Assembly: GCA_963816145.1 (NCBI GenBank) | Contig: CAWFJP010000013.1 | Location: 96,001-160,000, forward strand | Direction: 5' to 3' | DNA: 64,000 nt | Source of the DNA: an uncultured delta proteobacterium | Lineage (GTDB): Bacteria; Desulfobacterota; Binatia; UBA9968 | Shown: positions 1 to 64,000 of the stretch, piece after piece | Layout of the letters: the number at the start of each line of letters is the position of its first letter | Numbering within the stretch: the first letter of the stretch is position 1 | Notes under the pieces: model-generated | Told to the model about the DNA's origin: nothing | The model's database searches: none | The model's input: the letters and a program-made list of their open reading frames with translations, nothing else | Position numbers and translations under genes: made by a program

Positions 1-49
1 AAAGAGCGGATTTATCAAGCGACTTTATGAGGGAAAGTAGGATTTGCTA

Positions 50-138
50 TCACCACGAAGGCACGAAGAGCACGAAGTTCGGAATTTTAATTGTCCGAAA
101 CCTTCGTGACCTTCGTGACCTTTGCGCCTTCGTGGTGA
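50..138. repeat. Intergenic palindrome, CACGAAG family
   Basis: 13-bp terminal inverted repeat TCACCACGAAGGC / GCCTTCGTGGTGA, with internal tandem CACGAAG and CTTCGTG units. Related copies at 15192-15272 and 43523-43826. Confidence 0.8.
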
Positions 139-181
139 AAATCTTGTTCAGTTACCCAGCGCAATAAGTCTAGCGCAAAGA

Positions 182-1228
182 TCACGCGCCTTTGCGGCCG
201 GTTTCCTTCAGCAGCTTGTCCCAGCGTTCCAGCTCCTTTTCGTATTTATCCAGTGGGTAGTCGCGTTCGGGGCGCCACTTTTTGAAGCCGTAATTGGTCG
301 ACGCGTTGCCGTAGTAATATTTTCCCAAAATCCCTTGGCCTTCGGGGCCGAGCAGGTAGTCGGCGAGCAGCAACGCGGCGTGCGGATGAGGCGGCTGGAC
401 TGCGACGGCGACGCCGCCGACGTTGGTCGGCACGACATCCATCGGCACCCATTCGACCGGCGCCCCCTTTTGCTGCGCGACGATCACATGATTGCGAAAG
501 ATCGCCGCGCCGGCGAGCAGTTCTCCCGACGCGATGAGATCGAGCAAGGCCGGCGGGATGATGGTATGTAGGGTAATCTCCTGGCCCTTCAATTTTTTCA
601 GTAGCTCCGGCCCGCGCGTTTTCAAGATCGCCGCGATCACTTTGGTGCTGGTATCGTCGAGGGTGAGACCCAGGCGGCCTTTAAGCGCGGGATGAAGCAG
701 GCCCTCGTAATTTTTCGGCACGGCATCTTTGGGCAGCAGGTTTTTATTGTAGCCGAAACCGATGTAGGACTCCCGCGCGGTGCCCCAAAAGTAGAGTCCC
801 CGCTCGCCTCTGACCTTGGCGTCCTCAGGATAGTTGGCGAAATACGGCGAGTGGTAGGGGCGCAGCAAAAACGCTTCGCGCTGGAACATCAGATTGGCTT
901 CGGTGGTTTCGATGGTATCGACGATTGGCTTCTTGGCCTTGGCTTCCTCGACCATTCGGTTGGTGATCTCGCCGCCGTTGGTGCGGTAGGCTTCGATCTT
1001 GACGCCCGCATACTTGGACTCAAAGGCTTTGATCATACCCTTGTAGGAGTCGCCGGCGAGCGATGTGTACCACGTTACTTTGCCCTCGGTCTTCGCCCCT
1101 GCATAAAGCACCGCTTCGCGGTCCTTGGCGTTGTAGGTGACCAGTTCGGAAATGGTCATCGGTTGGCGCTGGGCGAGCAACTCGTTGGGGAATACGATGG
1201 AGAGAATTAATAATAATAAAATCTGCAT
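182..1228 (-). CDS. ABC-type extracellular solute-binding protein (Fe3+/thiamine-binding-like family)
   Basis: Signal peptide, AKTEGKVTWYTS and PPHPHAALLLADYLLGPEGQ motifs, GGAGG RBS. Paralog of the next two genes. Confidence 0.85.
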   Translation of the reverse strand: MQILLLLILSIVFPNELLAQRQPMTISELVTYNAKDREAVLYAGAKTEGKVTWYTSLAGDSYKGMIKAFESKYAGVKIEAYRTNGGEITNRMVEEAKAKKPIVDTIETTEANLMFQREAFLLRPYHSPYFANYPEDAKVRGERGLYFWGTARESYIGFGYNKNLLPKDAVPKNYEGLLHPALKGRLGLTLDDTSTKVIAAILKTRGPELLKKLKGQEITLHTIIPPALLDLIASGELLAGAAIFRNHVIVAQQKGAPVEWVPMDVVPTNVGGVAVAVQPPHPHAALLLADYLLGPEGQGILGKYYYGNASTNYGFKKWRPERDYPLDKYEKELERWDKLLKETGRKGA

Positions 1229-1291
1229 CGTCGATGAACTCCTCCAATGACTTGTAGCGCGGTGGGTGCAGAGTCACAACCCCGGACGGCT

Positions 1292-2344
1292 TTACAGGGC
1301 GCGGCGGCTGATCTCTTTCAAGAGCTTTTCCCAGCGCTCCAGCTCTTTTTCGTATTTGTCGGTGGAGATGCCGTGGTCGGGGCGCCATTTTTTGAAGCCA
1401 AGATTTTTCGCTGCGCTGCCGTATTCATATTTGTCCAGGACCGCTTGGCCTTCAGGGCCGAGCAAATAGTCGGCCAACAGCAAGGCGGCGTGAGGGTGGG
1501 GCGGTTGCACCGCGATGGCGGCACCGCCGACGTTGGTTGGCACGATGTCCATCGGCACCCATTCCACCGGCGCGCCCTTGGCGATGGCGTTGAGCGTATG
1601 GTTGCGGAATATTCCCGGCGATGCCAGCACCTCTCCTGAAGCGATCAATTCCAACAGCGCCGGCGGAATGATCGTGTGCAGGGCGATTTCTTGCACCTTC
1701 AACTTTTTGACGAACTCTTGGCCCTTGGTGCGCAGCATGGCACCGATGACTTTGTAGGCGGGATCGCTCACGGACACGCCCATGCGGCCTTTGAGTTCGG
1801 GATGGAGCAGTCCTTCGTAGTTTTTCGGCACGGCATTCTTTGGCAGCAACTTCGTGTTGTAGGCAAAGCCGATATACGACTCGCGCGCGATGCCCCAGAA
1901 ATACAAACCGCGCTCGCCTTTTTCCTTGGCGTCTTCCGGATAACTCGCGAAGTGCGGCGAGTGGTAGGGCCGCAGGAGAAAGGCGTCGCGCATGAACATC
2001 AAATTGCCTTCGGTGGTTTCGACGGCATCGACGATGTAGCGCTTGGCCTTGGACTCCTCCATCATGCGCACGGTCATGTCGGAGCCCGATACGCGGTAAG
2101 CATCGAGCTTGACGCCGGGATATTTGGTTTCAAAGGCTTTGACCATGCCCTTGTACGAGTCGCCGGAGAGCGAGGTGTACCAGGTGACCTTGCCTTCGCT
2201 CTTGGCGCCGGCATAGAGCACCGCCTCGCGATCCTTGCCGTTGTAGGTGACCAGCTCGGCGATCGTCATCGGCTTGCGCACCTGAGCGCAGAGATGAGCC
2301 GGGTATAAGATCGATAACGCGGTTAGAATCATTAGAAAATGCAT
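1292..2344 (-). CDS. ABC-type extracellular solute-binding protein (paralog 2)
   Basis: Start moved to MHFLMIL at 2344 (GAGGAG RBS, signal peptide). Highly similar to 182-1228. Confidence 0.85.
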   Translation of the reverse strand: MHFLMILTALSILYPAHLCAQVRKPMTIAELVTYNGKDREAVLYAGAKSEGKVTWYTSLSGDSYKGMVKAFETKYPGVKLDAYRVSGSDMTVRMMEESKAKRYIVDAVETTEGNLMFMRDAFLLRPYHSPHFASYPEDAKEKGERGLYFWGIARESYIGFAYNTKLLPKNAVPKNYEGLLHPELKGRMGVSVSDPAYKVIGAMLRTKGQEFVKKLKVQEIALHTIIPPALLELIASGEVLASPGIFRNHTLNAIAKGAPVEWVPMDIVPTNVGGAAIAVQPPHPHAALLLADYLLGPEGQAVLDKYEYGSAAKNLGFKKWRPDHGISTDKYEKELERWEKLLKEISRRAL

Positions 2345-2366
2345 CGCGGTGTTCTCCTCTGAGTTG

Positions 2367-3416
2367 TTAACGTTGAGTGATTTCCTTGGCGAGCTTTTCC
2401 CACTTCTCGCTGTCCTTCTCGAATTGTTCGAGAGAGCGGCCGAAGCCGGGGTGCCATCGTTTGAAGGGCAGATTGTTGGACGGATGACCGTACTGATATT
2501 TCTCCAACACTCTGCGCGCTTCGGCGCCGAGCATGAAGTCGACAAACAGTGTCGCCGCGTGCGGGTGTGGCGGCTGGGCGCTGAGACTCATGCAGCCGGA
2601 GTTGGTCGGCACCAGCTCCATCGGTACCCAGCTCGCCGGCGAGCCGCGCTCCGCCGAGACCATGGCGTGATTGCGATAGATGTGAAACGACGCGCCGAGC
2701 TCTCCCGACGCCATTAAGTCCACCAGCGCGGCGCTGCTGACGGTGTAGACGCGGATCTGCTGCGCTTTAAGTTTCTTGACGAACGCTTCGCCCTTGATCT
2801 TGATCATGGCGCCGATCATGCGCGCCGAGCTTTCATTGAGCGTGATGCCCATTTTGCCTTTGAGCTGCGGATGGAGCAGACCGTCGAAACCTTTGGGCAC
2901 TGCATTGGCCGATACTTGCTCCCTGCTGAAACCGAACCCCATGTACGACTCGCGAAAAATCGTCCAGAACGTCAGGCCGGCATCGGCCTTCTCTTTGGCT
3001 TCGCTGGGGTAGCCGGCGAGCAGCGGTGAATTGTACGGCCGGGTGAGGCCGTAGGCCTTCGACACCATTGTGAAATCGTACGTCGTTTCGAGCGTGTCCA
3101 TGGTCGACCGGCGCGCTTTGGTTTCCTCCGACATGCGCGCGACCAGGTCGCTGCCGCCGGCGCGAAAAGCTTCGACGCGCACTCCGGGATATTTTGTCTC
3201 AAATGCGCGCGACAGTGCCTTGTACGAGTCGCCTGCCAGCGAGGTGTACCAGGTGATCACACCTTCGCCCTTGGCGCCGGCGTAAAGCATCTGCTCGCGA
3301 TCGGCGCCCATGTAAGTGGAAATTTCCGACACGGTAGCGGGGGGTTTGCGCGGCTGAGATAAAAGCTCCGAGTAGGTCACTAGGAGAAGGATAAGGCTAA
3401 GGAATATCACTCCCAT
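2367..3416 (-). CDS. ABC-type extracellular solute-binding protein (paralog 3)
   Basis: Same family motifs (GAKGEGVITWYTS, PPHPHAATLFVDFMLG) and a signal peptide. Confidence 0.85.
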   Translation of the reverse strand: MGVIFLSLILLLVTYSELLSQPRKPPATVSEISTYMGADREQMLYAGAKGEGVITWYTSLAGDSYKALSRAFETKYPGVRVEAFRAGGSDLVARMSEETKARRSTMDTLETTYDFTMVSKAYGLTRPYNSPLLAGYPSEAKEKADAGLTFWTIFRESYMGFGFSREQVSANAVPKGFDGLLHPQLKGKMGITLNESSARMIGAMIKIKGEAFVKKLKAQQIRVYTVSSAALVDLMASGELGASFHIYRNHAMVSAERGSPASWVPMELVPTNSGCMSLSAQPPHPHAATLFVDFMLGAEARRVLEKYQYGHPSNNLPFKRWHPGFGRSLEQFEKDSEKWEKLAKEITQR

Positions 3417-3983
3417 GATTTTGCCATTTGCATCGCATGTATCTTTTTATTGATTCGCTAGTCCAACCCTGGCCGCCGGTTAACTTACAACTTCAACGAC
3501 GCTGACGACAAGCGACAGTTCACTAATTCTTCAACACCTAATCAATATCCTGGCCGCTTTGGTCCCCAGTCGCGATCTCGTATGTGGTGCGATTGGCATC
3601 ATGAAGCAGTCTGGCGAGAAAATACGATCGTGCGCCATTGGCAGCAGAGCCGTGCCTGGGCGAGAACACACTTTTGGTCACATTAGGTCATTTTTGTACA
3701 AGATAAGATATGGGTGCGCATCTAAGCAAGTCTCAGGACTCCTCGAGACCTGGGTCATGGCCGGCTTTGCATAATCACTTCTGTTAGACAGAAAGAATTG
3801 GCGGTCTAAAGAGTTTTTACGCCTATTCGAGACATTGCGAGTCTCGGCTCTTGCGCGCCACTAAGGCAATCGCCGTTGGCATAGTCCACTATTCGCTGGA
3901 GACTCAGTCGGGTTTTTTACTACGCTTGCGCTCATCAACGCTGGTAGGACTCTTGCACTTCTTTCGATACTTCAAGGCGGGAT

Positions 3984-6900
3984 TTGCCGCAAAACCGACG
4001 GAAAAACTTCTTGAAGAAGTCATCTTTGTTGCTACAAAAGCGAGCCTGTTTACTAGCCACATGCTTGGTTTTGACGGCGTTCGCGTTTCTCTCTCGAGCT
4101 TATGCGGCCACCATCACTTCAGCGGCGACGGGGAACTGGGGCACTGGGGCAACCTGGGTCGGCGGCGTAGCGCCTGTGGCAGGTGACAATGCCGTGATTG
4201 CAAACGGCCATACGGTCTCATTGACCGCTGCGTCGTCCATCACCGACATCATTATCAACAATGGCGGTGTTCTGGCAGGGAGCACCCGTCGGCTGACGGC
4301 TTCGGGTAATTACACCAACAACGGTACGCATAGTGGCACCGGTGGTGTGACCCTCACCGGCACCAATACCACTATCAACGGAACCGGAACGACTTCGAAT
4401 ACCGGAACCTTCATTGTTCAAACCGGTAACAAGTCCGTTGCCGCGGCAGCCAACTTGACGATCGCCGGCGCCATCACCATTACCGGCGCGATCACGGTGA
4501 CCAACAACGGCACGATCACCGGCACCAGCACAAGCGCCATGACCGGATCAGTGGCTAGCAGCACCTGGGTCAACGCTGTCAATGCGACGCTGAATATTGC
4601 CGCATCCGCTGTATTGGCGACGGGTACACTCGACGCCGCTGCCAACCCCAATACCGTCAACTACGACCGCGGCGGCAATCAAACGATCAAGGGGACCACC
4701 TACCATCACCTCACCGTGAGCACCGGCGGCACCAAGACAGCCGGCGCCGCGCTTACGGTGAACGGCGATGTTACCATCGGCGCCGGAGCGACGCTGGCGC
4801 TTGGCAGCTTCAGTCACTCGTTCAAGGCGAGTATCACGAATAACGGAGCCTTAACCGCATCAACGAGCACCGTGACATTGAATGGCTCAGCCACACAAAC
4901 CATCAGCGGCTCTTCCGCCACATCGTTCTATAATCTCACCATCAACAACATGAACGGAATTTCACTCAGCAGAGCTGCGACTGTCACCCGTACGCTGACA
5001 TTTACCAGTGGTAACGTTATGACCGGTGTCAACGCACTGACTCTCAGCTCGACCGGCTCGGTCTCGCGCACCAGCGGACATGTGGTCGGTAATTTCCAGA
5101 AAAACATCGCAACGGGAGCTACGTCGAAAACATATGAGATCGGCGATGCAACTAATTACACGCCGGTCAGTGTGGTGTTCGGCAGCGTTACCGTTGCGGG
5201 CAATCTTACGGCATCCACAGCTGCGGGTGACCACGCAAACATCGGTGCCACGCCGATCGATAGTGCAAAGAGCGTTAATCGCACCTGGACGATGACAAAC
5301 ACCGGAATCACGTTCACCAACTATAGCGCGACGTTCACTTTCGTGCCGGGAGATATCGATGCTGGCGCAAACACGAGCAACTTCGGTGTTGGAAAATACG
5401 CCAGCGGGTCGTGGAGCTATCCAACGGTCGGTACGAAAACAGCCACGACTACACAGATGACGGGGGTCACATCATTCGGCGATTATCAGATTGGCGAATT
5501 GCCAACGGTAGCCTTCAGTGCAACGACCTCCAGTGGATCTGAATCCGTCACCGCTGTATCGATTCCGGTGTCGTTGACCCCAAGCGCGAGCCAGACAGTG
5601 ACGGTGGATTACGCTGTGACCGGCGGAACAGCCACGGGAGGCGGAGTCGACTACACGTTCGCCAACGGGACGTTAACCTTTACAGCGGGTCAGACTAGCC
5701 AGAACATTTCGCTCACAGCGGTGAACGACACTCTGGACGAAGTGAACGAGACAATTCAGATTACCTTGTCGAATCCGGTAAACGCCGTTTTGGGCGCTAA
5801 TACCGTCCATACCTACACGATCAACGATGATGATGCAGTGCCGACGGTAACGCTGTCTTTGACTGGCAGTCCGATGGCGGAGGCGGCCGGTGTGGCGACG
5901 GTCAGCGCCACTTTATCGGCTGTGTCAGGGCAAAATGTCACGGTGAATTTGAGTTTTAGCGGTACCGCCACACTGACCAGCGATTACACGCGCTCCGGCA
6001 CGTCAATCACGATTCCGGCCGGCAGCACGACGGGAAGCATCACGCTTACAGCGGTTCAAGACAGTATCGACGAGGCAAATGAGACGATTATCGTTGACAT
6101 CAGCACGGTGACCAACGGCACCGAATCGGGCACTCAGCGAGTAACCGCGACGATCACCGACGACGACCCGGTCCCAACGGTAACGCTATCTATGACTGGC
6201 GGTCCGATGGCGGAGGCTGGGGGTGTGGCGACGGTCACCGCCGCTTTATCGGCTGTATCGGGAAGAAGTGTCACGGTGAATTTGAGTTTCAGCGGGACTG
6301 CCACACTGACGAGCGACTACACGCGCTCCGGCACGTCAATCACGATTCCGGCCGGTAGCACGACGGGAAGCATCACGTTAACGGCCGTACAAGACAGCAT
6401 CGACGAGCCCAACGAGACGATCATCGTTGACATCAACACGGTGACCAACGGCACGGAATCGGGCACTCAGCAAGTAACCGCGACGATCACCGACGACGAT
6501 GCGGCGCCGACCGTGTCGCTGTCCTTGACTGGCAGTCCAATGGCGGAGGCGGCCGGTGTGGCGACGGTCATTGCGACTTTGTCTGCTGTTTCCGGGCAAG
6601 TTGTCACAGTTGATCTTTCTTTTTCCGGAACCGCTACACTGACGAGCGACTACACGCGCTCCGGCACGTCGATCACGATTCCAGCTGGCAGCACGACGGG
6701 AAGCATCACGCTTACAGCGGTTCAAGACAGCATCGACGAACCCAACGAGACGATCATCGTTGACATCAACACGGTCACCAACGGCACGGAATCGGGCACT
6801 CAGCAAGTAACCGCGACGATCACCGACGACGATGCCGTGCCGACGGTGTCGCTGTCCTTGACTGGCAGTCCGATGGCGGAGGCGGCCGGTGTGGCGACGG

Positions 6901-9900
6901 TCACTGCGACACTGTCGGCAGTGTCCGGCCAGGATGTGACGGTTAATCTCGGTTTTTCCGGAACTGCAACGATCAATACCGACTACTCGGCTAGCGCCCC
7001 GTCGATCACGATCACAGCAGGTAGCACCACGGCTTCGATCACCCTGACCGCGATCCAGGATTCCATTGATGAAACGAACGAGACTATCGTTGTCGATATA
7101 GCGACCGTGACGAATGGAACAGAGTCGGGGACTCAACAAGTCACAGCGACGATCGTGGATGATGATGCAGCGCCGACAGTGACTTTGTCACTGATTGGTA
7201 GTCCGATGGCGGAGGCAGGAGGAGTGGCGACGGTCACTGCGACACTGTCGGCAGTGTCCGGCCAGGATGTGACGGTTAATCTCGGTTTTTCCGGAACTGC
7301 AACGATCAATATCGATTATACAGCGAGTGCTTCATCGATCACGATAACGGCGGGGAATACGACCGGTTCGATCACGCTGACGGCCATCCAAGACGCGGTC
7401 AATGAGCCGATTGAGACGATCGTGGTGGATATCACCACAGTCACGAATGGGACCGAGTCCGGAACGCAGCAGGTCACCGCGACAATCACCGATGACGATG
7501 CAGCACCGACGGTGACGTTGTCGATCAGCGGCAGTACGATGGCGGAAGCGATGGGAGTGGCGACGGTCACGGCGACATTGTCGGCGGTGTCAGGTCAAAA
7601 CGTTACGGTGAATCTGCTTTTTTCTGGCACGGCCACGGTGACTTCGGACTACACACGTTCAGGAACGTCGATCGGCATCCCTGCCGGAAGCACAACCGGA
7701 AGCATTGCTTTAACGGCGGTTCAGGATTCGATCGACGAACCCAATGAAACGATCATCGTCGATATCGATACGGTAACCAACGCCACGGAGTCCGGCACGC
7801 AGCAGGTGTCGGCGACAATCACCGATGACGATCCGCCACCGAGCGTGGCGTTCGATGTCACGACTTCGAGCGGCTTGGAATCGGTGACGCCGGCGAATCT
7901 CTCGGTGTCGCTGTCGACTGCCTCTGGCCAGATGGTGACCATTGAATATGCAGTGAGTGGCGGGACGGCCACGGGAGGAGGAGTAGACTATACTCTCGCA
8001 AGCGGGACGTTGATCTTTGCAGCAGGTCAAACCAATAAAATGCTCCCGATAACGATTGTCAATGATGCCTTGGATGAAGCCAATGAGACGATTCAAGTCA
8101 CGCTGGCCAATCCAACCAACGCCACACTAGGCACGAACACGGCCCACACCTATACGATCACGGATGACGACCCGCCGCCATCTGTGGCATTCGATGCGAC
8201 GAGTTCTAGCGGCTCGGAGAACGTGACTTCGGTCAACCTACCGGTATCCTTGTCTACGGCATCAGGTCAGACGGTCATGGTTGACTATGCGGTCACCGGC
8301 GGCACCGCGACCGGTGGGGGAGTCGACTATACATTGGCTGCCGGCACGTTGATATTCACAGCCGGAACGACCACACAGAATATCGCGCTGACGGTCGCGG
8401 ACGACGCACTCGATGAGGCCAATGAAACGATTCAGATCACTTTGTCGACGCCGCTCAATGCGACCTTGGGTGCAAACACGGTGCACACGTACACCATCAG
8501 CGATGAAGATGTGACGCCAACGGTTGCGTTTAATGCTACGACTTCCAGTGGCGCTGAGTCGGTAACTGCGGTGACGATTCCGGTCTCCTTGTCTACCGCG
8601 TCAGGACAGACGGTGACTATCGATTACGCAGTAACGGGGGGCACGGCGACCGGCGGCGGGTTGGATTACACGTTGGCCGCCGGCACGTTGACTTTTACAG
8701 CGGGTACGACCTCCCATAACCTAGCGATCACGGTTGTGGACGACGCCCTCGATGAAGCGGATGAAACGATCCAGATTACCTTGACCAATCCGACCAACGC
8801 GACATTGGGCGCGAACGCAGTTCACACGTATACAATCAACGATAACGACACTGCGCCGACAGTGGCATTTAATGCGACGACATCGAGCGGGGCGGAATCC
8901 GTCACCTCGGTGACGGTCCCAGTTTCCCTCTCAGCTGCCTCGGGTCAGACTATCACGGTGGATTATGCCGTTACGGGTGGGATGGCGACCGGCGGTGGAG
9001 TTGACTACACCCTGGCCAATGGCACGCTGACGTTCACGGCAGGAATCACTGGTCAGAATATTTCGATTACAGTCGTGAACGACGCCCTCGATGAAGCGGA
9101 CGAAACGATCCAGATCACGTTGGCCAATCCGAGCAATGCGACGTTGGGAACCAACACGGCTCATACCTATACGATCACGGATGACGATCCGCCACCGAGC
9201 GTGGCGTTCGATGTCACGACTTCGAGCGGCTTGGAATCGGTGACGCCGGCGAATCTCTCGGTGTCGCTGTCGACTGCCTCTGGCCAGATGGTGACCATTG
9301 AATATGCAGTGAGTGGCGGGACGGCCACGGGAGGAGGAGTAGACTATACTCTCGCAAGCGGGACGTTGATCTTTGCAGCAGGTCAAACCAATAAAATGCT
9401 CCCGATAACGATTGTCAATGATGCCTTGGATGAAGCCAATGAGACGATTCAAGTCACGCTGGCCAATCCAACCAACGCCACACTAGGCACGAACACGGCC
9501 CACACCTATACGATCACGGATGACGATCCGCCGCCGAGCGTGGCTTTCGATGCAACCAGCTCCAGCGGTTTGGAGTCGGTAGCGTCAGTCAATATTCCGG
9601 TCAGCCTTGCCGCGGTTTCTGGTCAGACCGTAATGGTCGATTATGCGGTAACTGGTGGCACCGCCACCGGCGGGGGGGTCGACTACGCCCTGGCCAACGG
9701 CACGCTCATTTTTACAGCCGGAACGACTGTGCAGAATATTGCTTTGACGATCGCAGACGACGGACTCGATGAGACCAATGAAACGATTCAGATCACGTTG
9801 TCCAATCCGCTCAACGCAACTTTGGGAACCAACACGGATCATACCTATACGATTCTCGACGAAGACACGACGCCGACGGTGGCATTCAATGGGACGACTT

Positions 9901-12900
9901 CCAGTGCTGTCGAGTCGGTAACGTCAGTGACGATTCCACTTTCCCTATCAGCCCCTTCTGGGCTGACCGTCACGGTCGATTACGCGGTTACCGGAGGCAC
10001 GGCCACTGGTGGCGGGGTGGATTACACGTTGGCCGCGGGCACGTTGACTTTTACGCCTGGGGTAACCACGCAGAATATTCCTATCACTGTGGTGAACGAC
10101 ACGCTGGACGAATCGGACGAGACCATTCAGATTACCTTGTCCAATCCAAGCAATGCGATTCTCGGTGCCAACGCCGTTCACACCTATACGATCCTCGATG
10201 ACGACGCGACGCCGACGGTGGCTTTTAGCACGGCCAGCTCCAGCGGTTTGGAATCGGTGACATCGGTGATGTTGCCGATTACTTTATCTGGAGCATCCGG
10301 CCAAACTGTGACGGTGGATTATGCCGTTACGGGTGGGACGGCGACGGGCGGTGGAGTCGACTACACCCTGGCCAGTGGCACGTCGACGTTCACGGCAGGA
10401 ACCACTAGTCAGAATATTTCTATTACAGTGGTGAATGATGCCCTTGATGAGGCGGACGAAACCATTCAAATCACACTGGCCAATCCTACCAATGCGACGT
10501 TAGGCGTTAGTACGCTTCACACCTACACGATCACCGATGATGATACGCCGCCGTTGCTAGCTTTTGGTTCTGCTAGTTCGAACGGCTTAGAATCGGTAGC
10601 TACAGTAACTATCCCGGTAACCCTCTCTCCTGCCTCAGGTCTGACGGTGACGGTGGATTACGCTGTGAGCGGTGGCACAGCCAGCGGCGGCGGTGTCGAT
10701 TATACGCTGGTCAATGGGACGCTGACGTTCACGGCTGGAGTCACGACGCAGAATATTTCACTCACCGTGGTCAATGACACACTCGCCGAAGCCAACGAAA
10801 CCATCCAGTTGTCGTTGTCGAACCCGACCAACGGGACACTCGGAGCAACAACCGTGCATACGTATACGATTACCGACGATGACATTGCGCCGGCGCTAAC
10901 GATCGGCGATGTGACGGTCACAGAAGGAAACTCCGGCACGGTCAACGCCGTATTTACCGTAACACTGTCGGCAGCTTCGGGGCAGACCGTGACGGTGGAT
11001 TATGTCACGGCCAGCAATACTGCCACTGGCGGCGCTAGCTGCGCTGCTGGGATCGATTATGTCAGCACCAGCGGCACGCTCACGTTCACCGCAGGGCAGA
11101 CTACCAGGACGGCGACCGTGGCGGTATGCGGTGACACACTCAGTGAAGCGAATGAGACTTTCTTGGTCGATCTCAGCAATGCCGTCAATGCCACGATATC
11201 AGATAGTCACGGGCAAGGTACCATTACAGACGACGATGCGGCACCTACGGTGAGCTTATTGTTAGCGGGAGCGTCCATGGCCGAAGCCGGAGGCCTCGCG
11301 ACAGTTACCGCAACTCTGTCCGCCGTTTCTGCGCAAACGGTCACTGTCGTGCTGAGTTTCTCCGGCACAGCAACCTCGAATGTCGATTACAGTCCGTCGG
11401 CGGCCTCAATTGTCATTGGGCCGGGTAGTTTGAGCGGTAGCGTGACACTGACGGCGATACAAGATGCGCTTGTCGAAGGCAATGAAACGATAATTGTTGG
11501 CATGGGTGTGGTGACCAACGCAACGCCCACGGGCACGCAACAGGTCATGGCAACTATTATCGACGACGATACCCCGCCGATCGCCCTCAATCTCAGCATC
11601 GACGATGCACCAGATCCGGTCCAGGCCGGTGGGCAAATCACCTACATGCTAACGTACAGCAACCCGACGAGCGCCAATCAGATCGGTCCGGGCGCAACTT
11701 TGATTAGTGTATTGCCGGCGAACACGACATTCGTGTCAGCCAGCAACGGCGGGACCTACGCCACCGGGGCGGTGACATGGAGCTTGGGCGATCTGTCGCC
11801 GGGATCGGGCGGAACGCGAACGCTAGTCGTGCAAGTGGTTGCGCCGTTGGCGAATGGAACGGTGTTAACACATCAGGCAACGCTGCAGGATACCTTGGGC
11901 GATAGCGCCACGGCGAATCAAACAACCACGGTGCAAAACGCGGCGGCGCTCGCATTATCCATAAGTGACAGTCCAGACCCCGTGCCGGCGGGCGGGCAAA
12001 TCACCTACACCTATACGTTCAGTAACTTGTCGTCAGGGAATCAAACTGCGGTTGGGACGGTGATCGTGGTGACCTTGCCGAACGAGACAACTTTTGTATC
12101 GGCAAGTAATGGCGGCACGTTGGCCGCAGGCGTAATAAGTTGGCCGATCGGCAATCTCGCCCCCGGAGCCAGCGGTAGCCGAACCCTGGTGGTATTGGTC
12201 AATTCACCTTTGGCTAACGGTACATTGATAACCGAGGATGCGGCGATTCAAGACGCCGCCCTAAATAGCGCCAATGCCAACCAGACGACGACTGTTCACA
12301 GCGCGCCGTTGCTGTCGCTGACAACCAGCGATAGTCCGGACCCAGTGCAAGCCGGCGGTCAGATCACTTACACACTGACGTTCAGGAATTCGAGCAATAC
12401 CAATCAGACTGCATCGGCTGTGACGCTGACGAATACACTGCCAAAAAACACGACGTTTGTCTCGGCCAGCGACGGCGGTTCGCTGGCGGGCAACGCGGTT
12501 ACTTGGACGATCGGCAGCCTCGCTGCCGGCGCGTCGGGCAGCAGAACATTGGTGGTCAAGGTGGCTTCGCCATTGCCGAACGGCACGTTGCTTAACAATC
12601 TGGCAACCATTTCCGATAGCGCTGGTGGTAGTGCCAACTCTCAGATCATCACGACGGTGGGTGAGACGGGAGGCGTTGGTGGAGGTGGTATCGCGTCGAC
12701 ACCCACGACCTCAAGCGTGCCCAGCGCGTCGAGCTTCGCAAGTAGTGCAGCACCTACGCCATCGATTGCGCTCGAACCCTTCAGCGAAGCGCCTCCAGCT
12801 GAGCCAATTTCCAGGCCAGCGCCGGCGGTGCAGAATCAAATAACGAGTTTGCCGACTCGTACCCCAGACGCCTGTACGTCTACATCACACTTATCACTGG

Positions 12901-13646
12901 CTGCATCCCACACTCCCAAGCCGGCAATGGCCGCTGGGCAGATTACTTACACATTCACGTTCGCAAACCAAAGTTCCCGCGATACGGTTCGCAATGTTTA
13001 CTTGGTGAGCCGCTTGCCGGATGTAATGACCCCAGTCTCAGCGAGCAACGGTGGCGAAACGGCCGGCGGCGAGATTCAGTGGAACCTGGGAGACCTAATG
13101 CCCGGAGCCAGCGGCAAACGTACCCTCGTTGCGCAAATCGCGAGTCTTAACCCTGGCGCCACGATGCTCGCTAATAACCATGTTTACTTGGAGGACGGGC
13201 AAAGTCTATGCGCCCAGGCTATCGAAGCAACGACGATCAAGACTCCATCGTTGCTGGATAAAGACAACGATGGGTTCTCGGACGACGAAGAACTTAAATG
13301 CGGCTCGGATCCACGCAACAGTCAAAGCACTTGTTATGATCTCGATTTGTCCGAAAGCCATGTTCGTATACCGCGCAATTCGACTGCGACGATTACGGCG
13401 CGAGTACATACTTCGAAGCGATTTGCCGGCGCTGTCACTCTGGCGCCAGAAAACACTCTGCGCGGCGTGATGTGGCGCTTGTCGGAGCCAGTGGTGACGC
13501 TAAACACCGCGGCAAAAAATGCCTCGACGTTAATTACCCTACAAACCACCAGTACTACTAGCCTCGGGATACATCATGTGCCGATTTGGGCGCGCAGCGG
13601 CGCGATGGAGCAGATGAAGATCCTGCTTATCGAAGTCCTACCGTAA
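3984..13646 (+). CDS. Giant secreted/surface repeat protein: Thr/Gly-rich beta-rich N-region, 18 Calx-beta-like repeats, 4 DUF11-like repeats, TSP3-like Ca-binding motif, C-terminal Ig-like domain
   Basis: 3220-aa ORF (TTG start) with a signal peptide ending AYA. Counted 18 repeats of about 110 aa ending TI(T/N/L)DDD-like, with DExxETI motifs. DxPDPVxAGGQITY-type repeats and DKDNDGFSDDEE...GSDP. Confidence 0.9.
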   Translation: MPQNRRKNFLKKSSLLLQKRACLLATCLVLTAFAFLSRAYAATITSAATGNWGTGATWVGGVAPVAGDNAVIANGHTVSLTAASSITDIIINNGGVLAGSTRRLTASGNYTNNGTHSGTGGVTLTGTNTTINGTGTTSNTGTFIVQTGNKSVAAAANLTIAGAITITGAITVTNNGTITGTSTSAMTGSVASSTWVNAVNATLNIAASAVLATGTLDAAANPNTVNYDRGGNQTIKGTTYHHLTVSTGGTKTAGAALTVNGDVTIGAGATLALGSFSHSFKASITNNGALTASTSTVTLNGSATQTISGSSATSFYNLTINNMNGISLSRAATVTRTLTFTSGNVMTGVNALTLSSTGSVSRTSGHVVGNFQKNIATGATSKTYEIGDATNYTPVSVVFGSVTVAGNLTASTAAGDHANIGATPIDSAKSVNRTWTMTNTGITFTNYSATFTFVPGDIDAGANTSNFGVGKYASGSWSYPTVGTKTATTTQMTGVTSFGDYQIGELPTVAFSATTSSGSESVTAVSIPVSLTPSASQTVTVDYAVTGGTATGGGVDYTFANGTLTFTAGQTSQNISLTAVNDTLDEVNETIQITLSNPVNAVLGANTVHTYTINDDDAVPTVTLSLTGSPMAEAAGVATVSATLSAVSGQNVTVNLSFSGTATLTSDYTRSGTSITIPAGSTTGSITLTAVQDSIDEANETIIVDISTVTNGTESGTQRVTATITDDDPVPTVTLSMTGGPMAEAGGVATVTAALSAVSGRSVTVNLSFSGTATLTSDYTRSGTSITIPAGSTTGSITLTAVQDSIDEPNETIIVDINTVTNGTESGTQQVTATITDDDAAPTVSLSLTGSPMAEAAGVATVIATLSAVSGQVVTVDLSFSGTATLTSDYTRSGTSITIPAGSTTGSITLTAVQDSIDEPNETIIVDINTVTNGTESGTQQVTATITDDDAVPTVSLSLTGSPMAEAAGVATVTATLSAVSGQDVTVNLGFSGTATINTDYSASAPSITITAGSTTASITLTAIQDSIDETNETIVVDIATVTNGTESGTQQVTATIVDDDAAPTVTLSLIGSPMAEAGGVATVTATLSAVSGQDVTVNLGFSGTATINIDYTASASSITITAGNTTGSITLTAIQDAVNEPIETIVVDITTVTNGTESGTQQVTATITDDDAAPTVTLSISGSTMAEAMGVATVTATLSAVSGQNVTVNLLFSGTATVTSDYTRSGTSIGIPAGSTTGSIALTAVQDSIDEPNETIIVDIDTVTNATESGTQQVSATITDDDPPPSVAFDVTTSSGLESVTPANLSVSLSTASGQMVTIEYAVSGGTATGGGVDYTLASGTLIFAAGQTNKMLPITIVNDALDEANETIQVTLANPTNATLGTNTAHTYTITDDDPPPSVAFDATSSSGSENVTSVNLPVSLSTASGQTVMVDYAVTGGTATGGGVDYTLAAGTLIFTAGTTTQNIALTVADDALDEANETIQITLSTPLNATLGANTVHTYTISDEDVTPTVAFNATTSSGAESVTAVTIPVSLSTASGQTVTIDYAVTGGTATGGGLDYTLAAGTLTFTAGTTSHNLAITVVDDALDEADETIQITLTNPTNATLGANAVHTYTINDNDTAPTVAFNATTSSGAESVTSVTVPVSLSAASGQTITVDYAVTGGMATGGGVDYTLANGTLTFTAGITGQNISITVVNDALDEADETIQITLANPSNATLGTNTAHTYTITDDDPPPSVAFDVTTSSGLESVTPANLSVSLSTASGQMVTIEYAVSGGTATGGGVDYTLASGTLIFAAGQTNKMLPITIVNDALDEANETIQVTLANPTNATLGTNTAHTYTITDDDPPPSVAFDATSSSGLESVASVNIPVSLAAVSGQTVMVDYAVTGGTATGGGVDYALANGTLIFTAGTTVQNIALTIADDGLDETNETIQITLSNPLNATLGTNTDHTYTILDEDTTPTVAFNGTTSSAVESVTSVTIPLSLSAPSGLTVTVDYAVTGGTATGGGVDYTLAAGTLTFTPGVTTQNIPITVVNDTLDESDETIQITLSNPSNAILGANAVHTYTILDDDATPTVAFSTASSSGLESVTSVMLPITLSGASGQTVTVDYAVTGGTATGGGVDYTLASGTSTFTAGTTSQNISITVVNDALDEADETIQITLANPTNATLGVSTLHTYTITDDDTPPLLAFGSASSNGLESVATVTIPVTLSPASGLTVTVDYAVSGGTASGGGVDYTLVNGTLTFTAGVTTQNISLTVVNDTLAEANETIQLSLSNPTNGTLGATTVHTYTITDDDIAPALTIGDVTVTEGNSGTVNAVFTVTLSAASGQTVTVDYVTASNTATGGASCAAGIDYVSTSGTLTFTAGQTTRTATVAVCGDTLSEANETFLVDLSNAVNATISDSHGQGTITDDDAAPTVSLLLAGASMAEAGGLATVTATLSAVSAQTVTVVLSFSGTATSNVDYSPSAASIVIGPGSLSGSVTLTAIQDALVEGNETIIVGMGVVTNATPTGTQQVMATIIDDDTPPIALNLSIDDAPDPVQAGGQITYMLTYSNPTSANQIGPGATLISVLPANTTFVSASNGGTYATGAVTWSLGDLSPGSGGTRTLVVQVVAPLANGTVLTHQATLQDTLGDSATANQTTTVQNAAALALSISDSPDPVPAGGQITYTYTFSNLSSGNQTAVGTVIVVTLPNETTFVSASNGGTLAAGVISWPIGNLAPGASGSRTLVVLVNSPLANGTLITEDAAIQDAALNSANANQTTTVHSAPLLSLTTSDSPDPVQAGGQITYTLTFRNSSNTNQTASAVTLTNTLPKNTTFVSASDGGSLAGNAVTWTIGSLAAGASGSRTLVVKVASPLPNGTLLNNLATISDSAGGSANSQIITTVGETGGVGGGGIASTPTTSSVPSASSFASSAAPTPSIALEPFSEAPPAEPISRPAPAVQNQITSLPTRTPDACTSTSHLSLAASHTPKPAMAAGQITYTFTFANQSSRDTVRNVYLVSRLPDVMTPVSASNGGETAGGEIQWNLGDLMPGASGKRTLVAQIASLNPGATMLANNHVYLEDGQSLCAQAIEATTIKTPSLLDKDNDGFSDDEELKCGSDPRNSQSTCYDLDLSESHVRIPRNSTATITARVHTSKRFAGAVTLAPENTLRGVMWRLSEPVVTLNTAAKNASTLITLQTTSTTSLGIHHVPIWARSGAMEQMKILLIEVLP
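7824..9526 (+). repeat. 347-nt internal direct repeat (7824-8170 and 9180-9526)
   Basis: The two copies read identical by eye, offset 1356 nt (4 repeat units). Antisense ORFs 7710..8096 and 8931..9452 begin with the same peptide. Confidence 0.85.
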
Positions 13647-13769
13647 AGTCCTGGGTAGAAACCCCGATAAAGATTGCCTCGTCCTCCCTCACGAAGAAAT
13701 ACACAGCTGACGATGGCGTGCGGCGCCGTCTTTGCGATTCGCTCTTCGGCTCGAAACCCCGCGAAGAAC

Positions 13770-13904
13770 CGGCTCTCTACCGCGGCAAACGTGAACGCGG
13801 CGATCCGTGGCGGGGTTGCTTACGTGAATATTCACGCTTTGCCGCTGAACGGTGGCGACGAAATCCGCGGCCAGATCGAAGCCACGCGCGGTGAACGGGA
13901 TTAA
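13770..13904 (+). pseudogene. C-terminal remnant of a CHRD-domain gene
   Basis: AAIRGGVAYVNIHALPLNGGDEIRGQI matches the CHRD C-terminal YVNxH...GEIRGQ motif. No recognisable N-terminal part. Left boundary approximate. Confidence 0.6.
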
Positions 13905-14045
13905 CGGGCGCAAGATCAATTCTGGAATTCGATTTTGGCGCGGCGATGGGGAGTGCGAAGATCCCCCCGTTGCGGCGTTGGATTTCACGACGGATAAATA
14001 AGATTAAATGCGACTGGCCGTAACTCTTTTCACGCAGGAGTTCGG

Positions 14046-15137
14046 TTATCTCGCCTCTTCGATATACTTGCGCAAGAAACTCACGATTTCAGGCGGCGTG
14101 TTTGATGCTTGACGAAACAGGCGTTCCCCGGCTTCGCCGACCTCAAAGCGCGGCTGGAAGCGCATGGCGGTGATCGCGTCCTGGAGAAAGTCTGGATCCT
14201 TTGCCAGGCTATCAAACGCTTTACGCAAGATCGCGATCGATTCAGCCGGCGCTTTGGGCGGCAACAGCACCATGCGGGTCATGTTGGTGCTCGACATGTT
14301 AGCCGCCTTGAGCGCTTCGTACTTGATGCCCGAGGGGAGCTTGCCGAAGACCTCTTTGTAATAATACGTAAACGGCAACAGTTCCGGCACGTCGCGGCTG
14401 ACCAGAATTTCACCACTCGGCGCAACCAAGTCCGTATAATAGATCGGGATGACCATACCGGTCTTGACCATCTGCGGCTCCACCTGGGTACGGTAACTGG
14501 GTAAAGTCTCATCATGATATTGCGCTTCGCCGCGCTGCACGGCGAGACGCGCGTCGGAGCTGTTGTTGTAGCCGGTGACGTAGTCGTATTTGAGTCCGAG
14601 CAGATCGAAGGACAAACGGAAGCGCACATCTTTGGAGCTGCTCACGCCCAAGCCAGCGGCGCGAAATTTTTGCGCCTTGACGAAATCCGAAGGTTTCTTC
14701 ATGCCCGGCGCCACGTCGGAGCGAATATAGGAAACCGTCACACCATGCACGCCGGTAATAAAGCCGAACTTGCCGAGATCGACGCGCAACGCTTGATCTT
14801 TGATCTGATGCTGGAACAAGCTGCCGGTAAAATACGCTGCCGTGTAACCGTCGGGCTTGGCGACCTCACCAATATAGTTCGTCGCCGTGATACCGCCGGC
14901 GCCGCCCATGGCTTGCACCGTAACCGTGGGCTGGCCGGGAATATGTTTGGGCAGATGTTTGGCAAAGATCCGGCTTTCTATATCGGTGGGGCCGCCGGCG
15001 GCGAAGTTGATGACGATGTTGAGGGTCTTGCCTTGATAGAGTGGAGGTTTTTCGGCGCTCAATGCCGCCTTCGAGTTTGCGAACCATATTGCGAGCCCAC
15101 AGAGAACGATAAACCGTCGCCAAGGTCGACGTGCCAT
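14046..15137 (-). CDS. Tripartite tricarboxylate transporter (TctC/Bug-like) substrate-binding protein
   Basis: YQGKTLNIVINFAAGGPTD, HIPGQPTVTVQAMGGAGG, AKPDGYT, LAVQRGE motifs. Confidence 0.85.
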   Translation of the reverse strand: MARRPWRRFIVLCGLAIWFANSKAALSAEKPPLYQGKTLNIVINFAAGGPTDIESRIFAKHLPKHIPGQPTVTVQAMGGAGGITATNYIGEVAKPDGYTAAYFTGSLFQHQIKDQALRVDLGKFGFITGVHGVTVSYIRSDVAPGMKKPSDFVKAQKFRAAGLGVSSSKDVRFRLSFDLLGLKYDYVTGYNNSSDARLAVQRGEAQYHDETLPSYRTQVEPQMVKTGMVIPIYYTDLVAPSGEILVSRDVPELLPFTYYYKEVFGKLPSGIKYEALKAANMSSTNMTRMVLLPPKAPAESIAILRKAFDSLAKDPDFLQDAITAMRFQPRFEVGEAGERLFRQASNTPPEIVSFLRKYIEEAR

Positions 15138-15191
15138 CTTGATTCTCCTTGTATCGCTATTGTGAAAATATTCTCCGCGAAAAAATCTAAC

Positions 15192-15272
15192 TCACCACGA
15201 AGACACGAAGTTCACGAAGTGCGGAATCATGATAATCCGAAAACCTTCGTCTTCTTCACGCCTTCGTGGTGA
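15192..15272. repeat. Intergenic palindrome, CACGAAG family
   Basis: TCACCACGAAG ... CTTCGTGGTGA arms with the same layout as 50-138. Confidence 0.8.
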
Positions 15273-15312
15273 AGAATTCTGTCTCATTACGTTGTGATGC
15301 TGCCGAGTTAGC

Positions 15313-16320
15313 TTACAAACCGAATATTTTCCGAAACTCCCGTGCGTGATCGTCCAGTCCTGAGTACACCTCTTTGGGTACCGCTTTCAACCTCAATTTG
15401 CTTTGATCCATTTTCGGGGCCAGCGGTTTGACGTCGCTGCGCGCCGGGATGCGGCGCATCTCGCGGATCATCTCCTGGCCTTTGCGCGAAGTCGCGAAGT
15501 TGATCAGCAGCTTGGCGGCATTGGGGCTGGTTGCCTTGGCGCTAAGCGCTATACCGCTGATGGTCACGACGATCGGATCGAAACTTTCGATCCAATCCAC
15601 TGGCGCGCCGTCACTCTTCATTCGTTCGATGCGGAAGTTATAGGCCCATGCCAATGGCACTTCGCCGGCGCCTACGAGTTGGGCGGTCAAGCCGTGGCCG
15701 CGGCGCCAGAGCGGATCTTGTTTTGCGAGCTGCTGCATGTACTTGACGGTTCTTTCCCGCCCCCACACCGTCATCAGCGTGCCGAACCAGTCATAGTCGG
15801 TGGAATCCATCAGCATCTGGCCTTTCCACTTGGGATGGAGCAAGTCGTCATAACTTTTCGGCGCCTCTTTGGCGGCGAGCATCTTGCTGTTATAGGCGAG
15901 CACCAGATTGTTGACGAAGACACCGGTCCAGTAACCCTGAGGATCTTTGAACTGATCAATAAATAGATCGCGATCCGGAGCGAGATAAGGCACGATCACC
16001 TTGCGCTCGATCATCGTCGCGATCGAGCTTGTCGATAGGACATCGAAAGCCCAGCGACCTGCGCGGATCTCGCTCAAGATGCGGTTTACCAATTGTTCCT
16101 CGCCCAATCGAACCAGTTCCGGTCTGATGAACGGGTACTCTTTAACAAAGGCATCGAGCAACGGCTTCGAAGTATCCACCGCCATCGAAGTGTACCAGGT
16201 GAGTTTGCCTTCTTTCTTGGCGCCGTCGACGAGGACGGCTTGGGATTGAGCAAGCAGCGGGGTGGCGAAGGAGAGAATAATCAGAACCAATGGAGCGAAG
16301 GAATGTAAAGTAAATTTCAT
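15313..16320 (-). CDS. ABC-type extracellular solute-binding protein
   Basis: Start MKFTLH after GAGGAG; GAKKEGKLTWYTS, PKSYDDLLHPKWKG, SPNAAKLLINF. Confidence 0.85.
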   Translation of the reverse strand: MKFTLHSFAPLVLIILSFATPLLAQSQAVLVDGAKKEGKLTWYTSMAVDTSKPLLDAFVKEYPFIRPELVRLGEEQLVNRILSEIRAGRWAFDVLSTSSIATMIERKVIVPYLAPDRDLFIDQFKDPQGYWTGVFVNNLVLAYNSKMLAAKEAPKSYDDLLHPKWKGQMLMDSTDYDWFGTLMTVWGRERTVKYMQQLAKQDPLWRRGHGLTAQLVGAGEVPLAWAYNFRIERMKSDGAPVDWIESFDPIVVTISGIALSAKATSPNAAKLLINFATSRKGQEMIREMRRIPARSDVKPLAPKMDQSKLRLKAVPKEVYSGLDDHAREFRKIFGL

Positions 16321-16343
16321 GCTACTCCTCAAAACTCCTACGC

Positions 16344-16425
16344 GGTCGAGGATGGAAGATGGAGGATCGAAAATGGCGAGGATCGAAGAGGGCGATTAGC
16401 CATCCTCGATCCTCCATCCTCGACC
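16344..16425. repeat. Intergenic palindrome, GAGGAT/ATCCTC family
   Basis: 13-bp inverted repeat GGTCGAGGATGGA / TCCATCCTCGACC with internal tandem 7-mers. Confidence 0.75.
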
Positions 16426-16435
16426 CGTTCGGTTC

Positions 16436-17557
16436 TCACGCCCTTGGATACAATGCATCGATCATCAAGCGCTTATGATGTCCCGGCGTGCCGAGATACT
16501 GATAGAGCGTGTGGGCGAGCACGCTGTGCGCCATCATCGGGTGGCTGTAGTCCGTGCCCGGTCCGGCCCAAACCATATGCGCATAATTGGTGCCGTGATA
16601 GTAGCCGTCACTGGCGGTGGCTTTGGCCTCATGCGCGCCGGCGCGGGCGTCCACGCCATTCTCGATGCGCCAGATCGCTTCGTAGGTCGCCCAGCGCGCC
16701 ATGTCCAGGCAGATTGAAATATCGACGCAGTGATCCTGCACCCGTTGGAAACGGCCGATCGGTTGGCCGAAGACGACGCGGGTGCGGGTGTATTCACAGG
16801 TGAGGTCGAAAACTTCCTGGGTCGCGCCGACTTGATAGGCCGCCAGAATCGGCAAGGTCTTCGTCAACGCGGCATCGAGGGTTGCCCAGCTCGCGCCGCT
16901 GGTGCCGATCAAGCTGTCGGTCGTGACCGCGACGTTGTCGAAGCCCACTTCGAAAGCCGAAATCAAAAAGCCGATCAACGGTGTCACCGTGACGCCCGGG
17001 CTCTTGGCGTCGACTAATAAGAAGACGACGTCGCCTTCCTCGCTGCGCGCTGCGCACAAGAAGTGGGTCGCAGCGTCGGCGTCGAAGACAAACCGCTTGT
17101 TGCCTTTTAAGAGATAACCGTTGGCCATTTTGACCAGCCGGGATTCCACCGATTCCGGTCCCCAGTAGGCGGCTTTGTCGGTGATCGCCGGCACGACGAT
17201 CGAGGTGCCTTTGCACAGCGGCGGCAGCAACGCCTTGCGCTGCGCATCGGTTCCCGCGTCAAAAATCATCTGGGCGCTTAATATGCCGGACGTAAACAGC
17301 GGACCTGGCACAGGGCCGTGGCCGAGCGCTTCGAATACCACCGCGCAGTCCATTGTCGACAATCCAGCGCCGCCGAATTCCTCCGGCAACATCATGCCCA
17401 GCCAACCGAGCTCGGCGGCTTTCTTGATGATCTCCGGTCTAAAGATCTTCTTGTTTAGAAACCATTGGGTCATTTGATGCGCCGGCACTTCCGCCTTGAC
17501 GAAATCCGCCGCAACCTTTTTCAACATTTCTTGGTCTTCAGTAAGTCCTAAATCCAT
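16436..17557 (-). CDS. Acyl-CoA dehydrogenase family protein (probable non-catalytic partner subunit)
   Basis: MDLGLTEDQEML, ELGWLG...PEEFGGAG, RVVFGQPIGRFQRVQ. Degenerate C-terminal FAD motif. Confidence 0.85.
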   Translation of the reverse strand: MDLGLTEDQEMLKKVAADFVKAEVPAHQMTQWFLNKKIFRPEIIKKAAELGWLGMMLPEEFGGAGLSTMDCAVVFEALGHGPVPGPLFTSGILSAQMIFDAGTDAQRKALLPPLCKGTSIVVPAITDKAAYWGPESVESRLVKMANGYLLKGNKRFVFDADAATHFLCAARSEEGDVVFLLVDAKSPGVTVTPLIGFLISAFEVGFDNVAVTTDSLIGTSGASWATLDAALTKTLPILAAYQVGATQEVFDLTCEYTRTRVVFGQPIGRFQRVQDHCVDISICLDMARWATYEAIWRIENGVDARAGAHEAKATASDGYYHGTNYAHMVWAGPGTDYSHPMMAHSVLAHTLYQYLGTPGHHKRLMIDALYPRA

Positions 17558-17572
17558 TTCGATTCTCCTACG

Positions 17573-17656
17573 ATTGGAACCATTGGAACCTTATGGAACC
17601 ACTGGAACGAAAGCAGACGATGTTCCAATCGTTCCAACGGTTCCAGAGGTTCCAAT
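17573..17656. repeat. Intergenic palindrome, TGGAAC/GTTCCA family
   Basis: Four TGGAAC units followed by four GTTCCA units. Confidence 0.75.
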
Positions 17657-17678
17657 TGTTGCCTGTTGCCTCATGCCA

Positions 17679-18893
17679 TTAATCGGTCTCCGGCGCTTTC
17701 TCGGTGGTCGGCCGGCCGAGGCCGAGACGACGGGCGAAGATCAACCGGTCGGTGTCCAGGGTGCCGCCGCCGTGCAGCTGGCCGGGGCCGGTGCGGACGG
17801 CATACTCGAAGTCGATAACTTCGTGCACCGACAGATTTTGCACCAGGGCGTCGGCGCCCATGATCGCCTGCAAGCGCTCGCCGTTGCGCAGGCGCAGCAT
17901 GCGCTGGTAGTAGCGCTGCTGCGGGCCGCCGTAGGGATGGGGCTTCTTGGCGAAGCGGCGCCAGTAAATCAACTGATTGAAGCGCCGCAGGGTGTTCAAC
18001 TCGATGGTCATCTCGGCGATCAGATCGCGCACGCGCGGATCTTCGATGATCGGCTTGCCGTCGACATGGGTGTTGCGGCAGTAGTCGACCACGCGCTCGA
18101 TCAGCGGGTCGGCGGCGATGCGGCCGTCGCCGCCATGTTCGAGCTCCATGTGCGTGCTGGCGACTTTCCAGCCGTTGTTCTCGCCGCCGATCAGATATTT
18201 CGCCGGCACGCGGACGTTATCGAAGAACACCGCGTTCTTGATGCCCATCATCAAGTTCATATGCTGAATCGTGATGCCGGGGAGATTGGCCGGGATATGC
18301 AGCCAGGCGAGGTTCTCGTGCCGCTTGCCCTGCGGGTTGGTGCACACCAGCGTCCAAAGAAAGTCCGGCGGCAAATGATGGCCGACCATGACCTTCTGGC
18401 CGTTGACGACATAATGATCGCCGTCGCGGATCGCTTTGGTCTGACAGTTGGCGATGTCGCTGCCGCCATGCGGTTCGGTGAGCACCTGCCAGACGCAGAT
18501 TTGCGCCCGGGTGATCGCCGGCAGAAATTCCGCCTTCTGTTCTTCGGTGCCCCAGCGGATCAACACCGGCGCGACGATGCGCGCCAAGGTGTAGAACGTG
18601 TGCGAGAGATTGAGGCCGTATTTAAACAGCTCGGTTTCGAGCACCATCTGGTGGTCGACCGTGAGCTCGGCGCCGCCATATTGTTTGGGATAGAGCGGGA
18701 ACAGCCAGCCCTTGGCGCCGAGTTTTTCGGCCAAGCCGCGGCGAAACTTGTACTCGTCGGCATCTTCGCGAGTCGACCAGGAAGCCGACCAGCGCAAGTG
18801 CTCGTTGCCTTTGAATTGCTCGGCGAGCCAAGCGCCGACCTCGTTGCGAAATTCCACGACATGGGGCGGATCTGCACTGACATTAAAATCCAT
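17679..18893 (-). CDS. Acyl-CoA dehydrogenase family protein
   Basis: WQVLTEPHGGSD, YVVNGQK, VFFDNVRVP, GGENNGWKV, GGGT motifs. Confidence 0.9.
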   Translation of the reverse strand: MDFNVSADPPHVVEFRNEVGAWLAEQFKGNEHLRWSASWSTREDADEYKFRRGLAEKLGAKGWLFPLYPKQYGGAELTVDHQMVLETELFKYGLNLSHTFYTLARIVAPVLIRWGTEEQKAEFLPAITRAQICVWQVLTEPHGGSDIANCQTKAIRDGDHYVVNGQKVMVGHHLPPDFLWTLVCTNPQGKRHENLAWLHIPANLPGITIQHMNLMMGIKNAVFFDNVRVPAKYLIGGENNGWKVASTHMELEHGGDGRIAADPLIERVVDYCRNTHVDGKPIIEDPRVRDLIAEMTIELNTLRRFNQLIYWRRFAKKPHPYGGPQQRYYQRMLRLRNGERLQAIMGADALVQNLSVHEVIDFEYAVRTGPGQLHGGGTLDTDRLIFARRLGLGRPTTEKAPETD

Positions 18894-18979
18894 GGTTCAC
18901 TCCTTTTCAGTCGTTCACAGTTTCGGGTTCCAAGTTTCGAGTTGAGGCGGGGAACGCGAAACCCGTAACTCGAACCAGT

Positions 18980-20161
18980 CTATATCACTCCACTTGCTGT
19001 CAATTCCTTCACAGCATCGCTGTCATAACCCAACTTCGCCAACACTTCCGCAGTATTCTCGCCGAGCAGCGGCGCGGCGCGAAAGAACTTCGGCGGCGTG
19101 CCCGACATGTTGATCGGACTGCCGACCAGATTGCTTACGCCCATCTGCGGATGTTCGATTTGTTTGGGGATGCCCAGGTGCTTGATCTGCGGGTTGTCGA
19201 ACACTTCATGAATCGTGTTGATCGGCGCGTTGGGGATGCTGTGGGCGTCGAGGCGCGCCAGCCAGTAATCGCGCGGCTTCTTGGCGAAGGCCTGGCGCAG
19301 CATCTTGACGATCTCGTCATGGCGATCGCTACGCTGCTTGCGCGTCGCGAAGCGCGGGTCACCGACCCGCTCTTCGAGTTCGCCGGCTTTGAGCAAACCT
19401 TCCCATGCCTGATTGTGGCCGGACAGATGGACCATGAAGGGTTTCTTGTCGCAATCGAGCAGGCTGTAAATTCTTCCCTTGGGGAAATTCTCCCGCGACA
19501 CCGCTTCGCCGCCGTTCAAATAATCCGAAACATGGGACTCGATGAAGGCAATGGCGACCTGCAACAGCGAGACATCGATAAACTGGCCAACACCGGTTTT
19601 GGCCCGTGCCAAGAGCGCCGCCATGATGCCGTGGGCGGCGAAAATCCCTGCGGTGTGGTCGACGAAAGAGATGCCGGCGACCTTGGGGTCGTCGAGTTCG
19701 GTAACCAGGCTCATCATGCCGCTCAACGCTTGGCCGATGGTGTCAAAGCCAGGTTTATCGCGGTAGGGTCCGCTCTGGCCATAGCCGGAGATCGAGCAAT
19801 GGATCAGTTTGGGATTCAACTTCGCCAGCTCGTTGTATTCGAGGCCTAATTGCTGGCGCGTCGGCGGCCGGAAGTTTTCCAGAAAGATATCCGCCGTGGC
19901 GATGAGCTTGCGCAGAATCTCCCGGGCCTTTGTCTCGCGCAGGTTGAGCGTGACGCTTTTCTTGTTTCTATTAAGCGCGCGGAAGCTCGGGCCGTAGCCC
20001 TCGTATTTGGGATTGCGCCCGCGGTGGGTGTCGCCGCCGTTGGGCAATTCGACTTTAATCACTTCGCAGCCCAAGTCGCCGAGCAAGCTGCCGGCGTAGG
20101 GCCCGGCCACATGGCCGCTGACATCGATGCAAGTGAAACCTTCGAGAGCGCCGGAGATCAT
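18980..20161 (-). CDS. CaiB/BaiF family III CoA-transferase
   Basis: VAGPYAGSLLGDLGCEVIKVE, NRNKKSVTLNL, ENFRP, SISGYGQSGPY. Confidence 0.92.
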   Translation of the reverse strand: MISGALEGFTCIDVSGHVAGPYAGSLLGDLGCEVIKVELPNGGDTHRGRNPKYEGYGPSFRALNRNKKSVTLNLRETKAREILRKLIATADIFLENFRPPTRQQLGLEYNELAKLNPKLIHCSISGYGQSGPYRDKPGFDTIGQALSGMMSLVTELDDPKVAGISFVDHTAGIFAAHGIMAALLARAKTGVGQFIDVSLLQVAIAFIESHVSDYLNGGEAVSRENFPKGRIYSLLDCDKKPFMVHLSGHNQAWEGLLKAGELEERVGDPRFATRKQRSDRHDEIVKMLRQAFAKKPRDYWLARLDAHSIPNAPINTIHEVFDNPQIKHLGIPKQIEHPQMGVSNLVGSPINMSGTPPKFFRAAPLLGENTAEVLAKLGYDSDAVKELTASGVI

Positions 20162-20200
20162 TTATTATTCGCCAATTCCTAATCTAGAAGTTCTTTCCCT

Positions 20201-20294
20201 CGTCATGCCCGCGAACGCGGGAGTCCAGGCTCTGTTTTCGGCGTGGCAACGGCGAGCTGCGAGCGTAGAGAAACCTGACCGACCGGAAATGACG
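20201..20294. repeat. Degenerate REP-like element (GTCAT-CCCGCG-AA-GCGGGA type)
   Basis: CGTCATGCCCGCGAACGCGGGAGTCCA ... CCGGAAATGACG. Related to the intact copy at 43653-43722. Confidence 0.5.
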
Positions 20295-20519
20295 AACGGA
20301 TACCCTTTCACTTATCGCAATCAAAAACGGTTTTCCACCAGGCGGCGCGGGCGAGGTTGAAAACCTTCAAGCCGTTCAAGTCAGCCCAAACGCGACGGAT
20401 CGGTTTCGAAGGAGTACGGGTTGAGAACTTGGCTTGACTGATCGCCGTGAGCAGAGTTATAGCTGCCAAGTTCGTCGCGCGCGCGACGACAATATTATAA
20501 ACTTCGGAGGAATAGACCG

Positions 20520-20927
20520 ATGAACTGGCAAGAAGCACTCCCGCTGTTACAGAATAATCACACTGGTGTCGCGGCTACGGTCACGGCTAAGGGCCGTGCG
20601 CAGGCAACTATCGTATCGACGGCTGTGTTGGACGACAAAGTCGGCGTCGCGGCGCGGCCGCGCACCGTGAAAGAGAGAAACATTGCACGGACGGGCCGAG
20701 CGGCTATCACGGTCATCAAGCTCGACAACCGGCGCTATGTCACCGTCGAAGGCCCGGCGTCCATCGAGCCCTGGCAGGACACGCCGGCGCATATCAAGCG
20801 CTTGAAGGACTTTTACGTTTCGATGGGACGAGCCAAGGGGACTGATGAGGAATTTGCCAAACAGATGCGCGAGGAACAGCGCACCCTGATTCTTGTTACC
20901 CCCGAGCACCTCTATGGCAGCGTTTAA
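20520..20927 (+). CDS. Pyridoxamine 5'-phosphate oxidase-like (PPOX-class, possibly F420-binding) protein
   Basis: ATV...GRAQAT, KERNIAR, YVTVEG.A, MREEQR.LILVTP pattern; GGAGG RBS. Confidence 0.75.
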   Translation: MNWQEALPLLQNNHTGVAATVTAKGRAQATIVSTAVLDDKVGVAARPRTVKERNIARTGRAAITVIKLDNRRYVTVEGPASIEPWQDTPAHIKRLKDFYVSMGRAKGTDEEFAKQMREEQRTLILVTPEHLYGSV

Positions 20928-21115
20928 GCAAGAGCCCTAACGCATTTCCGTTTCGTCCGCCGAAGGGTTTGGGTGATTGGGTATTTGACTCAAACCGCCG
21001 CGCCAGCAACGCTGCTGATCGCAGAGGATGTCATCGCAGGAGGCAATTCTTTAGCGAAGATCACGGCGGTTGCAGCGCGGTACTTGCAGCATCGGTGGAA
21101 ACAAAGGGACAGCTT

Positions 21116-21706
21116 ATGGCCAGGATCAAAGGTGTAACCGAATCTAATGCCAATGATGACGTGCGGCAGATTATCGCCGAGCAGAAGAAACGTCATGGTT
21201 TTGTCTCAAACGCGGCGCAGGTGTCCGCCATAAGGCCGACCATTCAGCAGGGAGTTCAGGCGCTTGCCAAGGGAATTCAGGATTCAGGACTGATCGCGCA
21301 GGAACTGCGCAATTTGGTCTGCGTCAGGACCGCGCATATCAATGGTTGTCCGTATTGAATTGACAGTAATGCATCCGGGGCGATGCAAAACGGCGCAGCC
21401 GCGGAAAAGGTCGAAGCGGCTTTGGGCGATTACAAGAGGAATCCGTTGTTTTCCTTGCGCGAGCGGCTGGCGCTGGAGTTGGCGGAACGGATGACCTACA
21501 CCAGCAAGCGGGTCTCGGATAGGTTCTTCAAGCGGCTCAAAAAACATTTTAGCGACGAGGAGCTGGTCGAATTAGCCGCGGTGATCGCACTGGAGAACTT
21601 TCGCAGCAAGTTCAACCCGGTTTTTGCCATCGAGGCGAATCATTTTTGCTCTTTGCCGGGAATCATAGAAGCTGCTGCCGCCGCCACGCGGCGCTTCCAT
21701 GAGTAA
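21116..21706 (+). CDS. AhpD/carboxymuconolactone decarboxylase-like selenoprotein (CPYU, Sec81)
   Basis: ORFs 20969..21358 and 21383..21706 are in frame across TGA 21356-21358, giving NGCPY-U-IDSN. The C-terminal half has FSLRERLALELAERMT and HFSDEELVEL AhpD motifs. Hairpin follows 11 nt downstream. Confidence 0.85.
21370..21387 (+). promoter_or_regulatory. Candidate bacterial SECIS element
   Basis: UGCAUC-CGGGGC-GAUGCA: 6-bp stem, G at loop position 2, 11 nt after the UGA. Confidence 0.75.
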
Positions 21707-21780
21707 CCCGACGTGCCCGGGCGGTAGGCGGCTGGCCAAGACTGAATGGCCAAGCCGACCTGCCGTCCGCGCCACCTGCG

Positions 21781-22899
21781 TTAGTCCCTCAATAGGAACT
21801 CACCGGAAAATTTCACTTGCTCGTTCTCCGGCAACGGGTGATAGCGTGCCGCCTGAATGTCGCGGAACAGCCGCTCGAGGCCGAAGCTACGATAAAAACC
21901 GGCACCGCCGGCGATTTCCATCGCTTTGGTGACGACAGCGATGGCGGCGTTGGCGACATTGGTTTTCCGGGTCAGAATATCCTGACCGTTTTGATCCACG
22001 GCTTCGAATTCGTAATTCTCCGCGATGCGCAGCATGTCGTTCAACTGAACCTGGGCGGCGACCAAATCGTTGTGCAAAGTGCCGATCAAACCCGCCATTT
22101 GCGGCTTGGCGCTTTTTTGCCGTCGAATATGGCCGATCGCCAATTGCGCCGCTTTCTCGGCAATGCCCACATAGACCGACATGATCAGCGGCATCGCCAC
22201 GGTCAGGACGACATTCCAAACCGGATGATAGGTGCCGCGCGGCCGCTTGAGCGCGATGGCTGCGTCGGGCACGAAGACATTTTCCAGTTTAACGGTATGG
22301 GAGCCCGTGCCTCTCATGCCGAGGGCGCGCCAGTTGTTCAGTACCGTGACACCTTTGGCGTTCATCGGCACCGGGAAATGCAGCACCTCCCAGCCCCGTT
22401 CAGGGTCCATGTATGGCGCGCTGGTGATCAGCATGTCGCCTACCGCGGACTGACTGGCAAAATGTTTCTGCGCGCTGACCAGATAACCGCCGTCGGTTTT
22501 GCTCACCGTGCCGTTGGACTCGAGCCAATCGCCGGCGCCGGTGCTGACCAGCACGAGCTGTTTGTCGGCGACGTTCTTGAGCAGCGGCTCGCCGCCCTGG
22601 CCGCGCCGCCACTTCCAAATTGTCGCGGCGATCAGGTGCTGATGCATCGACAGCGCCAGTGCCGTCGAGCCGCAGTATTGGGCGAGGGTGCGCAGCATGT
22701 CGGCGATCTGGCGATGGGAAGCGCCGCCGCCGCCCAGTTCAGCCGGGATCGCCGCGCCGAACACGCGTGCTGCTTTGAGCGCGCCGTAGTTGTCGCTGAC
22801 AAAGCTGTCGCTCTCATCGCTCAGTTCTGCCCGGCCGGCGAATTCCTTGCCGAGACTATGGGCCACCTCGGTCCATTGAATTGGGTTTAACTGATTCAT
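21781..22899 (-). CDS. Acyl-CoA dehydrogenase-fold protein (flavin-dependent monooxygenase-like subfamily)
   Basis: Start MNQLNP after GAGGAGG; GSTALALSMH, WRALGMRGTGSH, LERLFRDIQAARYHP. Confidence 0.85.
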   Translation of the reverse strand: MNQLNPIQWTEVAHSLGKEFAGRAELSDESDSFVSDNYGALKAARVFGAAIPAELGGGGASHRQIADMLRTLAQYCGSTALALSMHQHLIAATIWKWRRGQGGEPLLKNVADKQLVLVSTGAGDWLESNGTVSKTDGGYLVSAQKHFASQSAVGDMLITSAPYMDPERGWEVLHFPVPMNAKGVTVLNNWRALGMRGTGSHTVKLENVFVPDAAIALKRPRGTYHPVWNVVLTVAMPLIMSVYVGIAEKAAQLAIGHIRRQKSAKPQMAGLIGTLHNDLVAAQVQLNDMLRIAENYEFEAVDQNGQDILTRKTNVANAAIAVVTKAMEIAGGAGFYRSFGLERLFRDIQAARYHPLPENEQVKFSGEFLLRD

Positions 22900-23000
22900 A
22901 ATCGACCTCCTCAAAAATTATTCTGCCGCTGAATATAATCTCCGGCGCCGATCGGTGCTTTGTTGAAAAGGCCGGAAGTTTGACTGAGCGGCTCTTTGAA

Positions 23001-23888
23001 TTATAAAGCGACCCGGCCGGGGCTTTCCTTGCGGTAATGCGCCGGGGGCACGCCGAATTTGTCCTTGAATGCCCGGCTGAAGTGGGAGAGGTCTTCGAAG
23101 CCGCAGTCTAGAGCGACTTGGGACACATTAAGCGCGGGATTTTTCAGCAGCACAGCGGAGTAGTCCAGCCGTTTGTGCAATAGCCACCTGCCGGGCGATT
23201 GCTTGTAGTACTTCTGAAAGTCGCGTTTGAAGGTCGACAGACTGCGATGGGTTAACTTCGCGAAATCTTCGAGACCGAGGTTGTAACAAAAATTTGCCTC
23301 CATGATTTGCGACAGTGGCGGCGCAGCGCTTTTCAGCAGCGATTGAAAATAGGCCGCGAGCTCGGGATTGTTGCGCCCCAGCAATATGCTGACGATCAAT
23401 TCTTTGAGTTTGAGCGTCAGCAAGCTGTCCGCCGGCTTGGCCGTTCCGGTGAAATAGGCCAGCATCGATTGAAAATAAGCGGCCAAGGTCATGTCGCCGT
23501 TGACCAGAATCGCGCCTTGATGGAGCGGGTCGCCGTCGTGCTGGCTGCTCAGCTGGCCGGAAACTTCCTTGACCACTTCGCGGGTAAAATCATCGGAAAC
23601 GAAGAACACCAAAAGACAAAAATCTTCCCTGAAATCCTGGTGCACGATGGCGGCGCCCTTCTTGAAAAATAGCGTCTGGCCTTTTTCCAAGGTCCACGAT
23701 CCTTCGGTCGTGCGCCAGGTTTTTTTGCCGCTGACCACATGAACGAAATAATCGATCGGTGTCCATGCGCCGGCGACATCTTGCTCGATGGGGCATTTGT
23801 ACTCGACGAAAAGCAGCTCCCCAACCGAGAATTTATTGAAATGCAGATTGTCGCGAATGGTCTCGTACATATTCATCATGGGGATCAT
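23001..23888 (-). CDS. AraC family transcriptional regulator
   Basis: C-terminal HTH RSLSTFKRDF ... VSQVALDCGFEDLSHFSRAFK. Confidence 0.92.
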   Translation of the reverse strand: MIPMMNMYETIRDNLHFNKFSVGELLFVEYKCPIEQDVAGAWTPIDYFVHVVSGKKTWRTTEGSWTLEKGQTLFFKKGAAIVHQDFREDFCLLVFFVSDDFTREVVKEVSGQLSSQHDGDPLHQGAILVNGDMTLAAYFQSMLAYFTGTAKPADSLLTLKLKELIVSILLGRNNPELAAYFQSLLKSAAPPLSQIMEANFCYNLGLEDFAKLTHRSLSTFKRDFQKYYKQSPGRWLLHKRLDYSAVLLKNPALNVSQVALDCGFEDLSHFSRAFKDKFGVPPAHYRKESPGRVAL

Positions 23889-24136
23889 CGGCGCTAGCCT
23901 CCTGCGGATATTTACGCGTTACCTGGGAAACTCACCACTCAATTATTTTGCTCTTTTGCCGGGGGCTTTCAAGTATCGGAGATATCGATGAGCGGGCACA
24001 AGCCGATCAGGTTGACAGGATCGCGGGTTAGCGCTTACTGTCGGCAAAAGTGACGACGGTGCGGCGCAGGTTTCGCATTCGACGGTGCGCGCCCGCGCGG
24101 CGCTAAATTCAACTCGACCAAACCGGAGGTATTCCC

Positions 24137-24766
24137 ATGATGACGCTTTTTTTCAGTCCTGGTGCTTGCTCTTTGGCTTCGCATATCGGTCTCGAAGAAA
24201 CCGGCGCGCCCTATGAGCTCAAACCGATCTTGCTGACCAAGGGGCAGCAGCGCACCGCGGATTATCTGAAGATCAACCCGCGCGGTAAAGTGCCGGCGCT
24301 CAGCGTCGACGGCAAGATCCTGGTCGAGAACACCGGCATACTCACATACCTGGCGCGGAGGTTCCCGGACAAAAAGCTGCTGCCGGCCGATCCTGCCGAG
24401 GAAGGGCGCTGTGTCGGTACCATGTGCTGGTTCTCCAGTGTCGTCCATCCGTCGTACCAGCGCTTCCATCGCCCCGAGCGTTTCGCCGACAGCGAAGTGG
24501 CGCACGCCGCGGTCAAGGAAAACGGCAAGAAGTCGTTTTGGGCCAATCTCCAGGAGATCGACTCGATGATCCAGGCGAACGGCTGGGTCATGGGCAAAGA
24601 TTTCACGGTCGTCGACGGCTACGCGCTGGTCTTCTACGGCTGGGCGAGCCGCAGCGGCATGCCGGTGACAGAGCTCAAATCGTACACGGCCTGGCGCGAG
24701 CGCATGATGCAACGACCGACAGTCAAGAAGAGTGTCGAGAGTGAGGAAAGCGTTTCGACGTCATAG
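24137..24766 (+). CDS. Glutathione S-transferase (beta class-like)
   Basis: FSPGACSLASHI, INPRGKVPAL; GGAGG RBS. Confidence 0.92.
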   Translation: MMTLFFSPGACSLASHIGLEETGAPYELKPILLTKGQQRTADYLKINPRGKVPALSVDGKILVENTGILTYLARRFPDKKLLPADPAEEGRCVGTMCWFSSVVHPSYQRFHRPERFADSEVAHAAVKENGKKSFWANLQEIDSMIQANGWVMGKDFTVVDGYALVFYGWASRSGMPVTELKSYTAWRERMMQRPTVKKSVESEESVSTS

Positions 24767-24898
24767 TTGGGTAGCGTTTTCTCCACCTCGACGTCCGTTA
24801 AGAAATTGGCCGGGATTGCCAGATCGTCGAATTGCTTGAGTCTGACGCAGTTTGCCGGCGCAGGTTCGACGGCGATAGGCCCAAACGGAGGAAGCAAA

Positions 24899-25969
24899 AT
24901 GGCTCGGCGCAGCTGGCCGGTTTTATTCGCGGCGGTGATCGCTTCGGGTTTGTTTTTAGCAAGCCGGCCGGTGTTCGCCCAGGAGCCATTTTACAAAGGC
25001 AAGACCGTTCGCTTGCTGGTTAATTATCCTGCCGGAGGAGCCACCGATGTGGTCGCCAGGCTGGTCTCGAGATATTTGGGCAAGCATCTCGCCGGCAATC
25101 CTACGGTCGCGGTTCAGAACATGCCCGGCGGCGGGGGCAATGTCGGCGCCAACTATGTGTACGAGGTCGCCAGTGCCGACGGCTTGACCGTCGGAGTTTT
25201 CTCCGGCGGCTATTTGCCGCAGATCCTCGGCGGCGCCGGCGTGCGCTTTGATCTCAACAAAATGCCGATGATCGCGGGGGTCGGCGAGACCTCGGTGGTG
25301 TACATTCGCGCCGATACCGGGGTCAAAGGCCCCGGTGAAATTCTCAAACCGGCCAAGCCGATCGTCATCGGCGGATTCACCCGCGAGAGCAACAAAGATC
25401 TGGCGTTGCGGATGGCGCTCGATCTTCTCGGCGTGCCTTACCGTTACGTGACCGGCTACGCCGGCGAAGCCGACCTCCGGCTGGCCGTCCAGCGGGGCGA
25501 AATCAATTACACTTCCGAGGGTCTTACCGGCTATACCATGGGCGGCGCCTTGATGGCGCGAGAAGGTGTCGTGGTGCCGATCTATCAAGACGGTTTGACC
25601 GGACCCGATGGAGAGATCGTTCGCGATCTACGCGCCGACCTGCCGACGTTCAAGGAATTCTTTCGAGCGGCGAAGAAAGCCGATTTCTCTGGGCCTTTGG
25701 CCGACGCCTTCAAGATTTCCGGAGCGGTACGTAGTCTCGGCAGGTTTGTCGTCGCGCCACCGAAGACGCCGGCGACGGCAATCGAGACGCTGCATAAAGG
25801 TTTTCGCGAGACCTTTGACGATCCGGAATTCAAGGCGGAGGCGGAACGCGTGTTGCGATTCCAATTGGTGAGTTTTGTCGGCGAGGACGCGGCCAAGGTT
25901 AACACTGCGGTGTTTCGCGCCGCTACCGGACCGGTGCGGGAAGCCCTGCGAAAGATGACTCAGGAGTAA
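24899..25969 (+). CDS. TctC/Bug-like substrate-binding protein
   Basis: Start MARRS after GGAGG; FYKGKTVRLLVNYPAGGATD, GNPTVAVQNMPGGGG. Confidence 0.85.
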   Translation: MARRSWPVLFAAVIASGLFLASRPVFAQEPFYKGKTVRLLVNYPAGGATDVVARLVSRYLGKHLAGNPTVAVQNMPGGGGNVGANYVYEVASADGLTVGVFSGGYLPQILGGAGVRFDLNKMPMIAGVGETSVVYIRADTGVKGPGEILKPAKPIVIGGFTRESNKDLALRMALDLLGVPYRYVTGYAGEADLRLAVQRGEINYTSEGLTGYTMGGALMAREGVVVPIYQDGLTGPDGEIVRDLRADLPTFKEFFRAAKKADFSGPLADAFKISGAVRSLGRFVVAPPKTPATAIETLHKGFRETFDDPEFKAEAERVLRFQLVSFVGEDAAKVNTAVFRAATGPVREALRKMTQE

Positions 25970-26014
25970 GCAGCGCACGAAAGTATCTTATCTCGGAATG
26001 TTGACGCCGGTTGA

Positions 26015-26065
26015 GAGATTGACTCGACGATCCAACGCGCCGGCTGGGTCATGGGTCAAGAGTTC
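26015..26065 (+). pseudogene. Short relic of the upstream GST gene
   Basis: Encodes EIDSTIQRAGWVMGQEF versus GST EIDSMIQANGWVMGKDF (24554-24604); 40 of 51 nt identical by manual count. Confidence 0.6.
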
Positions 26066-26171
26066 AAATTTTGGCTCCATGATCTACCGGGCTCGATTTA
26101 TAGCGGTTCATCGGCAGGATCACGGCAAAAGACTTGCCGCAGGCAGGAAGTCTCATATCTCGGAGGTGCAT

Positions 26172-27272
26172 ATGAAACGCGACAAGCCCAAATGGCGGGT
26201 GTTTCGGCAAATATCTCTTCGCTCCGCATTTGGCGCGCCACTGCTCGGTCTTTGCTTTGATCTCTTCATGGCCGGCATTGCTTTTCCGCAAGCTTCTTTC
26301 TTCCAGGGGAAAACCGTTACCATCCTTGAGAGTAGCGCGCCAGGGGGAGTCGGCAGCATGCGGACCAAAGCCGTTGTGCCTTTTCTCCAGAAGTATATTC
26401 CGGGAAATCCCACCATTGTGATGCAGCACATGGACGGCGGCGGCGGACGCAAGGCGGCCAATCACATTTATCAATCGGTCCGTCCGGACGGCCTGACCAT
26501 TGGCCGTATGTCGACGCCATTCGTGATGCATCCCATTCTCGGAGAGAGTGGAATTCTCTATGACATCGATAAAGTGAGCTATCTGGGCACCAGCTATAGC
26601 GGCGGCTACCATGTTTTTTTCACGCGCCGGGAATCGGGCCTCGACAGTCTAGAGAAGCTTCGCGCGGCTTCAGGTTTGAGAATCGGTTCCCAGTCGGTCG
26701 GGCACCTGATCTACATCTCCGGTCGAATGTTTGCGTATCTGATCGGCCTAAAACAACCGAGATTCGTCACCGGGTACAACTCACCCGAACTCGATGTCGC
26801 CATCGAGCAGGGCGAGATCGACACTAGGTCAACCGTGGCAGACGCACTCCTGCACGAGAAACCTCAATGGGTCGACAAAGCACAGATGGACTTCCACAGT
26901 ATCATCGAGGTTCCGAAAGGGCGGAAACACAGCCACCCGCACTTTGCCAGACTCCCTGACATCGAGAGCTTTGCGAGTTCGGCCATGGACCGGAAACTCA
27001 TCGGGCTGTACCGGGCGTTCATCGGCAGCGGCAACCCGCTAATCCTGCCTCCCGGCACCCCGAAAGACCGAGTCCGCATCCTGCAGGAAGCGATGCGCAA
27101 GACTTATCGAGACCCCGAGTTTGGCAAGGAGTATGCAAAGCTCACCGGCCTAAAGGCTGAACCGCAAATGCCGGAGGAACTGGAGCAAACGATCAGAGAT
27201 ATGCCGCGCGACCGGGAAGCCGTAGAGCTGTTCAAAAAACTCACCGGCCCGGACCCGCTACCGCAGAGGTAA
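26172..27272 (+). CDS. TctC/Bug-like substrate-binding protein
   Basis: Start MKRDKP after GGAGG; FFQGKTVTI, IPGNPTIV, VRPDGLTIG, PPGTPKDRV. Confidence 0.85.
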   Translation: MKRDKPKWRVFRQISLRSAFGAPLLGLCFDLFMAGIAFPQASFFQGKTVTILESSAPGGVGSMRTKAVVPFLQKYIPGNPTIVMQHMDGGGGRKAANHIYQSVRPDGLTIGRMSTPFVMHPILGESGILYDIDKVSYLGTSYSGGYHVFFTRRESGLDSLEKLRAASGLRIGSQSVGHLIYISGRMFAYLIGLKQPRFVTGYNSPELDVAIEQGEIDTRSTVADALLHEKPQWVDKAQMDFHSIIEVPKGRKHSHPHFARLPDIESFASSAMDRKLIGLYRAFIGSGNPLILPPGTPKDRVRILQEAMRKTYRDPEFGKEYAKLTGLKAEPQMPEELEQTIRDMPRDREAVELFKKLTGPDPLPQR

Positions 27273-27385
27273 AGAGCCGATAACTTTCACCCGGTGGTGT
27301 ATTCAGTCATGCGGAAGAAACCCAAAGCGCGCGAAGAAACGATTTGTTTTCTGCGGCCATCAGCGCGCGACGAGGAGGAACAAAT

Positions 27386-27943
27386 ATGACCGCCGAACCC
27401 GAAGGCCCTCGCGTAGGGACCATAGGCCCGGAGTTTCACATCGCCACGGCTGCTGGCTGGCTGCCGCTGCGTCAGTTGGCCGCGCAATATAAGAAACTGG
27501 TTCTCACGACCCAAGATAGTTACCGATATCATCCAAACTGAGCCGCCAGCATGGCTGCTTCGTTGAAGCAGGATTATGCAAAAATTCTCAAGGCGGGAGC
27601 GGACCTCGTCATGATCTCGCCCGATTCTCTTGACGAGCATCGTCAATATGGGCTGACACTCTTCGGCGAGGAACTCCCCTATCTGTTTGTTTCCGACAGC
27701 GACCTCGACATAGCGCGGCGCTACGGCCTGCTCCGTGGCGAAGAGCATCACCACGGCGGTTTTTATTATCGCTCGCTCTGGGTACTGGATCGTGACGCTG
27801 TTATTGCGCACAAGAGCGTTCCCTGGGACGGCAACGCGCAGGTTGAAGAGTACCTGAAATTATTCACACTCATTGGCAGCGAACCGGGAGAATGGCGAGC
27901 CACCTGTGGCTTGAGACAGCCAGGAAATTTGCCTGCGAGTTGA
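27386..27943 (+). CDS. Peroxiredoxin/redoxin (AhpC-TSA-like) selenoprotein (HPNU, Sec52)
   Basis: ATG after GAGGAGG. ORFs 27344..27541 and 27551..27943 are in frame across TGA 27539-27541. VGTIGPEF (Prx N-terminal G..AP.F-like), then ISPDS...H, LPYLFVSD, ARRYGL, RSLWVLD. Hairpin downstream. Confidence 0.8.
27555..27571 (+). promoter_or_regulatory. Candidate bacterial SECIS element
   Basis: CUGCUUC-GUU-GAAGCAG: 7-bp stem, G first in the loop, 13 nt after the UGA. Confidence 0.65.
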
Positions 27944-28008
27944 AATCGAGGGGACAAGGCAATCCCGCCTTACACGTTTGAGGGCGTGTGCGTAGCCGGG
28001 CAAATACC

Positions 28009-28683
28009 ATGTGGACATATATCGGCCAGAAGCGGCCGCCTTTCGCCATAACACCGGGGCTCGGACAGGAGTCGGTGTGGGATTATCCGCGGCCGCCAAA
28101 ACTGATTGCTGAGCAGCGGCGCATTGTCGTTCGGCGCGGCGATCTGCTGATCGCCGACTCGCGTGAAAGTTATCGCATTCTGGAGACCGCGGCGCCGCCG
28201 ACTTTTTACATTCCACCGCGCGATGTCCATGTCGAACTGCTGCAGCCGTTTCCCGGCACGTCGATTTGCGAATGGAAAGGCGCGGCGCAGTACTGGACAT
28301 TGGCAATGGCGACATCGGCGCGGGAAGCGATCGGCTGGAGTTATCCGCAGGCGCAAGCGCCGTACGGCGCGATTGCAGATTTCTTTTCCTTCTATCCCGG
28401 CCGTGTCGAGTGTTTCGTCGACGGCGAGCGCGTGCGCCCGCAGCCGGGTTATTTCTACGGCGGTTGGATAACTGATGAAATTGTCGGGCCTTGGAAGGGG
28501 GAGCCGGGGACGGTTTGGCAAAGAAGTGCCGCATGGCGGGACAACGTCCCGTGGTTACTCGTTGGAGCGGCTGCTTGTTATCTTGTCAGGCTTACTTGCG
28601 GCAATCGCCTTGAGCACCTCTTCGGCCACTACCCGGTGACCCGCTTCGTTGTAATGGCCGAAAACACCAAAAGGAAACAGTGA
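28009..28683 (+). CDS. DUF427 (NTP_transf_9) family protein, copy 1, with aberrant C-terminal extension
   Basis: ESVWDYPRPP, LETAAPPTFYIP, CEWKG.A.YW, WSYP motifs. Diverges from copy 2 after GEPGT (28513) and runs antisense into the next gene. Confidence 0.75.
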   Translation: MWTYIGQKRPPFAITPGLGQESVWDYPRPPKLIAEQRRIVVRRGDLLIADSRESYRILETAAPPTFYIPPRDVHVELLQPFPGTSICEWKGAAQYWTLAMATSAREAIGWSYPQAQAPYGAIADFFSFYPGRVECFVDGERVRPQPGYFYGGWITDEIVGPWKGEPGTVWQRSAAWRDNVPWLLVGAAACYLVRLTCGNRLEHLFGHYPVTRFVVMAENTKRKQ

Positions 28684-30102
28684 CAAAGGGTCTTTCTGAG
28701 CGTAAAAGCCTTGGAGAGTATCCACAATCGAAACATTTGACGCACGCGCCGCTGTATTAATCAGCGCGCGCTCTTGGTCAAGTAGCGGTGATCTCGAACC
28801 AAATCGTTTCCAAGTGGGAAGGTAGACGAGGTGAAGCTTGCCACCCCATTCTCCGACACGTTTGTTCGCCCGGGCTAGAATATCACCGAACAGTCTTATG
28901 TTAGCATTGTCTAAGCCAGACAAGGTCTCGGCTTGCCGTCCGTAAACTAATCCTAATTTACTCCTCACCCTGTTAAACTTTATGGCGTCGACAATCGTTT
29001 TCAACTTATTATCCGGGGGACCCTCCACATGAGCCGCCTTTCCCCGGAACAGTTCCGCTTCCGAGTAGCTGGTGAGAGCTTTGTCGATGTCACTTTGACG
29101 GGATATCAGGCCCTGGTCGAAACCATCTTCCATATAGCGCATCGCTAGCTGGCTCTTGCGTTCATATTGCAAGTATTCGAGATCGATTCCTTCCAAATAA
29201 AACCAAAGAACAATCTCCGGCCTAAGATTAGTCAAGTATTCGTTAATCGCCCCGAGCTGCTTTAGGGGGCCTTCTCCAGAGAAGCCGAGATTGAGCGTGG
29301 CCGGATACTGTTTTCGAACGAGATCAACGAAATTCTTGCCTGCAGGAGCGCAAAAGCCCTGCACAAAGGATTGACCCAATGCCGTGATCTTCACCTGACG
29401 CGAAGACCAGATTCCACGAGGGTTATTAAATCCACGCTCGTCACTTTTGTAACTGGTGAAACTTCCCGTTTGATTACAGGCGATCGTTAGCTTGTCAGAG
29501 ATTCCACCCATAGGAATCAGTTCCGCATGGTTTACCTCAAGCTGCGACCGGATGCTGCCATCAGGCCGTTCTTCCATGAATCTGGTACCCACAAAGGGCG
29601 TAGCGTCGATACCCAGCGTTCGCAAGTCCGTAATTACGGTAGATATATGTCGAGTATCGAAATCAACGCCAGCCTGTCTTGCCATCATGAGGATACGTCG
29701 TTTCTGCTCTGATCCCGGTCCGAATCCCCAGTACGGCAACTCCGTTGCGACGTTTTCCCCGTGAGCCAAAAGCATTTCTCCTACCCACGCCAAAGTCAAA
29801 ACCCCGCCTAAGAAACAAGCGACTGCAAGTTTGTAAGCACGTTTAAGTCGAAGCGACAGAAAGAGCAAAACGCTGATAGAAACTGGAACAAACCGGTAAA
29901 GAAACCCACCGCCAACACCCGTAAACGACCGATTACGAAGCCAGTCATAGTGATAAAAAATATATAGAGCAACAAAAGCCGCGGCCGCGCCGCCCCCGGC
30001 CAAAACGGAATCGACTACTTTTGTCTTATTTGTCGAAACATTTCCTATTACACCATTCAGCATAGTTCGAACGAGTGATTGGGTTTTTGATGGGATATTC
30101 AT
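28555..30102 (-). CDS. Membrane-anchored SGNH-hydrolase-like protein (lower GC)
   Basis: About three N-terminal hydrophobic segments; SDERGFNNP, LGQSFVQG (GDS-like block), NLGFSGEG, GHYNEAGH. Visibly more AT-rich than its neighbours. Confidence 0.7.
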   Translation of the reverse strand: MNIPSKTQSLVRTMLNGVIGNVSTNKTKVVDSVLAGGGAAAAFVALYIFYHYDWLRNRSFTGVGGGFLYRFVPVSISVLLFLSLRLKRAYKLAVACFLGGVLTLAWVGEMLLAHGENVATELPYWGFGPGSEQKRRILMMARQAGVDFDTRHISTVITDLRTLGIDATPFVGTRFMEERPDGSIRSQLEVNHAELIPMGGISDKLTIACNQTGSFTSYKSDERGFNNPRGIWSSRQVKITALGQSFVQGFCAPAGKNFVDLVRKQYPATLNLGFSGEGPLKQLGAINEYLTNLRPEIVLWFYLEGIDLEYLQYERKSQLAMRYMEDGFDQGLISRQSDIDKALTSYSEAELFRGKAAHVEGPPDNKLKTIVDAIKFNRVRSKLGLVYGRQAETLSGLDNANIRLFGDILARANKRVGEWGGKLHLVYLPTWKRFGSRSPLLDQERALINTAARASNVSIVDTLQGFYAQKDPLSLFPFGVFGHYNEAGHRVVAEEVLKAIAASKPDKITSSRSNE

Positions 30103-30971
30103 GAAGTTTAATTTATGTTTGATATTACTGACGTTCTAACCGCCTATGCGAGGGATTACATTCCATTTTGTAAGCGATCGCTTACGGGAAAGATAATGCT
30201 CAATCAAATGCAAACCTGAAACTTTCACACTAATGAAATTGCGGCTCGGCTAAAGAATCTTTTTACGGATCTAATGCGCCTGTGCTTTAACTTCCGCAGC
30301 GTCATCGAAGCGCGATCTCCGAAGCTATCAGAACGGCGATTTAACCTTTTTGGAATTGAGCCGAGCGACTGAACAAAAGCTGACAAAATCACTCCTCATT
30401 CGACGTAGCAGTCAGTTGTATCGTAAGATTCATATCATAAAATACCGTGCTGTTAAAAAGCTATCTGAAAACACAAACTGCTCGATAGTATAAATCGTCA
30501 CGTGAGGATAAATCTGGTCGGTCCGATGAGCGACTTTGTCAAGCAGCCCGCTTTCGGCTTAATGCTGACCAATGACTCCAACGTTGAAAATCTGTCTGTA
30601 TCGGCTGATATTGCAGTGCCGTCCACTTAGACTTCGGAGCTGATGCCACGCTAGTAATTTTCCAGACAGCTCGCGCTACATTTGTTGTAACGGCCTTACC
30701 TGATCTGCATACCGGCATGCTCAGGTCGGACACGAGAAATGACTTCATGATCGAGGGGTCGCGCCTGAGTATCGACTTGAACCGTCCGCCGAATCAGAAA
30801 AGTGTACAAAGAGAACAGAGCGTTTCAGCGTAATCTGAATATCGCAATTTCATGCCGCCGACGGGAGTTTAAAACATTTTGCTTGCATCGTCGTCGCCGA
30901 ATCGCCGAAGCGAAGATGCGTTCGGATTTGGCTTCCGAGGGCGTGTGAGCTAACCGCCCTAGCAATAAAAC

Positions 30972-31487
30972 ATGTGGGTTTATACCGGCCAGAAGCGGCC
31001 GCCTTTCGCCATAACACCGAGGCTCGGACAGGAGTCGGTGTGGGATTATCCGCGGCCGCCAAAACTGATTGCTGAGCAGCGGCGCATTGTCGTTCGGCGC
31101 GGCGATCTGCTGATCGCCGACTCGCGTGAAAGTTATCGCATTCTGGAGACCGCGGCGCCGCCGACTTTTTACATTCCACCGCGCGATGTCCATGTCGAAC
31201 TGCTGCAGCCGTTTCCTGGCACGTCGATTTGCGAATGGAAAGGCGCGGCGAAGTATTGGACATTGGCAATGCCGATATCGGGGCGGCAAGCGATCGGCTG
31301 GAGTTATCCGAAAGCGCGGCCGCCATACGGCGCGATTGCAGATTTCTTTTCCTTCTATCCCGGTCGCGTCGAGTGTTTCGTCGACGGCGAGCGGGTGCGC
31401 CCGCAACCGGGTTATTTCTACGGCGGTTGGATAACTGATGAAATTGTCGGGCCTTGGAAGGGGGAGCCGGGGACGGAAGGGTGGTAG
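30972..31487 (+). CDS. DUF427 family protein, copy 2 (intact)
   Basis: Same motifs as copy 1; ends GPWKGEPGTEGW-stop. Confidence 0.85.
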   Translation: MWVYTGQKRPPFAITPRLGQESVWDYPRPPKLIAEQRRIVVRRGDLLIADSRESYRILETAAPPTFYIPPRDVHVELLQPFPGTSICEWKGAAKYWTLAMPISGRQAIGWSYPKARPPYGAIADFFSFYPGRVECFVDGERVRPQPGYFYGGWITDEIVGPWKGEPGTEGW

Positions 31488-31621
31488 CCGGCGACGGTTA
31501 GAAAAATGCTGCCGCGGCTTTTTTCTTCCAGGCTATTAACTAATTCGACTCGGGCCGCGCGATAATCGAAACGAAAGTAAGTCGATACTCAGGCACGTCC
31601 GCAGTTGCCCGAAGTGGACGG

Positions 31622-31882
31622 TTACGCCGACGTGCTACGGGTCTGGAACTTCTGGTAGATCCACAGCAACAGAAACGCGCCGACAATCGAACCGATCCAA
31701 CCAGCGCCCTGGCCGGCCTCATACCAACCGATGGCCTGACCGGCGTACGTCGCGGCAACCGAACCGGCGATCCCGAGCAAGGTCGTCACAATAAATCCCA
31801 TATTCTCCTTGCCTGGCATGATGAACTTCGCAATCACGCCGACGACAAATCCGATGATAATGGTCGTTATTAAACCCCACAT
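31622..31882 (-). CDS. GlsB/YeaQ/YmgE (transglycosylase-associated) small membrane protein
   Basis: IIIGFVVGVIAKFIMPG, TTLLGIAGS, GWIGSIVGA. Confidence 0.9.
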   Translation of the reverse strand: MWGLITTIIIGFVVGVIAKFIMPGKENMGFIVTTLLGIAGSVAATYAGQAIGWYEAGQGAGWIGSIVGAFLLLWIYQKFQTRSTSA

Positions 31883-32471
31883 GGTCGCCTCCTTTGCTGT
31901 TTACAGAGTTCTGGCGCGATAGTCTCTACCGCGCCTAAGCTCCAACCGCAATTTTAGTCTTTGCTCTTTATCGGCGCCGAACGGATTCTAACCCTGATCG
32001 CCGCCAACATAGATCCGCTTACACTGCCAACTAGACTATCCGATAATCCTATGGCTATTTCGCTCCTTTCAGATCGACATCGACACTTATGGGGCGGACG
32101 CAAGTTTAAACTGCCGTTACTCTATCAGCAACTATTTCTTGGCGGCAAGCCTTTTCTTGGAGTCAATTGCCGCTCTTTACGGTTGGCGGTTTGTAATTGC
32201 CAAACAATTGTTTTTGGGCGTGAATTGCGAAGCTGGTCTTTTTGCCCCTGCGGCTGGCGCAAGGCCGAAAAGGTCCGTGGATTCGTACCCTAAACAACTT
32301 CACGAGTTCGCGGATGTCATGCTCGATTCATTGGCATGGTGATCGGAGGCTCTACTATCGGTCGCTGGAGTTTTATCGGGAATGGCCTTGTCCCCGCAAA
32401 GCTTACCATGTTAGGGTTCTTGCCTGCGTTATTGAACGGTCGTTTCCCTCGAACTAAAGGAGATTACGCTT

Positions 32472-32972
32472 ATGCAATATAGGAAGTCGTCGCAATCACT
32501 CGCAGTAGCGCTGGCTTTTTGCCTGGCAGCTTTTTTGGCAGCCTGTCAAAAGGGCCCCGACGACGCGGCGTTGACGACCAGCGTGAAATCGCAACTGACG
32601 GCGCAGAGTCCGGCCTTAGCTTCCATGGTCAATGTCGAGACCAAGGAGGGAGTCGTGACTCTAACGGGCACGGTCGATAACGACGCGGCGAAGAGCCAGG
32701 CGGAGCAAGCCGCAAAAGGCGTCGCCAATGTCAAATCGGTGGTCAACAACTTGAGCGTCAAGCCGCCGATCGTTGTTTCCGAGGATCCGAAGATCAAGAG
32801 CGCGGTCGAGGCTGGCCTAGCTAAATACAACGTGAAAGGCGTAACCGCCGATGTCGCCGACGGACAAGTGACACTGACCGGCGAGATTCCCCGGGCAAAA
32901 TTGCAGGATGCTATGAAGGCGGCCAACGAGGCCAATCCGAAGAAAGTTGTTAACCAACTCACTATCAAATAG
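32472..32972 (+). CDS. Double BON-domain lipoprotein
   Basis: Lipobox LAAC; GVVTLTGTV, VKSVVNNL, GQVTLTG. Confidence 0.88.
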   Translation: MQYRKSSQSLAVALAFCLAAFLAACQKGPDDAALTTSVKSQLTAQSPALASMVNVETKEGVVTLTGTVDNDAAKSQAEQAAKGVANVKSVVNNLSVKPPIVVSEDPKIKSAVEAGLAKYNVKGVTADVADGQVTLTGEIPRAKLQDAMKAANEANPKKVVNQLTIK

Positions 32973-32983
32973 GGAGGTGTCCC

Positions 32984-33355
32984 ATGCTGAGAGACAAGTA
33001 CCAATCGTTAATCGCCATGGCCGAAGGCAACGGAGTCGCCGACTTGAACATCCAGGAACAGGACAATGTGCTGCACATCCAGGGCACAGTGCCCAGTGAA
33101 GCCGTCAAGCAACAACTATGGGATGAATACAACCGCCTCGACCCGGATATGCGCTCCGGTGACATAGTTATGAACCTCGAGGTTGCCGCCGGAAGCGAAG
33201 TTTTTTACACCGTGGTGGCCGGTGATTCGCTAAGTAAGATTGCGACACAATATAAGGGTGTGACCTGGCAAAAGATCTTTGAAGCGAATCGTGATCAGAT
33301 CAAAAATCCGGATCTGATCCATCCGGGACAGAAACTACGAATCCCGACCGCGTAG
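32984..33355 (+). CDS. LysM peptidoglycan-binding protein (YgaU/Kbp-like)
   Basis: YTVVAGDSLSKIA ... IFEANRDQIKNPDLIHPGQKLRIP. Confidence 0.9.
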   Translation: MLRDKYQSLIAMAEGNGVADLNIQEQDNVLHIQGTVPSEAVKQQLWDEYNRLDPDMRSGDIVMNLEVAAGSEVFYTVVAGDSLSKIATQYKGVTWQKIFEANRDQIKNPDLIHPGQKLRIPTA

Positions 33356-33432
33356 GTGCACCGGGTTACGCATGCCCGTTACACGGGAATTTTCTCGCTT
33401 TGTTCGTAGGGATTGTCGCCGCGTGTATTATG

Positions 33433-33464
33433 ACAGCAGAGCCCCCGAAGGGCTCTGCTGTTTT
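33433..33464 (+). terminator. Intrinsic terminator hairpin
   Basis: 12-bp stem ACAGCAGAGCCC / GGGCTCTGCTGT plus a short T run, between convergent genes. Confidence 0.75.
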
Positions 33465-33554
33465 CAGACCTTAACGCTGCTTTGCCGGACCTGCCCCCTG
33501 CTGCCCCTGAAGTAGCAAAGCAAAGATGCGATCCTGCTACCCTAACTGCAATCA

Positions 33555-34190
33555 TTATTGGCGCCAGACCGCGCCGATGTCGGCGGCCGGCACGACATCG
33601 AAGAACGCCTGCTCCATCAATTTGAACGCCATGTCGTGCGCCTCGCGGTTACGCGAGCCGACGCAGTCTTTGAGCACGACGACATCGTAGCCGAGATTGC
33701 GCGTGCTGCGCGCTGTGCCCTCGACGCCGCCTTCGGTGGCGACACCGCCGATGACGAGCGTCTTGATGCCGTTGCTGCGCCGTATCAGGTCGAGGTCGGT
33801 GCCGACAAATCCATCGGGACGGCGCTTTTGAAAAACGATATCCTGTGGCTGCGGTTGCAGCTCGGCGATGATCTCGCGGTCATGGGGATCTTCTTTTTCG
33901 CTCAAAAGCTTCTGCGGATCGGCGGTTTTGGCCCGCTTCATCCTGATGCGCACCCAGATGCCGGCTTCTTCTTTGGCCAGGTCAAACGGGGTCTGCACCG
34001 AGTAGCAAATCCGCACGCCGCTGCGCCGTGCCAGCGCTGAAAGTTCTTGCAGCTTGGGCAACATGTCTTGACAATTGAACGCATTGGGGCCGATGGCGTA
34101 CTCCATGTCCCAAATGAGTAGCGCCGTGCGCGAAGGCTCGACGATCTCCGCCAGTGTGGTGGCGATTTTTTTACCAGCGATCTCGATCAT
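33555..34190 (-). CDS. Isochorismatase / cysteine hydrolase family protein
   Basis: RTALLIWDM, KRRPDGFVGTDL, GVATEGGVEGTAR. Confidence 0.88.
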   Translation of the reverse strand: MIEIAGKKIATTLAEIVEPSRTALLIWDMEYAIGPNAFNCQDMLPKLQELSALARRSGVRICYSVQTPFDLAKEEAGIWVRIRMKRAKTADPQKLLSEKEDPHDREIIAELQPQPQDIVFQKRRPDGFVGTDLDLIRRSNGIKTLVIGGVATEGGVEGTARSTRNLGYDVVVLKDCVGSRNREAHDMAFKLMEQAFFDVVPAADIGAVWRQ

Positions 34191-34318
34191 CTTTCACCTC
34201 CATTTTAGACTTATCGGGAACATTGCTAAATCGCTCATCCACCAGCCGGGGCAACGAAGCAAGTCAAATTATTAAGGCAATGATCGTCCTGGCCAGGTCC
34301 CCATAGCCGTCGCATCTC

Positions 34319-35209
34319 CTACGACAAGTGACCCATCTTGCCGCTTCGGTAATCTTCCATCGCCTGGCGAATCTCTTGGGCAGTGTTCATGACGAACGGT
34401 CCTTGTCCGACAATCGGCTCATCAATCGGTTCGCCGCAAAGCAGTAAAGCCGTCGCGTCATTCACGCATTCGATGCTGATGTTTTTGCCGGCGCGGTCGA
34501 ACAGTCCGACCTCGGCCGTCGTGATTTCCTCGGAGCCGTTCACGCGCAGAGCGCCTTTGAGTACCACCAGTGCCGTCGTGTAACCATCGGGCACGGGAAG
34601 ATCTGTTCTCTGATTGGCGACGAAGCGTAGGTCGACAACCAGGATTGGCGTGAACGTCTTTGCCGGCCCCTTCGCGCCGGTGAACTCTCCGGCGATCACA
34701 CGGATCGTTCCTTGGCCGCCGGGCAGGCTGACGGTGGGAATCTGACTGTTGGTAATGCTCTGGTAACGCGGCGGCGCCAATTTATCCTTCGCCGGCAGGT
34801 TGACCCACAGTTGGACCATTTCGAACATCCCGCCGCGCTTTGCGAAATCGCGGCCGTGAAACTCCTCATGGACGATGCCGGACGCGGCGGTCATCCACTG
34901 CACGTCACCGGGGCCGATCCGGCCGCCGCCGCCGGAAGAGTCGCGGTGCTCGACTTCTCCCTCGTAAACGATGGTCACGGTCTCGAAGCCGCGATGTGGG
35001 TGCTCGCCGACGCCGAGGCGTTCCTTCGTCGGTGGAAATTCTCTTGGACCGGCGTAATCCAAAAGTAAAAACGGGCTGAGCACCGGCCCCAGGTTGGGAT
35101 ACGCGAACAGTGTCCGAACCGGGAAGCCGTTACCGACCCAATGCCGATCGACGCTACGCTGGATACAGCGAAGCTTCTTGACTAATTTCGTATCGCTTAC
35201 TGACGCCAT
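34319..35209 (-). CDS. Pirin family protein
   Basis: HPHRGFETVT, QWMTAASGIVHEE, QLWVNLPA, GPFVMNT. Confidence 0.95.
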   Translation of the reverse strand: MASVSDTKLVKKLRCIQRSVDRHWVGNGFPVRTLFAYPNLGPVLSPFLLLDYAGPREFPPTKERLGVGEHPHRGFETVTIVYEGEVEHRDSSGGGGRIGPGDVQWMTAASGIVHEEFHGRDFAKRGGMFEMVQLWVNLPAKDKLAPPRYQSITNSQIPTVSLPGGQGTIRVIAGEFTGAKGPAKTFTPILVVDLRFVANQRTDLPVPDGYTTALVVLKGALRVNGSEEITTAEVGLFDRAGKNISIECVNDATALLLCGEPIDEPIVGQGPFVMNTAQEIRQAMEDYRSGKMGHLS

Positions 35210-35439
35210 CGGTCACCTCGTTTTTCCAGGATAAGATTAACCGGTTGCATGCACAACCGTGCAAATTTCCGAGCCCATGAAGTTTTGGTGTAAATTCTTT
35301 GCCGCTGAACATTTGTCCTTGTCCGGGTGCTTCAATTACCCGCTGGACTTCCTCTAGCCCTGGCTGCGGTAAAGCGTTACGTTGAATAGGCAGGAAGCGA
35401 GAAGCTTACCAGGTCAGTAAACCATGAAAGGAAGTCGAA

Positions 35440-35652
35440 ATGAAACCTGCGGCATTCGGGTTTCTTATTGCGTTAGTCCTTTCGTTCATGGGCTGTACCG
35501 CCGCTCCTGACCGCATTCTATTGAAAGAACAGGGCGAGGATAATCACTGCCATATGAAGATCGAGACTTATGGCGATCCGGCCAATCCGACCGAACGCGA
35601 GGTTGTCGACTATTACGGGCCCTGTGATGAACGGCCCGGCCCCAGGCGTTAA
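35440..35652 (+). CDS. Small putative lipoprotein
   Basis: Signal with FMGC lipobox-like end; CHMK and DYYGPCD motifs; AGGA RBS. Confidence 0.65.
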   Translation: MKPAAFGFLIALVLSFMGCTAAPDRILLKEQGEDNHCHMKIETYGDPANPTEREVVDYYGPCDERPGPRR

Positions 35653-35695
35653 CCTCGACGGCTTAGCCGACCTCTTTTCAATTCTTGACTAGTTT

Positions 35696-35820
35696 CTAGC
35701 CAACTTGCTTCGGCCGGTAAAACTCGATCGCATTCTTGTAAAAAACATTCCCCGCCTTTTCTTCTCCTAATGTTTCCAAACCAGCGTTGAGTCGCTATCG
35801 AGATAGGGCCTCGGCGCGCG
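35696..35820 (-). pseudogene. Displaced 3' end relic of the amidohydrolase gene (copy C)
   Basis: RAPRPYLDSD.TLV, then a 1-nt frameshift, then ETLGEEKAGNVFYKNAIEFYRPKQVG-stop. Matches the C-terminus of 40133-40894. Confidence 0.8.
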
Positions 35821-36075
35821 CACTCGCGGCATCCGCTGCCGCGATCGGAGTGCCGACAAAGAGTGACGTTGTATGACCGGCCTTCACCGCGAGCAACTCT
35901 TCAGCGAATGCGAAATTCTGCTGCGTTAGGCGCTTAGCCAATTCCCAGCGGCGGATTATTTCGTTCACGAGACCAAAGTCATGCGCTGTTATCGCCGTCG
36001 GCTTGCACTGACGACGCCTCGGTCCCAAAGCGCAAGTTGACGCGCCGGCACTCGCTGCGATTTGTGTCCGGCATC

Positions 36076-36282
36076 ATGGCGAAATACCTCCATCGATCCT
36101 GCCCCGAGTGCCGCGACTATTTCTGTGTTGAGGTATCCCAAAGAGCTAAGAGCGATGGCGAGTATTCCATTACCGGCTACTGTGTGGTGTGCGGCTATCA
36201 GCTCAATGGCTGGCGGGTAATTCCTGGCCGCAAGCAATCCGCGACCTTTTCCAGTGCCAAAAAGCTGGACGTAGCTCGGTAA
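36076..36282 (+). CDS. Small zinc-ribbon-like hypothetical protein
   Basis: Two CxxC motifs (CPEC, CVVC) in about 68 aa. Confidence 0.5.
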   Translation: MAKYLHRSCPECRDYFCVEVSQRAKSDGEYSITGYCVVCGYQLNGWRVIPGRKQSATFSSAKKLDVAR

Positions 36283-36340
36283 CTGCACGTTGGCGCGTCA
36301 CACATGTGCCCCCAGCGCCGCGTGGTCCAAGGCGTGATTT

Positions 36341-36988
36341 TCAGGCCGCCGGACGATTGTCCGCCTGCGGCGCCGTGAAAAACAATTCGTTCAATTGAGT
36401 GGGCTTGTGTCGTGCAAGGAAGGTCAGGTAACTGGAAATGCACGCTTCCTTATCAAACAACGATTGCATGAGCAGGGTTTGATCGCTGGTACCGTTCGCC
36501 TGGGTGAAACTTTGAACGTAATCAGCGATTTCAGGAAAGTTTTGTAATTCAGCAGGTTTGGCGACAATGGTTTTCAACTGCTCGAGCCGTGTCTTCATCG
36601 ACGCGGTTGTGATCAGGCGCGTCCAGTCGCGCGGCGGGTGGCTGCCGATGTCGCGCTGCAACAACCGAGCGATCCCGCAGTCTATATCGGGTGCCAGTGG
36701 GGGCTGCATCTCGCTGACAAAGGCAACCGGCTTGGGGTCGCTGATACTTGGCGCTTGAGGTCCGGTATCGGTCGCCAATTCTACGCGTGTCACTCGATTG
36801 AGTTGCCCTTGAAACGGCACGCCCCGCGACGACCACGCCTGCCCAGCAAGGTTAGGGTAGAGCGCGTTGCGAATTTTGTCGAAAAGATTGCCAATAATGG
36901 GAAATTTCCCGCGTCGCAGTGGCTGATGAATTCCCAATAATACACTAGCGTTGGGCATGATACCTTTGAAGTCGGACGGTGATTTCAT
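36341..36988 (-). CDS. Hypothetical protein, possibly the truncated N-terminus of a larger gene
   Basis: ATG (MKSPSD) after GGAAGGAAG; globular composition; no family recognised. Confidence 0.45.
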   Translation of the reverse strand: MKSPSDFKGIMPNASVLLGIHQPLRRGKFPIIGNLFDKIRNALYPNLAGQAWSSRGVPFQGQLNRVTRVELATDTGPQAPSISDPKPVAFVSEMQPPLAPDIDCGIARLLQRDIGSHPPRDWTRLITTASMKTRLEQLKTIVAKPAELQNFPEIADYVQSFTQANGTSDQTLLMQSLFDKEACISSYLTFLARHKPTQLNELFFTAPQADNRPAA

Positions 36989-37294
36989 TGCGCTTCCTTC
37001 CAAAGAAATATTTCTGTTCTTATCGGTTACGATGGTGCAAACTCCGTATCTTAGGTGACGTTGCACGGAGCGCTGCGTCCATTGGCACGCTGCAAAAACT
37101 CCGCTGGCCGATACCTCGCAATTACTATCCACATTGCGGCAACCCGACTGATTGTCTCGGTTTTGGCTTTTTGTTAAGCAACGTCCGTACCAGAAGCATG
37201 TTCGCTATTGTAATCAGGTAAAAACCATTTCTTGGTTAAGTCCAGGTAAACTTTTGTTTACAGTTGGTGTATCCATTTGTTGTAGGATGGAGTC

Positions 37295-37468
37295 GTGGCC
37301 AGTCAGTCAATTGCCTTCAAAGAGTTGTCAGTTGGCTTTTTAGTCGCCAACGTTGTGCTGGCGCAGATGCTCATCGCGACGGGCATCATTAACGAACCGG
37401 AGTTTCAGAGAACGATAGCTGAGGAGCGAGCGAAGTATCAGCCGATGTTCAAATCGACACGACAATAG
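37295..37468 (+). CDS. Small hypothetical protein (57 aa, below ORF-track cutoff)
   Basis: GGAG RBS, GTG start; MASQSIAFKELSVGFLVANVVLAQMLIATGIINEPEFQRTIAEERAKYQPMFKSTRQ; stop 14 nt before the next start. Confidence 0.6.
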   Translation: MASQSIAFKELSVGFLVANVVLAQMLIATGIINEPEFQRTIAEERAKYQPMFKSTRQ

Positions 37469-37482
37469 TCAAAGAGGATCAC

Positions 37483-38142
37483 ATGGCGACAGAAGTAGCA
37501 GAGATCGACAAGAAAAATCGGCGAGCTTACCTAAAACTTAGCTTCAGTGTAATTACCTGTGTTCTGGGGTTATGGGCCTCTGCCCCAGCGCAGCAGCCGA
37601 TTGCGCCTGTTGACTTCAGACCGTTCGTGGATGGGCGTAACTGGATCGTCCGCCAGCCGTTGGTTTACACGATCGGCGTGTCAAAGGACACGATTACTGT
37701 CCCGCCTGGATTCGTCACTGATTTCGCGAGTATCCCGCAGGTGCTTCATTCGCTGCTGCGCCAAAACGGCCTGTATTTGCTCCCCGCTGTAGTTCACGAT
37801 TATCTTTACTGGACGCAGAGCTGCTCGCGAGATCAAGCAGATCAGATTCTCAATTTGGGGATGATTGAAAACAAGGTTCCCGGCCCGCAGCGGCTCGCGA
37901 TCTACGGGGCGGTACGAGCCGCTGGCGGGTTTGCTTGGGACGCCAACGCAAAGGATCGCGCTGCAAAGCTGGTCCGCATACTGCCGCTAGATCGCTTGGA
38001 CATCGGGCCAAATAAACTTTGGCCAGATTATCAAAGGGAGCTGTCTAAAGCCGGTGTTCTCGAAGCGCCGTCGGCGGCGGTCTCACAGAACTTTTGCGCG
38101 CGTGGGGACTTGGCTACCAACGAAGCGTTGGGAACGAAGTGA
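37483..38142 (+). CDS. DUF1353 family secreted protein
   Basis: ITVPPGFVTDFASIP, AVVHDYLY, ADQI, IYGAVR.GG motifs. Confidence 0.85.
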   Translation: MATEVAEIDKKNRRAYLKLSFSVITCVLGLWASAPAQQPIAPVDFRPFVDGRNWIVRQPLVYTIGVSKDTITVPPGFVTDFASIPQVLHSLLRQNGLYLLPAVVHDYLYWTQSCSRDQADQILNLGMIENKVPGPQRLAIYGAVRAAGGFAWDANAKDRAAKLVRILPLDRLDIGPNKLWPDYQRELSKAGVLEAPSAAVSQNFCARGDLATNEALGTK

Positions 38143-38708
38143 ACCAGAGAACGACACAGACCGGCTTGGCATTGCTTGGGATGTTGATGCTGACAATCGC
38201 CTGCGGCGCGAACGCGCCGGCTCCGCTGCACAACACAGCGGCCGACCTCGGCGGTACGTCTTGGCAGTTAGTCTGGTTTCACGGCGGCGACGACAAGTTG
38301 CTGACCCCCGACGATCCGGCGAAGTACACCCTCGCCTTCGGCGCCGACGGCAGTGTCAGCGCGCGGATCGACTGTAACCGTGGGCGCGGCACCTGGAAAT
38401 CTTCGGGACCGAGCCAGCTCCAGTTCGGTCCGCTCGCGCTCACTCGCGCACTGTGCCCGCCGGGTTCGCTCCATGATCGCATCGTCAAAGATTGGGAGTT
38501 TGTGCGGTCGTACATATTGAAAGATGGCCATCTTTTTCTGTCACTCATGGCCGATGGAGGGATTTACGAGTCGAGCCGATCGGTGGAGCAAAGGCGGCCA
38601 CGGCGGATTCCCGGACCTGGGGAACGACACTGTTTAATTTTGCCGCGCTTCGAGGGATCCCGGATGAACGTTCCCAGCGTGGTTCGAGGATCAGCGCGCA
38701 CTGAGTAG
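38139..38708 (+). CDS. META-domain (HslJ-like) lipoprotein, probable late frameshift
   Basis: GTGA overlap with the previous stop; TIAC lipobox-like; LGGTSWQLV, DCNRGRG, LALTRALCPPGS. Confidence 0.8.
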   Translation: MNQRTTQTGLALLGMLMLTIACGANAPAPLHNTAADLGGTSWQLVWFHGGDDKLLTPDDPAKYTLAFGADGSVSARIDCNRGRGTWKSSGPSQLQFGPLALTRALCPPGSLHDRIVKDWEFVRSYILKDGHLFLSLMADGGIYESSRSVEQRRPRRIPGPGERHCLILPRFEGSRMNVPSVVRGSARTE

Positions 38709-38743
38709 TACTAAATCCTGACTTTTCAAATTTCGATCAGTGT

Positions 38744-38893
38744 CTACCCAACTATCTTCGGCCGATAAAACTCGATCGCATTCTTGTAAAAAACATTGGC
38801 TGCTTTTTATTCGCCCGAGGTTTCCAAGACCAGCAGGTAGTCGTTATCGAGATACGGCCCCGGCGCGCGGGTCGACGGCAGGTCGGTGCCGAA
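38744..38893 (-). pseudogene. Displaced 3' end relic of the amidohydrolase gene (copy B)
   Basis: FGTDLPSTRAPGPYLDNDYLLVLETSGE*KAANVFYKNAIEFYRPKIVG-stop; colinear with 40149-40282 and carrying an internal TAA. Confidence 0.85.
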
Positions 38894-38968
38894 GCGATTC
38901 AGTGCGCGGTTCAGGGTTGCGACGTGGATGTGCGTTGTTTGCCGGGGCGTTATTCACGACCTCATAAT

Positions 38969-39973
38969 TCAATGCAGGAGCGCCAAGGCAACTGCCACGA
39001 ACGCTGTGATCAACGCGGTGCCGGCTAGCGCCAGCGCGATGAAAATTGCGCTGCGCCATTGCGGCTCCATCGCGCGCGCACTATCGGCATCGGCTACGTG
39101 AGTCTTGGTGTCGACGAAGAGCGACTGCTGCATGACCGCCTTGGCGGCGAGCACCTCTTCCATAGCGGATTCGAAATCCTGCTGCTTTATGCGCTTAGCC
39201 AAATCCGATCCCGGCTGAGCGGCCGCAAACGCGGCGGCCTTGAGAACCGCATTTTTGATATCGCCGCCGCTCACCGTGTAGCGCTCGGCGAGCTGCTGAA
39301 AATCCACATCCGACGCTAACGGGGTCTTCTTCGGGTGAATTTGCATCTCCCAGATGCGCGCGCGTTCTTTCGGTCCCGGGATCTCGAACAGTACATGGGC
39401 GCGGATGCGGCGCTCGAATGCGGGATCGAAATTCGCTGCCAGATTGGTCGCGAAAATCACGATGCCATTGAACGCCTCCAACTCGCGCAGGAGAACGTTA
39501 ACCGTCAAATTGCTTTCGCGTTCGTGCGGCAGCCCGGCGCCGGAGGAGCGGCGCATGGCGATCGCGTCTGCCTCGTCGAATAATAGGACGGCATTTTGCT
39601 CAGCCGCGGCGCGAAACGTGGCGACGATATTTTTCGGAGTCTCGCCGAACCACATCGACTCGGCCTCGGCATAGTTGACCACAAGAAGCTTCAAGCCGAG
39701 CTCATAGGCAATCGCTTCGGCGCAGATCGTCTTTCCCGTGCCCGGCTGTCCGGCAAAATTAAACGCCAGCCCGCGTCCCGAAGTATGCCGTTCGCCCAGT
39801 CCCCAGCGGTTAAAGATCAAGTGGTGATTGCGCACCTGCGCCAGCGCCTGTTCCAAGGTGCGGTGGGTTTGTGGCGCCAATACGACATCGGCCAACGTGC
39901 GCGCCGGTGTGACGGCTTCGACGACACGGCGCGAACCGAGGCCGGTAAAGAAAGACATCAGCGGACTAGCCAT
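38969..39973 (-). CDS. AAA+ ATPase (classic clade) with C-terminal transmembrane tail
   Basis: Walker A GQPGTGKT, Walker B LLFDEAD, ATN sensor, DPAFERR; hydrophobic C-terminus. Confidence 0.9.
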   Translation of the reverse strand: MASPLMSFFTGLGSRRVVEAVTPARTLADVVLAPQTHRTLEQALAQVRNHHLIFNRWGLGERHTSGRGLAFNFAGQPGTGKTICAEAIAYELGLKLLVVNYAEAESMWFGETPKNIVATFRAAAEQNAVLLFDEADAIAMRRSSGAGLPHERESNLTVNVLLRELEAFNGIVIFATNLAANFDPAFERRIRAHVLFEIPGPKERARIWEMQIHPKKTPLASDVDFQQLAERYTVSGGDIKNAVLKAAAFAAAQPGSDLAKRIKQQDFESAMEEVLAAKAVMQQSLFVDTKTHVADADSARAMEPQWRSAIFIALALAGTALITAFVAVALALLH

Positions 39974-40132
39974 AACTGATTCTGGGCAATTTCATCCTGG
40001 GAATCTAGATCGACAGTGATAAGAATCAAAGCGGTAGACATGCTTACGGCTGCTGGCGGAAATTGATTCGACGATTTTAGACGCCTTGGCGCACAGCGGA
40101 GAGTCCTTCAGTTTTGCTATTTCATCAGCCCG

Positions 40133-40894
40133 CTACGTAACCTTCGTGGGCCGATAAAACTCAATAGCGTTCTTGTAGAAAACATTGGCTGCCTTATCTT
40201 CTCCCAATGTTTCTAAGACCAGCGTGTAGTCGCTATCGAGATAGGGCCTGGGCGCGCGGGTGGATGGCAGGTCGGTGCCGAACATGAGAGCTTTCGGATT
40301 GGCGGCGTAGAGTTCCTTGAGCGCTGAGCCGACGTCGAAGTCGACCCGTCCGAAGCCGGTGGCTTTGACGCGCACGCCCCTCTCCGCGAGTTTGAGCAGC
40401 GTTGGGAACCCGGCTTTGGAAAGACCGATATGGTCGATGCTGACCGCGGGCAGTGAAACGAGGGTGTCGAACAGACCGGCCGCGTCGGTGGAATCGATGT
40501 ATAACTCGGTGTGCCAGCCGACCAGTTTATGAACCCGCCGCGCGAAGCTTTCCAGATGCTTGACGTCTTCGGACCCGCCGCGCTTGACGTTGAATCGGAC
40601 GGCGCGCACGCCGGCGTCGTTGAGTTTCTGCAACTCCCGATCCGATATGGTCTGCGGCACTTGGGTGACGCCGACAAAGGTCGGGCCGAGCACTTTCAAG
40701 GCATGAAACAGATAGGATTGATCCAACTCCTGGAAAGAGCCGGACACCACCGCGCCGCCGCACAGATCGATCGCTTTGACCCGCTCTAGATAATCCTCGC
40801 TGGTAAAGGCGTCGGGCATGAATCCGTGGTTGGGCACCACCGGGAAGTTCTTGTCGATGATATGAAAATGGCAATCGAAATACTTTTGCTTCAA
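40133..40894 (-). CDS. Amidohydrolase_2 family protein (2-pyrone-4,6-dicarboxylate lactonase-like)
   Basis: TTG start after GAGGAG; DCHFH, GVRAVRFN, IDHIG, FGTDLP. Confidence 0.88.
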   Translation of the reverse strand: MKQKYFDCHFHIIDKNFPVVPNHGFMPDAFTSEDYLERVKAIDLCGGAVVSGSFQELDQSYLFHALKVLGPTFVGVTQVPQTISDRELQKLNDAGVRAVRFNVKRGGSEDVKHLESFARRVHKLVGWHTELYIDSTDAAGLFDTLVSLPAVSIDHIGLSKAGFPTLLKLAERGVRVKATGFGRVDFDVGSALKELYAANPKALMFGTDLPSTRAPRPYLDSDYTLVLETLGEDKAANVFYKNAIEFYRPTKVT

Positions 40895-41069
40895 CGAAAT
40901 TCTCCTCTCAAGTGTCTTGAATCGATTATCGCAATCACGCGGGGCGATCAAGTGACGTACGGCCGCAGCCTTGTCGTCCGTCGATCAGGCCCCAGTGAGC
41001 AAATTCTTAATCATCCCGTGCGCAGCTTACGCAGCGTGCTCGAAATTCAGACGCGGCTTGAGCGTTTGG

Positions 41070-41342
41070 CTAAAAGGACTGAAATAGCTCGATCGAATTG
41101 CCGGACGGATCCTCGATGAGGATTTGCTTGCCACCGTTGCCGGTAACGATATTATTGCGAAAGTTCCCTCCTGAATTCTTCAGCTTATTGACCGTCGCTT
41201 CAATATCCTTGACTTCGATCTGGATTCGGTTCCAGCCGCCCGGCGCCGGAGACTGACCGTCGCCCATCGCTTGTCCAGCGCCGCCGGCGCCGGGTCGATT
41301 AAGCAGCAGCTGTAAATCGCCACGCGACAAGTTTTTGGCCAT
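41070..41342 (-). pseudogene. 5'-truncated VOC/glyoxalase family gene
   Basis: LSRGDLQLLL...PGGWNRIQIEV.D...GGKQILIEDPSGN.IELF. The usual N-terminal strand-helix appears missing and abuts a repeat. Confidence 0.65.
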
Positions 41343-41377
41343 GGGTAAAGATTAGAGACCTCGTGAACAATTTCGAA

Positions 41378-41463
41378 TGTTCAAATTGTTCAATCGCTTC
41401 GCTCCGTTCAAGCCGTTTAAGTCCAGCGGTTTCTAATCGTTCATACCATTCAAGTCTTTCAAT
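41378..41463. repeat. GTTCAA-type short tandem intergenic repeat
   Basis: GTTCAA / CGTTCAAGCCGTT units; shares CTTCGCTCCGTTCAAGCCGTTT with 42551-42665. Confidence 0.65.
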
Positions 41464-41593
41464 TCGACCAGCGAAGCGATCCGGCTCTTCGGGTCGGCCC
41501 CAGCTTGGAAAAAGGAAAGGAGCACCTACAATTTATGGTCTTGACCAACACCGACGATAGGGAGCAGTCTAGGTGTAAATAATGGAGGTCGAT

Positions 41594-42538
41594 ATGAAAC
41601 GGATCAGCGTGCATGGAATCTTCGTCCTCGCTTTCTGGTGGATTGGCGTGCAACCCGCGGCGGCTCAGTCCACGACTCTACACGTCGGCTTCAACGGTTT
41701 TTACGGTGCAGCGCCCCTTTACGTCGCTCAAGACGCCGGCATCTTCCGCAAACACGGATTCACGCTCGAAATGGTTTTTATCGCGGGCGGTTCGCTTTCC
41801 ACGCAGGCGTTGATCGGAAAGAGTCTCGATCTCCTCCAGACCGGCGGCCCGCCTTTTCTGAACGCCTACCTAAGGGGGGCACGGCTCAAGATTATCGCGG
41901 GCGTTACCAATATTCTGCCTTATGTCTTGATAACGGGCAGTCGCATTACCAGCCCAGAGCAGTTGCGTGGCAAAAAGATCGGCATCAGCCGCTTCGGCAG
42001 CAACACCGATTTCGTGGTGCGGCTCGCGCTCGGGCAGCTGGGCTTGAATCCTGCGGACGTGACGGTCCTTCAGGTAGGAGGCTCGCAGTCCCGGTTGGTG
42101 GCGCTCAAAGCCGGAACCATCGACGCGACGGTCCTGAGCCCGGAGGAAGCGCTGGCGGCGCAGAAGGTCGGTTTGAACCCGCTCCTTGACTTCGTCGCCA
42201 AGGGCGTCGAATTCCCTCACGTGTGCATCGTGGCCCGTGAAGAATACCTGCAGGCGCAAGCGCCGCTCGTGAAGCGCTTCATGACCGCTTATGTCGAGGG
42301 GATCCGTTTTTTCAAAACGCGCAAGGAGGAATCGGTGCGTAAAATGATGGTGCTGAGCCGATTAAACGACCGGGAGATCGCGGAGAAAGCGTTTGACGTT
42401 TATAGTCGTTCCCTGCCGGACGATGGCCGACCCACGATGAAGGGGCTCGAATCGGTTCTGGCGGACGTTGCCCGAGACGAGCCGAAAGCCAAAGGTTTGA
42501 ACGTCGCACAAATCGTCGACCTCAGCTTCCTTCCATAA
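41594..42538 (+). CDS. NMT1/TauA/SsuA-like ABC substrate-binding protein
   Basis: Signal peptide; YVAQDAGIFRKHG, LRGKKIGISRFGS. Confidence 0.88.
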   Translation: MKRISVHGIFVLAFWWIGVQPAAAQSTTLHVGFNGFYGAAPLYVAQDAGIFRKHGFTLEMVFIAGGSLSTQALIGKSLDLLQTGGPPFLNAYLRGARLKIIAGVTNILPYVLITGSRITSPEQLRGKKIGISRFGSNTDFVVRLALGQLGLNPADVTVLQVGGSQSRLVALKAGTIDATVLSPEEALAAQKVGLNPLLDFVAKGVEFPHVCIVAREEYLQAQAPLVKRFMTAYVEGIRFFKTRKEESVRKMMVLSRLNDREIAEKAFDVYSRSLPDDGRPTMKGLESVLADVARDEPKAKGLNVAQIVDLSFLP

Positions 42539-42550
42539 AATAGCGGCGAA

Positions 42551-42665
42551 TGTTCAAATCGTTTATAGCCTGCCCTGAGTTGATCGAAGGATTCAACCAC
42601 TTCGCTCCGTTCAAGCCGTTTGAGTCCAGTGCGTTCCAATCGTTCAAACAGTTCAAGTCGTTCAA
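42551..42665. repeat. GTTCAA-type short tandem intergenic repeat
   Basis: Multiple GTTCAA units plus an embedded GCCTGCCCTGAG...CGAAGG module. Confidence 0.65.
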
Positions 42666-42684
42666 TGGCTGGCCTCCGATAGGA

Positions 42685-43443
42685 TCACCCCGCGCGCATC
42701 TTGAGCAGTATCGGAATATCTGTGGTCCCCTGATACAGACGGAGTTCTTTTTCTTTGCTCTGCGCGGCGAGCATGGCCATGCGGTCGGCGAGTTCGTTGC
42801 CTTCGGTGCCGACATGGGCGGCGACATGGGTAAGGTTGAGCTGTTTCTTGATGCGTAAAAAGATCGCGTAGCAGTCCTGGATAATTTCCAAATTCTTGAT
42901 CTCGCCGCCGGGTTTCTTCCAGCCTCTTTTTTCCCAACCCGGCGCCCAACTGCGAATGCAGTTGATCGAGTACGCCGAGTCGCTGCAAATCTCGACGCTG
43001 TTGCCGATGTTGATTTCCGCTTCGGCCATGCGCAAGGCGTGGTAGAGCGCGTTCAGCTCGGCGGTGTTGTTGGTGCCCATCGGGTGGTATAGGCCAAACC
43101 ACAATTGCGCGAGCTTGCCGGCGCGATAGACGACGATGCCGGAACCGGCATTACCCGGGTTGGGTTCGCAGGCACCGTCGCAATAAATGCTAATGTCGAA
43201 CTGGTGCGCGGTATGCGCGGCCCGATGAGTGCTGTTCCGCGTGCCGGCTTTGGTAACGCCTGCGGTTTTCGACGGATTCGTTGCGCTGGCGCCGCAACCG
43301 AAGGCCTGCTCGGCTTCCGCCCGGGTCGCGAAGGACTTGAAGCGTGCCCCGGCAAACTTGTCGACCGCCCGCTGAGCGGTTGGCCAATCGGTGAAAACAC
43401 CGGTCTGCCGTCCTGACCATACCACGTAGAATTTTTGCGCCAT
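42685..43443 (-). CDS. rnhA: Ribonuclease HI with N-terminal hybrid-binding (viroplasmin) domain
   Basis: FYVVWSGRQTGVFTDW domain; DGAC.PNPG, TNNTAEL, DS.Y, GNELAD catalytic motifs. Confidence 0.92.
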   Translation of the reverse strand: MAQKFYVVWSGRQTGVFTDWPTAQRAVDKFAGARFKSFATRAEAEQAFGCGASATNPSKTAGVTKAGTRNSTHRAAHTAHQFDISIYCDGACEPNPGNAGSGIVVYRAGKLAQLWFGLYHPMGTNNTAELNALYHALRMAEAEINIGNSVEICSDSAYSINCIRSWAPGWEKRGWKKPGGEIKNLEIIQDCYAIFLRIKKQLNLTHVAAHVGTEGNELADRMAMLAAQSKEKELRLYQGTTDIPILLKMRAG

Positions 43444-43652
43444 GCTGCGTCGATCCGTTTATCTTAGAAATGAGTTCTTCAGGCTTTGGTTTGAATGGTC
43501 TAGCACAGTCGGTTTGATTTTTTCACCACGAAGCACCCAACACGGCAGAGCCGCAACAGATTTAGCAAGAAAATGTCCACCACGAAGTGTCCGTGAGCTT
43601 ACGCCCGTCTACAGAGTATGAAATTCCAGCCCCCCCTGCACGCCCGCCGAGT

Positions 43653-43722
43653 CGTCATCCCGGCGAAGGCCGGCATCCTGGCGACAGAGGGGGGATGGAT
43701 ACCGGCTTTCGCCGGTATGACG
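43653..43722. repeat. REP-like doublet palindrome
   Basis: CGTCATCCCGGCGAAGGCCGGCATCC ... GGATACCGGCTTTCGCCGGTATGACG. Confidence 0.75.
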
Positions 43723-43901
43723 GAAGTCCCATGCCAATTCGTCGCCCAGATCGTGCTTGGCATGTACATTCTAAGAAGGACACGAAGAGCACGAAGTTCG
43801 GAGTCTAGATTATTCGAACCCTTCGTTTCCAACGTGGAGAGAACACCTTCAAAGTAAACCCGCAAGCATCTAATAGCGTCAGATTTTGGTTCTAGCAATT
43901 C

Positions 43902-43918
43902 CGCGTCGCCCGGACGCG
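43902..43918 (-). promoter_or_regulatory. Candidate SECIS element in the selO 3' UTR
   Basis: mRNA CGCGUC-CGGGC-GACGCG, 12 nt after the first UGA and 3 nt after the second UGA; no U-tract. Confidence 0.75.
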
Positions 43919-43921
43919 TGA

Positions 43922-45418
43922 TCAGGTGCCTCAAAAAGTTTGGTAGCGCGCTCCTCCTTCGGTCGCTGGTTCGGCAAAGGCGGCAAACTCTGGCTGATCG
44001 TCGAAAGGATGCTCCAGGATATGCAGCAGTGTTTCGAAAGGCGCGTAATCGCCGCGTTCGACGGCGGCGCTCAAGGCTTCCTCGACGCGCTGATTGCGCG
44101 GAATAAACGCGGGATTAACCCGGCGCATCGCCTGCGCCCGCGCCATGGGGTCCGCCGCCTCGCGCGCCAGGCGCGCCCGCCAGCGGCTGCGCCAGAGATC
44201 ATACGCCGACGGATCGGCAAACAGGGCGCGAATCAATTCGTCGTTGCCTAATGCTGCATCGGCGAGGTAACGGAACGCCAACGTGTAGTCGACGTGCCTG
44301 CCTTCCATGGCGCTGAGAAAGCCGGTGGCGAGGTTGATATCGGCCTCATCCGCGCCGGTCAGTCCCAGCTTGGCGCGCATGCCGGTCAGCCAGTGGCGCT
44401 GGTATTGGTCCGGAAAGGCATGAATCACATCGGTGGCGCGGGCGATGGCACGATTATTATCCTCATCGATCAGCGGTAGCAGCGTCTCGGCGAGCCGCGC
44501 CAGGTTCCACTGCGCGATGCTGGGCTGATTGGCGTAGGCGTAGCGGCCTCGCGTGTCGATGGAGCTGAAGACCGTTGCCGGATCGTAATGATCCATGAAG
44601 GCGCATGGGCCGTAGTCGATGGTCTCGCCTGAGATCGCCATATTGTCGGTGTTCATCACGCCATGGATGAAGCCGACATGCATCCAGCTGGCGACGAGAG
44701 CCGCTTGGCGGTCGCACACGCGCTCAAGCAATTCCAAGTAGGGGGCCGTGCGGCGTTTCAATTCCGGGTAGTGGCGCTCGATCACGTAATCGGCCAAACG
44801 GCGCACCTTGTCTTGTTCGCCGCGGGCGGCGAATAGTTGAAATGTGCCGACACGGATGTGGCTCGCGGCGATGCGCGTCAAAACCGCGCCCGGTAGCGCG
44901 GTCTCTCGATAGACCGGCTCGCCGGTGACTACTGCAGCGAGCGCCCGAGTCGTCGGGATACCCAGCGCGTGCATCGCTTCACCGATCAAATATTCCCGCA
45001 ATACCGGCCCGAGCGCCGCCCGACCGTCGCCCCTGCGCGAAAAAGGCGTGGGCCCTGAACCTTTGAGCTGAATGTCGCGACGCCGTCCGTTGCGGTCGAT
45101 TACCTCCCCCAGGAGCAGCGCGCGGCCGTCGCCCAGTTGCGGCGAGAAGCCGCCGAACTGATGGCCGGCGTAGGCTTGCGCTAGCGGCAGCGCTCCTCCG
45201 GGCGTCTCGTTGCCGGCAAAAATCCTGGCGCCTTCATCGGAATCGAGGGCCGCGGCGTCGAGCCCCAATTCATCGGCCAACTGAGGGTTGAATTTGACCA
45301 TCCTCGGCTGCGCCACTTGCGCTGCCTTCCACGGCACGTAGAGACCCTCGAGTGCGCGCGCGTAGGTGTTGTCGAAGACAAAGCGTGCGGCGCTGGTTTG
45401 GTTAGGGACTTGCGTCAT
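43922..45418 (-). CDS. selO: Protein adenylyltransferase SelO/YdiU with probable Sec496 (YQTF-U-GT-stop)
   Basis: YAGHQFG, LGDGRA, QLKGSG.TPFSR.GDGRA, GFIHGVMNTDN, IDYGP motifs. The 3' end reads TAC CAA ACT TTT TGA GGC ACC TGA, matching the family tail YxTFCGT. Confidence 0.9.
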
Positions 45419-45604
45419 TGGCTTATTCCTTGGTCAGAGGGATCAGCGTCTCCTCGGCTCTCATTGTTCGCGAAATCAATAGAAATATCTAGAGCCGTTC
45501 GGAAGCACGGGCCGATTCCTCAGCATGACGCGCCCCTGGCGGCCAGTAAACTCGGCCACTTGGAATTTTTGACTTTGATGACGCCGCTCTGGTGATCGAA
45601 CGGT

Positions 45605-46585
45605 TTATGGCTTCCAACCAGCTTGGGTCAACTCGCTGTCGGCTTTCTTGGCAAAACTGAAATCGTAGGCGCGCTCGATGGCCACTTCCTTGGCGCCTTT
45701 GAGGACCTCGCGAACGATGTCGAGATCGTTTTTCTGGGTTTCTTCGTCGACCACGCCATTGGCGGTGAATGTACCGATCATGCCGTCGTAGGTGCGCGCG
45801 GCGAGATCTCTGTCCAACTCGGAGAATTTCATCATCGCCTCCATGGCGACCTCGCGGTTCTGCTTGACCAGGCGCAGGGCTTTGAGCAGGGCACGCGTGA
45901 ATCCTTGCATCAACTTGGGCTTGGTTTTGATGAATTGATCGTTGGTTGCGATGGTGCCCCAGGAATTTTTCACTTCTTTGCCGAGATACAGGATCTCTTT
46001 CATGCCTTGATCGAGGGCGGCAAAGCGTTCCTCCGAACTCAATAGCCCGGCATCCACGACTCCCGACTGAAGCGCCGCGAGGCGCTGCCCCGGCGGCAGG
46101 GCGAGAAAGGTCAAATCCTTGTTGGCGTCGAGGCCGTACTTTGCCGCAACCTTTTTCAACATAAACGTCGCCACCGCGGCGACGCCGGTTACGGCGATCT
46201 TCTTATTCTTCAGGTCTTTGAAAGCGCTGTACTGGGGCCGAACCATCAGCCATTGGAGCACCTGATCGGTGATGGCCAAGACGGTTTTTAGTGGCGCGTT
46301 GCCTTGAGTGACGGCGACCAGGGCGCTGCTGCCGGAACCGGTGAAATCCATTTCTCCGGCGAGCACCGCCTGAAGGCCGGGGGTGGAGGCCATGATGACG
46401 GTGTTGAGGTCGATCCCTTCCTCTTTCATGTAACCCCGCTCCTTGGCGAGCGGAAAGATAATGAATTGAAACGATTTCGACGGCAGGGTGACGTTGATTC
46501 TATCGAGGGCAAACACCGATTTGCCGGGCAGCAACAACATGCCGATCAGCAGCGGCGCGATCATCGACAGAGTGATTTTTTTCAT
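45605..46585 (-). CDS. NMT1/TauA-like ABC substrate-binding protein
   Basis: Signal peptide; AKERGYMKEEGID, DLKNKKIAV. Confidence 0.85.
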   Translation of the reverse strand: MKKITLSMIAPLLIGMLLLPGKSVFALDRINVTLPSKSFQFIIFPLAKERGYMKEEGIDLNTVIMASTPGLQAVLAGEMDFTGSGSSALVAVTQGNAPLKTVLAITDQVLQWLMVRPQYSAFKDLKNKKIAVTGVAAVATFMLKKVAAKYGLDANKDLTFLALPPGQRLAALQSGVVDAGLLSSEERFAALDQGMKEILYLGKEVKNSWGTIATNDQFIKTKPKLMQGFTRALLKALRLVKQNREVAMEAMMKFSELDRDLAARTYDGMIGTFTANGVVDEETQKNDLDIVREVLKGAKEVAIERAYDFSFAKKADSELTQAGWKP

Positions 46586-46782
46586 CGTTCAGTCCCTCCT
46601 GAAAATAGGCTACCGAGCAGGCACCGAAAACGTTTGACGCCCACATTATAAAAGCCAATTCTCTATGTCGAGGGGGAATTTTGCCGTTGAAAGGGGATGG
46701 GCTCGATCTGTTCCGGATTTCTCAGCGATCCAGCGTTTGCGCTGGTTCTATCAGTTCCGGATGTTGTTTGAAGCGCTCGCTT

Positions 46783-47802
46783 CTAAACGGCGTCGGCGAG
46801 CCGGTAGAGCAAGGCTTTGGTTTCCTCGAATCCGAGGCAGGCATCGGTAATGCTCTGACCGTATGTGACGGGGGAGTTCTGACGGCCGGCGACCAGGTGG
46901 CTCTCGATCATCAGCGCTCGAACCGGCGAAGTTCTCAGGTTCTTCATGATCGCGTCGGCCACATCGATCTGTCGGGCGGCGTCCTTGCCGCTGTTACCGT
47001 GGCTGCAGTCAACCATCACGATTTCGGCAAGATGCGCCGCGCGAAGCAGTCGCACTGCAGCTTCGATAGAAACCACATCGAAGTTCGGTCCGGTCTCGCT
47101 GCCGCCGCGAAGCACGAGATGCGCGTATGGATTGCCGGTGGTTTCCAGGATGGCAGGGGCGCCTTCCTTGGTGAGGGAGGGGAACAGGTGGCGGCTCCGG
47201 GCGGCCTGAATTGCGTCTACGGCCACCTGGACGTTACCGTCGGTGCGGTTCTTGATACCGACTGGCATCGACAAACCCGACGCCAGCTCTCGATGGATTT
47301 GGCTCTCAGCGGTGCGTGCGCCGATGGCGCCCCAGCTGATCAGATCGGTGTAGAACTGGCCGAAGGTGGTGTCGAGAAACTCGGTGCCGGCGGCGACGCC
47401 CAGCTCGAGAATATCGGCGAGCAACTGGCGTGCGAGCCGGAGGCCCTTGTTGATGTGATACGATTCATCTAAATCCGGATCGTTGATGAGCCCTTTCCAG
47501 CCGACGACCGTGCGCGGCTTTTCGAAGTAGACGCGCATGACAATCAGCAGCGCATCGGCGAGCGCGTCCGCAATCGGGCTGAGTTTACTCGCGTATTCGA
47601 GCGCGGCCCTGGTGTCGTGGATGGAACAAGGCCCGACGATCACTAGGAGCCGCGCATCCTTGCCGTCCAGAATCGCCTCGATGGCGCGGCGCGACTCGTA
47701 GACTTTTCCTGATGCAGCCTCGGTAAGTGGGATCTCCTCGGCAAGTATCGCCGGTGCGAGCAGGGGATGGGTTTTAACGATGCGTAGATCGTCGGTTTTC
47801 AT
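46783..47802 (-). CDS. aroG: 3-deoxy-7-phosphoheptulonate (DAHP) synthase, class I alpha
   Basis: Start MKTDDLRI; GPCSIHD, MRVYFEKPRT, IGART.ESQ.HRELASG, DCSHGNS, YGQSITDAC. The isozyme (aroF/G/H) is not resolvable from sequence. Confidence 0.93.
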   Translation of the reverse strand: MKTDDLRIVKTHPLLAPAILAEEIPLTEAASGKVYESRRAIEAILDGKDARLLVIVGPCSIHDTRAALEYASKLSPIADALADALLIVMRVYFEKPRTVVGWKGLINDPDLDESYHINKGLRLARQLLADILELGVAAGTEFLDTTFGQFYTDLISWGAIGARTAESQIHRELASGLSMPVGIKNRTDGNVQVAVDAIQAARSRHLFPSLTKEGAPAILETTGNPYAHLVLRGGSETGPNFDVVSIEAAVRLLRAAHLAEIVMVDCSHGNSGKDAARQIDVADAIMKNLRTSPVRALMIESHLVAGRQNSPVTYGQSITDACLGFEETKALLYRLADAV

Positions 47803-48007
47803 AGTCCGGGTTGCGTCAGCGGATACCCTAGAATTCTGCTGACCGCCGAGCGTCGCCGCCGTTCCAAAAACACAGTGGAATCGCCGGCGGAGCAAGGTGA
47901 ATCCGATTCGGCATTTCAATAGAGGGTAGTCGATTACGAGAAATTCTGTCAATCGAAGACCCAGACCCGTAGGATTGAAATTTGTCCTGAATCCAAAACT
48001 ACAAGAT

Positions 48008-48811
48008 TTATTTCAATCCGCTATTCAGCAACCAGGCCAATCTGAGACCGGCCTGAACGAGCCTGGTTTTTACAATCGAGCGGGCGTTCTCCACGTAATC
48101 GTCGGAGAGCTCGCCTGACGGTCCGGTGGGGTACGCGTGCGACCGGACCAGTGTCAACGATTCATCGGTCCACTGTTTGGGATCGCCGGCTTGCCATTGG
48201 AGACGCTCTTCTTCGGTGCGATTCGCGGTCAGCCGTTTGGCGATTTCCTCCTCATCGCCGGGTTCCAGCTCGACCAGCTCTCGGTCCCAGAAATAGTGCA
48301 GATTGGTCGACTGTTCCCTGTAGGAAATACGAATATCGACTCCGCCGCGATCGGCGGCGCGACCGGCGTGAAGCGGCTGGTGCATGTCGCCGACCAGGTG
48401 TGCGACGAACCGCAGGGCGAATCTCCTCGTCACGACCGGCGCGTTGTTATCAGCGACGACGGCAGAAAACCAGGCGAGAGCTTCGACCATGCAGTTTCGC
48501 TCCGGGCAGTCGCGTGGTCGATCGTAACCGGCGGCGTGCTCGGGAATGCTGACATAATGCAGCGGATCGAAATCGTGTATGGTTCGCCCCTCGTGATCCG
48601 GCCAGACGGAGGCGTCCGCGAGCGTCGTGTTGGCGGGAAGGATTTTTTCAATCTCGGTGCGCGCGGCAGCCGTGAGATACGCCTGAGCGATCAAACCGAC
48701 GACTCGATGGCCTTTGTCGAACCAGGAAAAAGCCGGCGTAACTAGGAGCAGATCGAAGAGCACTAAAGTCGCGAGGAAGGTAGCTGGCAAAGGAGCGAGC
48801 GCGGTCGGCAT
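48008..48811 (-). CDS. S1/P1 nuclease (secreted)
   Basis: W...GH after the signal peptide, W.D, HLVGDMHQPLH, NLH..WD. Confidence 0.92.
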   Translation of the reverse strand: MPTALAPLPATFLATLVLFDLLLVTPAFSWFDKGHRVVGLIAQAYLTAAARTEIEKILPANTTLADASVWPDHEGRTIHDFDPLHYVSIPEHAAGYDRPRDCPERNCMVEALAWFSAVVADNNAPVVTRRFALRFVAHLVGDMHQPLHAGRAADRGGVDIRISYREQSTNLHYFWDRELVELEPGDEEEIAKRLTANRTEEERLQWQAGDPKQWTDESLTLVRSHAYPTGPSGELSDDYVENARSIVKTRLVQAGLRLAWLLNSGLK

Positions 48812-48904
48812 TATGAAATCAGTATTTTTTTATTTTCGATTTTGGATTGAGCCCGACAGATCTTCAATTAAAAATCCGAATCGGGGACAAGGACGGATGC
48901 TTGA

Positions 48905-49312
48905 TTAGGGGTTGGTATACATTGCTCTGCGATCCCGCAGCGCCAGCCAGCCGCGAACGATCCGGTAGATGACCCACACGCCGGCGCCGATGAAAACTCC
49001 GACCGCGAGCGGAATGCCGATCAACGTCACAAACAGAAAGCCACCGAGCAGGCACCAGAGCAGGCCGAACCAAAAGGTCCGAATCTGCCAGCGAAAGTGG
49101 GACTCGAGAAAGCTGCCGCGCGCCTCGCCTCGCTTCAAGTAGTTGATGACCACGGCGATGATCGAGGGCATGCCAAAGACGAAGGCGCCGATGATGGTCG
49201 CGGCGGTGGTTATGCCGATCAGCAGGCTCAGGGCGTGCAGGGCGTAGACCAGGTGTGTGACGGTGACGAGGGAGGGTGCTGGGTCGGCGTTGATTGGAAT
49301 TGGTTCGGCCAT
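48905..49312 (-). CDS. DUF4870-like membrane protein
   Basis: SHFRWQIRTFW and W.IYRIVRGW motifs; hydrophobic segments. Confidence 0.8.
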   Translation of the reverse strand: MAEPIPINADPAPSLVTVTHLVYALHALSLLIGITTAATIIGAFVFGMPSIIAVVINYLKRGEARGSFLESHFRWQIRTFWFGLLWCLLGGFLFVTLIGIPLAVGVFIGAGVWVIYRIVRGWLALRDRRAMYTNP

Positions 49313-49575
49313 GAGCGTTACCTCTCAGCGACTCACATTGTCATCCTGATCGACGATCGTCGCTAAATCAAGCCTATGGGGATTGGCCTTACGGTCTGCT
49401 GTTGTTCGCGTCGCGGAGGAGCTCGACGATGATACAAACGATTGTTGACAGAAGGGCGAGGCAGCATAAACCATGGCGAGTTTGGAATTCGGCAATCAGG
49501 GAATCTCGTGCCGGCTAAAATACCGCTGCTCATCTACGGCTTCAGATTAACCGCTATCTGTTTGTCGTGGGGTTT

Positions 49576-51321
49576 TCATTGCGGCAAAACTTCCGTGCGT
49601 TGCTTCAAGCGTTGCAGCTCTTGCTCGCAATGGAACTTGAACCCATCGCCGTCCTTCACGGCGCGCGTGATCAGGTCGGCCATATGACGCGCTGAATGCA
49701 GGCGCGCGATGTAAACGAAGTCGGCGCCCTGCTCGTAGAGTTCGATAGCCGACGAAATGCCGTCGGCGGCCACGATCACCCGCGCGTGCGGGCTAAGCCG
49801 CCGCGCCTGCTGCAGCAGCCGAAGATTGGACGTCCCGCGCAAGATCGCATCCGAGATCGTGCACGCAACGATCTTCGCCGAATGAATCTGGGCGTGATGC
49901 AGCGTGTCCATATGCGCAACGTCGCCGTAGAGACATTTGATGTCCCGCCGCTTGAGTTCTTGAAGCACCTGAGGATTGAAGTCGATCACCAAAATCTCGC
50001 CGAGGATTCCGCCGCCCTCCGCCCCGTTCGAGCTCGCCTCGATCTCGTGAAGAATGGAGCTGGCCTCGCGGAAGCAGCCGAGAAACACGATGGCATTTTC
50101 CGACGCCGCGTCGCCAAGGTCGTCGTTGTCCACGCCGTTGGAGAGTCCGAGCTTCAATAGAAGCGGGGTGAGCCGGCGCTGGATTTCGTGGTTGTAAGCG
50201 ATCAGGTATGTCGACAAAATCGAAGTGATGGCAAAGACAAAAGTGAGCGTCGCCATCAGTTCGGCGCTGATGTGTTTTAACGCCAGCCCCAATGCGGCGA
50301 TGACCAGTGAGAACTCGCTCATCTGCGCGAGATTGATGGACGGTATCAGGCTCGCTCGCAGGCCGTTGCCGAGCCCGTAAAGCACCGGAAAAACCGCGAC
50401 CAGGCGACTGGCCAGGACAAAAAGCGACATGCCGACGGCGCCACTGACGATTGCCAGCGTCGGCTGGGGGATTTGCATTCCAAGCGCGACGAAAAATAGC
50501 GTGACGAAAAAATCCCGGATATTGGTGACCTTTGCGACGACGTCGACGTTGTACGGAAAGGTAGACATGCCGACGCCCGCGATGAGAGCGCCCATCTCGC
50601 GGGAAAGCCCGAGGCCGGCAGCCGCGCCGCTCACCAAAAAACACCAGGCCAGAGCCGCGATCAACATAAGCTCCGGGACCTTGGCGGCGAAAGAAAACAA
50701 GCGCGGCAGCACGTACCGGCTCAAGCCCAAGGCCATGAGCACGAGCCCAGCACCTTTGATGAACGACTCCAGAAGAGTGCCGAGATGAGGATTGTAGAGG
50801 TTGGGCTGGAGCGCGAGAAAAGCGATGGCCCAGATATCCTGACACACCAGCACGCCGAGGGTAATCCGGCCGGGCAGGGTGGTGAGTTCAAATTTATCGT
50901 AGAGCAACTTGACGACGATCAGCGTGCTGCTCAACGCCAGGGTTACGGCCAAGTAAAGCCAATCGAAATTGCCGCGGCCCGGCGTAAATCCCATCAGAAA
51001 CGCCAGGACGATGCCGAGCCCAACACAGAGGAGAAATTGACTAATGCCCGTGACGAGCAAGGTCCGACCGGCGCTGAGAAGCTTTTTCAGGTCGATCTCT
51101 AATCCGATCATAAATAGGAGAAGAATTAAGCCGGTTTCGGAAATCAGCTCGATGGCTTCCTTATCCTTGATCCAGGCAAACCCGCTCTCAGGACCGATAG
51201 CGACGCCAGCGATCAGGTAGGCAAGAATCAAAGGTTGCTTGAAAAACTTGGCAACGAAAGCGAAGCCGGTCGCGATTACAAAGACCAGCGCTATATTCGA
51301 GAGAAGGCTCTGATGCTCCAC
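49576..51321 (-). CDS. CPA2 cation:proton antiporter with TrkA-N/KTN domain (Kef-like)
   Basis: GTG start (VEHQ); LLLFMIGLE, LSST.IVVKLL, QD, RDFF..LFF, YGD motifs. Confidence 0.9.
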   Translation of the reverse strand: MEHQSLLSNIALVFVIATGFAFVAKFFKQPLILAYLIAGVAIGPESGFAWIKDKEAIELISETGLILLLFMIGLEIDLKKLLSAGRTLLVTGISQFLLCVGLGIVLAFLMGFTPGRGNFDWLYLAVTLALSSTLIVVKLLYDKFELTTLPGRITLGVLVCQDIWAIAFLALQPNLYNPHLGTLLESFIKGAGLVLMALGLSRYVLPRLFSFAAKVPELMLIAALAWCFLVSGAAAGLGLSREMGALIAGVGMSTFPYNVDVVAKVTNIRDFFVTLFFVALGMQIPQPTLAIVSGAVGMSLFVLASRLVAVFPVLYGLGNGLRASLIPSINLAQMSEFSLVIAALGLALKHISAELMATLTFVFAITSILSTYLIAYNHEIQRRLTPLLLKLGLSNGVDNDDLGDAASENAIVFLGCFREASSILHEIEASSNGAEGGGILGEILVIDFNPQVLQELKRRDIKCLYGDVAHMDTLHHAQIHSAKIVACTISDAILRGTSNLRLLQQARRLSPHARVIVAADGISSAIELYEQGADFVYIARLHSARHMADLITRAVKDGDGFKFHCEQELQRLKQRTEVLPQ

Positions 51322-51778
51322 GGCAGGATCATTACTGCAAAGCGGACAAAAAGCGAGAGGACGGCGCAAAGCGCATGCACCTCGCAAGGAGGTGCCCGAC
51401 GCTGGTGTTGTTCAGAAACCCATTCGCACAAAATTCGCCGAGAGTGTCCGTAGTTTTTTGCGCCGCGCTCGTGTTGGTTGGTAAGATCTCTGCTGGTCAT
51501 GGCGAGCTTGGCACGACAAGCGTTGTCGATTCTGACTTAGAGCGGGGAGAAAGTGTTGTCCATGGCGGAGTGGGGAAATGGCGCAATGGAGTAATGGAGT
51601 AATGGAATAAAGGGCCTCTTGAACGATGCTGAGTGTTTGTCGTTTTTTAGTGCGGCTGCTCGGTTAAGCGAAAGTAATTTCTCGCTGTGCTCGAAATGAC
51701 AAGATTGCTGGGCATTGCGTGTATTAGATACCCAGACTCGACGCCGTCCGAACCCAATACTCCACCACCCCATTCTTT

Positions 51779-52450
51779 TCAGCCAACGTGTCGCGCCAAG
51801 AATTCGAGCGTGCGAGTGCGCGCGAGCTGGCAGGCTTCGCAATGAAACCTATCGATGCGGCTCGGGTTGTCGAAGCCATGCTGCGCGCCGGGATACAAAT
51901 GGATCGGAATAGTCTTCTGCGCTTGGCGAAATCGCTCGATTCGCTCTTGCGGCATCGTTGTATCTTGGTCGCCGATATGCGCGATGACCGGGCAACTTGA
52001 AGTTTCATCGGCGAAGTCAGGCATCATAGAGCCGTAGTACGCGACCGCGGCGGTGTAGTCGCGGCGGCAGGCGGCGAGCCATGCGAGAGTTCCGCCCCAG
52101 CAGAAGCCGACGATGGCCACTTTCCCCGCTTCCAGGACGATATTCTTGCCGGCGTCAAGATCGTCGAGGGCGTGGTCCCAGTTCCAGTTTTTATAAATCG
52201 TCTGGGCGCGGTCGTGATTTTCCTTGTTGTATTCCAGGACAAGGTTTCGCTGGCGGCGGTCGTAGAGCGCCGGCGCGATGGTGAGATAACCCTGCGCGGC
52301 GTAGAAATCGCAGGTGTCGCGCAGATAGCTCGTGACGCCGTACATTTCTTGGGCGATGACGACGCCACCCCGAGGTTTGTTTGCAGGCCGCGCCAGATAG
52401 GCGTCGAGAACATGGCCGTCGCGGGCAGTGATCTGGATCATGGTGCCCAT
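51779..52450 (-). CDS. Dienelactone hydrolase family protein
   Basis: QEMYGV, GFCWGG, YPGAQHGF. The upstream ORF extension lies within a repeat. Confidence 0.9.
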   Translation of the reverse strand: MGTMIQITARDGHVLDAYLARPANKPRGGVVIAQEMYGVTSYLRDTCDFYAAQGYLTIAPALYDRRQRNLVLEYNKENHDRAQTIYKNWNWDHALDDLDAGKNIVLEAGKVAIVGFCWGGTLAWLAACRRDYTAAVAYYGSMMPDFADETSSCPVIAHIGDQDTTMPQERIERFRQAQKTIPIHLYPGAQHGFDNPSRIDRFHCEACQLARTRTLEFLARHVG

Positions 52451-52475
52451 GGGTTTCTGGGTCGGATTCGAATTA

Positions 52476-52559
52476 TTCTCCCGCAAAGGCGCAAAGACGC
52501 TAAGTTCGGAAAAATCCTTGGTCTTCTTTCTTTGCGAGCTTTGCGCCTTGGCGGGAGAA
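52476..52559. repeat. Intergenic palindrome, CGCAAAG family
   Basis: 21-bp arms TTCTCCCGCAAAGGCGCAAAG / CTTTGCGCCTTGGCGGGAGAA (one mismatch); inner AAGTTCGGA as in the CACGAAG family. Confidence 0.8.
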
Positions 52560-52565
52560 ATCGGC

Positions 52566-53933
52566 TTAAGCCGGTGTCAGCAGGCTCGCCAGCTTTTGCA
52601 TGTTGTCGACGGTTTCAAGATTCCGCACGGCTGTGACTAAATTTCGGGCGCAATCCTCGGAGAGCACGGCCTTGACGTTGCCGCGAAATTTCTCGGTCAC
52701 TTCTTCTTCCGTCATGGGGTTGCGCGGGTCGCCTTTGGCGATTTTCGCCGTGTAACTATGACGGGTGCCGTCTTTCAGCTCGACGCTGACCGGACAGTAG
52801 GGCCCGGGCTCGGGGATCGACTCGTCGCAGATAACCTGGACTTTGCTGAAGGCGTCTTGAACTTCCGGCCGGTTGACCTTTTCGTCGGTGAACGTTGCGA
52901 TCTCCAACTTGCCATCGAGGAAGCACATGGCGACGACGTAATTGATGGCGAACTTGCCGCGCAGGCCGGTTTTGACCTCGGCTGAGTAATGGCGCGCGTA
53001 GCGCTTAGGCGGGATGCTCACTGCCATCTTGGCGACATCGGCGAAATTAATTTTATGCTCGCGTTTCAAATACAAGGCCGCGTCGGCGGCGAGGAACTGC
53101 GGCGCGCTGCATGGGTGCCATTTGAGACCGATGCCGGGAGTTTCGAGAAAGTATGGCTTGCCGATATTCTCGACCATCTTGTTATAGTCGCAGGTGTCGG
53201 GGCCGAAAAAGGTGTCGCAGAAGCCGCGCGGCGCTTCGAAGATGGCGGCGTCGGCGGTGAATCCTTTGCTGGCCAGGATTGCCGCTTCGGCGCCGTTGCG
53301 CGCGGAATTGCCGGCATGAAACGGTTTGACCATCGACCCCTGCTGGCGATGGATGCCGCCGGCGCCGGAGGCGGCGATACCTAGAGCAGTTTTGATTTTG
53401 TCGACCGGGAGTTTCAATAAGCTGGCGCAGGCGACGGTGGCGCCCAGGCTGCCGAACACCGGCGTGCTGTGAAAGCCGCGGTCCTGCACGTTGGGCGCGT
53501 TGGCGGCGATTTTACAGATCACTTCTATGCCGAGCACGTAGGCTCTGAGCAAATCCTTGCCGGTCGCGCCGATATGCTCCGCCAGCGGCAGTGCGGCACC
53601 GACGATCATGCTGGTCGGGTGGCCGACATGGATGAAGGCGTCCCAGTCATCGTAGTCGAGGGCGTGGGCGAGCAGGCCATTGGCGAAGGCGGCGGTGCTG
53701 ACTGAGGCTTTCGCATGGCTGCCCCAGATCGAAGATTCGGCGGAAGCGCCGAGGCCTTTGCAATAATCCAACGCGATTTCGGCTGCCTCTGTGGAAGCGC
53801 CGGCAAGCGCCACGCCCAGGGTGTCGAGGATATGCATCTTGGCATTGGCCAATGTCTCGTCCGAAATGGCCGAAAGCTCGGTATCGCTGATAAAGCGCGC
53901 GAGTAGGTCGGTGACCGGTGGAGGTGTTGCCAT
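52566..53933 (-). CDS. MmgE/PrpD family protein
   Basis: LDTLGVALAG, HALDYDD, GFHST, KPFHAG, KGDPRNPM. Confidence 0.92.
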   Translation of the reverse strand: MATPPPVTDLLARFISDTELSAISDETLANAKMHILDTLGVALAGASTEAAEIALDYCKGLGASAESSIWGSHAKASVSTAAFANGLLAHALDYDDWDAFIHVGHPTSMIVGAALPLAEHIGATGKDLLRAYVLGIEVICKIAANAPNVQDRGFHSTPVFGSLGATVACASLLKLPVDKIKTALGIAASGAGGIHRQQGSMVKPFHAGNSARNGAEAAILASKGFTADAAIFEAPRGFCDTFFGPDTCDYNKMVENIGKPYFLETPGIGLKWHPCSAPQFLAADAALYLKREHKINFADVAKMAVSIPPKRYARHYSAEVKTGLRGKFAINYVVAMCFLDGKLEIATFTDEKVNRPEVQDAFSKVQVICDESIPEPGPYCPVSVELKDGTRHSYTAKIAKGDPRNPMTEEEVTEKFRGNVKAVLSEDCARNLVTAVRNLETVDNMQKLASLLTPA

Positions 53934-54042
53934 CTTGTTCTCCTGCGAAATGGGAGATATGAAAGTTTCTTATCCGAAGGCCGAGGCAACAGGCAATAGG
54001 CAGCAGGCAATAGTCGGAAAAAAAAGATCAAGGGAGAAGTGA

Positions 54043-55218
54043 ATGAAAGGTTGTTTGGACGGCATCAGGGTATTGGAGTTGGGTAATTTTATTTCCGGGC
54101 CCTACGGCGCGATGTTGCTGGCGGATATGGGCGCGGAAGTCATCAAAGTGGAAAACCCCAAGGGCGGCGACCCGTTTCGCGGCTGGGACTTCGGCGGCGA
54201 TCAACCGAACTTTTGGGCTTACAATCGCGGCAAGAAAAGCATCACGCTGAACTTGCAGACCCCCGAAGGCAAGGAAGTGTTCTACGGCCTGGTGAAAAAG
54301 GCCGACGTGGTAATGGACAACTATCGCCCCGGCGTGACCAAGAAGTTGGCGATCGATTTCGAGTCCTTGAGCAAGATCAATCCGAAAATCATTTGCTGCT
54401 CGATCACCGGCACCGGCCCGTCCGGTCCCTATGTCAAGCGTCCGGCGTACGACACCGTCGGGCAAGGCATGGGCGGCATGATGAGCGTGCTGATGGATCC
54501 AAAGGATCCCAAGCCGGTCGGTCCGGCCTACGCAGATTGCTTGAGCGGCATGTTCTCGGCCTTAGGAGTTTTGGGCGCGCTGATGGCGCGCACAACGACG
54601 GGCAAGGGACAGCAGGTCGACGCGACCATGGTGGGATCGATCCTGGCCTTCTTGAACGCGCCGGCGACCGAAACCATGGCGCATGGGCGGATTCCCGGAC
54701 CGTACACGCGGCCGCGCCAGTCGCAAACCTACGCATTCGCTTGCGCAGACGGCGCGATGCTGGCGATTCATTTGTCGTCGCCGCAAAAATTTTGGGAGGG
54801 GTTGTGCAAATCGGTCGGCCGTCCCGAAATGATCGACGACCCGCGTTTCCACACGCGTCCGAACCGGCGCGCCAACTACGACGAACTGAACAAGACCTTC
54901 GCGGTATTTTTCAAAGATAAACCGCGCGCCCACTGGGTCGAACAGCTCGAGGCCAACGACGTGCCGCACACGCCGGTGTACAACTTGAAAGAAGTCTTCG
55001 ACGATCCGCAGGTGAAACATATGGGCATGCAGATCGCCATCGAACGCAAAGACAAGCCGACGATCAACACGGTAAAATTTCCGCTCACCCACAGCGACAC
55101 CCCATCGCCGTTCCCCGCGCCGCCGCCGGAGCTGGGCGAGAACAACAGCGAGTTTTTAAAATCGCTCGGTTACGACGAGGCGAAGATCGCCGAGTTTAAG
55201 GAAAAGGGGATTATCTAA
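54043..55218 (+). CDS. CaiB/BaiF family III CoA-transferase
   Basis: ISGPYGAMLLADMGAEVIKVE, NRGKKSITLNL, NYRPGV. Confidence 0.92.
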   Translation: MKGCLDGIRVLELGNFISGPYGAMLLADMGAEVIKVENPKGGDPFRGWDFGGDQPNFWAYNRGKKSITLNLQTPEGKEVFYGLVKKADVVMDNYRPGVTKKLAIDFESLSKINPKIICCSITGTGPSGPYVKRPAYDTVGQGMGGMMSVLMDPKDPKPVGPAYADCLSGMFSALGVLGALMARTTTGKGQQVDATMVGSILAFLNAPATETMAHGRIPGPYTRPRQSQTYAFACADGAMLAIHLSSPQKFWEGLCKSVGRPEMIDDPRFHTRPNRRANYDELNKTFAVFFKDKPRAHWVEQLEANDVPHTPVYNLKEVFDDPQVKHMGMQIAIERKDKPTINTVKFPLTHSDTPSPFPAPPPELGENNSEFLKSLGYDEAKIAEFKEKGII

Positions 55219-55317
55219 GATACCAGACCTAGAAGTTTAATGATCAAGTAAAGCGTTGGCTTGGATTTCTCCCTTTGGAAAAGGGGGGGAGGCTAGTACC
55301 AAAATTCGGGAGTCACA

Positions 55318-56493
55318 ATGAACGGCTGTCTAGAAGGCATCAAAGTTTTGGAGTTGGGCAATTTTATTTCAGGACCTTACGGCGCGATGTTGCTGGCGGA
55401 CATGGGCGCGGAGGTGATCAAAGTTGAAAATCCCAAGGGCGGCGATCCGTTTCGTGGTTGGGATCTGGGCGGCGATGAGCCGAACTTCTGGGCCTACAAT
55501 CGCGGCAAGCGAAGTATCACGCTGAACCTTCAGACTCTCGAGGGCAAAGAGATTTTTCTCAAACTCGCCAACAAGGTCGATGTGGTACTCGACAATTATC
55601 GGCCCGGGGTCATGAAGCGGTTGGGCATCGACTATGACACGGTGAGCAAAACCAATCCCGGTGTAATTTATCTTTCGATCACCGGGACCGGGCCGACGGG
55701 ACCTTACGTCAAGCGGCCGGCGTACGACACGGTGGGCCAAGGGCTTGGCGGTATGCTGAGCCTGCTCATGGACGCCAAGAATCCCCGGCCCATCGGACCC
55801 AACTACGCCGATAGCTTGAGCGGCATGTTCGCCTGTATCGGCGTGCTCGGCGCCATCGCGGCGCGCGCCAAGACCGGCAAAGGGCAGCAGGTCGACACGA
55901 CGATGGCAGGTTCGATCTTGGCGTTCTTGATCGCGCCGGCGACCGATTCGTTGGCGACCGGAAAGATTCCCGGTCCGTACACCCGGCCGATTCAATCGCA
56001 GACCTACGCGTTCACGGGTTCCGACGGCGCCATGTTCGCGATTCACCTATCGTCGCCGCAAAAATTCTGGGAAGGCTTGTGTAAAGCCGCTGGCCATCCA
56101 GAACTGATCGACGACCCACGTTTCAGCACCCGGCCGAACCGGCGCAAGAATTATGACGACCTGGCCAAAACCTTCGGCGAGTTCTTCAAGGAAAAACCGC
56201 GAGTCTACTGGATGGAACGGCTCGAAGCTGAGGATGTGCCGCACACGCCGGTCTACAACATGCAGGAAGTTTTCCAGGATCCGCAGATCAAACATATGGG
56301 TCTGGAGATCACCCTCGAACGCAAGGACAAACCGAACATTCGCACCGTGGCGTTCCCGAACCAGTACAGCGATGACAAGATTCCTCATCCACTGCCGCCG
56401 CCGGAGCTGGGTGAGCACAACGCCGAGTATCTGAAGCCGCTGGGATATACCGATCAACAGATTGGCGAGTTCAAGGACAAGGGGATCATTTAA
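55318..56493 (+). CDS. CaiB/BaiF family III CoA-transferase (tandem paralog)
   Basis: Same length (391 aa) and colinear with the preceding gene. Confidence 0.92.
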   Translation: MNGCLEGIKVLELGNFISGPYGAMLLADMGAEVIKVENPKGGDPFRGWDLGGDEPNFWAYNRGKRSITLNLQTLEGKEIFLKLANKVDVVLDNYRPGVMKRLGIDYDTVSKTNPGVIYLSITGTGPTGPYVKRPAYDTVGQGLGGMLSLLMDAKNPRPIGPNYADSLSGMFACIGVLGAIAARAKTGKGQQVDTTMAGSILAFLIAPATDSLATGKIPGPYTRPIQSQTYAFTGSDGAMFAIHLSSPQKFWEGLCKAAGHPELIDDPRFSTRPNRRKNYDDLAKTFGEFFKEKPRVYWMERLEAEDVPHTPVYNMQEVFQDPQIKHMGLEITLERKDKPNIRTVAFPNQYSDDKIPHPLPPPELGEHNAEYLKPLGYTDQQIGEFKDKGII

Positions 56494-56518
56494 GGCTTAG
56501 TACCTGGAGGTACGTTAT

Positions 56519-57157
56519 ATGAAACTCTACTACCATCCGATTTCTTCATACTCTCAGAAAACTCTCATGGCCTTCTACGAAAAGGGCTGCGCCTTCGAGC
56601 CGGTGCTGGTCAATTTGATGGATGAGCAGGCGAAGGCTGAGTACAAGAAAATCTATCCAATGGGCAAAGTGCCGTTTCTGCGCATCGAGGAGAAGTCGTG
56701 GAGTGTGCCGGAGTCGAGCATTATTATTGAATACATCGACCGCCACTGCCCCGGCGGGACCAAGCTGATTCCTGACGATCCCGATTTGGCCAGGCAAGTG
56801 CGCATGCGCGATCGGTTCTTAGATTTTTACGTCAACGACCCGATGGTGAAGATTTTCTTCGATGGTTTTCGCCCGGAAGGACAGAAAGACCCTTACGGCG
56901 TGCAGCAGGCTAAGGATCGTCTCGACTCGGCCTTCGCAATTCTCGATCAAGAAATGGCGAACCAAAGCTGGGCGATGGGCGATCTGTTCTCGATGGCCGA
57001 TTGCGCGGCGGCGCCGGCGCTCAGTTATTGCCGCATGGTTTACCCGTTTACCAAGCATAAGAACGTCGTTGCTTACATGCATCGCCTCGCCGAGCGGCCA
57101 TCTTTTCAGCGCGTGGCCCAGGAAGCCGCGCCTTATCTGGCGGCGTTCAAGAAGTAA
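56519..57157 (+). CDS. Glutathione S-transferase family protein
   Basis: HPISSYSQK, PMGKVP, ESSIIIEY, FSMADCAAAPAL. Confidence 0.9.
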   Translation: MKLYYHPISSYSQKTLMAFYEKGCAFEPVLVNLMDEQAKAEYKKIYPMGKVPFLRIEEKSWSVPESSIIIEYIDRHCPGGTKLIPDDPDLARQVRMRDRFLDFYVNDPMVKIFFDGFRPEGQKDPYGVQQAKDRLDSAFAILDQEMANQSWAMGDLFSMADCAAAPALSYCRMVYPFTKHKNVVAYMHRLAERPSFQRVAQEAAPYLAAFKK

Positions 57158-57177
57158 AGCTGGCGCTCTACTGGTTA

Positions 57178-58356
57178 ATGGTTGACTTCGACGTAGCGGT
57201 CATCGGCGGCGGCGCTGCGGGGCTGATGTGCGCCATCGAGGCGGGGAAGCGTGGCCGGCGCGTTGTCGTCATCGAACACAGCGATCGCACCGGCAAAAAA
57301 ATTCTCATTTCCGGCGGCGGCCGCTGCAATTTCACCAACCTCAACGTCACGCCGGAAAATTTTCTCTCGGCCAATCCGCACTTCTGCAAGTCGGCGCTGG
57401 CGCGCTACACGCAGTGGGATTTCATCGCGCTGGTGGAGCGCCATGGCATCGCCTACCACGAAAAAGAGTTAGGGCAGTTGTTCTGCAATCAGTCGGCGAA
57501 ATTGATCGTGAAGATGTTGGCGGACGAATGCCGCCAGGCTGGCGTGCAGATTACGACCGGCTGCAATGTGACAGGCGTGGAGCACGGTGCGGCTGGGTTT
57601 GTCATAAAGACCAACCGCGGTGCGGTGTCAGCCTCGTCGATGGTGGTCGCCTCGGGCGGCCTTTCGGTGCCGAAGATGGGCGCGACTGCCTTTGGCTACG
57701 AACTCGCGAAAAAACTCGGCCACCGAATCGTTCCGACGAGAGCCGGTCTCGTGCCGCTCACGTTCGGTCCTGACGATCTGGTTCGCTATCGGGGTTTGTC
57801 CGGCGTGTCGTTGCCGGTGCAAGTCAGTTGTCGTCGCCAGGTCTTTGCCAACGCGATGTTATTTACTCATCGCGGGATCAGCGGCCCGGCGATTCTGCAA
57901 ATTTCCTCTTACTGGCAACCGGGCGACGCGCTCGCCGTGAATCTCCTGCCGCTGACGGATGCCTCCGATTGGTTAAAGAATCGGCGAGCGTCTCGATCCG
58001 ATTCGGAGCTAAAAACGGTGCTCGGTGAATTTTTGCCGAAACGATTGGCGCAGCGATTATGTGAAGGCGAGCTCGGTAGCCGGCCCGTGCGCCAGTATGC
58101 GCCGCAGGAGCTGCGCGAAGTTTGCGAGCGATTGCAAAGTTGGCACTTCTTGCCCAACGATACGGAAGGATACCGGACAGCGGAGGTCACCCTCGGCGGT
58201 GTCGATACGGACGAACTATCATCAACGACGATGGAGTCGAAAATTATTCCCGGTCTTTATTTTGTCGGCGAGGTGGTCGACGTCACCGGCCATCTCGGCG
58301 GCTTCAATTTTCAATGGGCCTGGTCTTCCGGGTGGGCGGCGGGGCAGGTAGTATAA
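57178..58356 (+). CDS. HI0933/YhiN (BaiN-like) flavoprotein
   Basis: GGGAAG, KILISGGGRCNFTN, LFTHRG.SGP, GG.NFQWAWSSG. Confidence 0.93.
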   Translation: MVDFDVAVIGGGAAGLMCAIEAGKRGRRVVVIEHSDRTGKKILISGGGRCNFTNLNVTPENFLSANPHFCKSALARYTQWDFIALVERHGIAYHEKELGQLFCNQSAKLIVKMLADECRQAGVQITTGCNVTGVEHGAAGFVIKTNRGAVSASSMVVASGGLSVPKMGATAFGYELAKKLGHRIVPTRAGLVPLTFGPDDLVRYRGLSGVSLPVQVSCRRQVFANAMLFTHRGISGPAILQISSYWQPGDALAVNLLPLTDASDWLKNRRASRSDSELKTVLGEFLPKRLAQRLCEGELGSRPVRQYAPQELREVCERLQSWHFLPNDTEGYRTAEVTLGGVDTDELSSTTMESKIIPGLYFVGEVVDVTGHLGGFNFQWAWSSGWAAGQVV

Positions 58357-58534
58357 GATAACCAAGAATAGGTTGTCAGGATTCGTCTGGGAGATCGTCC
58401 GGTTTTGACGGACACCATAAGAAAGCAGGACAAAAATTATTCTTTGCCTCCAACGTTTTTCCAATTGGAACTTAGCGAAGCCGAGCTCATGCTAAAACCC
58501 ATTTTAACTATGACTCCGATGAAGGGCCAATTTT

Positions 58535-60442
58535 ATGAGCGGCATTGTCTGCGTCTATAGCGAGGCTGGAATTGCCCAAGACGCCCCTCGCTATCTCGCC
58601 GCGCTGCGGCGCTTGCATCATCGCGGCCGTGACGGCGAGGGCTCGCTTCTTCGACAGAATCTTTTCCTCGGGGTGCGAACCTCTTATGTGGGTCCAGGGG
58701 CGGTGAAAGAGCAACCACTCGTTGGCGCAGATGGCAAGATCATCGTTGCCCTGGATGGTCATATCCATAACCGGAGAGAACTAGCCGAGAGTCTTCAGGC
58801 GAAAGGACACCCGGTCCATGATACGTCGTCCGATGCGGCGCTGCTTCTCTGCGCTTACGCGGAATACGGCGAGCGCTGCTTCGAGAGTCTTAAGGGTGTG
58901 TGGGCGATCGTCGTTTGGGACGAACGCTCACATCGGTTGGTCGTTAGTCGCGATCGCCTGGGGGTGCGGCCGCTATATTTGTTCTCTGACGGGCGCTCTT
59001 TTCTGCTAGCCTCGGAGATTAAAGGCATATTAGCTCTTGATCCGAGCGCGGGTCTCATGAACCACGAGCGCGTGCGCGACTTCGTGTGCAACGGTCGCAT
59101 CGACGACTGGACCGGCACTCTCTTCGCTCGAATTCAGCCGGTACCTCCAGGCACGGTCCTCAGTATCCACGCGGATCAGGTTGCCAGCAGGCGGTACTGG
59201 AACCTCCGTCCATCTACCGACCCAAGCCTGACGCCGGCCGCTGTCCTCGATGAGCTCGCAGCCGCAGTTGAGCGCCAAACCCCACCGGACGTTTCGATCG
59301 GTCTTTCATTGAGCGGAGGCATCGACAGCTCCACCATCGCCGGCATCTTGGCCCGCTCTTCACGGTGGGACCGGCAAAACCTCCGGGCGTTTAGTATCAC
59401 ACCGCCGAAAACCACCGACGAATCCTTCCTCATCGACGCCACGATTCGACACACGGGTATTCGCCATTCCTATGTGTCACTGGATGACCTGGATTACCCC
59501 CGTTTACTCACCGAGGTTATCGACTTTCATGATGAACCGATCCAGTTCTCTGGGGTGTTTTACCAATACGTTCTGCGCCAGCGAATGGCGCAGGCAGGGT
59601 GCCGAGCCACTGTTGTGGGTTACGGGGCCGACGAGATTTTCAGCGGCTACGAATATCTCGCCGTCCCCTTTCTGGCAGCCCTTCTGGCCGGCGGGCATCT
59701 GGCCGACTCGGTCCGGTTTGTGTTCGGCGCACCAGATTTTTTGCAGATGCCGGCGTACCGTATCGTCGAAAATACGCTTCGTTATCTCTTGGCAGAGCCC
59801 ATCAAGCGCGCCATCGGCGAGGAAAGATTGAGACGATGGAGGGGCATTGCTCCGCCCGGATGGGATATATTAACGCCTTTAACCGAAGCAACGCAGCCGA
59901 CAACATCGACAAGTCCGACGGACTATGAGCTCGACGACATTCCTCAGGGGCGGGCATTCTTTAGAGCTTTGTTCCAGTGCTACCGTACAAACATCGCCCT
60001 GCTTGTAAGATTGGAAGACCGCAACGCGATGGCAAACGGGTTGGAGCTGTGCGCCCCGTTCATGGATCACGAACTCGTCGAGACGGCGCTGGGATTGCCC
60101 TATCATCTGTTCATGGAGGGTGGGCGAAATAAAGCCGTGCTTCGGAACGCGGCGCATGAGCTGCTTGCGGCAGAGGTCAGCGGATACCCCCGCAAACTGG
60201 CCACACCCGGAAGTGACGCCTTCCTCGCGTTCGAGGTCCTTCAGCCGCAGTTCCTGGATATGCTCAGTTCCCCGTCGTTCTACGCCAGCGGGCTTTGGTC
60301 GCGCCGGTGTGAGCAGTTGTACAAGTCGGATATGGTTCGCGGCAGCCGCGCCGCGATTTGGTTCCGTGTGTACATGGTGCAAAAATGGTACGAGAGAGTG
60401 GTTCAACCTATGCACGCTTCGACCAGCACAGTTGAGAATTAA
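58535..60442 (+). CDS. asnB: Asparagine synthetase B-like amidotransferase/amide ligase (N-terminal Cys replaced by Ser)
   Basis: RDRLG.RPLY, ASEIK, LSGGIDSS, G.GADEIF.GY, EDRNAMA.GLE...PFMD. Begins MSGI. Confidence 0.85.
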   Translation: MSGIVCVYSEAGIAQDAPRYLAALRRLHHRGRDGEGSLLRQNLFLGVRTSYVGPGAVKEQPLVGADGKIIVALDGHIHNRRELAESLQAKGHPVHDTSSDAALLLCAYAEYGERCFESLKGVWAIVVWDERSHRLVVSRDRLGVRPLYLFSDGRSFLLASEIKGILALDPSAGLMNHERVRDFVCNGRIDDWTGTLFARIQPVPPGTVLSIHADQVASRRYWNLRPSTDPSLTPAAVLDELAAAVERQTPPDVSIGLSLSGGIDSSTIAGILARSSRWDRQNLRAFSITPPKTTDESFLIDATIRHTGIRHSYVSLDDLDYPRLLTEVIDFHDEPIQFSGVFYQYVLRQRMAQAGCRATVVGYGADEIFSGYEYLAVPFLAALLAGGHLADSVRFVFGAPDFLQMPAYRIVENTLRYLLAEPIKRAIGEERLRRWRGIAPPGWDILTPLTEATQPTTSTSPTDYELDDIPQGRAFFRALFQCYRTNIALLVRLEDRNAMANGLELCAPFMDHELVETALGLPYHLFMEGGRNKAVLRNAAHELLAAEVSGYPRKLATPGSDAFLAFEVLQPQFLDMLSSPSFYASGLWSRRCEQLYKSDMVRGSRAAIWFRVYMVQKWYERVVQPMHASTSTVEN

Positions 60443-60519
60443 CGGGGCGAATTTGAAAACCGTGGAGGTCCGCCGAGGTAATTGCTATGGGCAATCTCGA
60501 AGCGCGTTGACCGGGATTG

Positions 60520-61230
60520 CTATCCGTTGTCGAGTTGAAGCGCTAAAAAGTTCGTCATCAGCTCCCACGCCTGTTCGGCCAACCCTGGATCGTAGCAGTC
60601 GCCGTCGGCCATGGCGAAGCCGTGGCCGGCGCGGTGGAAGAAGTGCCAGTCGAGCGGCTGGCCGTTGGCCTGAAAGGCCGCCATCAGTTTTTGCTGCACC
60701 GGAATGCTCGCGACATGGTCGTTGCCGCCTAGGAATATCTGCGACGGGCATTTGAAGTCTGTGACGGCGTCATTGGGATGGCGCGGCCGGAGTTTGCTCG
60801 GCCCTTCGTCGCGGACTGACGGGTAATAGCCGACGAAGGCGCGCGCGCTCGGGGTCGCGGCGACGAAGTGAATGCCGATGCGCCCGCCCATGCAGTAACC
60901 GACCACGGCGCAGCGCTTGGCGTCGACCTCCGGCCGGCTGGTGAGATAGTTCCAGGAACGGGTAAGGATCTCGATGAACTGGCCGTCGGTGGTGGTCTTT
61001 TGCGCTTCATGCACGCCGTCGGCGGCGCCGAGCATTTTATATAAATCGGGAACGATCGTCGTGTAGCCGAGCTTGGCGTAGTCGCAGACTTTGACCTTCA
61101 TGTTGCCCGTGCAGCCGTAGTGGTGATGCACGATCATGATGCCGGGGCCAGGCTCTTTACGGTCGGGATGAGCGAGGTAGCCAGGCACGCCGTCTTTCTC
61201 TGCGGACAGGTCTCGATTGATGATTTTCAT
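60520..61230 (-). CDS. Dienelactone hydrolase family protein
   Basis: GYCMGG nucleophile motif; AGHGF. Confidence 0.88.
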   Translation of the reverse strand: MKIINRDLSAEKDGVPGYLAHPDRKEPGPGIMIVHHHYGCTGNMKVKVCDYAKLGYTTIVPDLYKMLGAADGVHEAQKTTTDGQFIEILTRSWNYLTSRPEVDAKRCAVVGYCMGGRIGIHFVAATPSARAFVGYYPSVRDEGPSKLRPRHPNDAVTDFKCPSQIFLGGNDHVASIPVQQKLMAAFQANGQPLDWHFFHRAGHGFAMADGDCYDPGLAEQAWELMTNFLALQLDNG

Positions 61231-61321
61231 GAGAACGATCCTCCCTCCAAGCTAGTGGGCTTTTGTTATTACGAGCGAGATCAAAACTCAACTGCAAAAT
61301 TGCCAGCGTGCGGCGAGCGAG

Positions 61322-62419
61322 TCAGGGCTCAAAGCGTTTGCCGTCGAGAAAAAGATGCAGGCGCTCACCGTCGACGTTGAGTCCGATCCGTTCCCCCGAT
61401 CCTGCGCCTGTGTCTCGCCCAGCCCGGGCGACCAGATCGACATCGCCGCATTTGACGTGAAAAAATCGTTCCGACCCCAGATCATCGATGAATTCGACGA
61501 TGCCGTTGATCGGCGCTCGGTCGACACTGGTTACGCGAAGATCCTCGGGGCGAACGCCAAGCGTTAAAGTTTGTCCCGCCAGCCGAGCGAGATTTTCTCG
61601 GAGCAGACCCGCAAGATCCAGCTGGACATCCTTGCTGCGAAAAATCGTGCCGTTATCGTCGACAATGCCATCGATGAAATTCATCTGCGGCGTACCGACG
61701 AAGCGCGCCACCGTGGTATTGGCGGGCCGCTGATAAATCTCCAAGGCGGGGTCAATTTGTTGGATGATTCCCCGGTCGAGCACGATGATCTTCTCGCCGA
61801 GCGTTAGAGCCTCCACCTGGTCATGGGTGACGTAAACGATCGTCGCTTTGAGCCGCCGGTGCAGCCGCGCCAGCTCGACGCGCATCGTCGCGCGGAGCGC
61901 CGCATCCAAGTTCGACAACGGTTCGTCAAAGAGGAATATCTTCGGCTGGCGCACGATCGCCCGGCCCAAGGCGACGCGCTGGCGCTGGCCGCCGCTGAGC
62001 GCGCCCGGGCGGCGGTGCAGAAGCTCGCCAATCTCCAACAGACGGGCCGCCTCCGTCACTGCCACGTCAATTTCGTGTGCGGTCCGACCGCGCAGGCGCA
62101 ATGAAAACGCCAGATTGTCGAAAACGGTCATATGCGGATAGAGCGCATAGTTTTGAAAGACGAAGGCGATGTCGCGGTCGCGCGGCGGCAGCCCATCGAT
62201 GCGCCGGCCGTCGACGGCGATTTCCCCCGCGCTCGGCTGTTCCAGCCCCGCAATCAGCCGCAGGATCGTCGACTTGCCGCAGCCCGAGGGGCCGAGCAAG
62301 ATGCAGAATTCGCCTTCGGTGACTTCGAACGCAATGTCCGTGAGGACTTGGTTAGCACCGAACCGCTTGGATAATTTCTTGACCGAGAGCACAGCGATAA
62401 TTCCTCCGTTTCGATTCAA
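61322..62419 (-). CDS. Carbohydrate ABC transporter ATP-binding protein (MalK/UgpC-like)
   Basis: GPSGCGKS, LSGGQRQR, DEPLSNLD, YVTHDQ, C-terminal TOBE-like region. Confidence 0.95.
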   Translation of the reverse strand: MNRNGGIIAVLSVKKLSKRFGANQVLTDIAFEVTEGEFCILLGPSGCGKSTILRLIAGLEQPSAGEIAVDGRRIDGLPPRDRDIAFVFQNYALYPHMTVFDNLAFSLRLRGRTAHEIDVAVTEAARLLEIGELLHRRPGALSGGQRQRVALGRAIVRQPKIFLFDEPLSNLDAALRATMRVELARLHRRLKATIVYVTHDQVEALTLGEKIIVLDRGIIQQIDPALEIYQRPANTTVARFVGTPQMNFIDGIVDDNGTIFRSKDVQLDLAGLLRENLARLAGQTLTLGVRPEDLRVTSVDRAPINGIVEFIDDLGSERFFHVKCGDVDLVARAGRDTGAGSGERIGLNVDGERLHLFLDGKRFEP

Positions 62420-63231
62420 CCTTTCACCGCGCCCGCCGACAAGCCGCGCACGATGCCGTGTTGAAAAATCAGCGTGAGCAAGATCAGCGGCAAGGTAGCG
62501 ATCGTCGACGCCGCGGCGATCTCGCCCCAGGGCATCGTATATTCACCGGGGAACAGGGCGATACCAACGGGTAGGGTTTGAACGTTGGGATCGGTCATGA
62601 TGATCAAGGCGAAAAAGAACTCATTCCAGGCGTAAATGAAAACCAGCAGGGCGGCGGTGAGGATTCCGGGCGCCGCCAGCGGCAGCACGACTTTATAGAG
62701 TGCCTGCAGCCGGCTGCAGCCGTCGATTAGCGCAGCCTCTTCGATCTCGACGGGCACATCGCGGAAAAACGTCGCGAGAATCCATGTCGCCAGCGGCAAG
62801 CACAAGGCGACGTAGGCCGTCACCAGGCCTTGGTACGTGTTCAGCCACTGCAAGCGGTCTAGGATCGTCCAGACCGGACCGGCGATGGCGATCTGTGGAA
62901 ACATGGAAATCGCGAGCAGCAGGAGCAGGTAGAAATGCGTCCACTTCGACTGAAAACGCGCGATGGCGTAAGCAGCCAGCGAACCAACCGCGACGGTGAC
63001 CATCGTCGCCGAGGCGGCGACGATGATGCTGTTGGCGATGTAGTGGAGCAAGCCGTAGTTCTCCAATGCCGAGCGATAGAAGCTCAAATGAAATGACGGC
63101 AGTAAGATCGGCGGGATAGCAGTCAATTCCGTGCCACTCTTGAGGGAAGTAAGCACAAACCAGACAAACGGCACCAGACAATAGAGCGCAATGCCGCCGG
63201 AAAAGAGCGCCAAAGCAGCGGTGCGTTTCAC
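62416..63231 (-). CDS. Carbohydrate ABC transporter permease (MalG-like)
   Basis: EEAALIDG EAA motif; WNEFF; GTGA overlap with the upstream gene. Confidence 0.93.
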   Translation of the reverse strand: MKRTAALALFSGGIALYCLVPFVWFVLTSLKSGTELTAIPPILLPSFHLSFYRSALENYGLLHYIANSIIVAASATMVTVAVGSLAAYAIARFQSKWTHFYLLLLLAISMFPQIAIAGPVWTILDRLQWLNTYQGLVTAYVALCLPLATWILATFFRDVPVEIEEAALIDGCSRLQALYKVVLPLAAPGILTAALLVFIYAWNEFFFALIIMTDPNVQTLPVGIALFPGEYTMPWGEIAAASTIATLPLILLTLIFQHGIVRGLSAGAVKG

Positions 63232-64000
63232 AGCCCGGCCTCTTTCCAACGGCTGGTTCTGAGCAGGTGTAGATAGACGAGCGCGAGAGTCAACGAAAGT
63301 AGAAACACCGTCACCGCGATCGCCGAGCCGTAGCCGATCATGCCTTCGGCGAAGGTTTTCTTATAACCATAGAACTGCAGCACGTTGGTGGCGTCGGCCG
63401 GACCGCCTTGGGTCATGACGTAGACGAGATCGAACACGCGTAGAGAATCGACGGTGCGAAACAACAACGCCAAAAGCAACGCCGGCTTGAGCAACGGCAG
63501 CGTGACATGGCGGAATTTCTGCCAGGACGTGGCGCCGTCGACGCTCGCCGCCTCGTAGAGCTCGTCGGCAATACTTTGCAGTCCGGCCAATATGATCAGC
63601 GCGGCAAAGGGCGTAGTCTTCCAAATCTCCGCGATCATGATCGCGGCCAAGGCAAGATAGGGATCGGCGAGCGGCGCCAGGTAGCTCGACGTATCGGCGC
63701 CGAACAGCATGAAATTCACCAAGCCGTAGCGGTCGTTGAAGATGAAGCGCCACATCTGCGATGCCACCACCGTCGGGATCGCCCAGGGGACGAGCACCAC
63801 GGCGCGCAACAGTCCCCGGCCGCGAAAGGCTTCGTTGAGCACCAGCGCGATGCCCAGACCGAGGAGCAATTCCAGCGGGATGGTGACGCCAATGAATAGT
63901 AACGTGGTCACGAGAGCGTCGCGCGCGACGGGATCGGTGGCGAGGTCGGCGTAGTTTTCCCAGCCGACCATGCGCTGGCCGAGCCAGGGCAGAGTTAAAA
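63228..64000 (-). CDS. Carbohydrate ABC transporter permease (MalF-like), 5' end outside the window
   Basis: VGWENY, LYEAASVDGA, TQGGP. Confidence 0.93.
   Translation of the reverse strand, partial: LTLPWLGQRMVGWENYADLATDPVARDALVTTLLFIGVTIPLELLLGLGIALVLNEAFRGRGLLRAVVLVPWAIPTVVASQMWRFIFNDRYGLVNFMLFGADTSSYLAPLADPYLALAAIMIAEIWKTTPFAALIILAGLQSIADELYEAASVDGATSWQKFRHVTLPLLKPALLLALLFRTVDSLRVFDLVYVMTQGGPADATNVLQFYGYKKTFAEGMIGYGSAIAVTVFLLSLTLALVYLHLLRTSRWKEAGL

Follow-up and report, generated by a model that had tools for sequence, protein, structure and literature searches.

Predicted selenoprotein genes with bacterial SECIS hairpins, one of them in a 3' UTR, in a Candidatus Binatia-type soil bacterium

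Within the stretch of 64,000 nucleotides analysed here (the window), three genes each carry an in-frame UGA followed by a small hairpin, and reading of the sequence placed the UGAs and hairpins at the positions given by a first-pass annotation of the same DNA (Table 1). The genes encode an AhpD-like/YciW-related protein, a peroxiredoxin-like (Prx-like) protein and SelO. As that annotation had suspected, they are mis-described in public collections: the gene calls end all three at the UGA, and exactly the resulting truncated products are on record (80 + 107 aa for the AhpD-like protein, 51 + 130 aa for the Prx-like protein and 495 aa for SelO).

Table 1. Predicted selenoprotein genes, Sec codons and SECIS hairpins in the window
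Feature	Position	Strand	Remarks
AhpD-like / YciW-related (CMD family) selenoprotein gene	21116..21706	+	196 codons, motif C-P-Y-U
Sec codon (UGA) of AhpD-like gene	21356..21358	+	context ...INGCPY-U-IDSNASGAMQ
AhpD-like SECIS hairpin UGCAUC-CGGGGC-GAUGCA	21370..21387	+	11 nt after UGA, loop start +17
Prx-like (AhpC/TSA fold) selenoprotein gene	27386..27943	+	185 codons, motif H-P-N-U
Sec codon (UGA) of Prx-like gene	27539..27541	+	context ...YRYHPN-U-AASMAASL
Prx-like SECIS hairpin CUGCUUC-GUU-GAAGCAG	27555..27571	+	13 nt after UGA, loop start +20
SelO (protein adenylyltransferase, YdiU family) gene	43922..45418	-	ends ...T-F-U-G-T-stop
Sec codon (UGA) of SelO	43931..43933	-	third codon before true stop; context ...RYQTF-U-G-T
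True stop TGA of SelO	43924-43922	-	
SelO SECIS hairpin CGCGUC-CGGGC-GACGCG	43902..43918	-	12 nt after UGA, 3 nt after true stop, loop start +18

The AhpD-like, Prx-like and SelO hairpins have stems of 6, 7 and 6 bp capped by loops of 6, 3 and 5 nt (CGGGGC, GUU and CGGGC), which begin 17, 20 and 18 nt after the UGA. In each hairpin 5'-UC/GA-3' closes the stem, in agreement with the earlier description. These loops, stems and distances lie within the general bSECIS model, which in the accessible part of its source is given as an apical loop of 3-9 nt whose first or second nucleotide is a G, a stem of 4-16 bp, 16-37 nt from UGA to loop and a free energy at or below -7.5 kcal/mol (PMC13188914). 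The Prx-like hairpin (-7.6 kcal/mol) and the SelO hairpin (-9.6 kcal/mol with its extension) also fall within the energy threshold, whereas the AhpD-like core alone is weaker (-6.3 kcal/mol), and the minimum free energy of a 49-nt AhpD-like segment (-16.8) belongs to a different, competing fold and not to the SECIS hairpin. As bare motifs the window hairpins are not beyond chance. With z-scores of -0.79, -1.10 and 0.00 for 65-nt folds they are not separable from chance by folding energy alone, they matched no Rfam family, and no fully compensatory base-pair change was found among the orthologues of the three. The pair changes seen in orthologues were A-U to G-U and U-A to U-G, and a few orthologues lack closing or outer stem pairs, leaving a 5-bp core. 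The Prx-like hairpin is unique within the window, with 0 expected. The sites are real on other grounds, because protein domains span the UGA, the encoded residue aligns with Cys, the TGA is kept in relatives, synonymous sites of the two coding hairpins are frozen within the hairpin and variable outside it, and the SelO hairpin occurs only with TGA.

The AhpD-like protein matched the Pfam CMD domain with 41 bits (cut-off 23), the domain spanning the UGA, and TIGR00778 with 33 bits (cut-off 27.8). It also matched positions 1-173 of 179 of the NCBIfam model NF053654, 'YciW-related (seleno)protein', with 156.5 bits; as this does not reach the equivalog cut-off of 310 bits, the protein belongs to a related subfamily and not to that equivalog. 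Its INGCPYU was aligned to INGCAYC of PA0269 (solved structures 2o4d/2ijc), so that the U takes the second Cys position of the CxxC in the AhpD/CMD fold. The TGA is retained in all 28 relatives' loci that were read. Codons 5-9 downstream of the UGA (GCA TCC GGG GCG ATG) are the same in all 11 orthologues, while there is variation on either side, at codons 1-4 and 11-16, which is synonymous at 1-4, 11-13 and 16. A paralogue group carries GC[A/G]UCC-AGUG-GGAUGC at the equivalent site, its AGUG loop being closed by C-G.

For the Prx-like protein, a match to Pfam AhpC-TSA (PF00578; 39.2 bits, cut-off 26) likewise spans the UGA, and the U was aligned to the peroxidatic Cys (Cp) of the solved peroxiredoxins 5xbs ('ftpvC') and 5ovq. 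The gene is confined to the same genus among 60 relatives searched, and its TGA is retained in 10 of 10 distinct relatives' loci. These 10 orthologues hardly differ in codons 5-10 after the UGA; a single K-to-R change replaces a U-A pair by U-G.

SelO was identified by domain search against Pfam SelO (PF02696; 398.5 bits) and by a match to NCBIfam NF000658 (584.6 bits, cut-off 431). Its U496 was aligned to the C-terminal Cys of a solved bacterial SelO (C486 of 488 in 6eac), and it falls at the Cys of the Cys-x-x-end that is conserved in the bacterial family. With Sec encoded three codons ahead of the stop, the hairpin lies entirely in the 3' UTR; no U-run follows it. At the Sec codon, 15 of 25 relatives have TGA and 10 have TGC (Cys). 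GCGTC-C(N3-5)-GACGC was found in the 3' UTR of all 15 TGA-type orthologues and in none of the 10 TGC-type ones, and all 10 TGA-type named records carry the hairpin too. Among the TGA-type orthologues the stem arms are 100% identical, versus 35% identity over the next 20 nt, and the Gly-Thr after the UGA is kept in 15/15 via synonymous changes (GGC/GGT/GGG, ACC/ACT/ACA). In named genomes the C-terminus reads TF[C/U]GT-stop in 77 of 77 readable cases. SelO is thus polymorphic for Sec and Cys inside one Binatia genus, with the 3' UTR SECIS decayed or lost in the Cys forms, which shows a hairpin apparently under selection only while the codon is UGA. The SelO comparison in relatives is the strongest new evidence of this analysis.

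The Sec machinery, which the first-pass annotation had proposed to look for, was found: selA, selB and selD, a tRNA-Sec(UCA) and the winged-helix C-terminus of SelB. By profile search selA, selB and selD scored 616.5, 417.4 and 380.1 bits and are adjacent on one contig (C30), and selD itself contains one TGA. SelB carries SelB-wing_2 and SelB-wing_3 domains in its C-terminal winged-helix part. A single 95-nt tRNA-SeC(tca), its acceptor stem 8 bp and its T stem 5 bp long, lies ~10 kb from selD. Genome-wide, at least 36 selenoprotein genes of known families were verified, which bears out the large selenoproteome claimed from the window, and the host, with no fewer than that number, is a soil bacterium of the Candidatus Binatia type; with an estimated contamination of 6.72% in the assembly, the gene count could include second-strain material. 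Of 35 verified Sec sites, 34 have a hairpin whose loop begins 16-23 nt downstream of the UGA and has G as its first or second nucleotide. Where a stop has coding-looking sequence on both sides, bSECIS-type hairpins follow TGA in 50/457, TAA in 23/419 and TAG in 23/371 cases. Genome-wide, no enrichment at TGA was found with a loose motif, nor for the C-terminal or N-terminal stop classes.

Taken with the domain spans, the Cys alignments, the conservation of TGA and the machinery, the three UGAs very probably encode selenocysteine through the canonical bacterial pathway, as first proposed. From the gene structure, machinery, homology and conservation observed, we infer actual Sec insertion and SelB binding as follows. 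SelD would make selenophosphate, and SelA would convert Ser-tRNA-Sec(UCA) to Sec-tRNA-Sec. The C-terminal winged-helix domain of SelB would bind the small hairpin, with its apical loop 17-20 nt after the UGA, and SelB would bring Sec-tRNA-Sec to the ribosome. Sec would then replace Cys in the C-x-x-U of the AhpD-like/YciW-related protein, stand at the peroxidatic position of the peroxiredoxin-like protein and form the C-terminal U-G-T of the AMPylating enzyme SelO.

The first-pass annotation had gone further and proposed a lineage-specific SECIS consensus, in which the SelB of this lineage prefers U-C/G-A-closed hairpins with the core RUC-CGGG(G)C-GAY, which would make the motif a search tool for the selenoproteome. 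The UC/GA closure of all three window hairpins speaks for it, as do the UC-CGGG..C-GA cores of the AhpD-like and SelO hairpins and a third case in the selD SECIS (GGUC-CGGGU-GACC). The proposal is nevertheless highly improbable, since the motif is equally frequent after TGA (828/235533), TAA (362/109375) and TAG (310/93136), i.e. 35.2, 33.1 and 33.3 per 10^4, the very outcome that the annotation had named as refuting it. Of 35 verified Sec sites, moreover, no more than 4 conform to the motif. Among 34 SECIS hairpins the commonest closing dinucleotides are GC/GC (11, against 5 for TC/GA, i.e. UC/GA) and the GGC triloop is the most frequent loop (8), with GUG in four, GUU in three and CGGG-type loops in four. 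Only 7 of the 28 relatives read retain selD's CGGG loop, the other 21 having UCGGC-CCN-GCCGA, and the AGUG loop of the close AhpD-like paralogue group is C-G closed. The similar cores of the two hairpins (UC-CGGG..-GA) amount to a variant of the general bacterial SECIS consensus, not to a lineage rule. In eukaryotes, SECIS elements are subject to a hierarchy of Sec insertion under selenium scarcity. It is conceivable, if improbable, that the UC-CGGG(N)-GA penta-/hexaloops of selD, SelO and the YciW-like gene form a separate SelB-affinity class that ranks mRNAs when selenium is scarce.

Insertion of Cys at UGA by SelB-like systems has been described in other bacteria, and the first-pass annotation had named it as an alternative. 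Reading of the UGAs by a SelB-like factor together with a tRNA-Cys(UCA) would agree with the Cys found at the aligned residue of homologues, but it is most unlikely here: SelA (533.7 bits against PF03841) and SelD are present and adjoin SelB, only one SelB lies above the family cut-off (the next match, of 188 bits, covers the GTPase part only), and the sole tRNA with anticodon UCA that was found has the canonical 8/5 Sec shape.

There is similarly little probability that the UGAs are true stops, the genes being split or truncated (pseudogenes or two-piece) and the hairpins arising by chance or acting as terminators. The truncated products recorded by gene callers, the loss of only three residues in SelO and the unremarkable folding z-scores would all fit such a reading. 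Each UGA is, however, spanned by one protein domain, and both the TGA and the reading frame beyond it are retained across the genus, the family and the order. In SelO the synonymous retention of Gly-Thr, the keeping of the UTR hairpin with TGA only and the missing U-run also argue against it. The probability that UGA is a general sense codon under a changed genetic code is negligible. Several frames do open under TGA read-through, but TGA is the commonest stop of coding-looking ORFs (2432 versus 2219 for TAA and 2017 for TAG), 46 of the 77 (58 + 19) read-through ORFs scanned against Pfam are adjacent genes or noise and not single proteins, and the accepted UGAs align with Cys at catalytic sites only.

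Read as selenocysteine sites, the three cases resemble known systems. The AhpD-like protein shares the CMD/AhpD fold with the AhpD-like CxxU selenoproteins and NF053654 (173 of 179 model positions matched), with Sec second in CxxC. As in the Prx-like thiol:disulfide oxidoreductase selenoproteins (PF00578), an AhpC/TSA fold is combined in the Prx-like protein with a U in place of the peroxidatic Cys, but in H-P-N-U instead of the usual T/S-x-x-C(U). In eukaryotic SELENOO, Sec is third from the C-terminus and the SECIS lies in the 3' UTR, as in SelO here. The eukaryotic SECIS, however, forms a kink-turn, lies far downstream and is recognised by SBP2/eEFSec, while the Binatia SelO gene has a small hairpin of the SelB type at a constant spacing of 12 nt from the UGA. 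In engineered E. coli expressing a mammalian thioredoxin reductase, a bacterial SECIS placed after the stop reportedly works untranslated with Sec near the C-terminus; what was engineered there is natural in SelO. The window elements are like other bacterial SECIS (prototype E. coli fdhF) in kind, a hairpin right after the UGA; relative to the bSECIS model as described in the portion of the source at hand, the SelO element differs in lying beyond the stop codon (PMC13188914).

The first report of a bacterial SelO with Sec dates from 2025 and concerns Desulfosediminicola ganghwensis, studied by deep-Sep (PMC12013277). According to the available excerpt of that report, the SelO-like protein (PF02696) has Sec at the bacterial Cys site and a bacterial-type SECIS after the UGA, as here, so that the Binatia SelO represents a new lineage and not a new kind. 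The lineage here (Candidatus Binatia-type MAGs) differs at the phylum level, and relative to the same excerpt the Sec/Cys polymorphism within one genus and the SECIS decay in Cys forms are documented here. Neither the mechanism nor any of the protein families is new; it is the Binatia lineage that is new for Sec-SelO. No joint mention of Binatia and selenocysteine, or of Binatota and selenoproteins, was found in the literature searched. A 2026 bacterial selenoprotein database, as far as its accessible text goes, may already list these genes (PMC13326102).

For the Binatia, a widespread uncultured soil lineage, these results mean that the redox proteome is systematically mis-described because gene callers cut at UGA, and at least 36 genes in this genome need Sec-aware annotation. 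In SelO, a single genus offers a natural experiment, with 15 Sec forms and an intact 3' UTR SECIS against 10 Cys forms in which it is decayed or lost. The repeated Sec-to-Cys switches, with stepwise decay of the UTR hairpin, may provide a natural measuring series, and matched Sec/Cys SelO pairs could show what selenium does at the C-terminus of this AMPylase.

Three in-frame UGA codons, each followed by a hairpin, were confirmed by reading the sequence and are exactly as the first-pass annotation had described them; they fall in an AhpD-like gene, a Prx-like gene and SelO. Pfam analysis of the read-through products assigned them to CMD (41 bits), AhpC-TSA (39.2 bits) and SelO (398.5 bits), and in each of the three the domain crosses the UGA or extends up to it. 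The AhpD-like product matched the NCBIfam model NF053654 'YciW-related (seleno)protein' over 173 of 179 positions with 156.5 bits, short of the equivalog cut-off of 310, and the window SelO was recognised as a YdiU/SelO family protein (584.6 bits, cut-off 431). Upon alignment with solved structures, INGCPYU of the AhpD-like protein matches INGCAYC of PA0269, the Prx-like U stands opposite the peroxidatic Cys in peroxiredoxins from archaea and bacteria, and U496 of SelO opposite a Cys that is third from the C-terminus in the SelO of Pseudomonas syringae and in others; each UGA thus sits at the functional Cys of its homologues. Folding z-scores of 65-nt segments at the three sites were uninformative. 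In Rfam searches no family reached the gathering threshold anywhere in the window, and the three hairpin sites had no match in 20000-46000 at E-values up to 10. Judged from sequence, all three UGAs are very probably recoded by the canonical SelB/SECIS mechanism.

Coordinates of the three probably recoded genes, of the surroundings of the Prx-like gene (window positions) and of features elsewhere in the genome (contig:position)
Feature	Position	Strand	Description
AhpD-like gene	21116-21706	+	196-codon frame, TGA 21356-21358 in ...INGCPY-U-IDSNASGAMQ
AhpD-like hairpin	11 nt after TGA 21356-21358	+	TGCATC-CGGGGC-GATGCA, by sequence reading
Prx-like gene	27386-27943	+	185-codon frame, TGA 27539-27541 in ...YRYHPN-U-AASMAASL
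Prx-like hairpin	13 nt after TGA 27539-27541	+	CTGCTTC-GTT-GAAGCAG, string unique in window
SelO Sec codon	TGA 43933-43931	-	ends 495-codon frame; then GGC ACC and second TGA 43924-43922
SelO hairpin	12 nt after first TGA	-	CGCGTC-CGGGC-GACGCG, entirely past second stop
GST gene, two ORFs, Prx-like gene	24137-27943		ORFs of 400 and 424 codons, no Pfam match
Direct repeat	28008-28307 and 30971-31270		at least 300 nt, 97% identity
DUF427 gene, start doubled by the repeat	27988-28680 and 30972-31484
ORF between repeat copies	28555-30102	-	515 codons, no Pfam match
DUF411/CopG-like gene	C3:293474-293611	-	in-frame TGA 24 nt upstream, KTPT-U-DCCDGW (U-x-C-C)
Clustered selenoprotein genes	C14:204655/205462, C3:89966/94063, C31:513353/516670, C2:332165/341896, C29:122697/132747, C4:431399/439032, C5:337280/356146

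The genome (7.82 Mb in 31 contigs, 56% G+C), on whose contig C13 the window occupies positions 96001-160000, encodes the corresponding machinery. The genes selA (616.5 bits), selB (417.4 bits) and selD (380.1 bits) are neighbours on contig C30; selD itself contains one in-frame TGA, and SelB has the winged-helix domains SelB-wing_2 and SelB-wing_3. Among 49 tRNA genes, ARAGORN identified a single tRNA-SeC(tca), some 10 kb away from selD; it measures 95 nt and has an acceptor stem of 8 bp, a T stem of 5 bp and a long extra arm. A parallel system inserting Cys at UGA, the alternative to Sec insertion, is argued against by the presence of only one SelB above cut-off and only one tRNA(UCA). TGA is also the commonest ordinary stop, closing 2432 of 6668 coding-looking ORFs, and therefore the genetic code is not reassigned at this codon. 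Long near-identical segments recur across contigs (C19, C20 and C30:429-452 kb; C6, C7 and C14; C22 and C14:513-522 kb; identical out-of-frame matches), in line with the contamination estimate of 6.72% and representing either a strain mixture or large repeats.

For the census of selenoprotein genes, TGA codons with coding-looking sequence in the same frame on both sides were collected at lowered coding-potential thresholds, the first thresholds having missed two of the three window genes. From the 312 candidates, 64 were picked by U/C or U/U alignment with a paralogue of the same genome or by a hairpin, and 58 of these were scanned with Pfam, leaving out two window genes and four copies of repeated elements. 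Known selenoprotein families with the domain crossing U accounted for 28: eight AhpC/TSA, six GrdB, four CMD, three UGSC, three rhodanese, two PrdB-like, one OsmC and one type III sulfide:quinone reductase. For GrdB the Pfam domain stops just before U, and the NCBIfam models extend across it. The other 30 read-through ORFs were rejected as same-frame adjacent genes, as a repeated intergenic element or for lack of a family. Together with the three window genes and selD this gave 32; a second pass over 19 read-through ORFs rejected 16 and contributed one more UGSC protein, the fourth, and two GSTs. GrdA, which has one TGA, came from a family search and brought the verified selenoprotein genes to 36. 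Rdx/SelW (PF10262) was not found, and thioredoxin (PF00085) matches had no in-frame stop. A DUF411/CopG-like gene is a probable further selenoprotein, outside the count of 36. The repeated element, which lies after TGA behind several unrelated genes (loci L032, L047 and L051) and translates as ...CMTLGSK.RGSEFVD.KSTLPFVIPAQAGIQ..., is probably non-coding, an intergenic repeat. A hairpin-first scan of 51,911 TGAs with no coding filter (at least 3,902 hairpins and at least 379 apparent U/C pairs) was swamped, among the matches listed, by out-of-frame paralogue and repeated-segment matches.

The suggestion of a large, mis-annotated selenoproteome is supported by this count and by public records of the three window genes, whose exact truncated products are present in collections drawn from NCBI, ENA and JGI (80 and 107 aa for the AhpD-like, 51 and 130 for the Prx-like and 495 for the SelO gene). 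These five products fall in clusters of 125, 15, 4, 8 and 13, whose members mostly have the same lengths. Thirty-six genes in 7.8 Mb correspond to an expectation of about 0.1 selenoprotein gene per 23 kb; selenoprotein genes in pairs or groups spanning a few kb to 20 kb, like the three in the window, were also seen on other contigs.

In the surroundings of the Prx-like gene, an AraC-type regulator lies upstream and DUF427 follows. The start of the DUF427 gene is doubled by a direct repeat, and the ORF enclosed between the copies lies in a stretch of lower G+C (52%); the arrangement suggests an insertion or else a local duplication.

The lineage-specific SECIS consensus proposed in the first-pass annotation is refuted by the criterion which that annotation set, the frequency of the motif after TGA against TAA/TAG. 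As the 35 tabulated hairpins are non-homologous, short and variably spaced, a descriptor with TAA/TAG controls was applied instead of a covariance model. The proposed motif (stop, N10-14, a stem of at least 5 bp closed by TC...GA and topped by a loop of 3-6 nt that has G at position 1-2) followed 828 of 235,533 TGA, 362 of 109,375 TAA and 310 of 93,136 TAG trinucleotides, and fitted only 4 of the 35 verified sites. The CGGG loop also lost its support as a conserved special class: the selD hairpin of this genome is GGUC-CGGGU-GACC, and among 28 selD loci read in relatives the loop was kept in 7, the other 21 having UCGGC-CCN-GCCGA. The UC-CGGG-GA core therefore recurs as a variant and does not amount to a rule.

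In geometry the tabulated hairpins match instead the general bacterial SECIS model, given in a 2026 review (PMC13188914) as a stem of 4-16 bp that bears a loop of 3-9 nt, with G in the first two loop positions, a distance of 16-37 nt from UGA to loop and an MFE of at most -7.5. The loop begins 16-23 nt after the UGA at 34 of the 35 sites (17-19 nt at 24 of these), 21 hairpins have triloops, and G occupies loop position 1 in 26 and position 2 only in 8. Loop types include GGC (8), GUG (4), CGGG-type (4) and GUU (3), and the closing dinucleotides GC/GC (11), TC/GA (5), GA/TC, CC/GG and CA/TG (4 each). The UCGGC-CCN-GCCGA hairpin after the Sec codon of most relatives' selD (loci L239-L263) has no G in the first two loop positions and does not fit the published rule.

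Stop-codon controls were also run for the general geometry. Where stops have coding-looking same-frame flanks, a bSECIS-type hairpin followed 50 of 457 TGA (10.9%), 23 of 419 TAA (5.5%) and 23 of 371 TAG (6.2%); where the frame on one side of the stop, downstream or upstream, was short, no excess after TGA was seen. At ORF ends a loose motif (6 bp, loop 3-6) gave no TGA-specific signal, and stricter versions gave an approximately two-fold TGA excess with a peak at loop start +18. For a 7-bp stem with a G-first triloop starting 16-21 nt past the stop, the counts were 17 (TGA), 7 (TAA) and 7 (TAG), and at 22-51 nt they were alike (31, 32 and 36).

The three window genes were followed through 61 genomes, i.e. 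this one and, in the collection searched, the 60 nearest of the same genus, family and order. The AhpD-like gene is present in 30, and TGA is kept in all 28 loci read (those of genomes G005 and G035, included in the 30, were left out). The loci read divide into two groups of orthologues. The group of the window gene has 11 sequences; its codons 5-9 after the UGA, GCA TCC GGG GCG ATG, form the hairpin and never change, and variation is seen at every one of the flanking codons 1-4 and 11-16, with synonymous changes at 1-4, 11-13 and 16. The other group (17 sequences) has the hairpin GC[A/G]TCC-AGTG-GGATGC, in which the A/G change converts an A-U pair to G-U. The Prx-like gene was found in 10 of the 61 genomes, all of the same genus, with TGA kept in 10 of 10 distinct loci and hairpin codons nearly frozen, one Lys-to-Arg change converting U-A to U-G. 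No fully compensatory double change was seen in the three hairpins among the relatives; the hairpins are supported by conservation and by changes compatible with wobble pairing, not by covariation.

SelO is present in 25 of the 61 genomes, with TGA at the U position in 15 and TGC in 10, and all orthologues terminate in [U/C]-G-T-stop. Since Gly-Thr is maintained through synonymous changes, the two codons after the UGA are translated. Directly past the true stop, GCGTC-C(N3-5)-GACGC is kept in all 15 TGA forms, with stem arms 100% identical as against 35% identity in the next 20 nt of the UTR; this conservation cannot be a by-product of protein constraint, because the hairpin is non-coding. None of the 10 TGC forms keeps it: three have recognisable decayed remnants and the others unrelated sequence. 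Mutated remnants, e.g. with 2-3 stem substitutions, were noted in the 3' UTR of Cys-type SelO at loci L066, L067 and L070 (also L136, L139, L140 and L150), which suggests that Cys replaced Sec recently, and perhaps repeatedly within the genus. Among named public genomes, the SelO relatives of 77-85% identity come from MAGs with the title Candidatus Binatia or 'delta proteobacterium'. Among the best 80 named-genome loci, 77 had readable C-termini (TGA 10, TGC 66, TGT 1); all 10 TGA forms are of the Binatia type, each with the hairpin, and Bradyrhizobium, Rhizobium and Vibrio are among the sources of the TGC/TGT forms.

Curated models exist for AhpD-like, Prx-like, UGSC, GST, rhodanese, OsmC, GrdA/B and SQR selenoproteins. 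According to the sources consulted, a Sec-containing bacterial SelO was first reported in 2025 from Desulfosediminicola ganghwensis (PMC12013277) and is listed in the 2026 review, and the largest bacterial selenoproteomes cited have 57 and 63 genes; with 36, the present one is large but not a record. No paper pairing Binatia with 'selenoc...' or Binatota with 'selenop...' was found in the literature searched. The finding represents a new lineage for known kinds of selenoproteins, and the Sec/Cys series of SelO with its decaying SECIS is the single result of some wider use.

Follow-up and report, generated by a model that had tools for sequence, protein, structure and literature searches.

Our analysis of a 64,000-nucleotide stretch of DNA from an uncultured delta proteobacterium (the whole stretch is referred to below as the window) revealed a genuine selenoprotein gene that represents a variant form of Sec-peroxiredoxin. 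We consider it probable, at roughly 0.8, that positions 27386-27943 encode a single selenoprotein of the AhpC/TSA fold with 185 residues, that selenocysteine 52 (Sec52) stands at the peroxidatic site and is specified by a downstream hairpin, and that the protein carries out peroxidase chemistry. The evidence comes from the reading frame and its conservation in related loci, from a SECIS-type element after the UGA, from the selenocysteine machinery of the host genome, and from sequence and structure comparisons that place the selenocysteine on the catalytic cysteine of known peroxiredoxins.

Gene layout and conservation of the internal TGA

The translated gene comprises 185 codons and a terminal TGA on the forward strand (Table 1). 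Its frame reads ...KLVLTTQDSYRYHPN-TGA(27539-27541)-AASMAASLKQDY... and ends at TGA 27941-27943; the residues QDSYRYHPN stand directly ahead of the internal TGA and AASMAASLKQDY directly behind it. In the open reading frame listing, which follows a mechanical rule, the gene appears in two parts, 27344..27541 and 27551..27943. A first-pass annotation, made from the letters of the window, had proposed a strong ribosome-binding site and ATG at 27386 as the start of one continuous gene. The GAGGAGG is found at the expected place, and a GGAG, GAGG or AGGA core precedes the homologous start in 56 of the 70 loci with enough upstream sequence. The internal ATG at 27551 had been described as lacking an obvious ribosome-binding site, and indeed nothing resembling AGGAGG lies upstream of it. 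Positions 27392-28000 are also spanned by a second, independent contig from a metagenome (run X2), in which one letter differs and no difference is listed at the TGA; the in-frame TGA is therefore not an assembly error.

Table 1. Positions of the features of the selenoprotein gene within the window.
Feature	Position	Strand	Basis
Shine-Dalgarno sequence GAGGAGG	27372..27378	+	Read in the letters; 7 nt ahead of ATG 27386
Selenoprotein gene, AhpC/TSA-fold peroxiredoxin-like protein	27386..27943	+	Translation, Pfam, AF2, Foldseek
Active-site motif D44-S-Y-R-Y-H49-P-N-U52, instead of PxxxT/SxxC	27515..27541	+	Alignments
Sec codon UGA, residue 52, peroxidatic position	27539..27541	+	60 TGA and 1 GGA in 61 loci; alignments
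Possible extended lower stem of SECIS, weakly supported	27549..27579	+	MFE structure
Internal ATG, Met56, false start of gene callers	27551..27553	+	Non-start codons in homologues
SECIS core: 7-bp stem, GUU apical loop, 13 nt after UGA	27555..27571	+	-7.6 kcal/mol; bSECIS constraints; synonymous invariance
E120-H-H-H-G-G125 loop (family consensus E-H-x-H-G-G), inserted just ahead of catalytic Arg	27743..27760	+	Alignments
Arg129, conserved peroxiredoxin active-site arginine	27770..27772	+	Aligned to the VRGVFIVD Arg of Aeropyrum Prx
Cys174, candidate resolving residue in flexible C-terminal tail	27905..27907	+	Conserved in 32/34; low pLDDT
True stop codon TGA	27941..27943	+	Homologous stop varies over 57 loci

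Homologous DNA was drawn from genome contigs (5 loci) and metagenome contigs (61 loci), and the peptide pattern used over the Sec site was back-translated with Cys and was thus unable to favour TGA. Across the 61 related loci that span the Sec codon (L004-L064), the codon is TGA in 60 and GGA in one, while TAA, TAG and Cys codons do not occur. The terminal stop of the homologues served as an internal control; among the 57 loci that reach it, it is TGA in 41, TAA in eight and TAG in eight. Judged from these aligned sequences, the observation of a conserved TGA is confirmed far beyond chance. Whether the TGA aligns with Cys in relatives had been raised in the first-pass annotation, and it does so in all seven canonical relatives and in P0122, the sole close Cys form found (a singleton cluster of 216 aa with 50% identity and the motif YRFHRSC).

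The comparison further indicates that the 50 codons upstream of the TGA are translated and under purifying selection, because the median pairwise dN/dS among 34 unique full-length sequences is 0.23 in this part (0.13 downstream), variability there is concentrated at the third codon position (0.30, versus 0.15 at the first and 0.13 at the second), and an ATG stands exactly 51 codons 5′ of the TGA in 49 of the 61 loci. The large protein database that we searched contains 371 relatives, the best 120 of which all have lengths of 125-139 aa and lack everything ahead of Met56. Since these proteins begin at Met56, gene callers evidently halt at the TGA. N-terminal fragments ending at residue 51 are also present, as shown by searching 1.84 billion cluster representatives, and one fragment carries the NCBI name 'redoxin domain-containing protein'.

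Such annotations are what one would expect if the TGA were a plain stop and the locus either a decaying peroxiredoxin pseudogene or two genes, one for a peptide of 51 aa and one for a protein of 130 aa that starts at ATG 27551. The products of ~130 aa, the 51-aa N-terminal fragments and the NCBI name all speak for this reading, but it is contradicted by the comparative data and we consider it highly improbable. The internal codon is nearly always TGA and never TAA or TAG, whereas the real stop varies; the upstream codons bear the mark of purifying selection; and Met56 is replaced in 9 of 71 loci by a non-start codon (ATA, CTG, ATT or GTC), in another 2 by GTG, redundant genome loci being counted in this set, with no ribosome-binding site ahead of it. 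Moreover, a 130-aa product would be devoid of the first beta strands of the fold and of its catalytic residue. Just as improbable is that UGA is read as another amino acid (Trp, Cys or Gly), by near-cognate decoding or under a changed code. The glycine codon at this position in one locus (L018) points in that direction, yet the same gene most often has TGA as its real stop (41 of 57), so the genetic code is not reassigned. Further arguments against such decoding are the full Sec machinery of the genome, the SECIS-type hairpin with suppressed synonymous change behind the codon, and the Cys that relatives align there, which is the usual Sec/Cys pairing.

Some copies of the gene are irregular. 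L018 carries the GGA (Gly) codon at the Sec position, L055 is missing 11 codons with the hairpin among them, and L007, L008 and G1173 contain frameshifts. Assembly errors or decay of the alleles may account for these copies.

A SECIS-type hairpin, the host genome and the distribution of the gene

The hairpin that the first-pass annotation had located 13 nt after the TGA, with a 7-bp stem and a GUU loop, was recovered at 27555-27571. It spans 17 nt with perfect pairing (CTGCTTC-GTT-GAAGCAG). Folded alone it reaches -7.6 kcal/mol (z -3.55), a value equalled by one of 200 shuffles, and longer contexts give ordinary fold energies (z -0.81 for 71 nt and z -0.88 for 42 nt). As the energy is ordinary in the 71-nt context, support for the hairpin comes from conservation rather than from energy. 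According to the bSECIS consensus given in the 2026 review (Fig. 2 legend), the loop has 3-9 nt with a G within its first two positions, the stem has 4-16 bp, the distance from UGA to loop is 16-37 nt, and the MFE is at or below -7.5 kcal/mol. The hairpin agrees with these published constraints through its GUU loop, its 7-bp stem, a distance of 20 nt from UGA to loop and its energy, the last by a narrow margin.

Among the 34 unique DNA sequences, codons +5 to +10 after the TGA (GCT GCT TCG TTG AAG CAG), which form the hairpin, have a synonymous diversity of 0, compared with a mean of 0.25 over the degenerate codons of the gene; this is the lowest six-codon window of the gene, and no other stretch of it is free of synonymous variation. 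The rare hairpin variants of the wider set either keep pairing through G-U or affect basal pairs. Covariation among 33 distinct sequences is not significant, as the upper stem shows no variation and 59 of 500 shuffles score as high as the lower stem, and for this reason the argument for an RNA element rests on synonymous-site invariance. One pair of the lower stem shows a compensatory change in two sequences, and 11 of 33 sequences are unpaired at that pair. An Rfam scan of 27000-28300 at E values up to 10 returned no match.

The host genome (7.8 Mb, 31 contigs) encodes the machinery for selenocysteine insertion. tRNA-Sec, SelA, SelB and SelD were found, all on one contig (C30), and the selD gene has an in-frame TGA of its own and is thus itself Sec-containing. 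SelA is also present in all five other gene-carrying genomes that were examined for it (those with L004-L008) and in 65 of the 71 genomes of the host's family, a tally that takes in G1143 and G1133, two genomes marked as unpublished that enter into none of the other claims. Furthermore, the host genome has 22 matches to AhpC-TSA, and 12 of these contain one TGA each, namely the gene described here (HPNU) and 11 others. The motifs of the TGA-bearing genes include TPGU (twice), TPTU, NPTU, W-U-x-x-C (four times), GUINC and AULPC besides HPNU. The HPNU protein shares at most 25% identity with the other AhpC/TSA proteins of the genome.

A scan of the class detected the gene in 9 of 401 genomes, all within the window's own family (8 of the 63 others there), and in none of the 337 genomes from 19 other families of the class. 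Each of the nine matching genomes has one TGA inside the match, which in G1173 is broken into two pieces by the frameshift. A phylum-wide sample of 401 genomes gave no match beyond the genome of the window itself, and a second phylum-wide scan centred on another genome (G401) gave 2 matches in 401, G401 itself and an unrelated canonical peroxiredoxin with 29% identity and no internal stop. In their record titles the related genomes appear as MAGs of Candidatus Binatia or of an 'uncultured delta proteobacterium'. Of the words sampled from the stretch, 50% or more occur in each of 18 runs, every one from a separate study and labelled as a soil, wetland or sediment metagenome.

The H-x-x-U family appears to be almost entirely Sec-bearing, because P0122 is the only close Cys form found; a search for further Cys forms with P0122 as the query returned P0122 alone. 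Hundreds of clusters contain the Sec form, versus the one Cys-form cluster. The gene neighbours of the family are not conserved and indicate no partner reductase. The DUF427, TctC-like and GST neighbours found in the window recur only at loci whose neighbour proteins are 76-100% identical. Among 48 flanking open reading frames, picked from 88 listed in 25 loci, the contexts differ and contain ornithine cyclodeaminase, PNPOx-like proteins, solute-binding proteins and hydrolases. Possible expression is represented in a soil metatranscriptome by a single contig of 257 nt (27299-27555), which extends 14 nt beyond the TGA, short of the 31 nt required by our bridging rule, and which may stem from DNA carry-over.

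Peroxiredoxin fold and active site

For the sequence and structure searches the joined protein was written with U as C, as the first-pass annotation had suggested, and both kinds of search led to peroxiredoxins. The Pfam family AhpC-TSA (PF00578) matches residues 24-142, across the TGA, with 40.1 bits against a cut-off of 26 (E 4e-10), and the N-terminal 51 residues by themselves give no meaningful Pfam match. In a phmmer search of the PDB, the match to the Prx of Aeropyrum pernix and to Aquifex AhpC2 runs without a break over residues 8-159. The alignment sets YHPNU over FTPVC and thereby U52 on Cys50 of the Aeropyrum enzyme, the residue mutated in C50S entries, and it sets YYRSLWVLD over VRGVFIVD, which places R129 on the catalytic Arg. 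The AF2 model, built from a 42-row alignment, has a pLDDT of 86.9 and a pTM of 0.84 with a helix beginning at residue 50, and its C-terminal tail is disordered (pLDDT 54 for residues 171-180 and <50 for residues 175-185). All top PDB matches in Foldseek are peroxiredoxins (best E 1.1e-11, TM 0.70). The protein thus has a peroxiredoxin fold with Sec at the peroxidatic position, as proposed from the letters alone. The first-pass annotation had also named outcomes that would speak against a selenoprotein. What we found is a continuous alignment to the fold and homologues with TGA or Cys at the codon, and the two halves did not turn up as independent genes.

The peroxidatic residue of a peroxiredoxin is expected in the first turn of helix alpha2, and U52, lying on Cys50 with a helix from residue 50, is found there. 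The motif is likewise expected to open with Pro and to carry Thr or Ser at -3, and in their places the alignment shows Asp44 and His49. The replacement of Thr by His, already noted in the first-pass annotation, is a property of the whole family: His occupies -3 in all 34 unique full-length homologues, over which residue conservation was counted, and in P0122, the Cys-form relative, while the seven canonical relatives have Thr (five) or Gly (two). D44, S45, Y46, R47, H49 and N51 are each found in 34 of 34, and U52 in 33, with Gly in the remaining one. Relative to the nearest canonical relatives (~30% identity, motif T-P-x-C), two residues, Y-R, are inserted ahead of His49, and a four-residue insertion forms the E-H-x-H loop. 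The latter belongs to the EEHHHGG segment (residues 119-125), which had been suspected to be an insert and proved to be one; E120-H-x-H-G-G125 is present in 34 of 34 homologues and in P0122 and is gapped in six of seven distant canonical peroxiredoxins. Of the 34 family members 33 retain R129, as do all eight outgroup rows.

The 185-residue protein contains a single Cys, C174, which lies in WRATCG near the C-terminus, in agreement with the first-pass annotation. The expectation that the HPN residues and this Cys are conserved held without exception for H49 and N51 and in part for C174, which is kept in 32 of the 34 unique homologues and lost in 2. Cys174 follows Sec52 by 122 residues, a spacing typical of 2-Cys peroxiredoxins. 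P0122 shares the His, the E-H-x-H-G-G loop, the Arg and the C-terminal Cys. A role of Cys174 as the resolving residue is plausible.

On this basis we propose the following mechanism. The hairpin would recruit SelB together with Sec-tRNA(Sec), and codon 52, UGA, would be decoded as selenocysteine. Sec52 occupies the site of the peroxidatic Cys, where helix alpha2 begins, beside Arg129, and its selenolate could attack a hydroperoxide to yield a selenenic acid. The flexible C-terminal tail carries Cys174, which may resolve this acid to a selenenylsulfide, and a thioredoxin- or glutaredoxin-type reductant would then reduce the selenenylsulfide. In PxxxT/SxxC it is the Thr or Ser that usually forms hydrogen bonds to the peroxidatic atom and to the peroxide, and to our knowledge the described peroxiredoxins have Thr or Ser at the position taken by His here. 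Compared with that motif the site is rebuilt, with Asp for Pro, an inserted Tyr-Arg, His49 for Thr/Ser and an added E-H-x-H-G-G loop, and His49, perhaps with Asn51 and Arg47, could act as the hydrogen-bond or proton partner that replaces the Thr hydroxyl.

Since Thr/Ser at -3 and Pro at -7, which position the peroxide, are both replaced, peroxidase activity should not be assumed, and for the same reason a Sec protein of the peroxiredoxin fold with a different role is a serious rival, although we regard it as unlikely. Such a protein might act on another substrate (a disulfide, a selenosulfide or an organic electrophile) or use Sec and His to bind a metal or metalloid, the first-pass annotation having considered metal binding for the histidine-rich insert. 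Besides the loss of the PxxxT/SxxC residues, it is favoured by the invariant and family-specific His 49, 121 and 123, by the low identity to the other AhpC/TSA proteins of the genome, and by the many catalogued thioredoxin-fold selenoproteins whose roles are unknown and not those of peroxidases. Against it stand the placement of Sec exactly at the peroxidatic position, the catalytic Arg in 33 of 34 members, the 2-Cys-like spacing of the C-terminal Cys, and the fact that the closest structures are all peroxidases. The reading as a Sec-peroxiredoxin with probable peroxidase chemistry is the one we prefer. A further-reaching version of it, which we offer tentatively and with some doubt, is that the lineage is essentially Sec-obligate and its site was rebuilt around selenium, either with N-H donors from His and Asn in place of the Thr hydroxyl, in a manner resembling glutathione peroxidase, or as a metal or substrate site formed by Sec and His.

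Comparison with known selenoproteins

The public copies that we examined are annotated as truncated 'peroxiredoxin' or 'redoxin domain' proteins of ~130 aa, and no NCBIfam model covers the H-x-x-U protein or flags it as a selenoprotein; the whole family is consequently mis-called in soil, wetland and sediment metagenomes. With at least 12 UGA-bearing AhpC/TSA genes, the host lineage suggests that a common group of soil bacteria has a rich and so far unexplored selenoproteome. Moreover, Thr or Ser at -3 is treated as essential to the peroxiredoxin active site, and a natural Thr-to-His swap that occurs almost only together with Sec offers a test of how selenium alters the requirements of this site. 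If the tentative reading of a Sec-obligate lineage is true, the rebuilt Sec site would be a catalytic solution undescribed for any peroxiredoxin.

The 2026 review lists 119 selenoprotein families and subfamilies (Table 1 of that review). Its AhpC/TSA-type entries are Prx (TxxU), which it characterizes by a PxxxTxxU motif called 'crucial', the Prx-like thiol:disulfide oxidoreductase (UxxC/UxxU), the Redoxin family (UxxC), the Peroxiredoxin-like family protein (UxxS, cd02970) and Prx-SUH (CxxU, NF045827). The UxxS family corresponds to PF13911 in the available part of the table of a 2022 review. An H-x-x-U AhpC/TSA subfamily is absent from the 2026 catalogue of 119 families, whose only HxxU entry is a sulfide:quinone reductase. 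Likewise, the accessible portion of the full-text literature on bacterial, Binatia, groundwater-MAG and Olavius selenoproteins contained no H-x-x-U AhpC/TSA selenoprotein. Members may already be filed under 'Prx' in BSepDB or in a groundwater-MAG study cited by the 2026 review. By the convention of the 2026 review, proteins that share a domain and differ in their Sec-related motif form distinct subfamilies. The suggestion of the first-pass annotation that the protein belongs to a distinct selenoprotein subfamily is thus supported, with none of the contrary outcomes named there observed and no H-x-x-U AhpC/TSA entry in the catalogue.

Several known proteins are close enough to be compared directly. 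The best matches in both sequence and structure are the Prx6-type enzyme of Aeropyrum pernix (2cv4, 3a2v and 2zct) and Aquifex AhpC2 (5ovq), the best PDB sequence match having an E value of 7e-7 over residues 8-159. At 20-24% identity these enzymes differ from the window protein in having Cys within FTPVC, a length of 220-250 residues and a larger C-terminal domain. The Prx-like UxxC/UxxU proteins (PF00578) and the UxxS proteins (PF13911 / cd02970) share the thioredoxin/peroxiredoxin-like fold, and the window protein reads U-A-A-S; however, only PF00578 and PF08534 were found in it, and PF13911 was not at E values up to 1. In the W-U-x-x-C paralogues of the same genome, Sec lies three residues ahead of the canonical peroxiredoxin Sec position, as read from the motifs, whereas the Sec of HPNU lies on it.

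The thiol peroxidase Prx-SUH (NF045827) is, according to the catalogue table alone, likewise a peroxiredoxin-type Sec protein with a residue other than Thr at -3. This residue is Cys in Prx-SUH and His in the window protein, which NF045827 does not match at E values up to 1 although canonical relatives do match the model. A further counterpart is the Sec-peroxiredoxin type with PrxU of Eubacterium acidaminophilum as an example (NF040737, PF00578, PxxxTxxU), which has in common the AhpC/TSA fold, a peroxidatic Sec and the catalytic Arg. In PrxU-type proteins the SECIS element also lies inside the coding region just past the UGA, as it does here. Compared with PrxU, the window protein has His at -3, Asp at the start of the motif, the YR insertion and the E-H-x-H-G-G loop, and it scores 14.7 bits against the NF040737 model, whose cut-off is 270. 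Because it matches neither PF13911 nor NF045827 and falls this far below the PrxU cut-off, we place it as a new subfamily of Sec-peroxiredoxins.

Peroxiredoxin-type selenoproteins of the genome

The genome to which the window belongs (G000) carries an unusually large set of peroxiredoxin-type selenoproteins for a single genome: AhpC-TSA matches number 22, and in 12 of them the redox motif contains a single in-frame TGA. The Sec motifs among these include TPGU (twice), TPTU, NPTU, W-U-x-x-C (four times), GUINC and AULPC, as well as that of the HPNU gene in the window. At the NPTU locus, L097, Asn replaces Thr at position -3 from the TGA, and judged by its sequence this locus represents a second case of a non-canonical motif besides the HPNU gene. 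One AhpC-TSA match, on contig C4, is broken up, probably because it is a pseudogene with frameshifts or was wrongly assembled. On contig C30, selA, selB and selD are mutually adjacent, with an in-frame TGA inside selD itself, and tRNA-Sec lies about 10 kb beyond this group.

Coordinates of the features discussed (C, contigs of G000; L, DNA loci)
Feature	Locus	Position	Strand	Description
TGA-bearing AhpC-TSA matches	L092-L095, L097, L101-L103, L106, L107	e.g. C3:93947-94327, C12:111317-111709
NPTU match	L097	C18:154200-154574		LDFNPTU
Broken AhpC-TSA match	L110, L111	C4:418514-418896		three pieces in different frames; internal TAG in one
selA, selB, selD and tRNA-Sec	L001, L002, L089	C30:562714-566803 and 576761-576855
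GST and TctC-like genes		window 24137-27272
Antisense ORF		window 27287-27811	-	174 codons
First DUF427 paralogue		window 27988-28683
Second DUF427 paralogue		window 30972-31487
Gene copy with replaced Sec codon	L018	1290-1292		GGA (Gly)
Gene copy with deletion	L055	around 1654-1700		11 codons

Neighbourhood of the selenoprotein gene

Two paralogues of DUF427 (PF04248) lie near each other in the window, the first of them directly downstream of the selenoprotein gene; among related loci, this first paralogue is found downstream again in only five (L009, L010, L011, L013 and L067), at 76-92% identity. Upstream, we found a GST (matches to the N-terminal domain) and two TctC-like (Bug-type) solute-binding proteins, both of the latter being weak matches that score below Pfam's cut-off. 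A GST also adjoins the homologue of the selenoprotein gene in L040 and L066. The antisense ORF, which comes from a mechanical ORF list and overlaps the selenoprotein gene, gave no indication of being a genuine gene, and comparable antisense ORFs are present in GC-rich homologous loci.

Irregular copies and divergent relatives

Several copies of the gene are irregular. The Sec codon is replaced in L018, the deletion in L055 removes the SECIS hairpin, and frameshifts were observed in L007, L008 and G1173, another genome of the same class (L087/L088). Assembly errors may account for these copies, or the alleles may be decaying. Two further divergent database fragments of about 130 aa, P0127 and P0130 (identity 58% and 53%), both begin just past the active site and are similar to P0122, the Cys form; they may represent a second Sec-bearing subclade.

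Follow-up and report, generated by a model that had tools for sequence, protein, structure and literature searches.

A SelO gene of an uncultured Binatia bacterium predicted to end in selenocysteine-Gly-Thr, with a candidate SECIS hairpin in its 3′ UTR

A set of bacterial Sec and Cys forms of SelO bears on the question of why the human enzyme uses selenocysteine (Sec). The published functions of bacterial SelO/YdiU proteins are AMPylation and UMPylation; until 2025 the literature held that all prokaryotic SelO carry Cys, and the third-last Cys of the bacterial proteins was regarded as the counterpart of the Sec of eukaryotes (PMC7278666). The window analysed here, a stretch of 64,000 nucleotides from an uncultured bacterium of the Binatia (assembly GCA_963816145.1, contig CAWFJP010000013.1, positions 96,001 to 160,000), contains on its minus strand a SelO/YdiU gene whose reading frame runs into a TGA that is followed by two codons and a second TGA. 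Does translation of this gene end at the first TGA, or does this codon specify Sec?

Gene architecture and family assignment

The open reading frame of gene callers comprises 495 codons (43931–45418, minus strand) and ends R-Y-Q-T-F, then TGA (43931–43933). Read through this codon, the SelO/YdiU protein adenylyltransferase gene occupies 43922–45418 on the same strand, with 498 codons and a stop, and runs from M1 to F495-U496-G497-T498. The first TGA is then the candidate Sec codon, for the third-last residue 496, and GGC (43928–43930) and ACC (43925–43927) specify Gly497 and Thr498, which are translated only upon its recoding. The second TGA (43922–43924) is taken as the real terminator from the read-through translation and from the downstream frame, which is not kept among relatives, the linker past this codon being variable and differing in length by 1 nt. 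As read from the window sequence, the minus-strand 3′ end is YQTF-TGA-GGC-ACC-TGA, a TCA linker and a hairpin. An earlier note on this DNA had placed a 6-bp hairpin 12 nt past the first TGA and 3 nt past the second, and the coordinates of the TGAs, linker and arms confirm both distances.

The protein matches the Pfam family SelO (PF02696, E 5.1e-119, residues 19–467) and the NCBIfam YdiU family NF000658 (584.6 bits, cut-off 431). It scores below the cut-offs of both NCBIfam 'equivalog' SelO models (444 against 850 and 414 against 900), which points to a subfamily distinct from the Pseudomonas and E. coli types. A bacterial subfamily ending Y-x-T-F-C-G-T, described in the earlier note, is indeed seen among the Cys forms. 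SelO chains in the PDB match the window protein with E values of 4.7e-105 to 5.6e-103, the alignment with Pseudomonas syringae SelO (6eac_A, E 4.7e-105) covering residues 12–496. The first TGA, which would specify residue 496 of 498, falls opposite Cys486 of 488 in 6eac_A and Cys476 of 478 in 6k20_A; the third-last column holds Cys or TGA in 41 of 41 rows of an alignment in which TGA was written as C before aligning.

A conserved hairpin behind the second TGA

The proposed bacterial SECIS element, CGCGUC-CGGGC-GACGCG (43902–43918, minus strand), lies wholly in the 3′ UTR and is made up of the arms CGCGTC (43913–43918) and GACGCG (43902–43907) and the loop CGGGC (43908–43912). The stem consists of a 5-bp core, GCGUC/GACGC, and an optional sixth pair, so that the element measures 15–17 nt. 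In most relatives the linker is one base longer (GTCA versus TCA in the window), which puts the hairpin at 13 nt instead of 12; the apical loop begins 18 nt past the first UGA in the window and 19 nt past it in most relatives. The loop has the form C-G-G-G-N, with G2 and G4 invariant over 27 Binatia alignment rows. A G in the loop is among the criteria of bSECISearch for bacterial SECIS elements. Pairwise identity averages about 0.90 in the hairpin core, 0.41 in the next 15 nt and 0.26 in the 12 nt after these.

The predicted fold of the region includes the hairpin, yet shuffled sequences fold just as stably (z 0.14 over 76 nt, z −0.18 over 39 nt), and in one relative (L024) the minimum-energy fold omits it. 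Covariation scores of the Binatia hairpin are no better than those of shuffles, the stem being nearly invariant and so leaving no excess covariation in this clade. The sixth pair is the sole two-sided stem change (C-G in 7, U-A in 3 and unpaired in 18), and the further changes are two of U-A to U-G. That the hairpin is not due to chance is shown by its position and not by its folding energy. In the window's genome, a comparably strict hairpin (five or more G-C pairs in a stem of 6 bp or longer, start 10–14 nt downstream, GG within a loop of up to 6 nt) stands behind 8 of the 1,596 TGA-ending ORFs of at least 300 codons. SelO itself is one of the eight, and four are GrdB-like TGA genes, one of them Pfam-confirmed and three judged by a UG[ST] motif and a common hairpin.

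Could the first TGA be a true stop, SelO lacking its last three residues and GGN-ACN-TGA and hairpin forming an RNA element, such as an mRNA stability determinant or a protein-binding site? The ordinary folding energy and the missing covariation fit this explanation. One familiar function of a hairpin behind a stop does not apply: a terminator scan of 43300–45800 reported no terminator-like site at the hairpin. The bases behind it are GAAUUGC in the window and rich in A in relatives; having no U-tract, the hairpin is not an intrinsic terminator. An Rfam cmscan of 43400–44200 at E ≤ 10 returned three matches, all below gathering score and none at 43902–43918. Contigs from four soil metatranscriptome libraries, which may include DNA, match parts of the SelO coding region only, outside 43818–43994.

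TGA and TGC forms among Binatia relatives

SelO was found in 19 of 41 genomes of the order, the third-last codon being TGA in 12 genes and TGC in 8; one genome (G005), with no SelO match and a partial selB match, enters only the totals of this set. In this unbiased set of relatives, GGN ACN and the hairpin are kept in 12 of 12 TGA orthologs. The two codons past the TGA differ at third positions only (GGC, GGT or GGG; ACC, ACT or ACA), a pattern that indicates translation and argues against a true stop. The eight TGC orthologs end in C-G-T, and their hairpin is a decayed relic or missing. Three of the Cys forms are nested inside the Sec clade and carry a mutated hairpin relic. The first tree was built without incomplete SelO matches (those ending before query position 484 or starting after 20), and the trees left out a subfamily ending SCSS and eight duplicate sequences. 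The earlier note had reckoned with relatives that all carry TGY and with a hairpin equally conserved in Cys orthologs, either of which would speak against Sec; neither was found, and the conservation of GGN ACN for which it had proposed to look is present.

A scan with the pattern Y-x-T-[FY]-TGA-GGN-ACN-TGA, in which the hairpin is not specified, yielded 26 Binatia-clade SelO ends, all of which have the hairpin; the pattern itself demands GGN-ACN-TGA, so that these 26 loci are not counted as conservation of those codons. Among the 120 closest database proteins, 71 stop exactly before the Sec codon, at Phe or Tyr, and 48 end CGT. The database entries thus end, as do the gene callers' ORFs, where a true stop would have them end.

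An explanation by faulty sequencing or assembly, or by a pseudogene of recent origin, in one metagenome-assembled genome (MAG) has in its favour that the assembly is in 31 contigs with an estimated contamination of 6.7%, and that one relative (G018) has a broken SelO. The same TGA-GGN-ACN-stop arrangement, however, occurs in more than 20 independent assemblies and 71 database protein clusters, the remaining ORF is intact, with 77–86% identity to orthologs, and the presence of both TGA and TGC among close relatives argues against a private nonsense mutation. On these comparisons, an error or pseudogene appears to be effectively refuted already, and we give it practically no weight.

An independent TGA lineage in Reyranellaceae

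TGA at the same codon was also found in 3 of 68 SelO genes of the Reyranellaceae, where 68 genomes had a match and the analysis took in the 30 best-scoring loci and two additional TGA forms. The three TGA forms group as a single clade (support 100) that lies within a set of 29 Cys forms (support 99), in a tree set from which matches of fewer than 430 aligned residues were left out, and the tree places this clade apart from that of the Binatia. In the combined tree, the last three residues were retained in the Reyranellaceae rows, and the columns of the trait were removed from the remaining ones. All three TGA forms have the hairpin CUGCUCC-NNN-GGAGCGG 12–13 nt past the TGA, which is present in none of 30 Reyranellaceae Cys forms, and all three keep GGN ACN with changes at third positions only. 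From these sequences and trees, TGA at the third-last codon of SelO is judged to have arisen independently in Reyranellaceae, with another hairpin at the same spacing. One of the Reyranellaceae Sec forms has TAA as its final stop, which shows that the second UGA is not required. The covariation that the earlier note had hoped to find in the hairpin is essentially absent within the Binatia clade, and support for the element therefore comes from its TGA-linked conservation and from this second lineage with a different hairpin.

In 7 of 30 Reyranellaceae Cys forms another strong hairpin directly follows a TAG stop, so that a post-stop hairpin is not unique to TGA SelO, an observation that agrees with a true stop followed by an RNA element. 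Set against that reading are the third-position pattern of the six bases past the TGA in both lineages (12 of 12 Binatia orthologs and the three Reyranellaceae forms), the decay of the hairpin where the codon is TGC, the gain of TGA together with an unrelated hairpin at equal spacing in a second lineage, the absence of a U-tract, the nature of the residue that would be lost, a conserved regulatory Cys, and the active use of Sec by the genome (see below). We consider a true stop at the first TGA improbable, and Sec at this codon the better reading.

Selenocysteine machinery and selenoproteome

The check for Sec machinery suggested in the earlier note gave a complete set: the window's genome contains tRNA-Sec (74.2 bits, gathering score 47) and, all on one contig, selA (616.5 bits), selB (417.4 bits) and selD (380.1 bits), the last itself with one in-frame TGA. 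Of the candidates from our own TGA scan, 18 further genes were submitted to Pfam, and in 15 of these, which is a lower bound for the genome, a domain spans the in-frame TGA: four Prx-like, four AhpD/CMD-like, two UGSC, two GrdB-like, two further thioredoxin-fold proteins and one rhodanese. The Binatia, an uncultured soil lineage, thus have a rich predicted selenoproteome. The hairpins of the other TGA genes start 9–18 nt past the UGA and have loops such as GGC, GUG, GGU, CGGGA and CGGGGC; the SelO hairpin (12 nt, CGGGC) lies well inside this range, near its centre; the range of spacings is partly built in, as the scan required a hairpin 8–22 nt past the TGA.

The Sec trait is present in 36 of the 41 genomes of the order. 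At E ≤ 1e-60, selB was not found in 2 of the 12 TGA-SelO genomes, which are MAGs about 91% (G019) and 93% (G009) complete. The genomes of SelO Cys forms keep selB or a Sec-containing selD, so that a missing Sec trait does not account for the Cys forms. In the Reyranellaceae, selB is present in all three genomes with TGA forms and in all six genomes tested. The presence of SelB accordingly fails as a discriminator between Sec and Cys forms, the trait being nearly universal in the order and found in each of these six Reyranellaceae.

Several further candidates were set aside. A lineage SECIS motif common to SelO and selD, GUC-CGGGN-GAC, was dropped as evidence: it has nine sites in the genome, five of which follow a TGA by 13–20 nt, three of these five being out of frame, intergenic or antisense; the selD copy (GUC-CGGGY-GAC) also encodes G-P-G-D and is lost in the selD of three of four relatives. 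When every hairpin with a CGGGN loop was admitted (1,465 genome sites), no peak in the distance from TGA appeared. Formate dehydrogenase offered no SECIS comparator, with TGA in 0 of 11 molybdopterin-domain matches. Three other C-terminal Sec candidates (C30:365058, C30:9994 and C15:40636) look like ordinary stops followed by hairpins.

The UGA might also be read through without Sec, by near-cognate Trp or Cys insertion, or, under selenium shortage, through tRNA-Sec charged with Cys; the hairpin would then be a read-through stimulator of a general kind. Small hairpins past stop codons can stimulate read-through in other systems, and the sequence results do not tell which residue enters. The genome encodes a full SelB system, however; the G residues of the loop are conserved; and TGA alternates specifically with TGC, a Cys codon, as is typical of selenoproteins. 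The geometry is also that of a SECIS: in the accessible part of PMC10778597, the usual bacterial distance from UGA to loop is given as 16–37 nt, a range that includes the 18 nt of the window, and the spacing fits the genome's other candidate elements as well. We see only a slim chance for read-through without Sec, and retain Sec as the residue most probably inserted.

Candidate redox residues of the C-terminal tail

E. coli SelO has a regulatory disulfide between Cys272 and Cys476, the latter its third-last residue (PMC7278666). Insertion of Sec in the window protein would replace this conserved third-last Cys, and a selenylsulfide would form in place of the disulfide. Its partner would probably be the window protein's own Cys272 (codon 44603–44605, minus strand), found where the activation loop starts (motif DYGPCAF); its column holds Cys in 39 of 39 unique sequences of the TF[C/U]GT subfamily. 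E. coli Cys272 falls opposite a Phe of the window protein that lies 12 residues beyond this Cys. At position −5, all 71 Sec forms have Arg, His or Gln, and 38 of the 48 Cys forms have Cys.

Discussion

Taken together, the Sec machinery of the genome, the homology of the codon with Cys, and the conserved TGA, Gly-Thr codons and hairpin support the Sec reading, and on this sequence evidence the gene very probably encodes a genuine selenoprotein version of SelO, an AMPylating pseudokinase, ending Y-Q-T-F-Sec-Gly-Thr. In the mechanism that we infer, a ribosome reaching the first UGA would meet SelB with Sec-tRNA(Sec), bound to and held by the hairpin 12 nt downstream. Sec would be inserted, two further codons read, and translation terminated at the second UGA. 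Only 3 nt separate this codon from the hairpin, presumably too short a distance for SelB to recode it, so that spacing would discriminate between the two UGAs. With translation ending 3 nt before the hairpin, the SECIS would lie entirely in the 3′ UTR; since the element does not overlap the ORF, the protein could be produced in native form and changed (U496C, hairpin variants) with all other residues intact.

On the broader view, which we favour by a modest degree, a natural bacterial SECIS of 15–17 nt behind the stop codon evolved at least twice, in Binatia and Reyranellaceae, at the same SelO codon, and converted the regulatory Cys to Sec. The change would be reversible, as suggested by the three nested Cys forms with their SECIS fossil, and linked to loss of the Cys at −5, suggesting a redox chemistry of the SelO tail altered beyond mere substitution of Cys. 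Were this true, U-G-T-stop-hairpin would be a compact, sequence-neutral module and these proteins a bacterial model for the use of selenium by SelO. The 71 Sec and 48 Cys forms among the 120 nearest database proteins make up a large natural set of related SelO, and two independent origins with at least one reversal provide the comparison needed for the role of selenium in the redox switch. Database entries of the TGA forms are three residues short, including the key one, and are named as ordinary YdiU or SelO; annotation pipelines overlook such C-terminal Sec sites.

Sec in a bacterial SelO is not unprecedented. The earlier note knew of no such protein, a view now outdated: the available text of PMC12013277 (2025) reports the prediction, by deep-Sep, of a Sec-containing 'selenoprotein O-like' protein in Desulfosediminicola ganghwensis IMCC35004, and that of a 2026 review (PMC13188914) lists it as WP_136798779.1. 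The gene in the window is a well-supported new example. Judging from the sequences, what appears to be new are the Binatia and Reyranellaceae lineages, the two origins, the Sec-to-Cys reversal with a SECIS fossil and the natural 3′-UTR bacterial SECIS. The supplements of PMC12013277 and PMC13326102 may contain further Sec-SelO genes, some of them perhaps from Binatia.

Comparison with known systems

The Desulfosediminicola protein, as described in the accessible portions of PMC12013277 and PMC13188914, likewise belongs to COG0397/PF02696 and has one predicted Sec and a SECIS-like structure past the TGA, and other bacteria have TGA- and Cys-containing homologs of it. Desulfosediminicola belongs to the Desulfobulbia, unlike the Binatia and Reyranellaceae, and the likeness is one of description, not of comparison at the codon level; the scan with Y-x-T-[FY]-TGA-GGN-ACN-TGA returned no record titled Desulfosediminicola.

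Characterised SelO of E. coli, P. syringae and Salmonella (6k20, 6eac and 6iii) share the fold of the window protein over nearly its whole length (E about 1e-103 to 1e-105), and their third-last Cys aligns with the Sec codon. They differ in their ends, SC-x-x against TF[C/U]GT in the window subfamily, and in the site of E. coli Cys272, which is Phe in the window protein, whose invariant Cys sits in DYGPC.

The vertebrate SELENOO belongs to the same family and has, according to the accessible part of PMC3994087, a single Sec near its C terminus that is redox-active (human Cys664/Sec667); the third-last position given in the earlier note agrees with Sec667 in a human protein of 669 residues. In place of the CxxU motif of the vertebrate protein, the Sec forms of the Binatia show Arg or His at −5 and lack a Cys close by, as compared on the motifs. 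Eukaryotic SelO also differs in its distant kink-turn SECIS, its use of SBP2 and eEFSec, and its mitochondrial targeting peptide.

In E. coli, Sec can be inserted C-terminally with a bacterial-type SECIS located in the 3′ UTR, according to the available text of PMC10778597. Described there is the recombinant mammalian thioredoxin reductase construct of Arner et al. 1999, in which a Sec near the C terminus is followed by a stop and a SelB-binding 3′-UTR hairpin, leaving the protein unchanged. That construct, as described, is engineered and uses the E. coli fdhF SECIS, whereas the window arrangement is natural, with a shorter hairpin of unrelated sequence; a literature search for natural bacterial SECIS elements past a stop codon returned only engineered cases and general statements. 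The fdhF SECIS has a bulged U, GU in its loop and a spacing of 11 nt. Like the element of the window, SECIS elements of the E. coli fdhF type are hairpins directly past the UGA with G in the apical loop, as far as the accessible part of PMC10778597 describes them. The candidate SelO element is distinguished from this type by its size of only 15–17 nt and by its non-coding position.

The end of the SelO gene and its 3′ hairpin

The open reading frame at 43931..45418 on the minus strand (495 codons) unambiguously encodes a SelO/YdiU protein adenylyltransferase. It matches Pfam PF02696 (E 5.1e-119), scores 584.6 bits against the NCBIfam YdiU family (cut-off 431) and aligns with SelO proteins of known structure (P. 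syringae, E. coli and relatives) at E values of ~1e-103 to 1e-105. The frame terminates in R-Y-Q-T-F followed by TGA (43931-43933), after which come the codons GGC ACC TGA, and an inverted repeat, CGCGUC-CGGGC-GACGCG, occupies positions 43902-43918 of the minus strand, 3 bases beyond the second TGA. The earlier note had described both the gene end and the hairpin exactly so.

The most economical reading of this arrangement is SelB-dependent recoding, in which the first UGA would be read as Sec496 and translation would terminate two codons later. Bacterial SECIS elements have a spacing requirement, known from E. coli fdhF. The second UGA, only 3-4 nt from the hairpin, would escape recoding by virtue of this requirement. 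On evidence that is wholly computational and drawn from genomes that are mostly metagenome-assembled (MAGs), insertion of Sec into the window SelO is very likely. The hairpin is present in the predicted minimum-energy fold at the same energy as shuffled sequence (z 0.14; z −0.18), so that structure by itself is no proof. A terminator scan gave it no terminator-like character, and it matched no Rfam family.

Codon and hairpin among relatives in the order

The read-through protein was searched against the window's own genome (G000) and 40 relatives, and SelO was found in 19 genomes; one relative, G005, enters two totals only and no claim is based on it. Tabulation of the codon at the SelO C terminus, as the earlier note had proposed, gave TGA in 12 genes including that of the window (Sec forms) and TGC in 8 (Cys forms), the latter ending in C-G-T and a stop (TGA in five, TAA in two, TAG in one). 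GGN ACN TGA follows in all 12 Sec forms, with differences confined to third codon positions, and (A/G/U)-(C/U)-GCGUC-CGGGN-GACGC lies at a fixed distance in each. The hairpin is not equally kept in the Cys orthologues, equal conservation having been the outcome that the earlier note set against Sec: three (L022, L023 and L026) carry a mutated copy whose stem has a mismatch and whose loop is altered, three (L025, L029 and L042) a fainter resemblance judged by eye only, and two (L031 and L036) none. The second stop is TGA in 12/12 Sec forms of this unbiased set (window 43922-43924). One SelO gene (L038/L041, G018:C13:143333-144815) is broken in two, its second piece holding two TGA and one TAA extra stops; it retains TGA-GGT-ACC-TGA, and its hairpin loop is one base longer.

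A collection of species-representative genomes was then scanned for Y-x-T-[FY]-TGA-GGN-ACN-TGA, a pattern that does not include the hairpin. The 47 loci returned comprise 27 SelO ends and 20 chance matches without SelO. All 26 SelO ends of the Binatia clade (73-86% identical) have the hairpin, with loops CGGGC, CGGGG, CGGGU or CGGGA; one has the loop CGUGC with a compensating stem change from U-A to U-G. Averaged over all pairs of the 26 distinct 3′ regions, identity is ~0.90 in the core of the hairpin, an underestimate because the window linker is one base shorter and out of register, and falls to 0.65 in the linker, 0.41 in the next 15 nt and 0.26 in the following 12 nt. The suggested covariation check brought no such support in the Binatia set: pair counts did not exceed those of shuffles, since the stem hardly varies. 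Both sides change only at the optional sixth pair, which is C-G in 7, U-A in 3 and left unpaired in 18.

Of the 120 nearest database proteins, every one sharing at least 81% identity, 71 terminate exactly at T-F or T-Y, 48 run to C-G-T and one is truncated; the source names displayed give none of them a selenoprotein label. Some MAG loci (L066, L067, L098, L084 and L102) encode SelO 80-83% identical to that of the window, with the same hairpin, under record titles naming Acidiferrales, Pseudomonadota, Chloroflexota or Deltaproteobacteria; these submitter labels look inconsistent, and the L098 sequence is identical to that of a genome placed in the window's genus.

Evolution in Binatia

When 39 unique sequences were placed in a tree, 20 Sec and three Cys forms grouped in one clade (SH-aLRT 98). 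These three Cys forms are exactly those with the hairpin relic and are nested beside a Sec form, as would be expected if Sec had reverted to Cys and a putative SECIS no longer of use had then decayed. SelO was found in 23 of the 401 genomes of the phylum sample; the 10 full-length members of the same subfamily, 46-58% identical to the window protein, all end in [TF/TY]-C-G-T, and a second subfamily comprises 9 sequences ending in S-C-S-S. The older state is therefore Cys. Four Cys-form genomes have selB (G023, G012, G003 and G024) and three have a Sec-containing selD (G004, G007 and G008), so that the switch was not caused by loss of the Sec trait. Across the order, selB was found in 36/41 genomes. 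Of the 12 genomes whose SelO is a TGA form, 10 have it, and the other two are MAGs ~91% and 93% complete.

Probable Sec forms in Reyranellaceae

The pattern scan also matched L094, a SelO end from a Reyranella MAG (60% identical) reading Y-R-T-Y TGA GGT ACC TGA, with a hairpin, CUGCUCC-GUC-GGAGCGG, that starts 12 nt past the first TGA and is unrelated to the Binatia one. The SelO subfamily occurs in 68 of 81 genomes of Reyranella's family, three of which have one in-frame TGA, in every case at the same codon and followed by G-T-stop. CUGCUCC-(GUC, GUC or GGG)-GGAGCGG lies at 12-13 nt in all three and was absent from the 30 Reyranellaceae Cys forms examined. One Sec form ends in TAA, and the second UGA is thus not part of the signal. 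selB was found in all three genomes.

A tree of 71 sequences groups the three Sec forms in one clade (support 100) within a larger Reyranellaceae clade (29 Cys and three Sec forms; support 99) that stands apart from the Binatia clade (support 95). Separate clades and unrelated hairpins indicate that two lineages changed the same Cys codon to TGA and gained, at equal spacing, different hairpins. Of the arguments for the hairpin as a SECIS, this twofold acquisition is the strongest. A counter-observation is a different 8-bp hairpin, GGCCGAGC-GAA/AAA-GCUCGGCC, which in 7/30 Reyranellaceae Cys forms (L145, L147, L151, L152, L153, L156 and L159) starts 0-1 nt past the TAG stop; it may represent a repeat element, a terminator or the relic of an old SECIS. 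All seven genes fall inside one clade of 12 Cys forms.

The SelO proteins of Reyranellaceae, an alphaproteobacterial family (L130-L161), are 56-66% identical to the Binatia protein, as close as or closer than those of other families in the sample of the window's phylum (35-59%; L043-L064), and their clade is sister to the one holding Binatia. This closeness may reflect an old horizontal transfer of the SelO subfamily.

Selenium machinery and selenoproteome

The search for Sec machinery that the earlier note had called for found a complete set on contig C30 of G000 (7.8 Mb, 31 contigs, 56% G+C): tRNA-Sec (74.2 bits, gathering score 47), selA (616.5 bits), selB (417.4 bits) and selD (380.1 bits), the last with an in-frame TGA. 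G000 was scanned for in-frame TGA codons flanked on either side by sequence with coding potential and followed by a hairpin at 8-22 nt. This gave 426 raw candidates, 30 of which passed a stricter coding score and had a Cys within 4 residues. Eighteen of these were taken to Pfam, and in 15 (L162-L174, L177 and L179) a domain spans the TGA: four Prx-like (W-U-P-x-C), four AhpD/CMD-like (C-x-x-U), two UGSC, two GrdB-like, two further thioredoxin-fold proteins and one rhodanese. The others showed a DUF411 match away from the TGA (one) or no Pfam match (two). A hairpin survey of TGA-ended frames added three GrdB-like genes (C5:356147, C8:47714 and C31:463378). The predicted selenoproteome of G000 is rich, with at least 15 Pfam-supported genes, these three, a Sec-containing SelD and SelO; no formate dehydrogenase with TGA was found in the genome.

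Hairpins of the Pfam-supported genes start 9-18 nt past the UGA, a range partly built in because the scan demanded a hairpin, and have G-rich loops (GGC, GUG, GGU, GUC, AGUU, CGGGA and CGGGGC). The SelO element is mid-range among them: it starts at 12 nt, and the distance from the UGA to its loop, CGGGC, is 18 nt, inside the 16-37 nt given for bacterial SECIS in a passage of PMC10778597. As background, 12% of 1,596 long TGA-ended G000 frames are followed by a hairpin under loose rules and 8 (0.5%) by a strict SelO-like one; five of these eight are selenoprotein genes or strong candidates.

A second selenoprotein gene of the window, AhpD-like (carboxymuconolactone decarboxylase family; 21116..21706, plus strand), has its TGA at 21356-21358 in the motif N-G-C-P-Y-U-I-D, a Pfam CMD match across it (E 3e-10) and a hairpin, UGCAUC-CGGGGC-GAUGCA, at 21370-21387, 11 nt past the UGA. 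Automatic gene calling would break this gene in two or cut it short. A 316-codon frame at C30:365050-366006 (minus strand) ends in A-F-S TGA GGG TGA TAA with a 9-bp hairpin 11 nt past the first TGA; lacking Cys or redox context, it probably has an ordinary stop and a terminator-like hairpin. GUC-CGGGN-GAC also occurs 15-20 nt past TGA at C16:87770, C17:69681 and C18:152339, oddly preceded by TGT each time. No credible reading frame holds any of the three: one lies antisense to an ACP-like frame, one upstream of htpG, and one inside a membrane-protein gene but not in its frame. They are probably chance copies.

Role of the residue

The residues aligned with position 496 are Cys486 of 488 in P. 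syringae SelO and Cys476 of 478 in 6k20_A. A review of the primary work (PMC7278666) describes a regulatory disulfide in the E. coli protein between Cys476 and Cys272 of the activation loop, and treats Cys476 as the counterpart of Sec in higher eukaryotes; human SelO has Cys664 and Sec667, according to a passage of PMC3994087. Whereas E. coli SelO has Cys272, the window protein has Phe at the aligned position. Its own Cys272, in the motif D-Y-G-P-C where the activation loop begins, is invariant in 39/39 unique subfamily sequences. From these alignments we infer that Sec496 and Cys272 of the window protein would form a selenylsulfide switch.

All 71 Sec-type database proteins have Arg, His or Gln at residue −5 (position 491 of the window protein, codon 43946-43948 on the minus strand), and 38/48 Cys-type ones have Cys there, counts that are not independent because the proteins are kin; one Sec-form gene (L040/L081) is an exception, with Cys at −5. 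The Cys at −5 may be a resolving residue needed by the Cys form only.

Comparison with known systems

The earlier note knew of no Sec-containing bacterial SelO, but a passage of a 2026 review (PMC13188914) lists such a family, which was therefore already known as a computational prediction. The main text of the BSepDB paper mentions neither SelO nor Binatia, and a full-text literature search for Binatia and selenocysteine listed nothing relevant. The window adds two further lineages of predicted Sec SelO with two independent origins, a documented Sec-to-Cys reversal that left a putative SECIS fossil behind, many naturally occurring Sec and Cys forms that are close kin, and a clear natural example of a minimal putative SECIS wholly in the 3′ UTR. 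For natural bacterial SECIS elements past a stop codon, the literature search yielded engineered cases only, although supplementary files may hold more. In thioredoxin reductase constructs described in a passage of PMC10778597, an engineered SECIS is functional in the 3′ UTR; that arrangement is man-made, whereas the putative 3′-UTR SECIS of Binatia SelO is natural.
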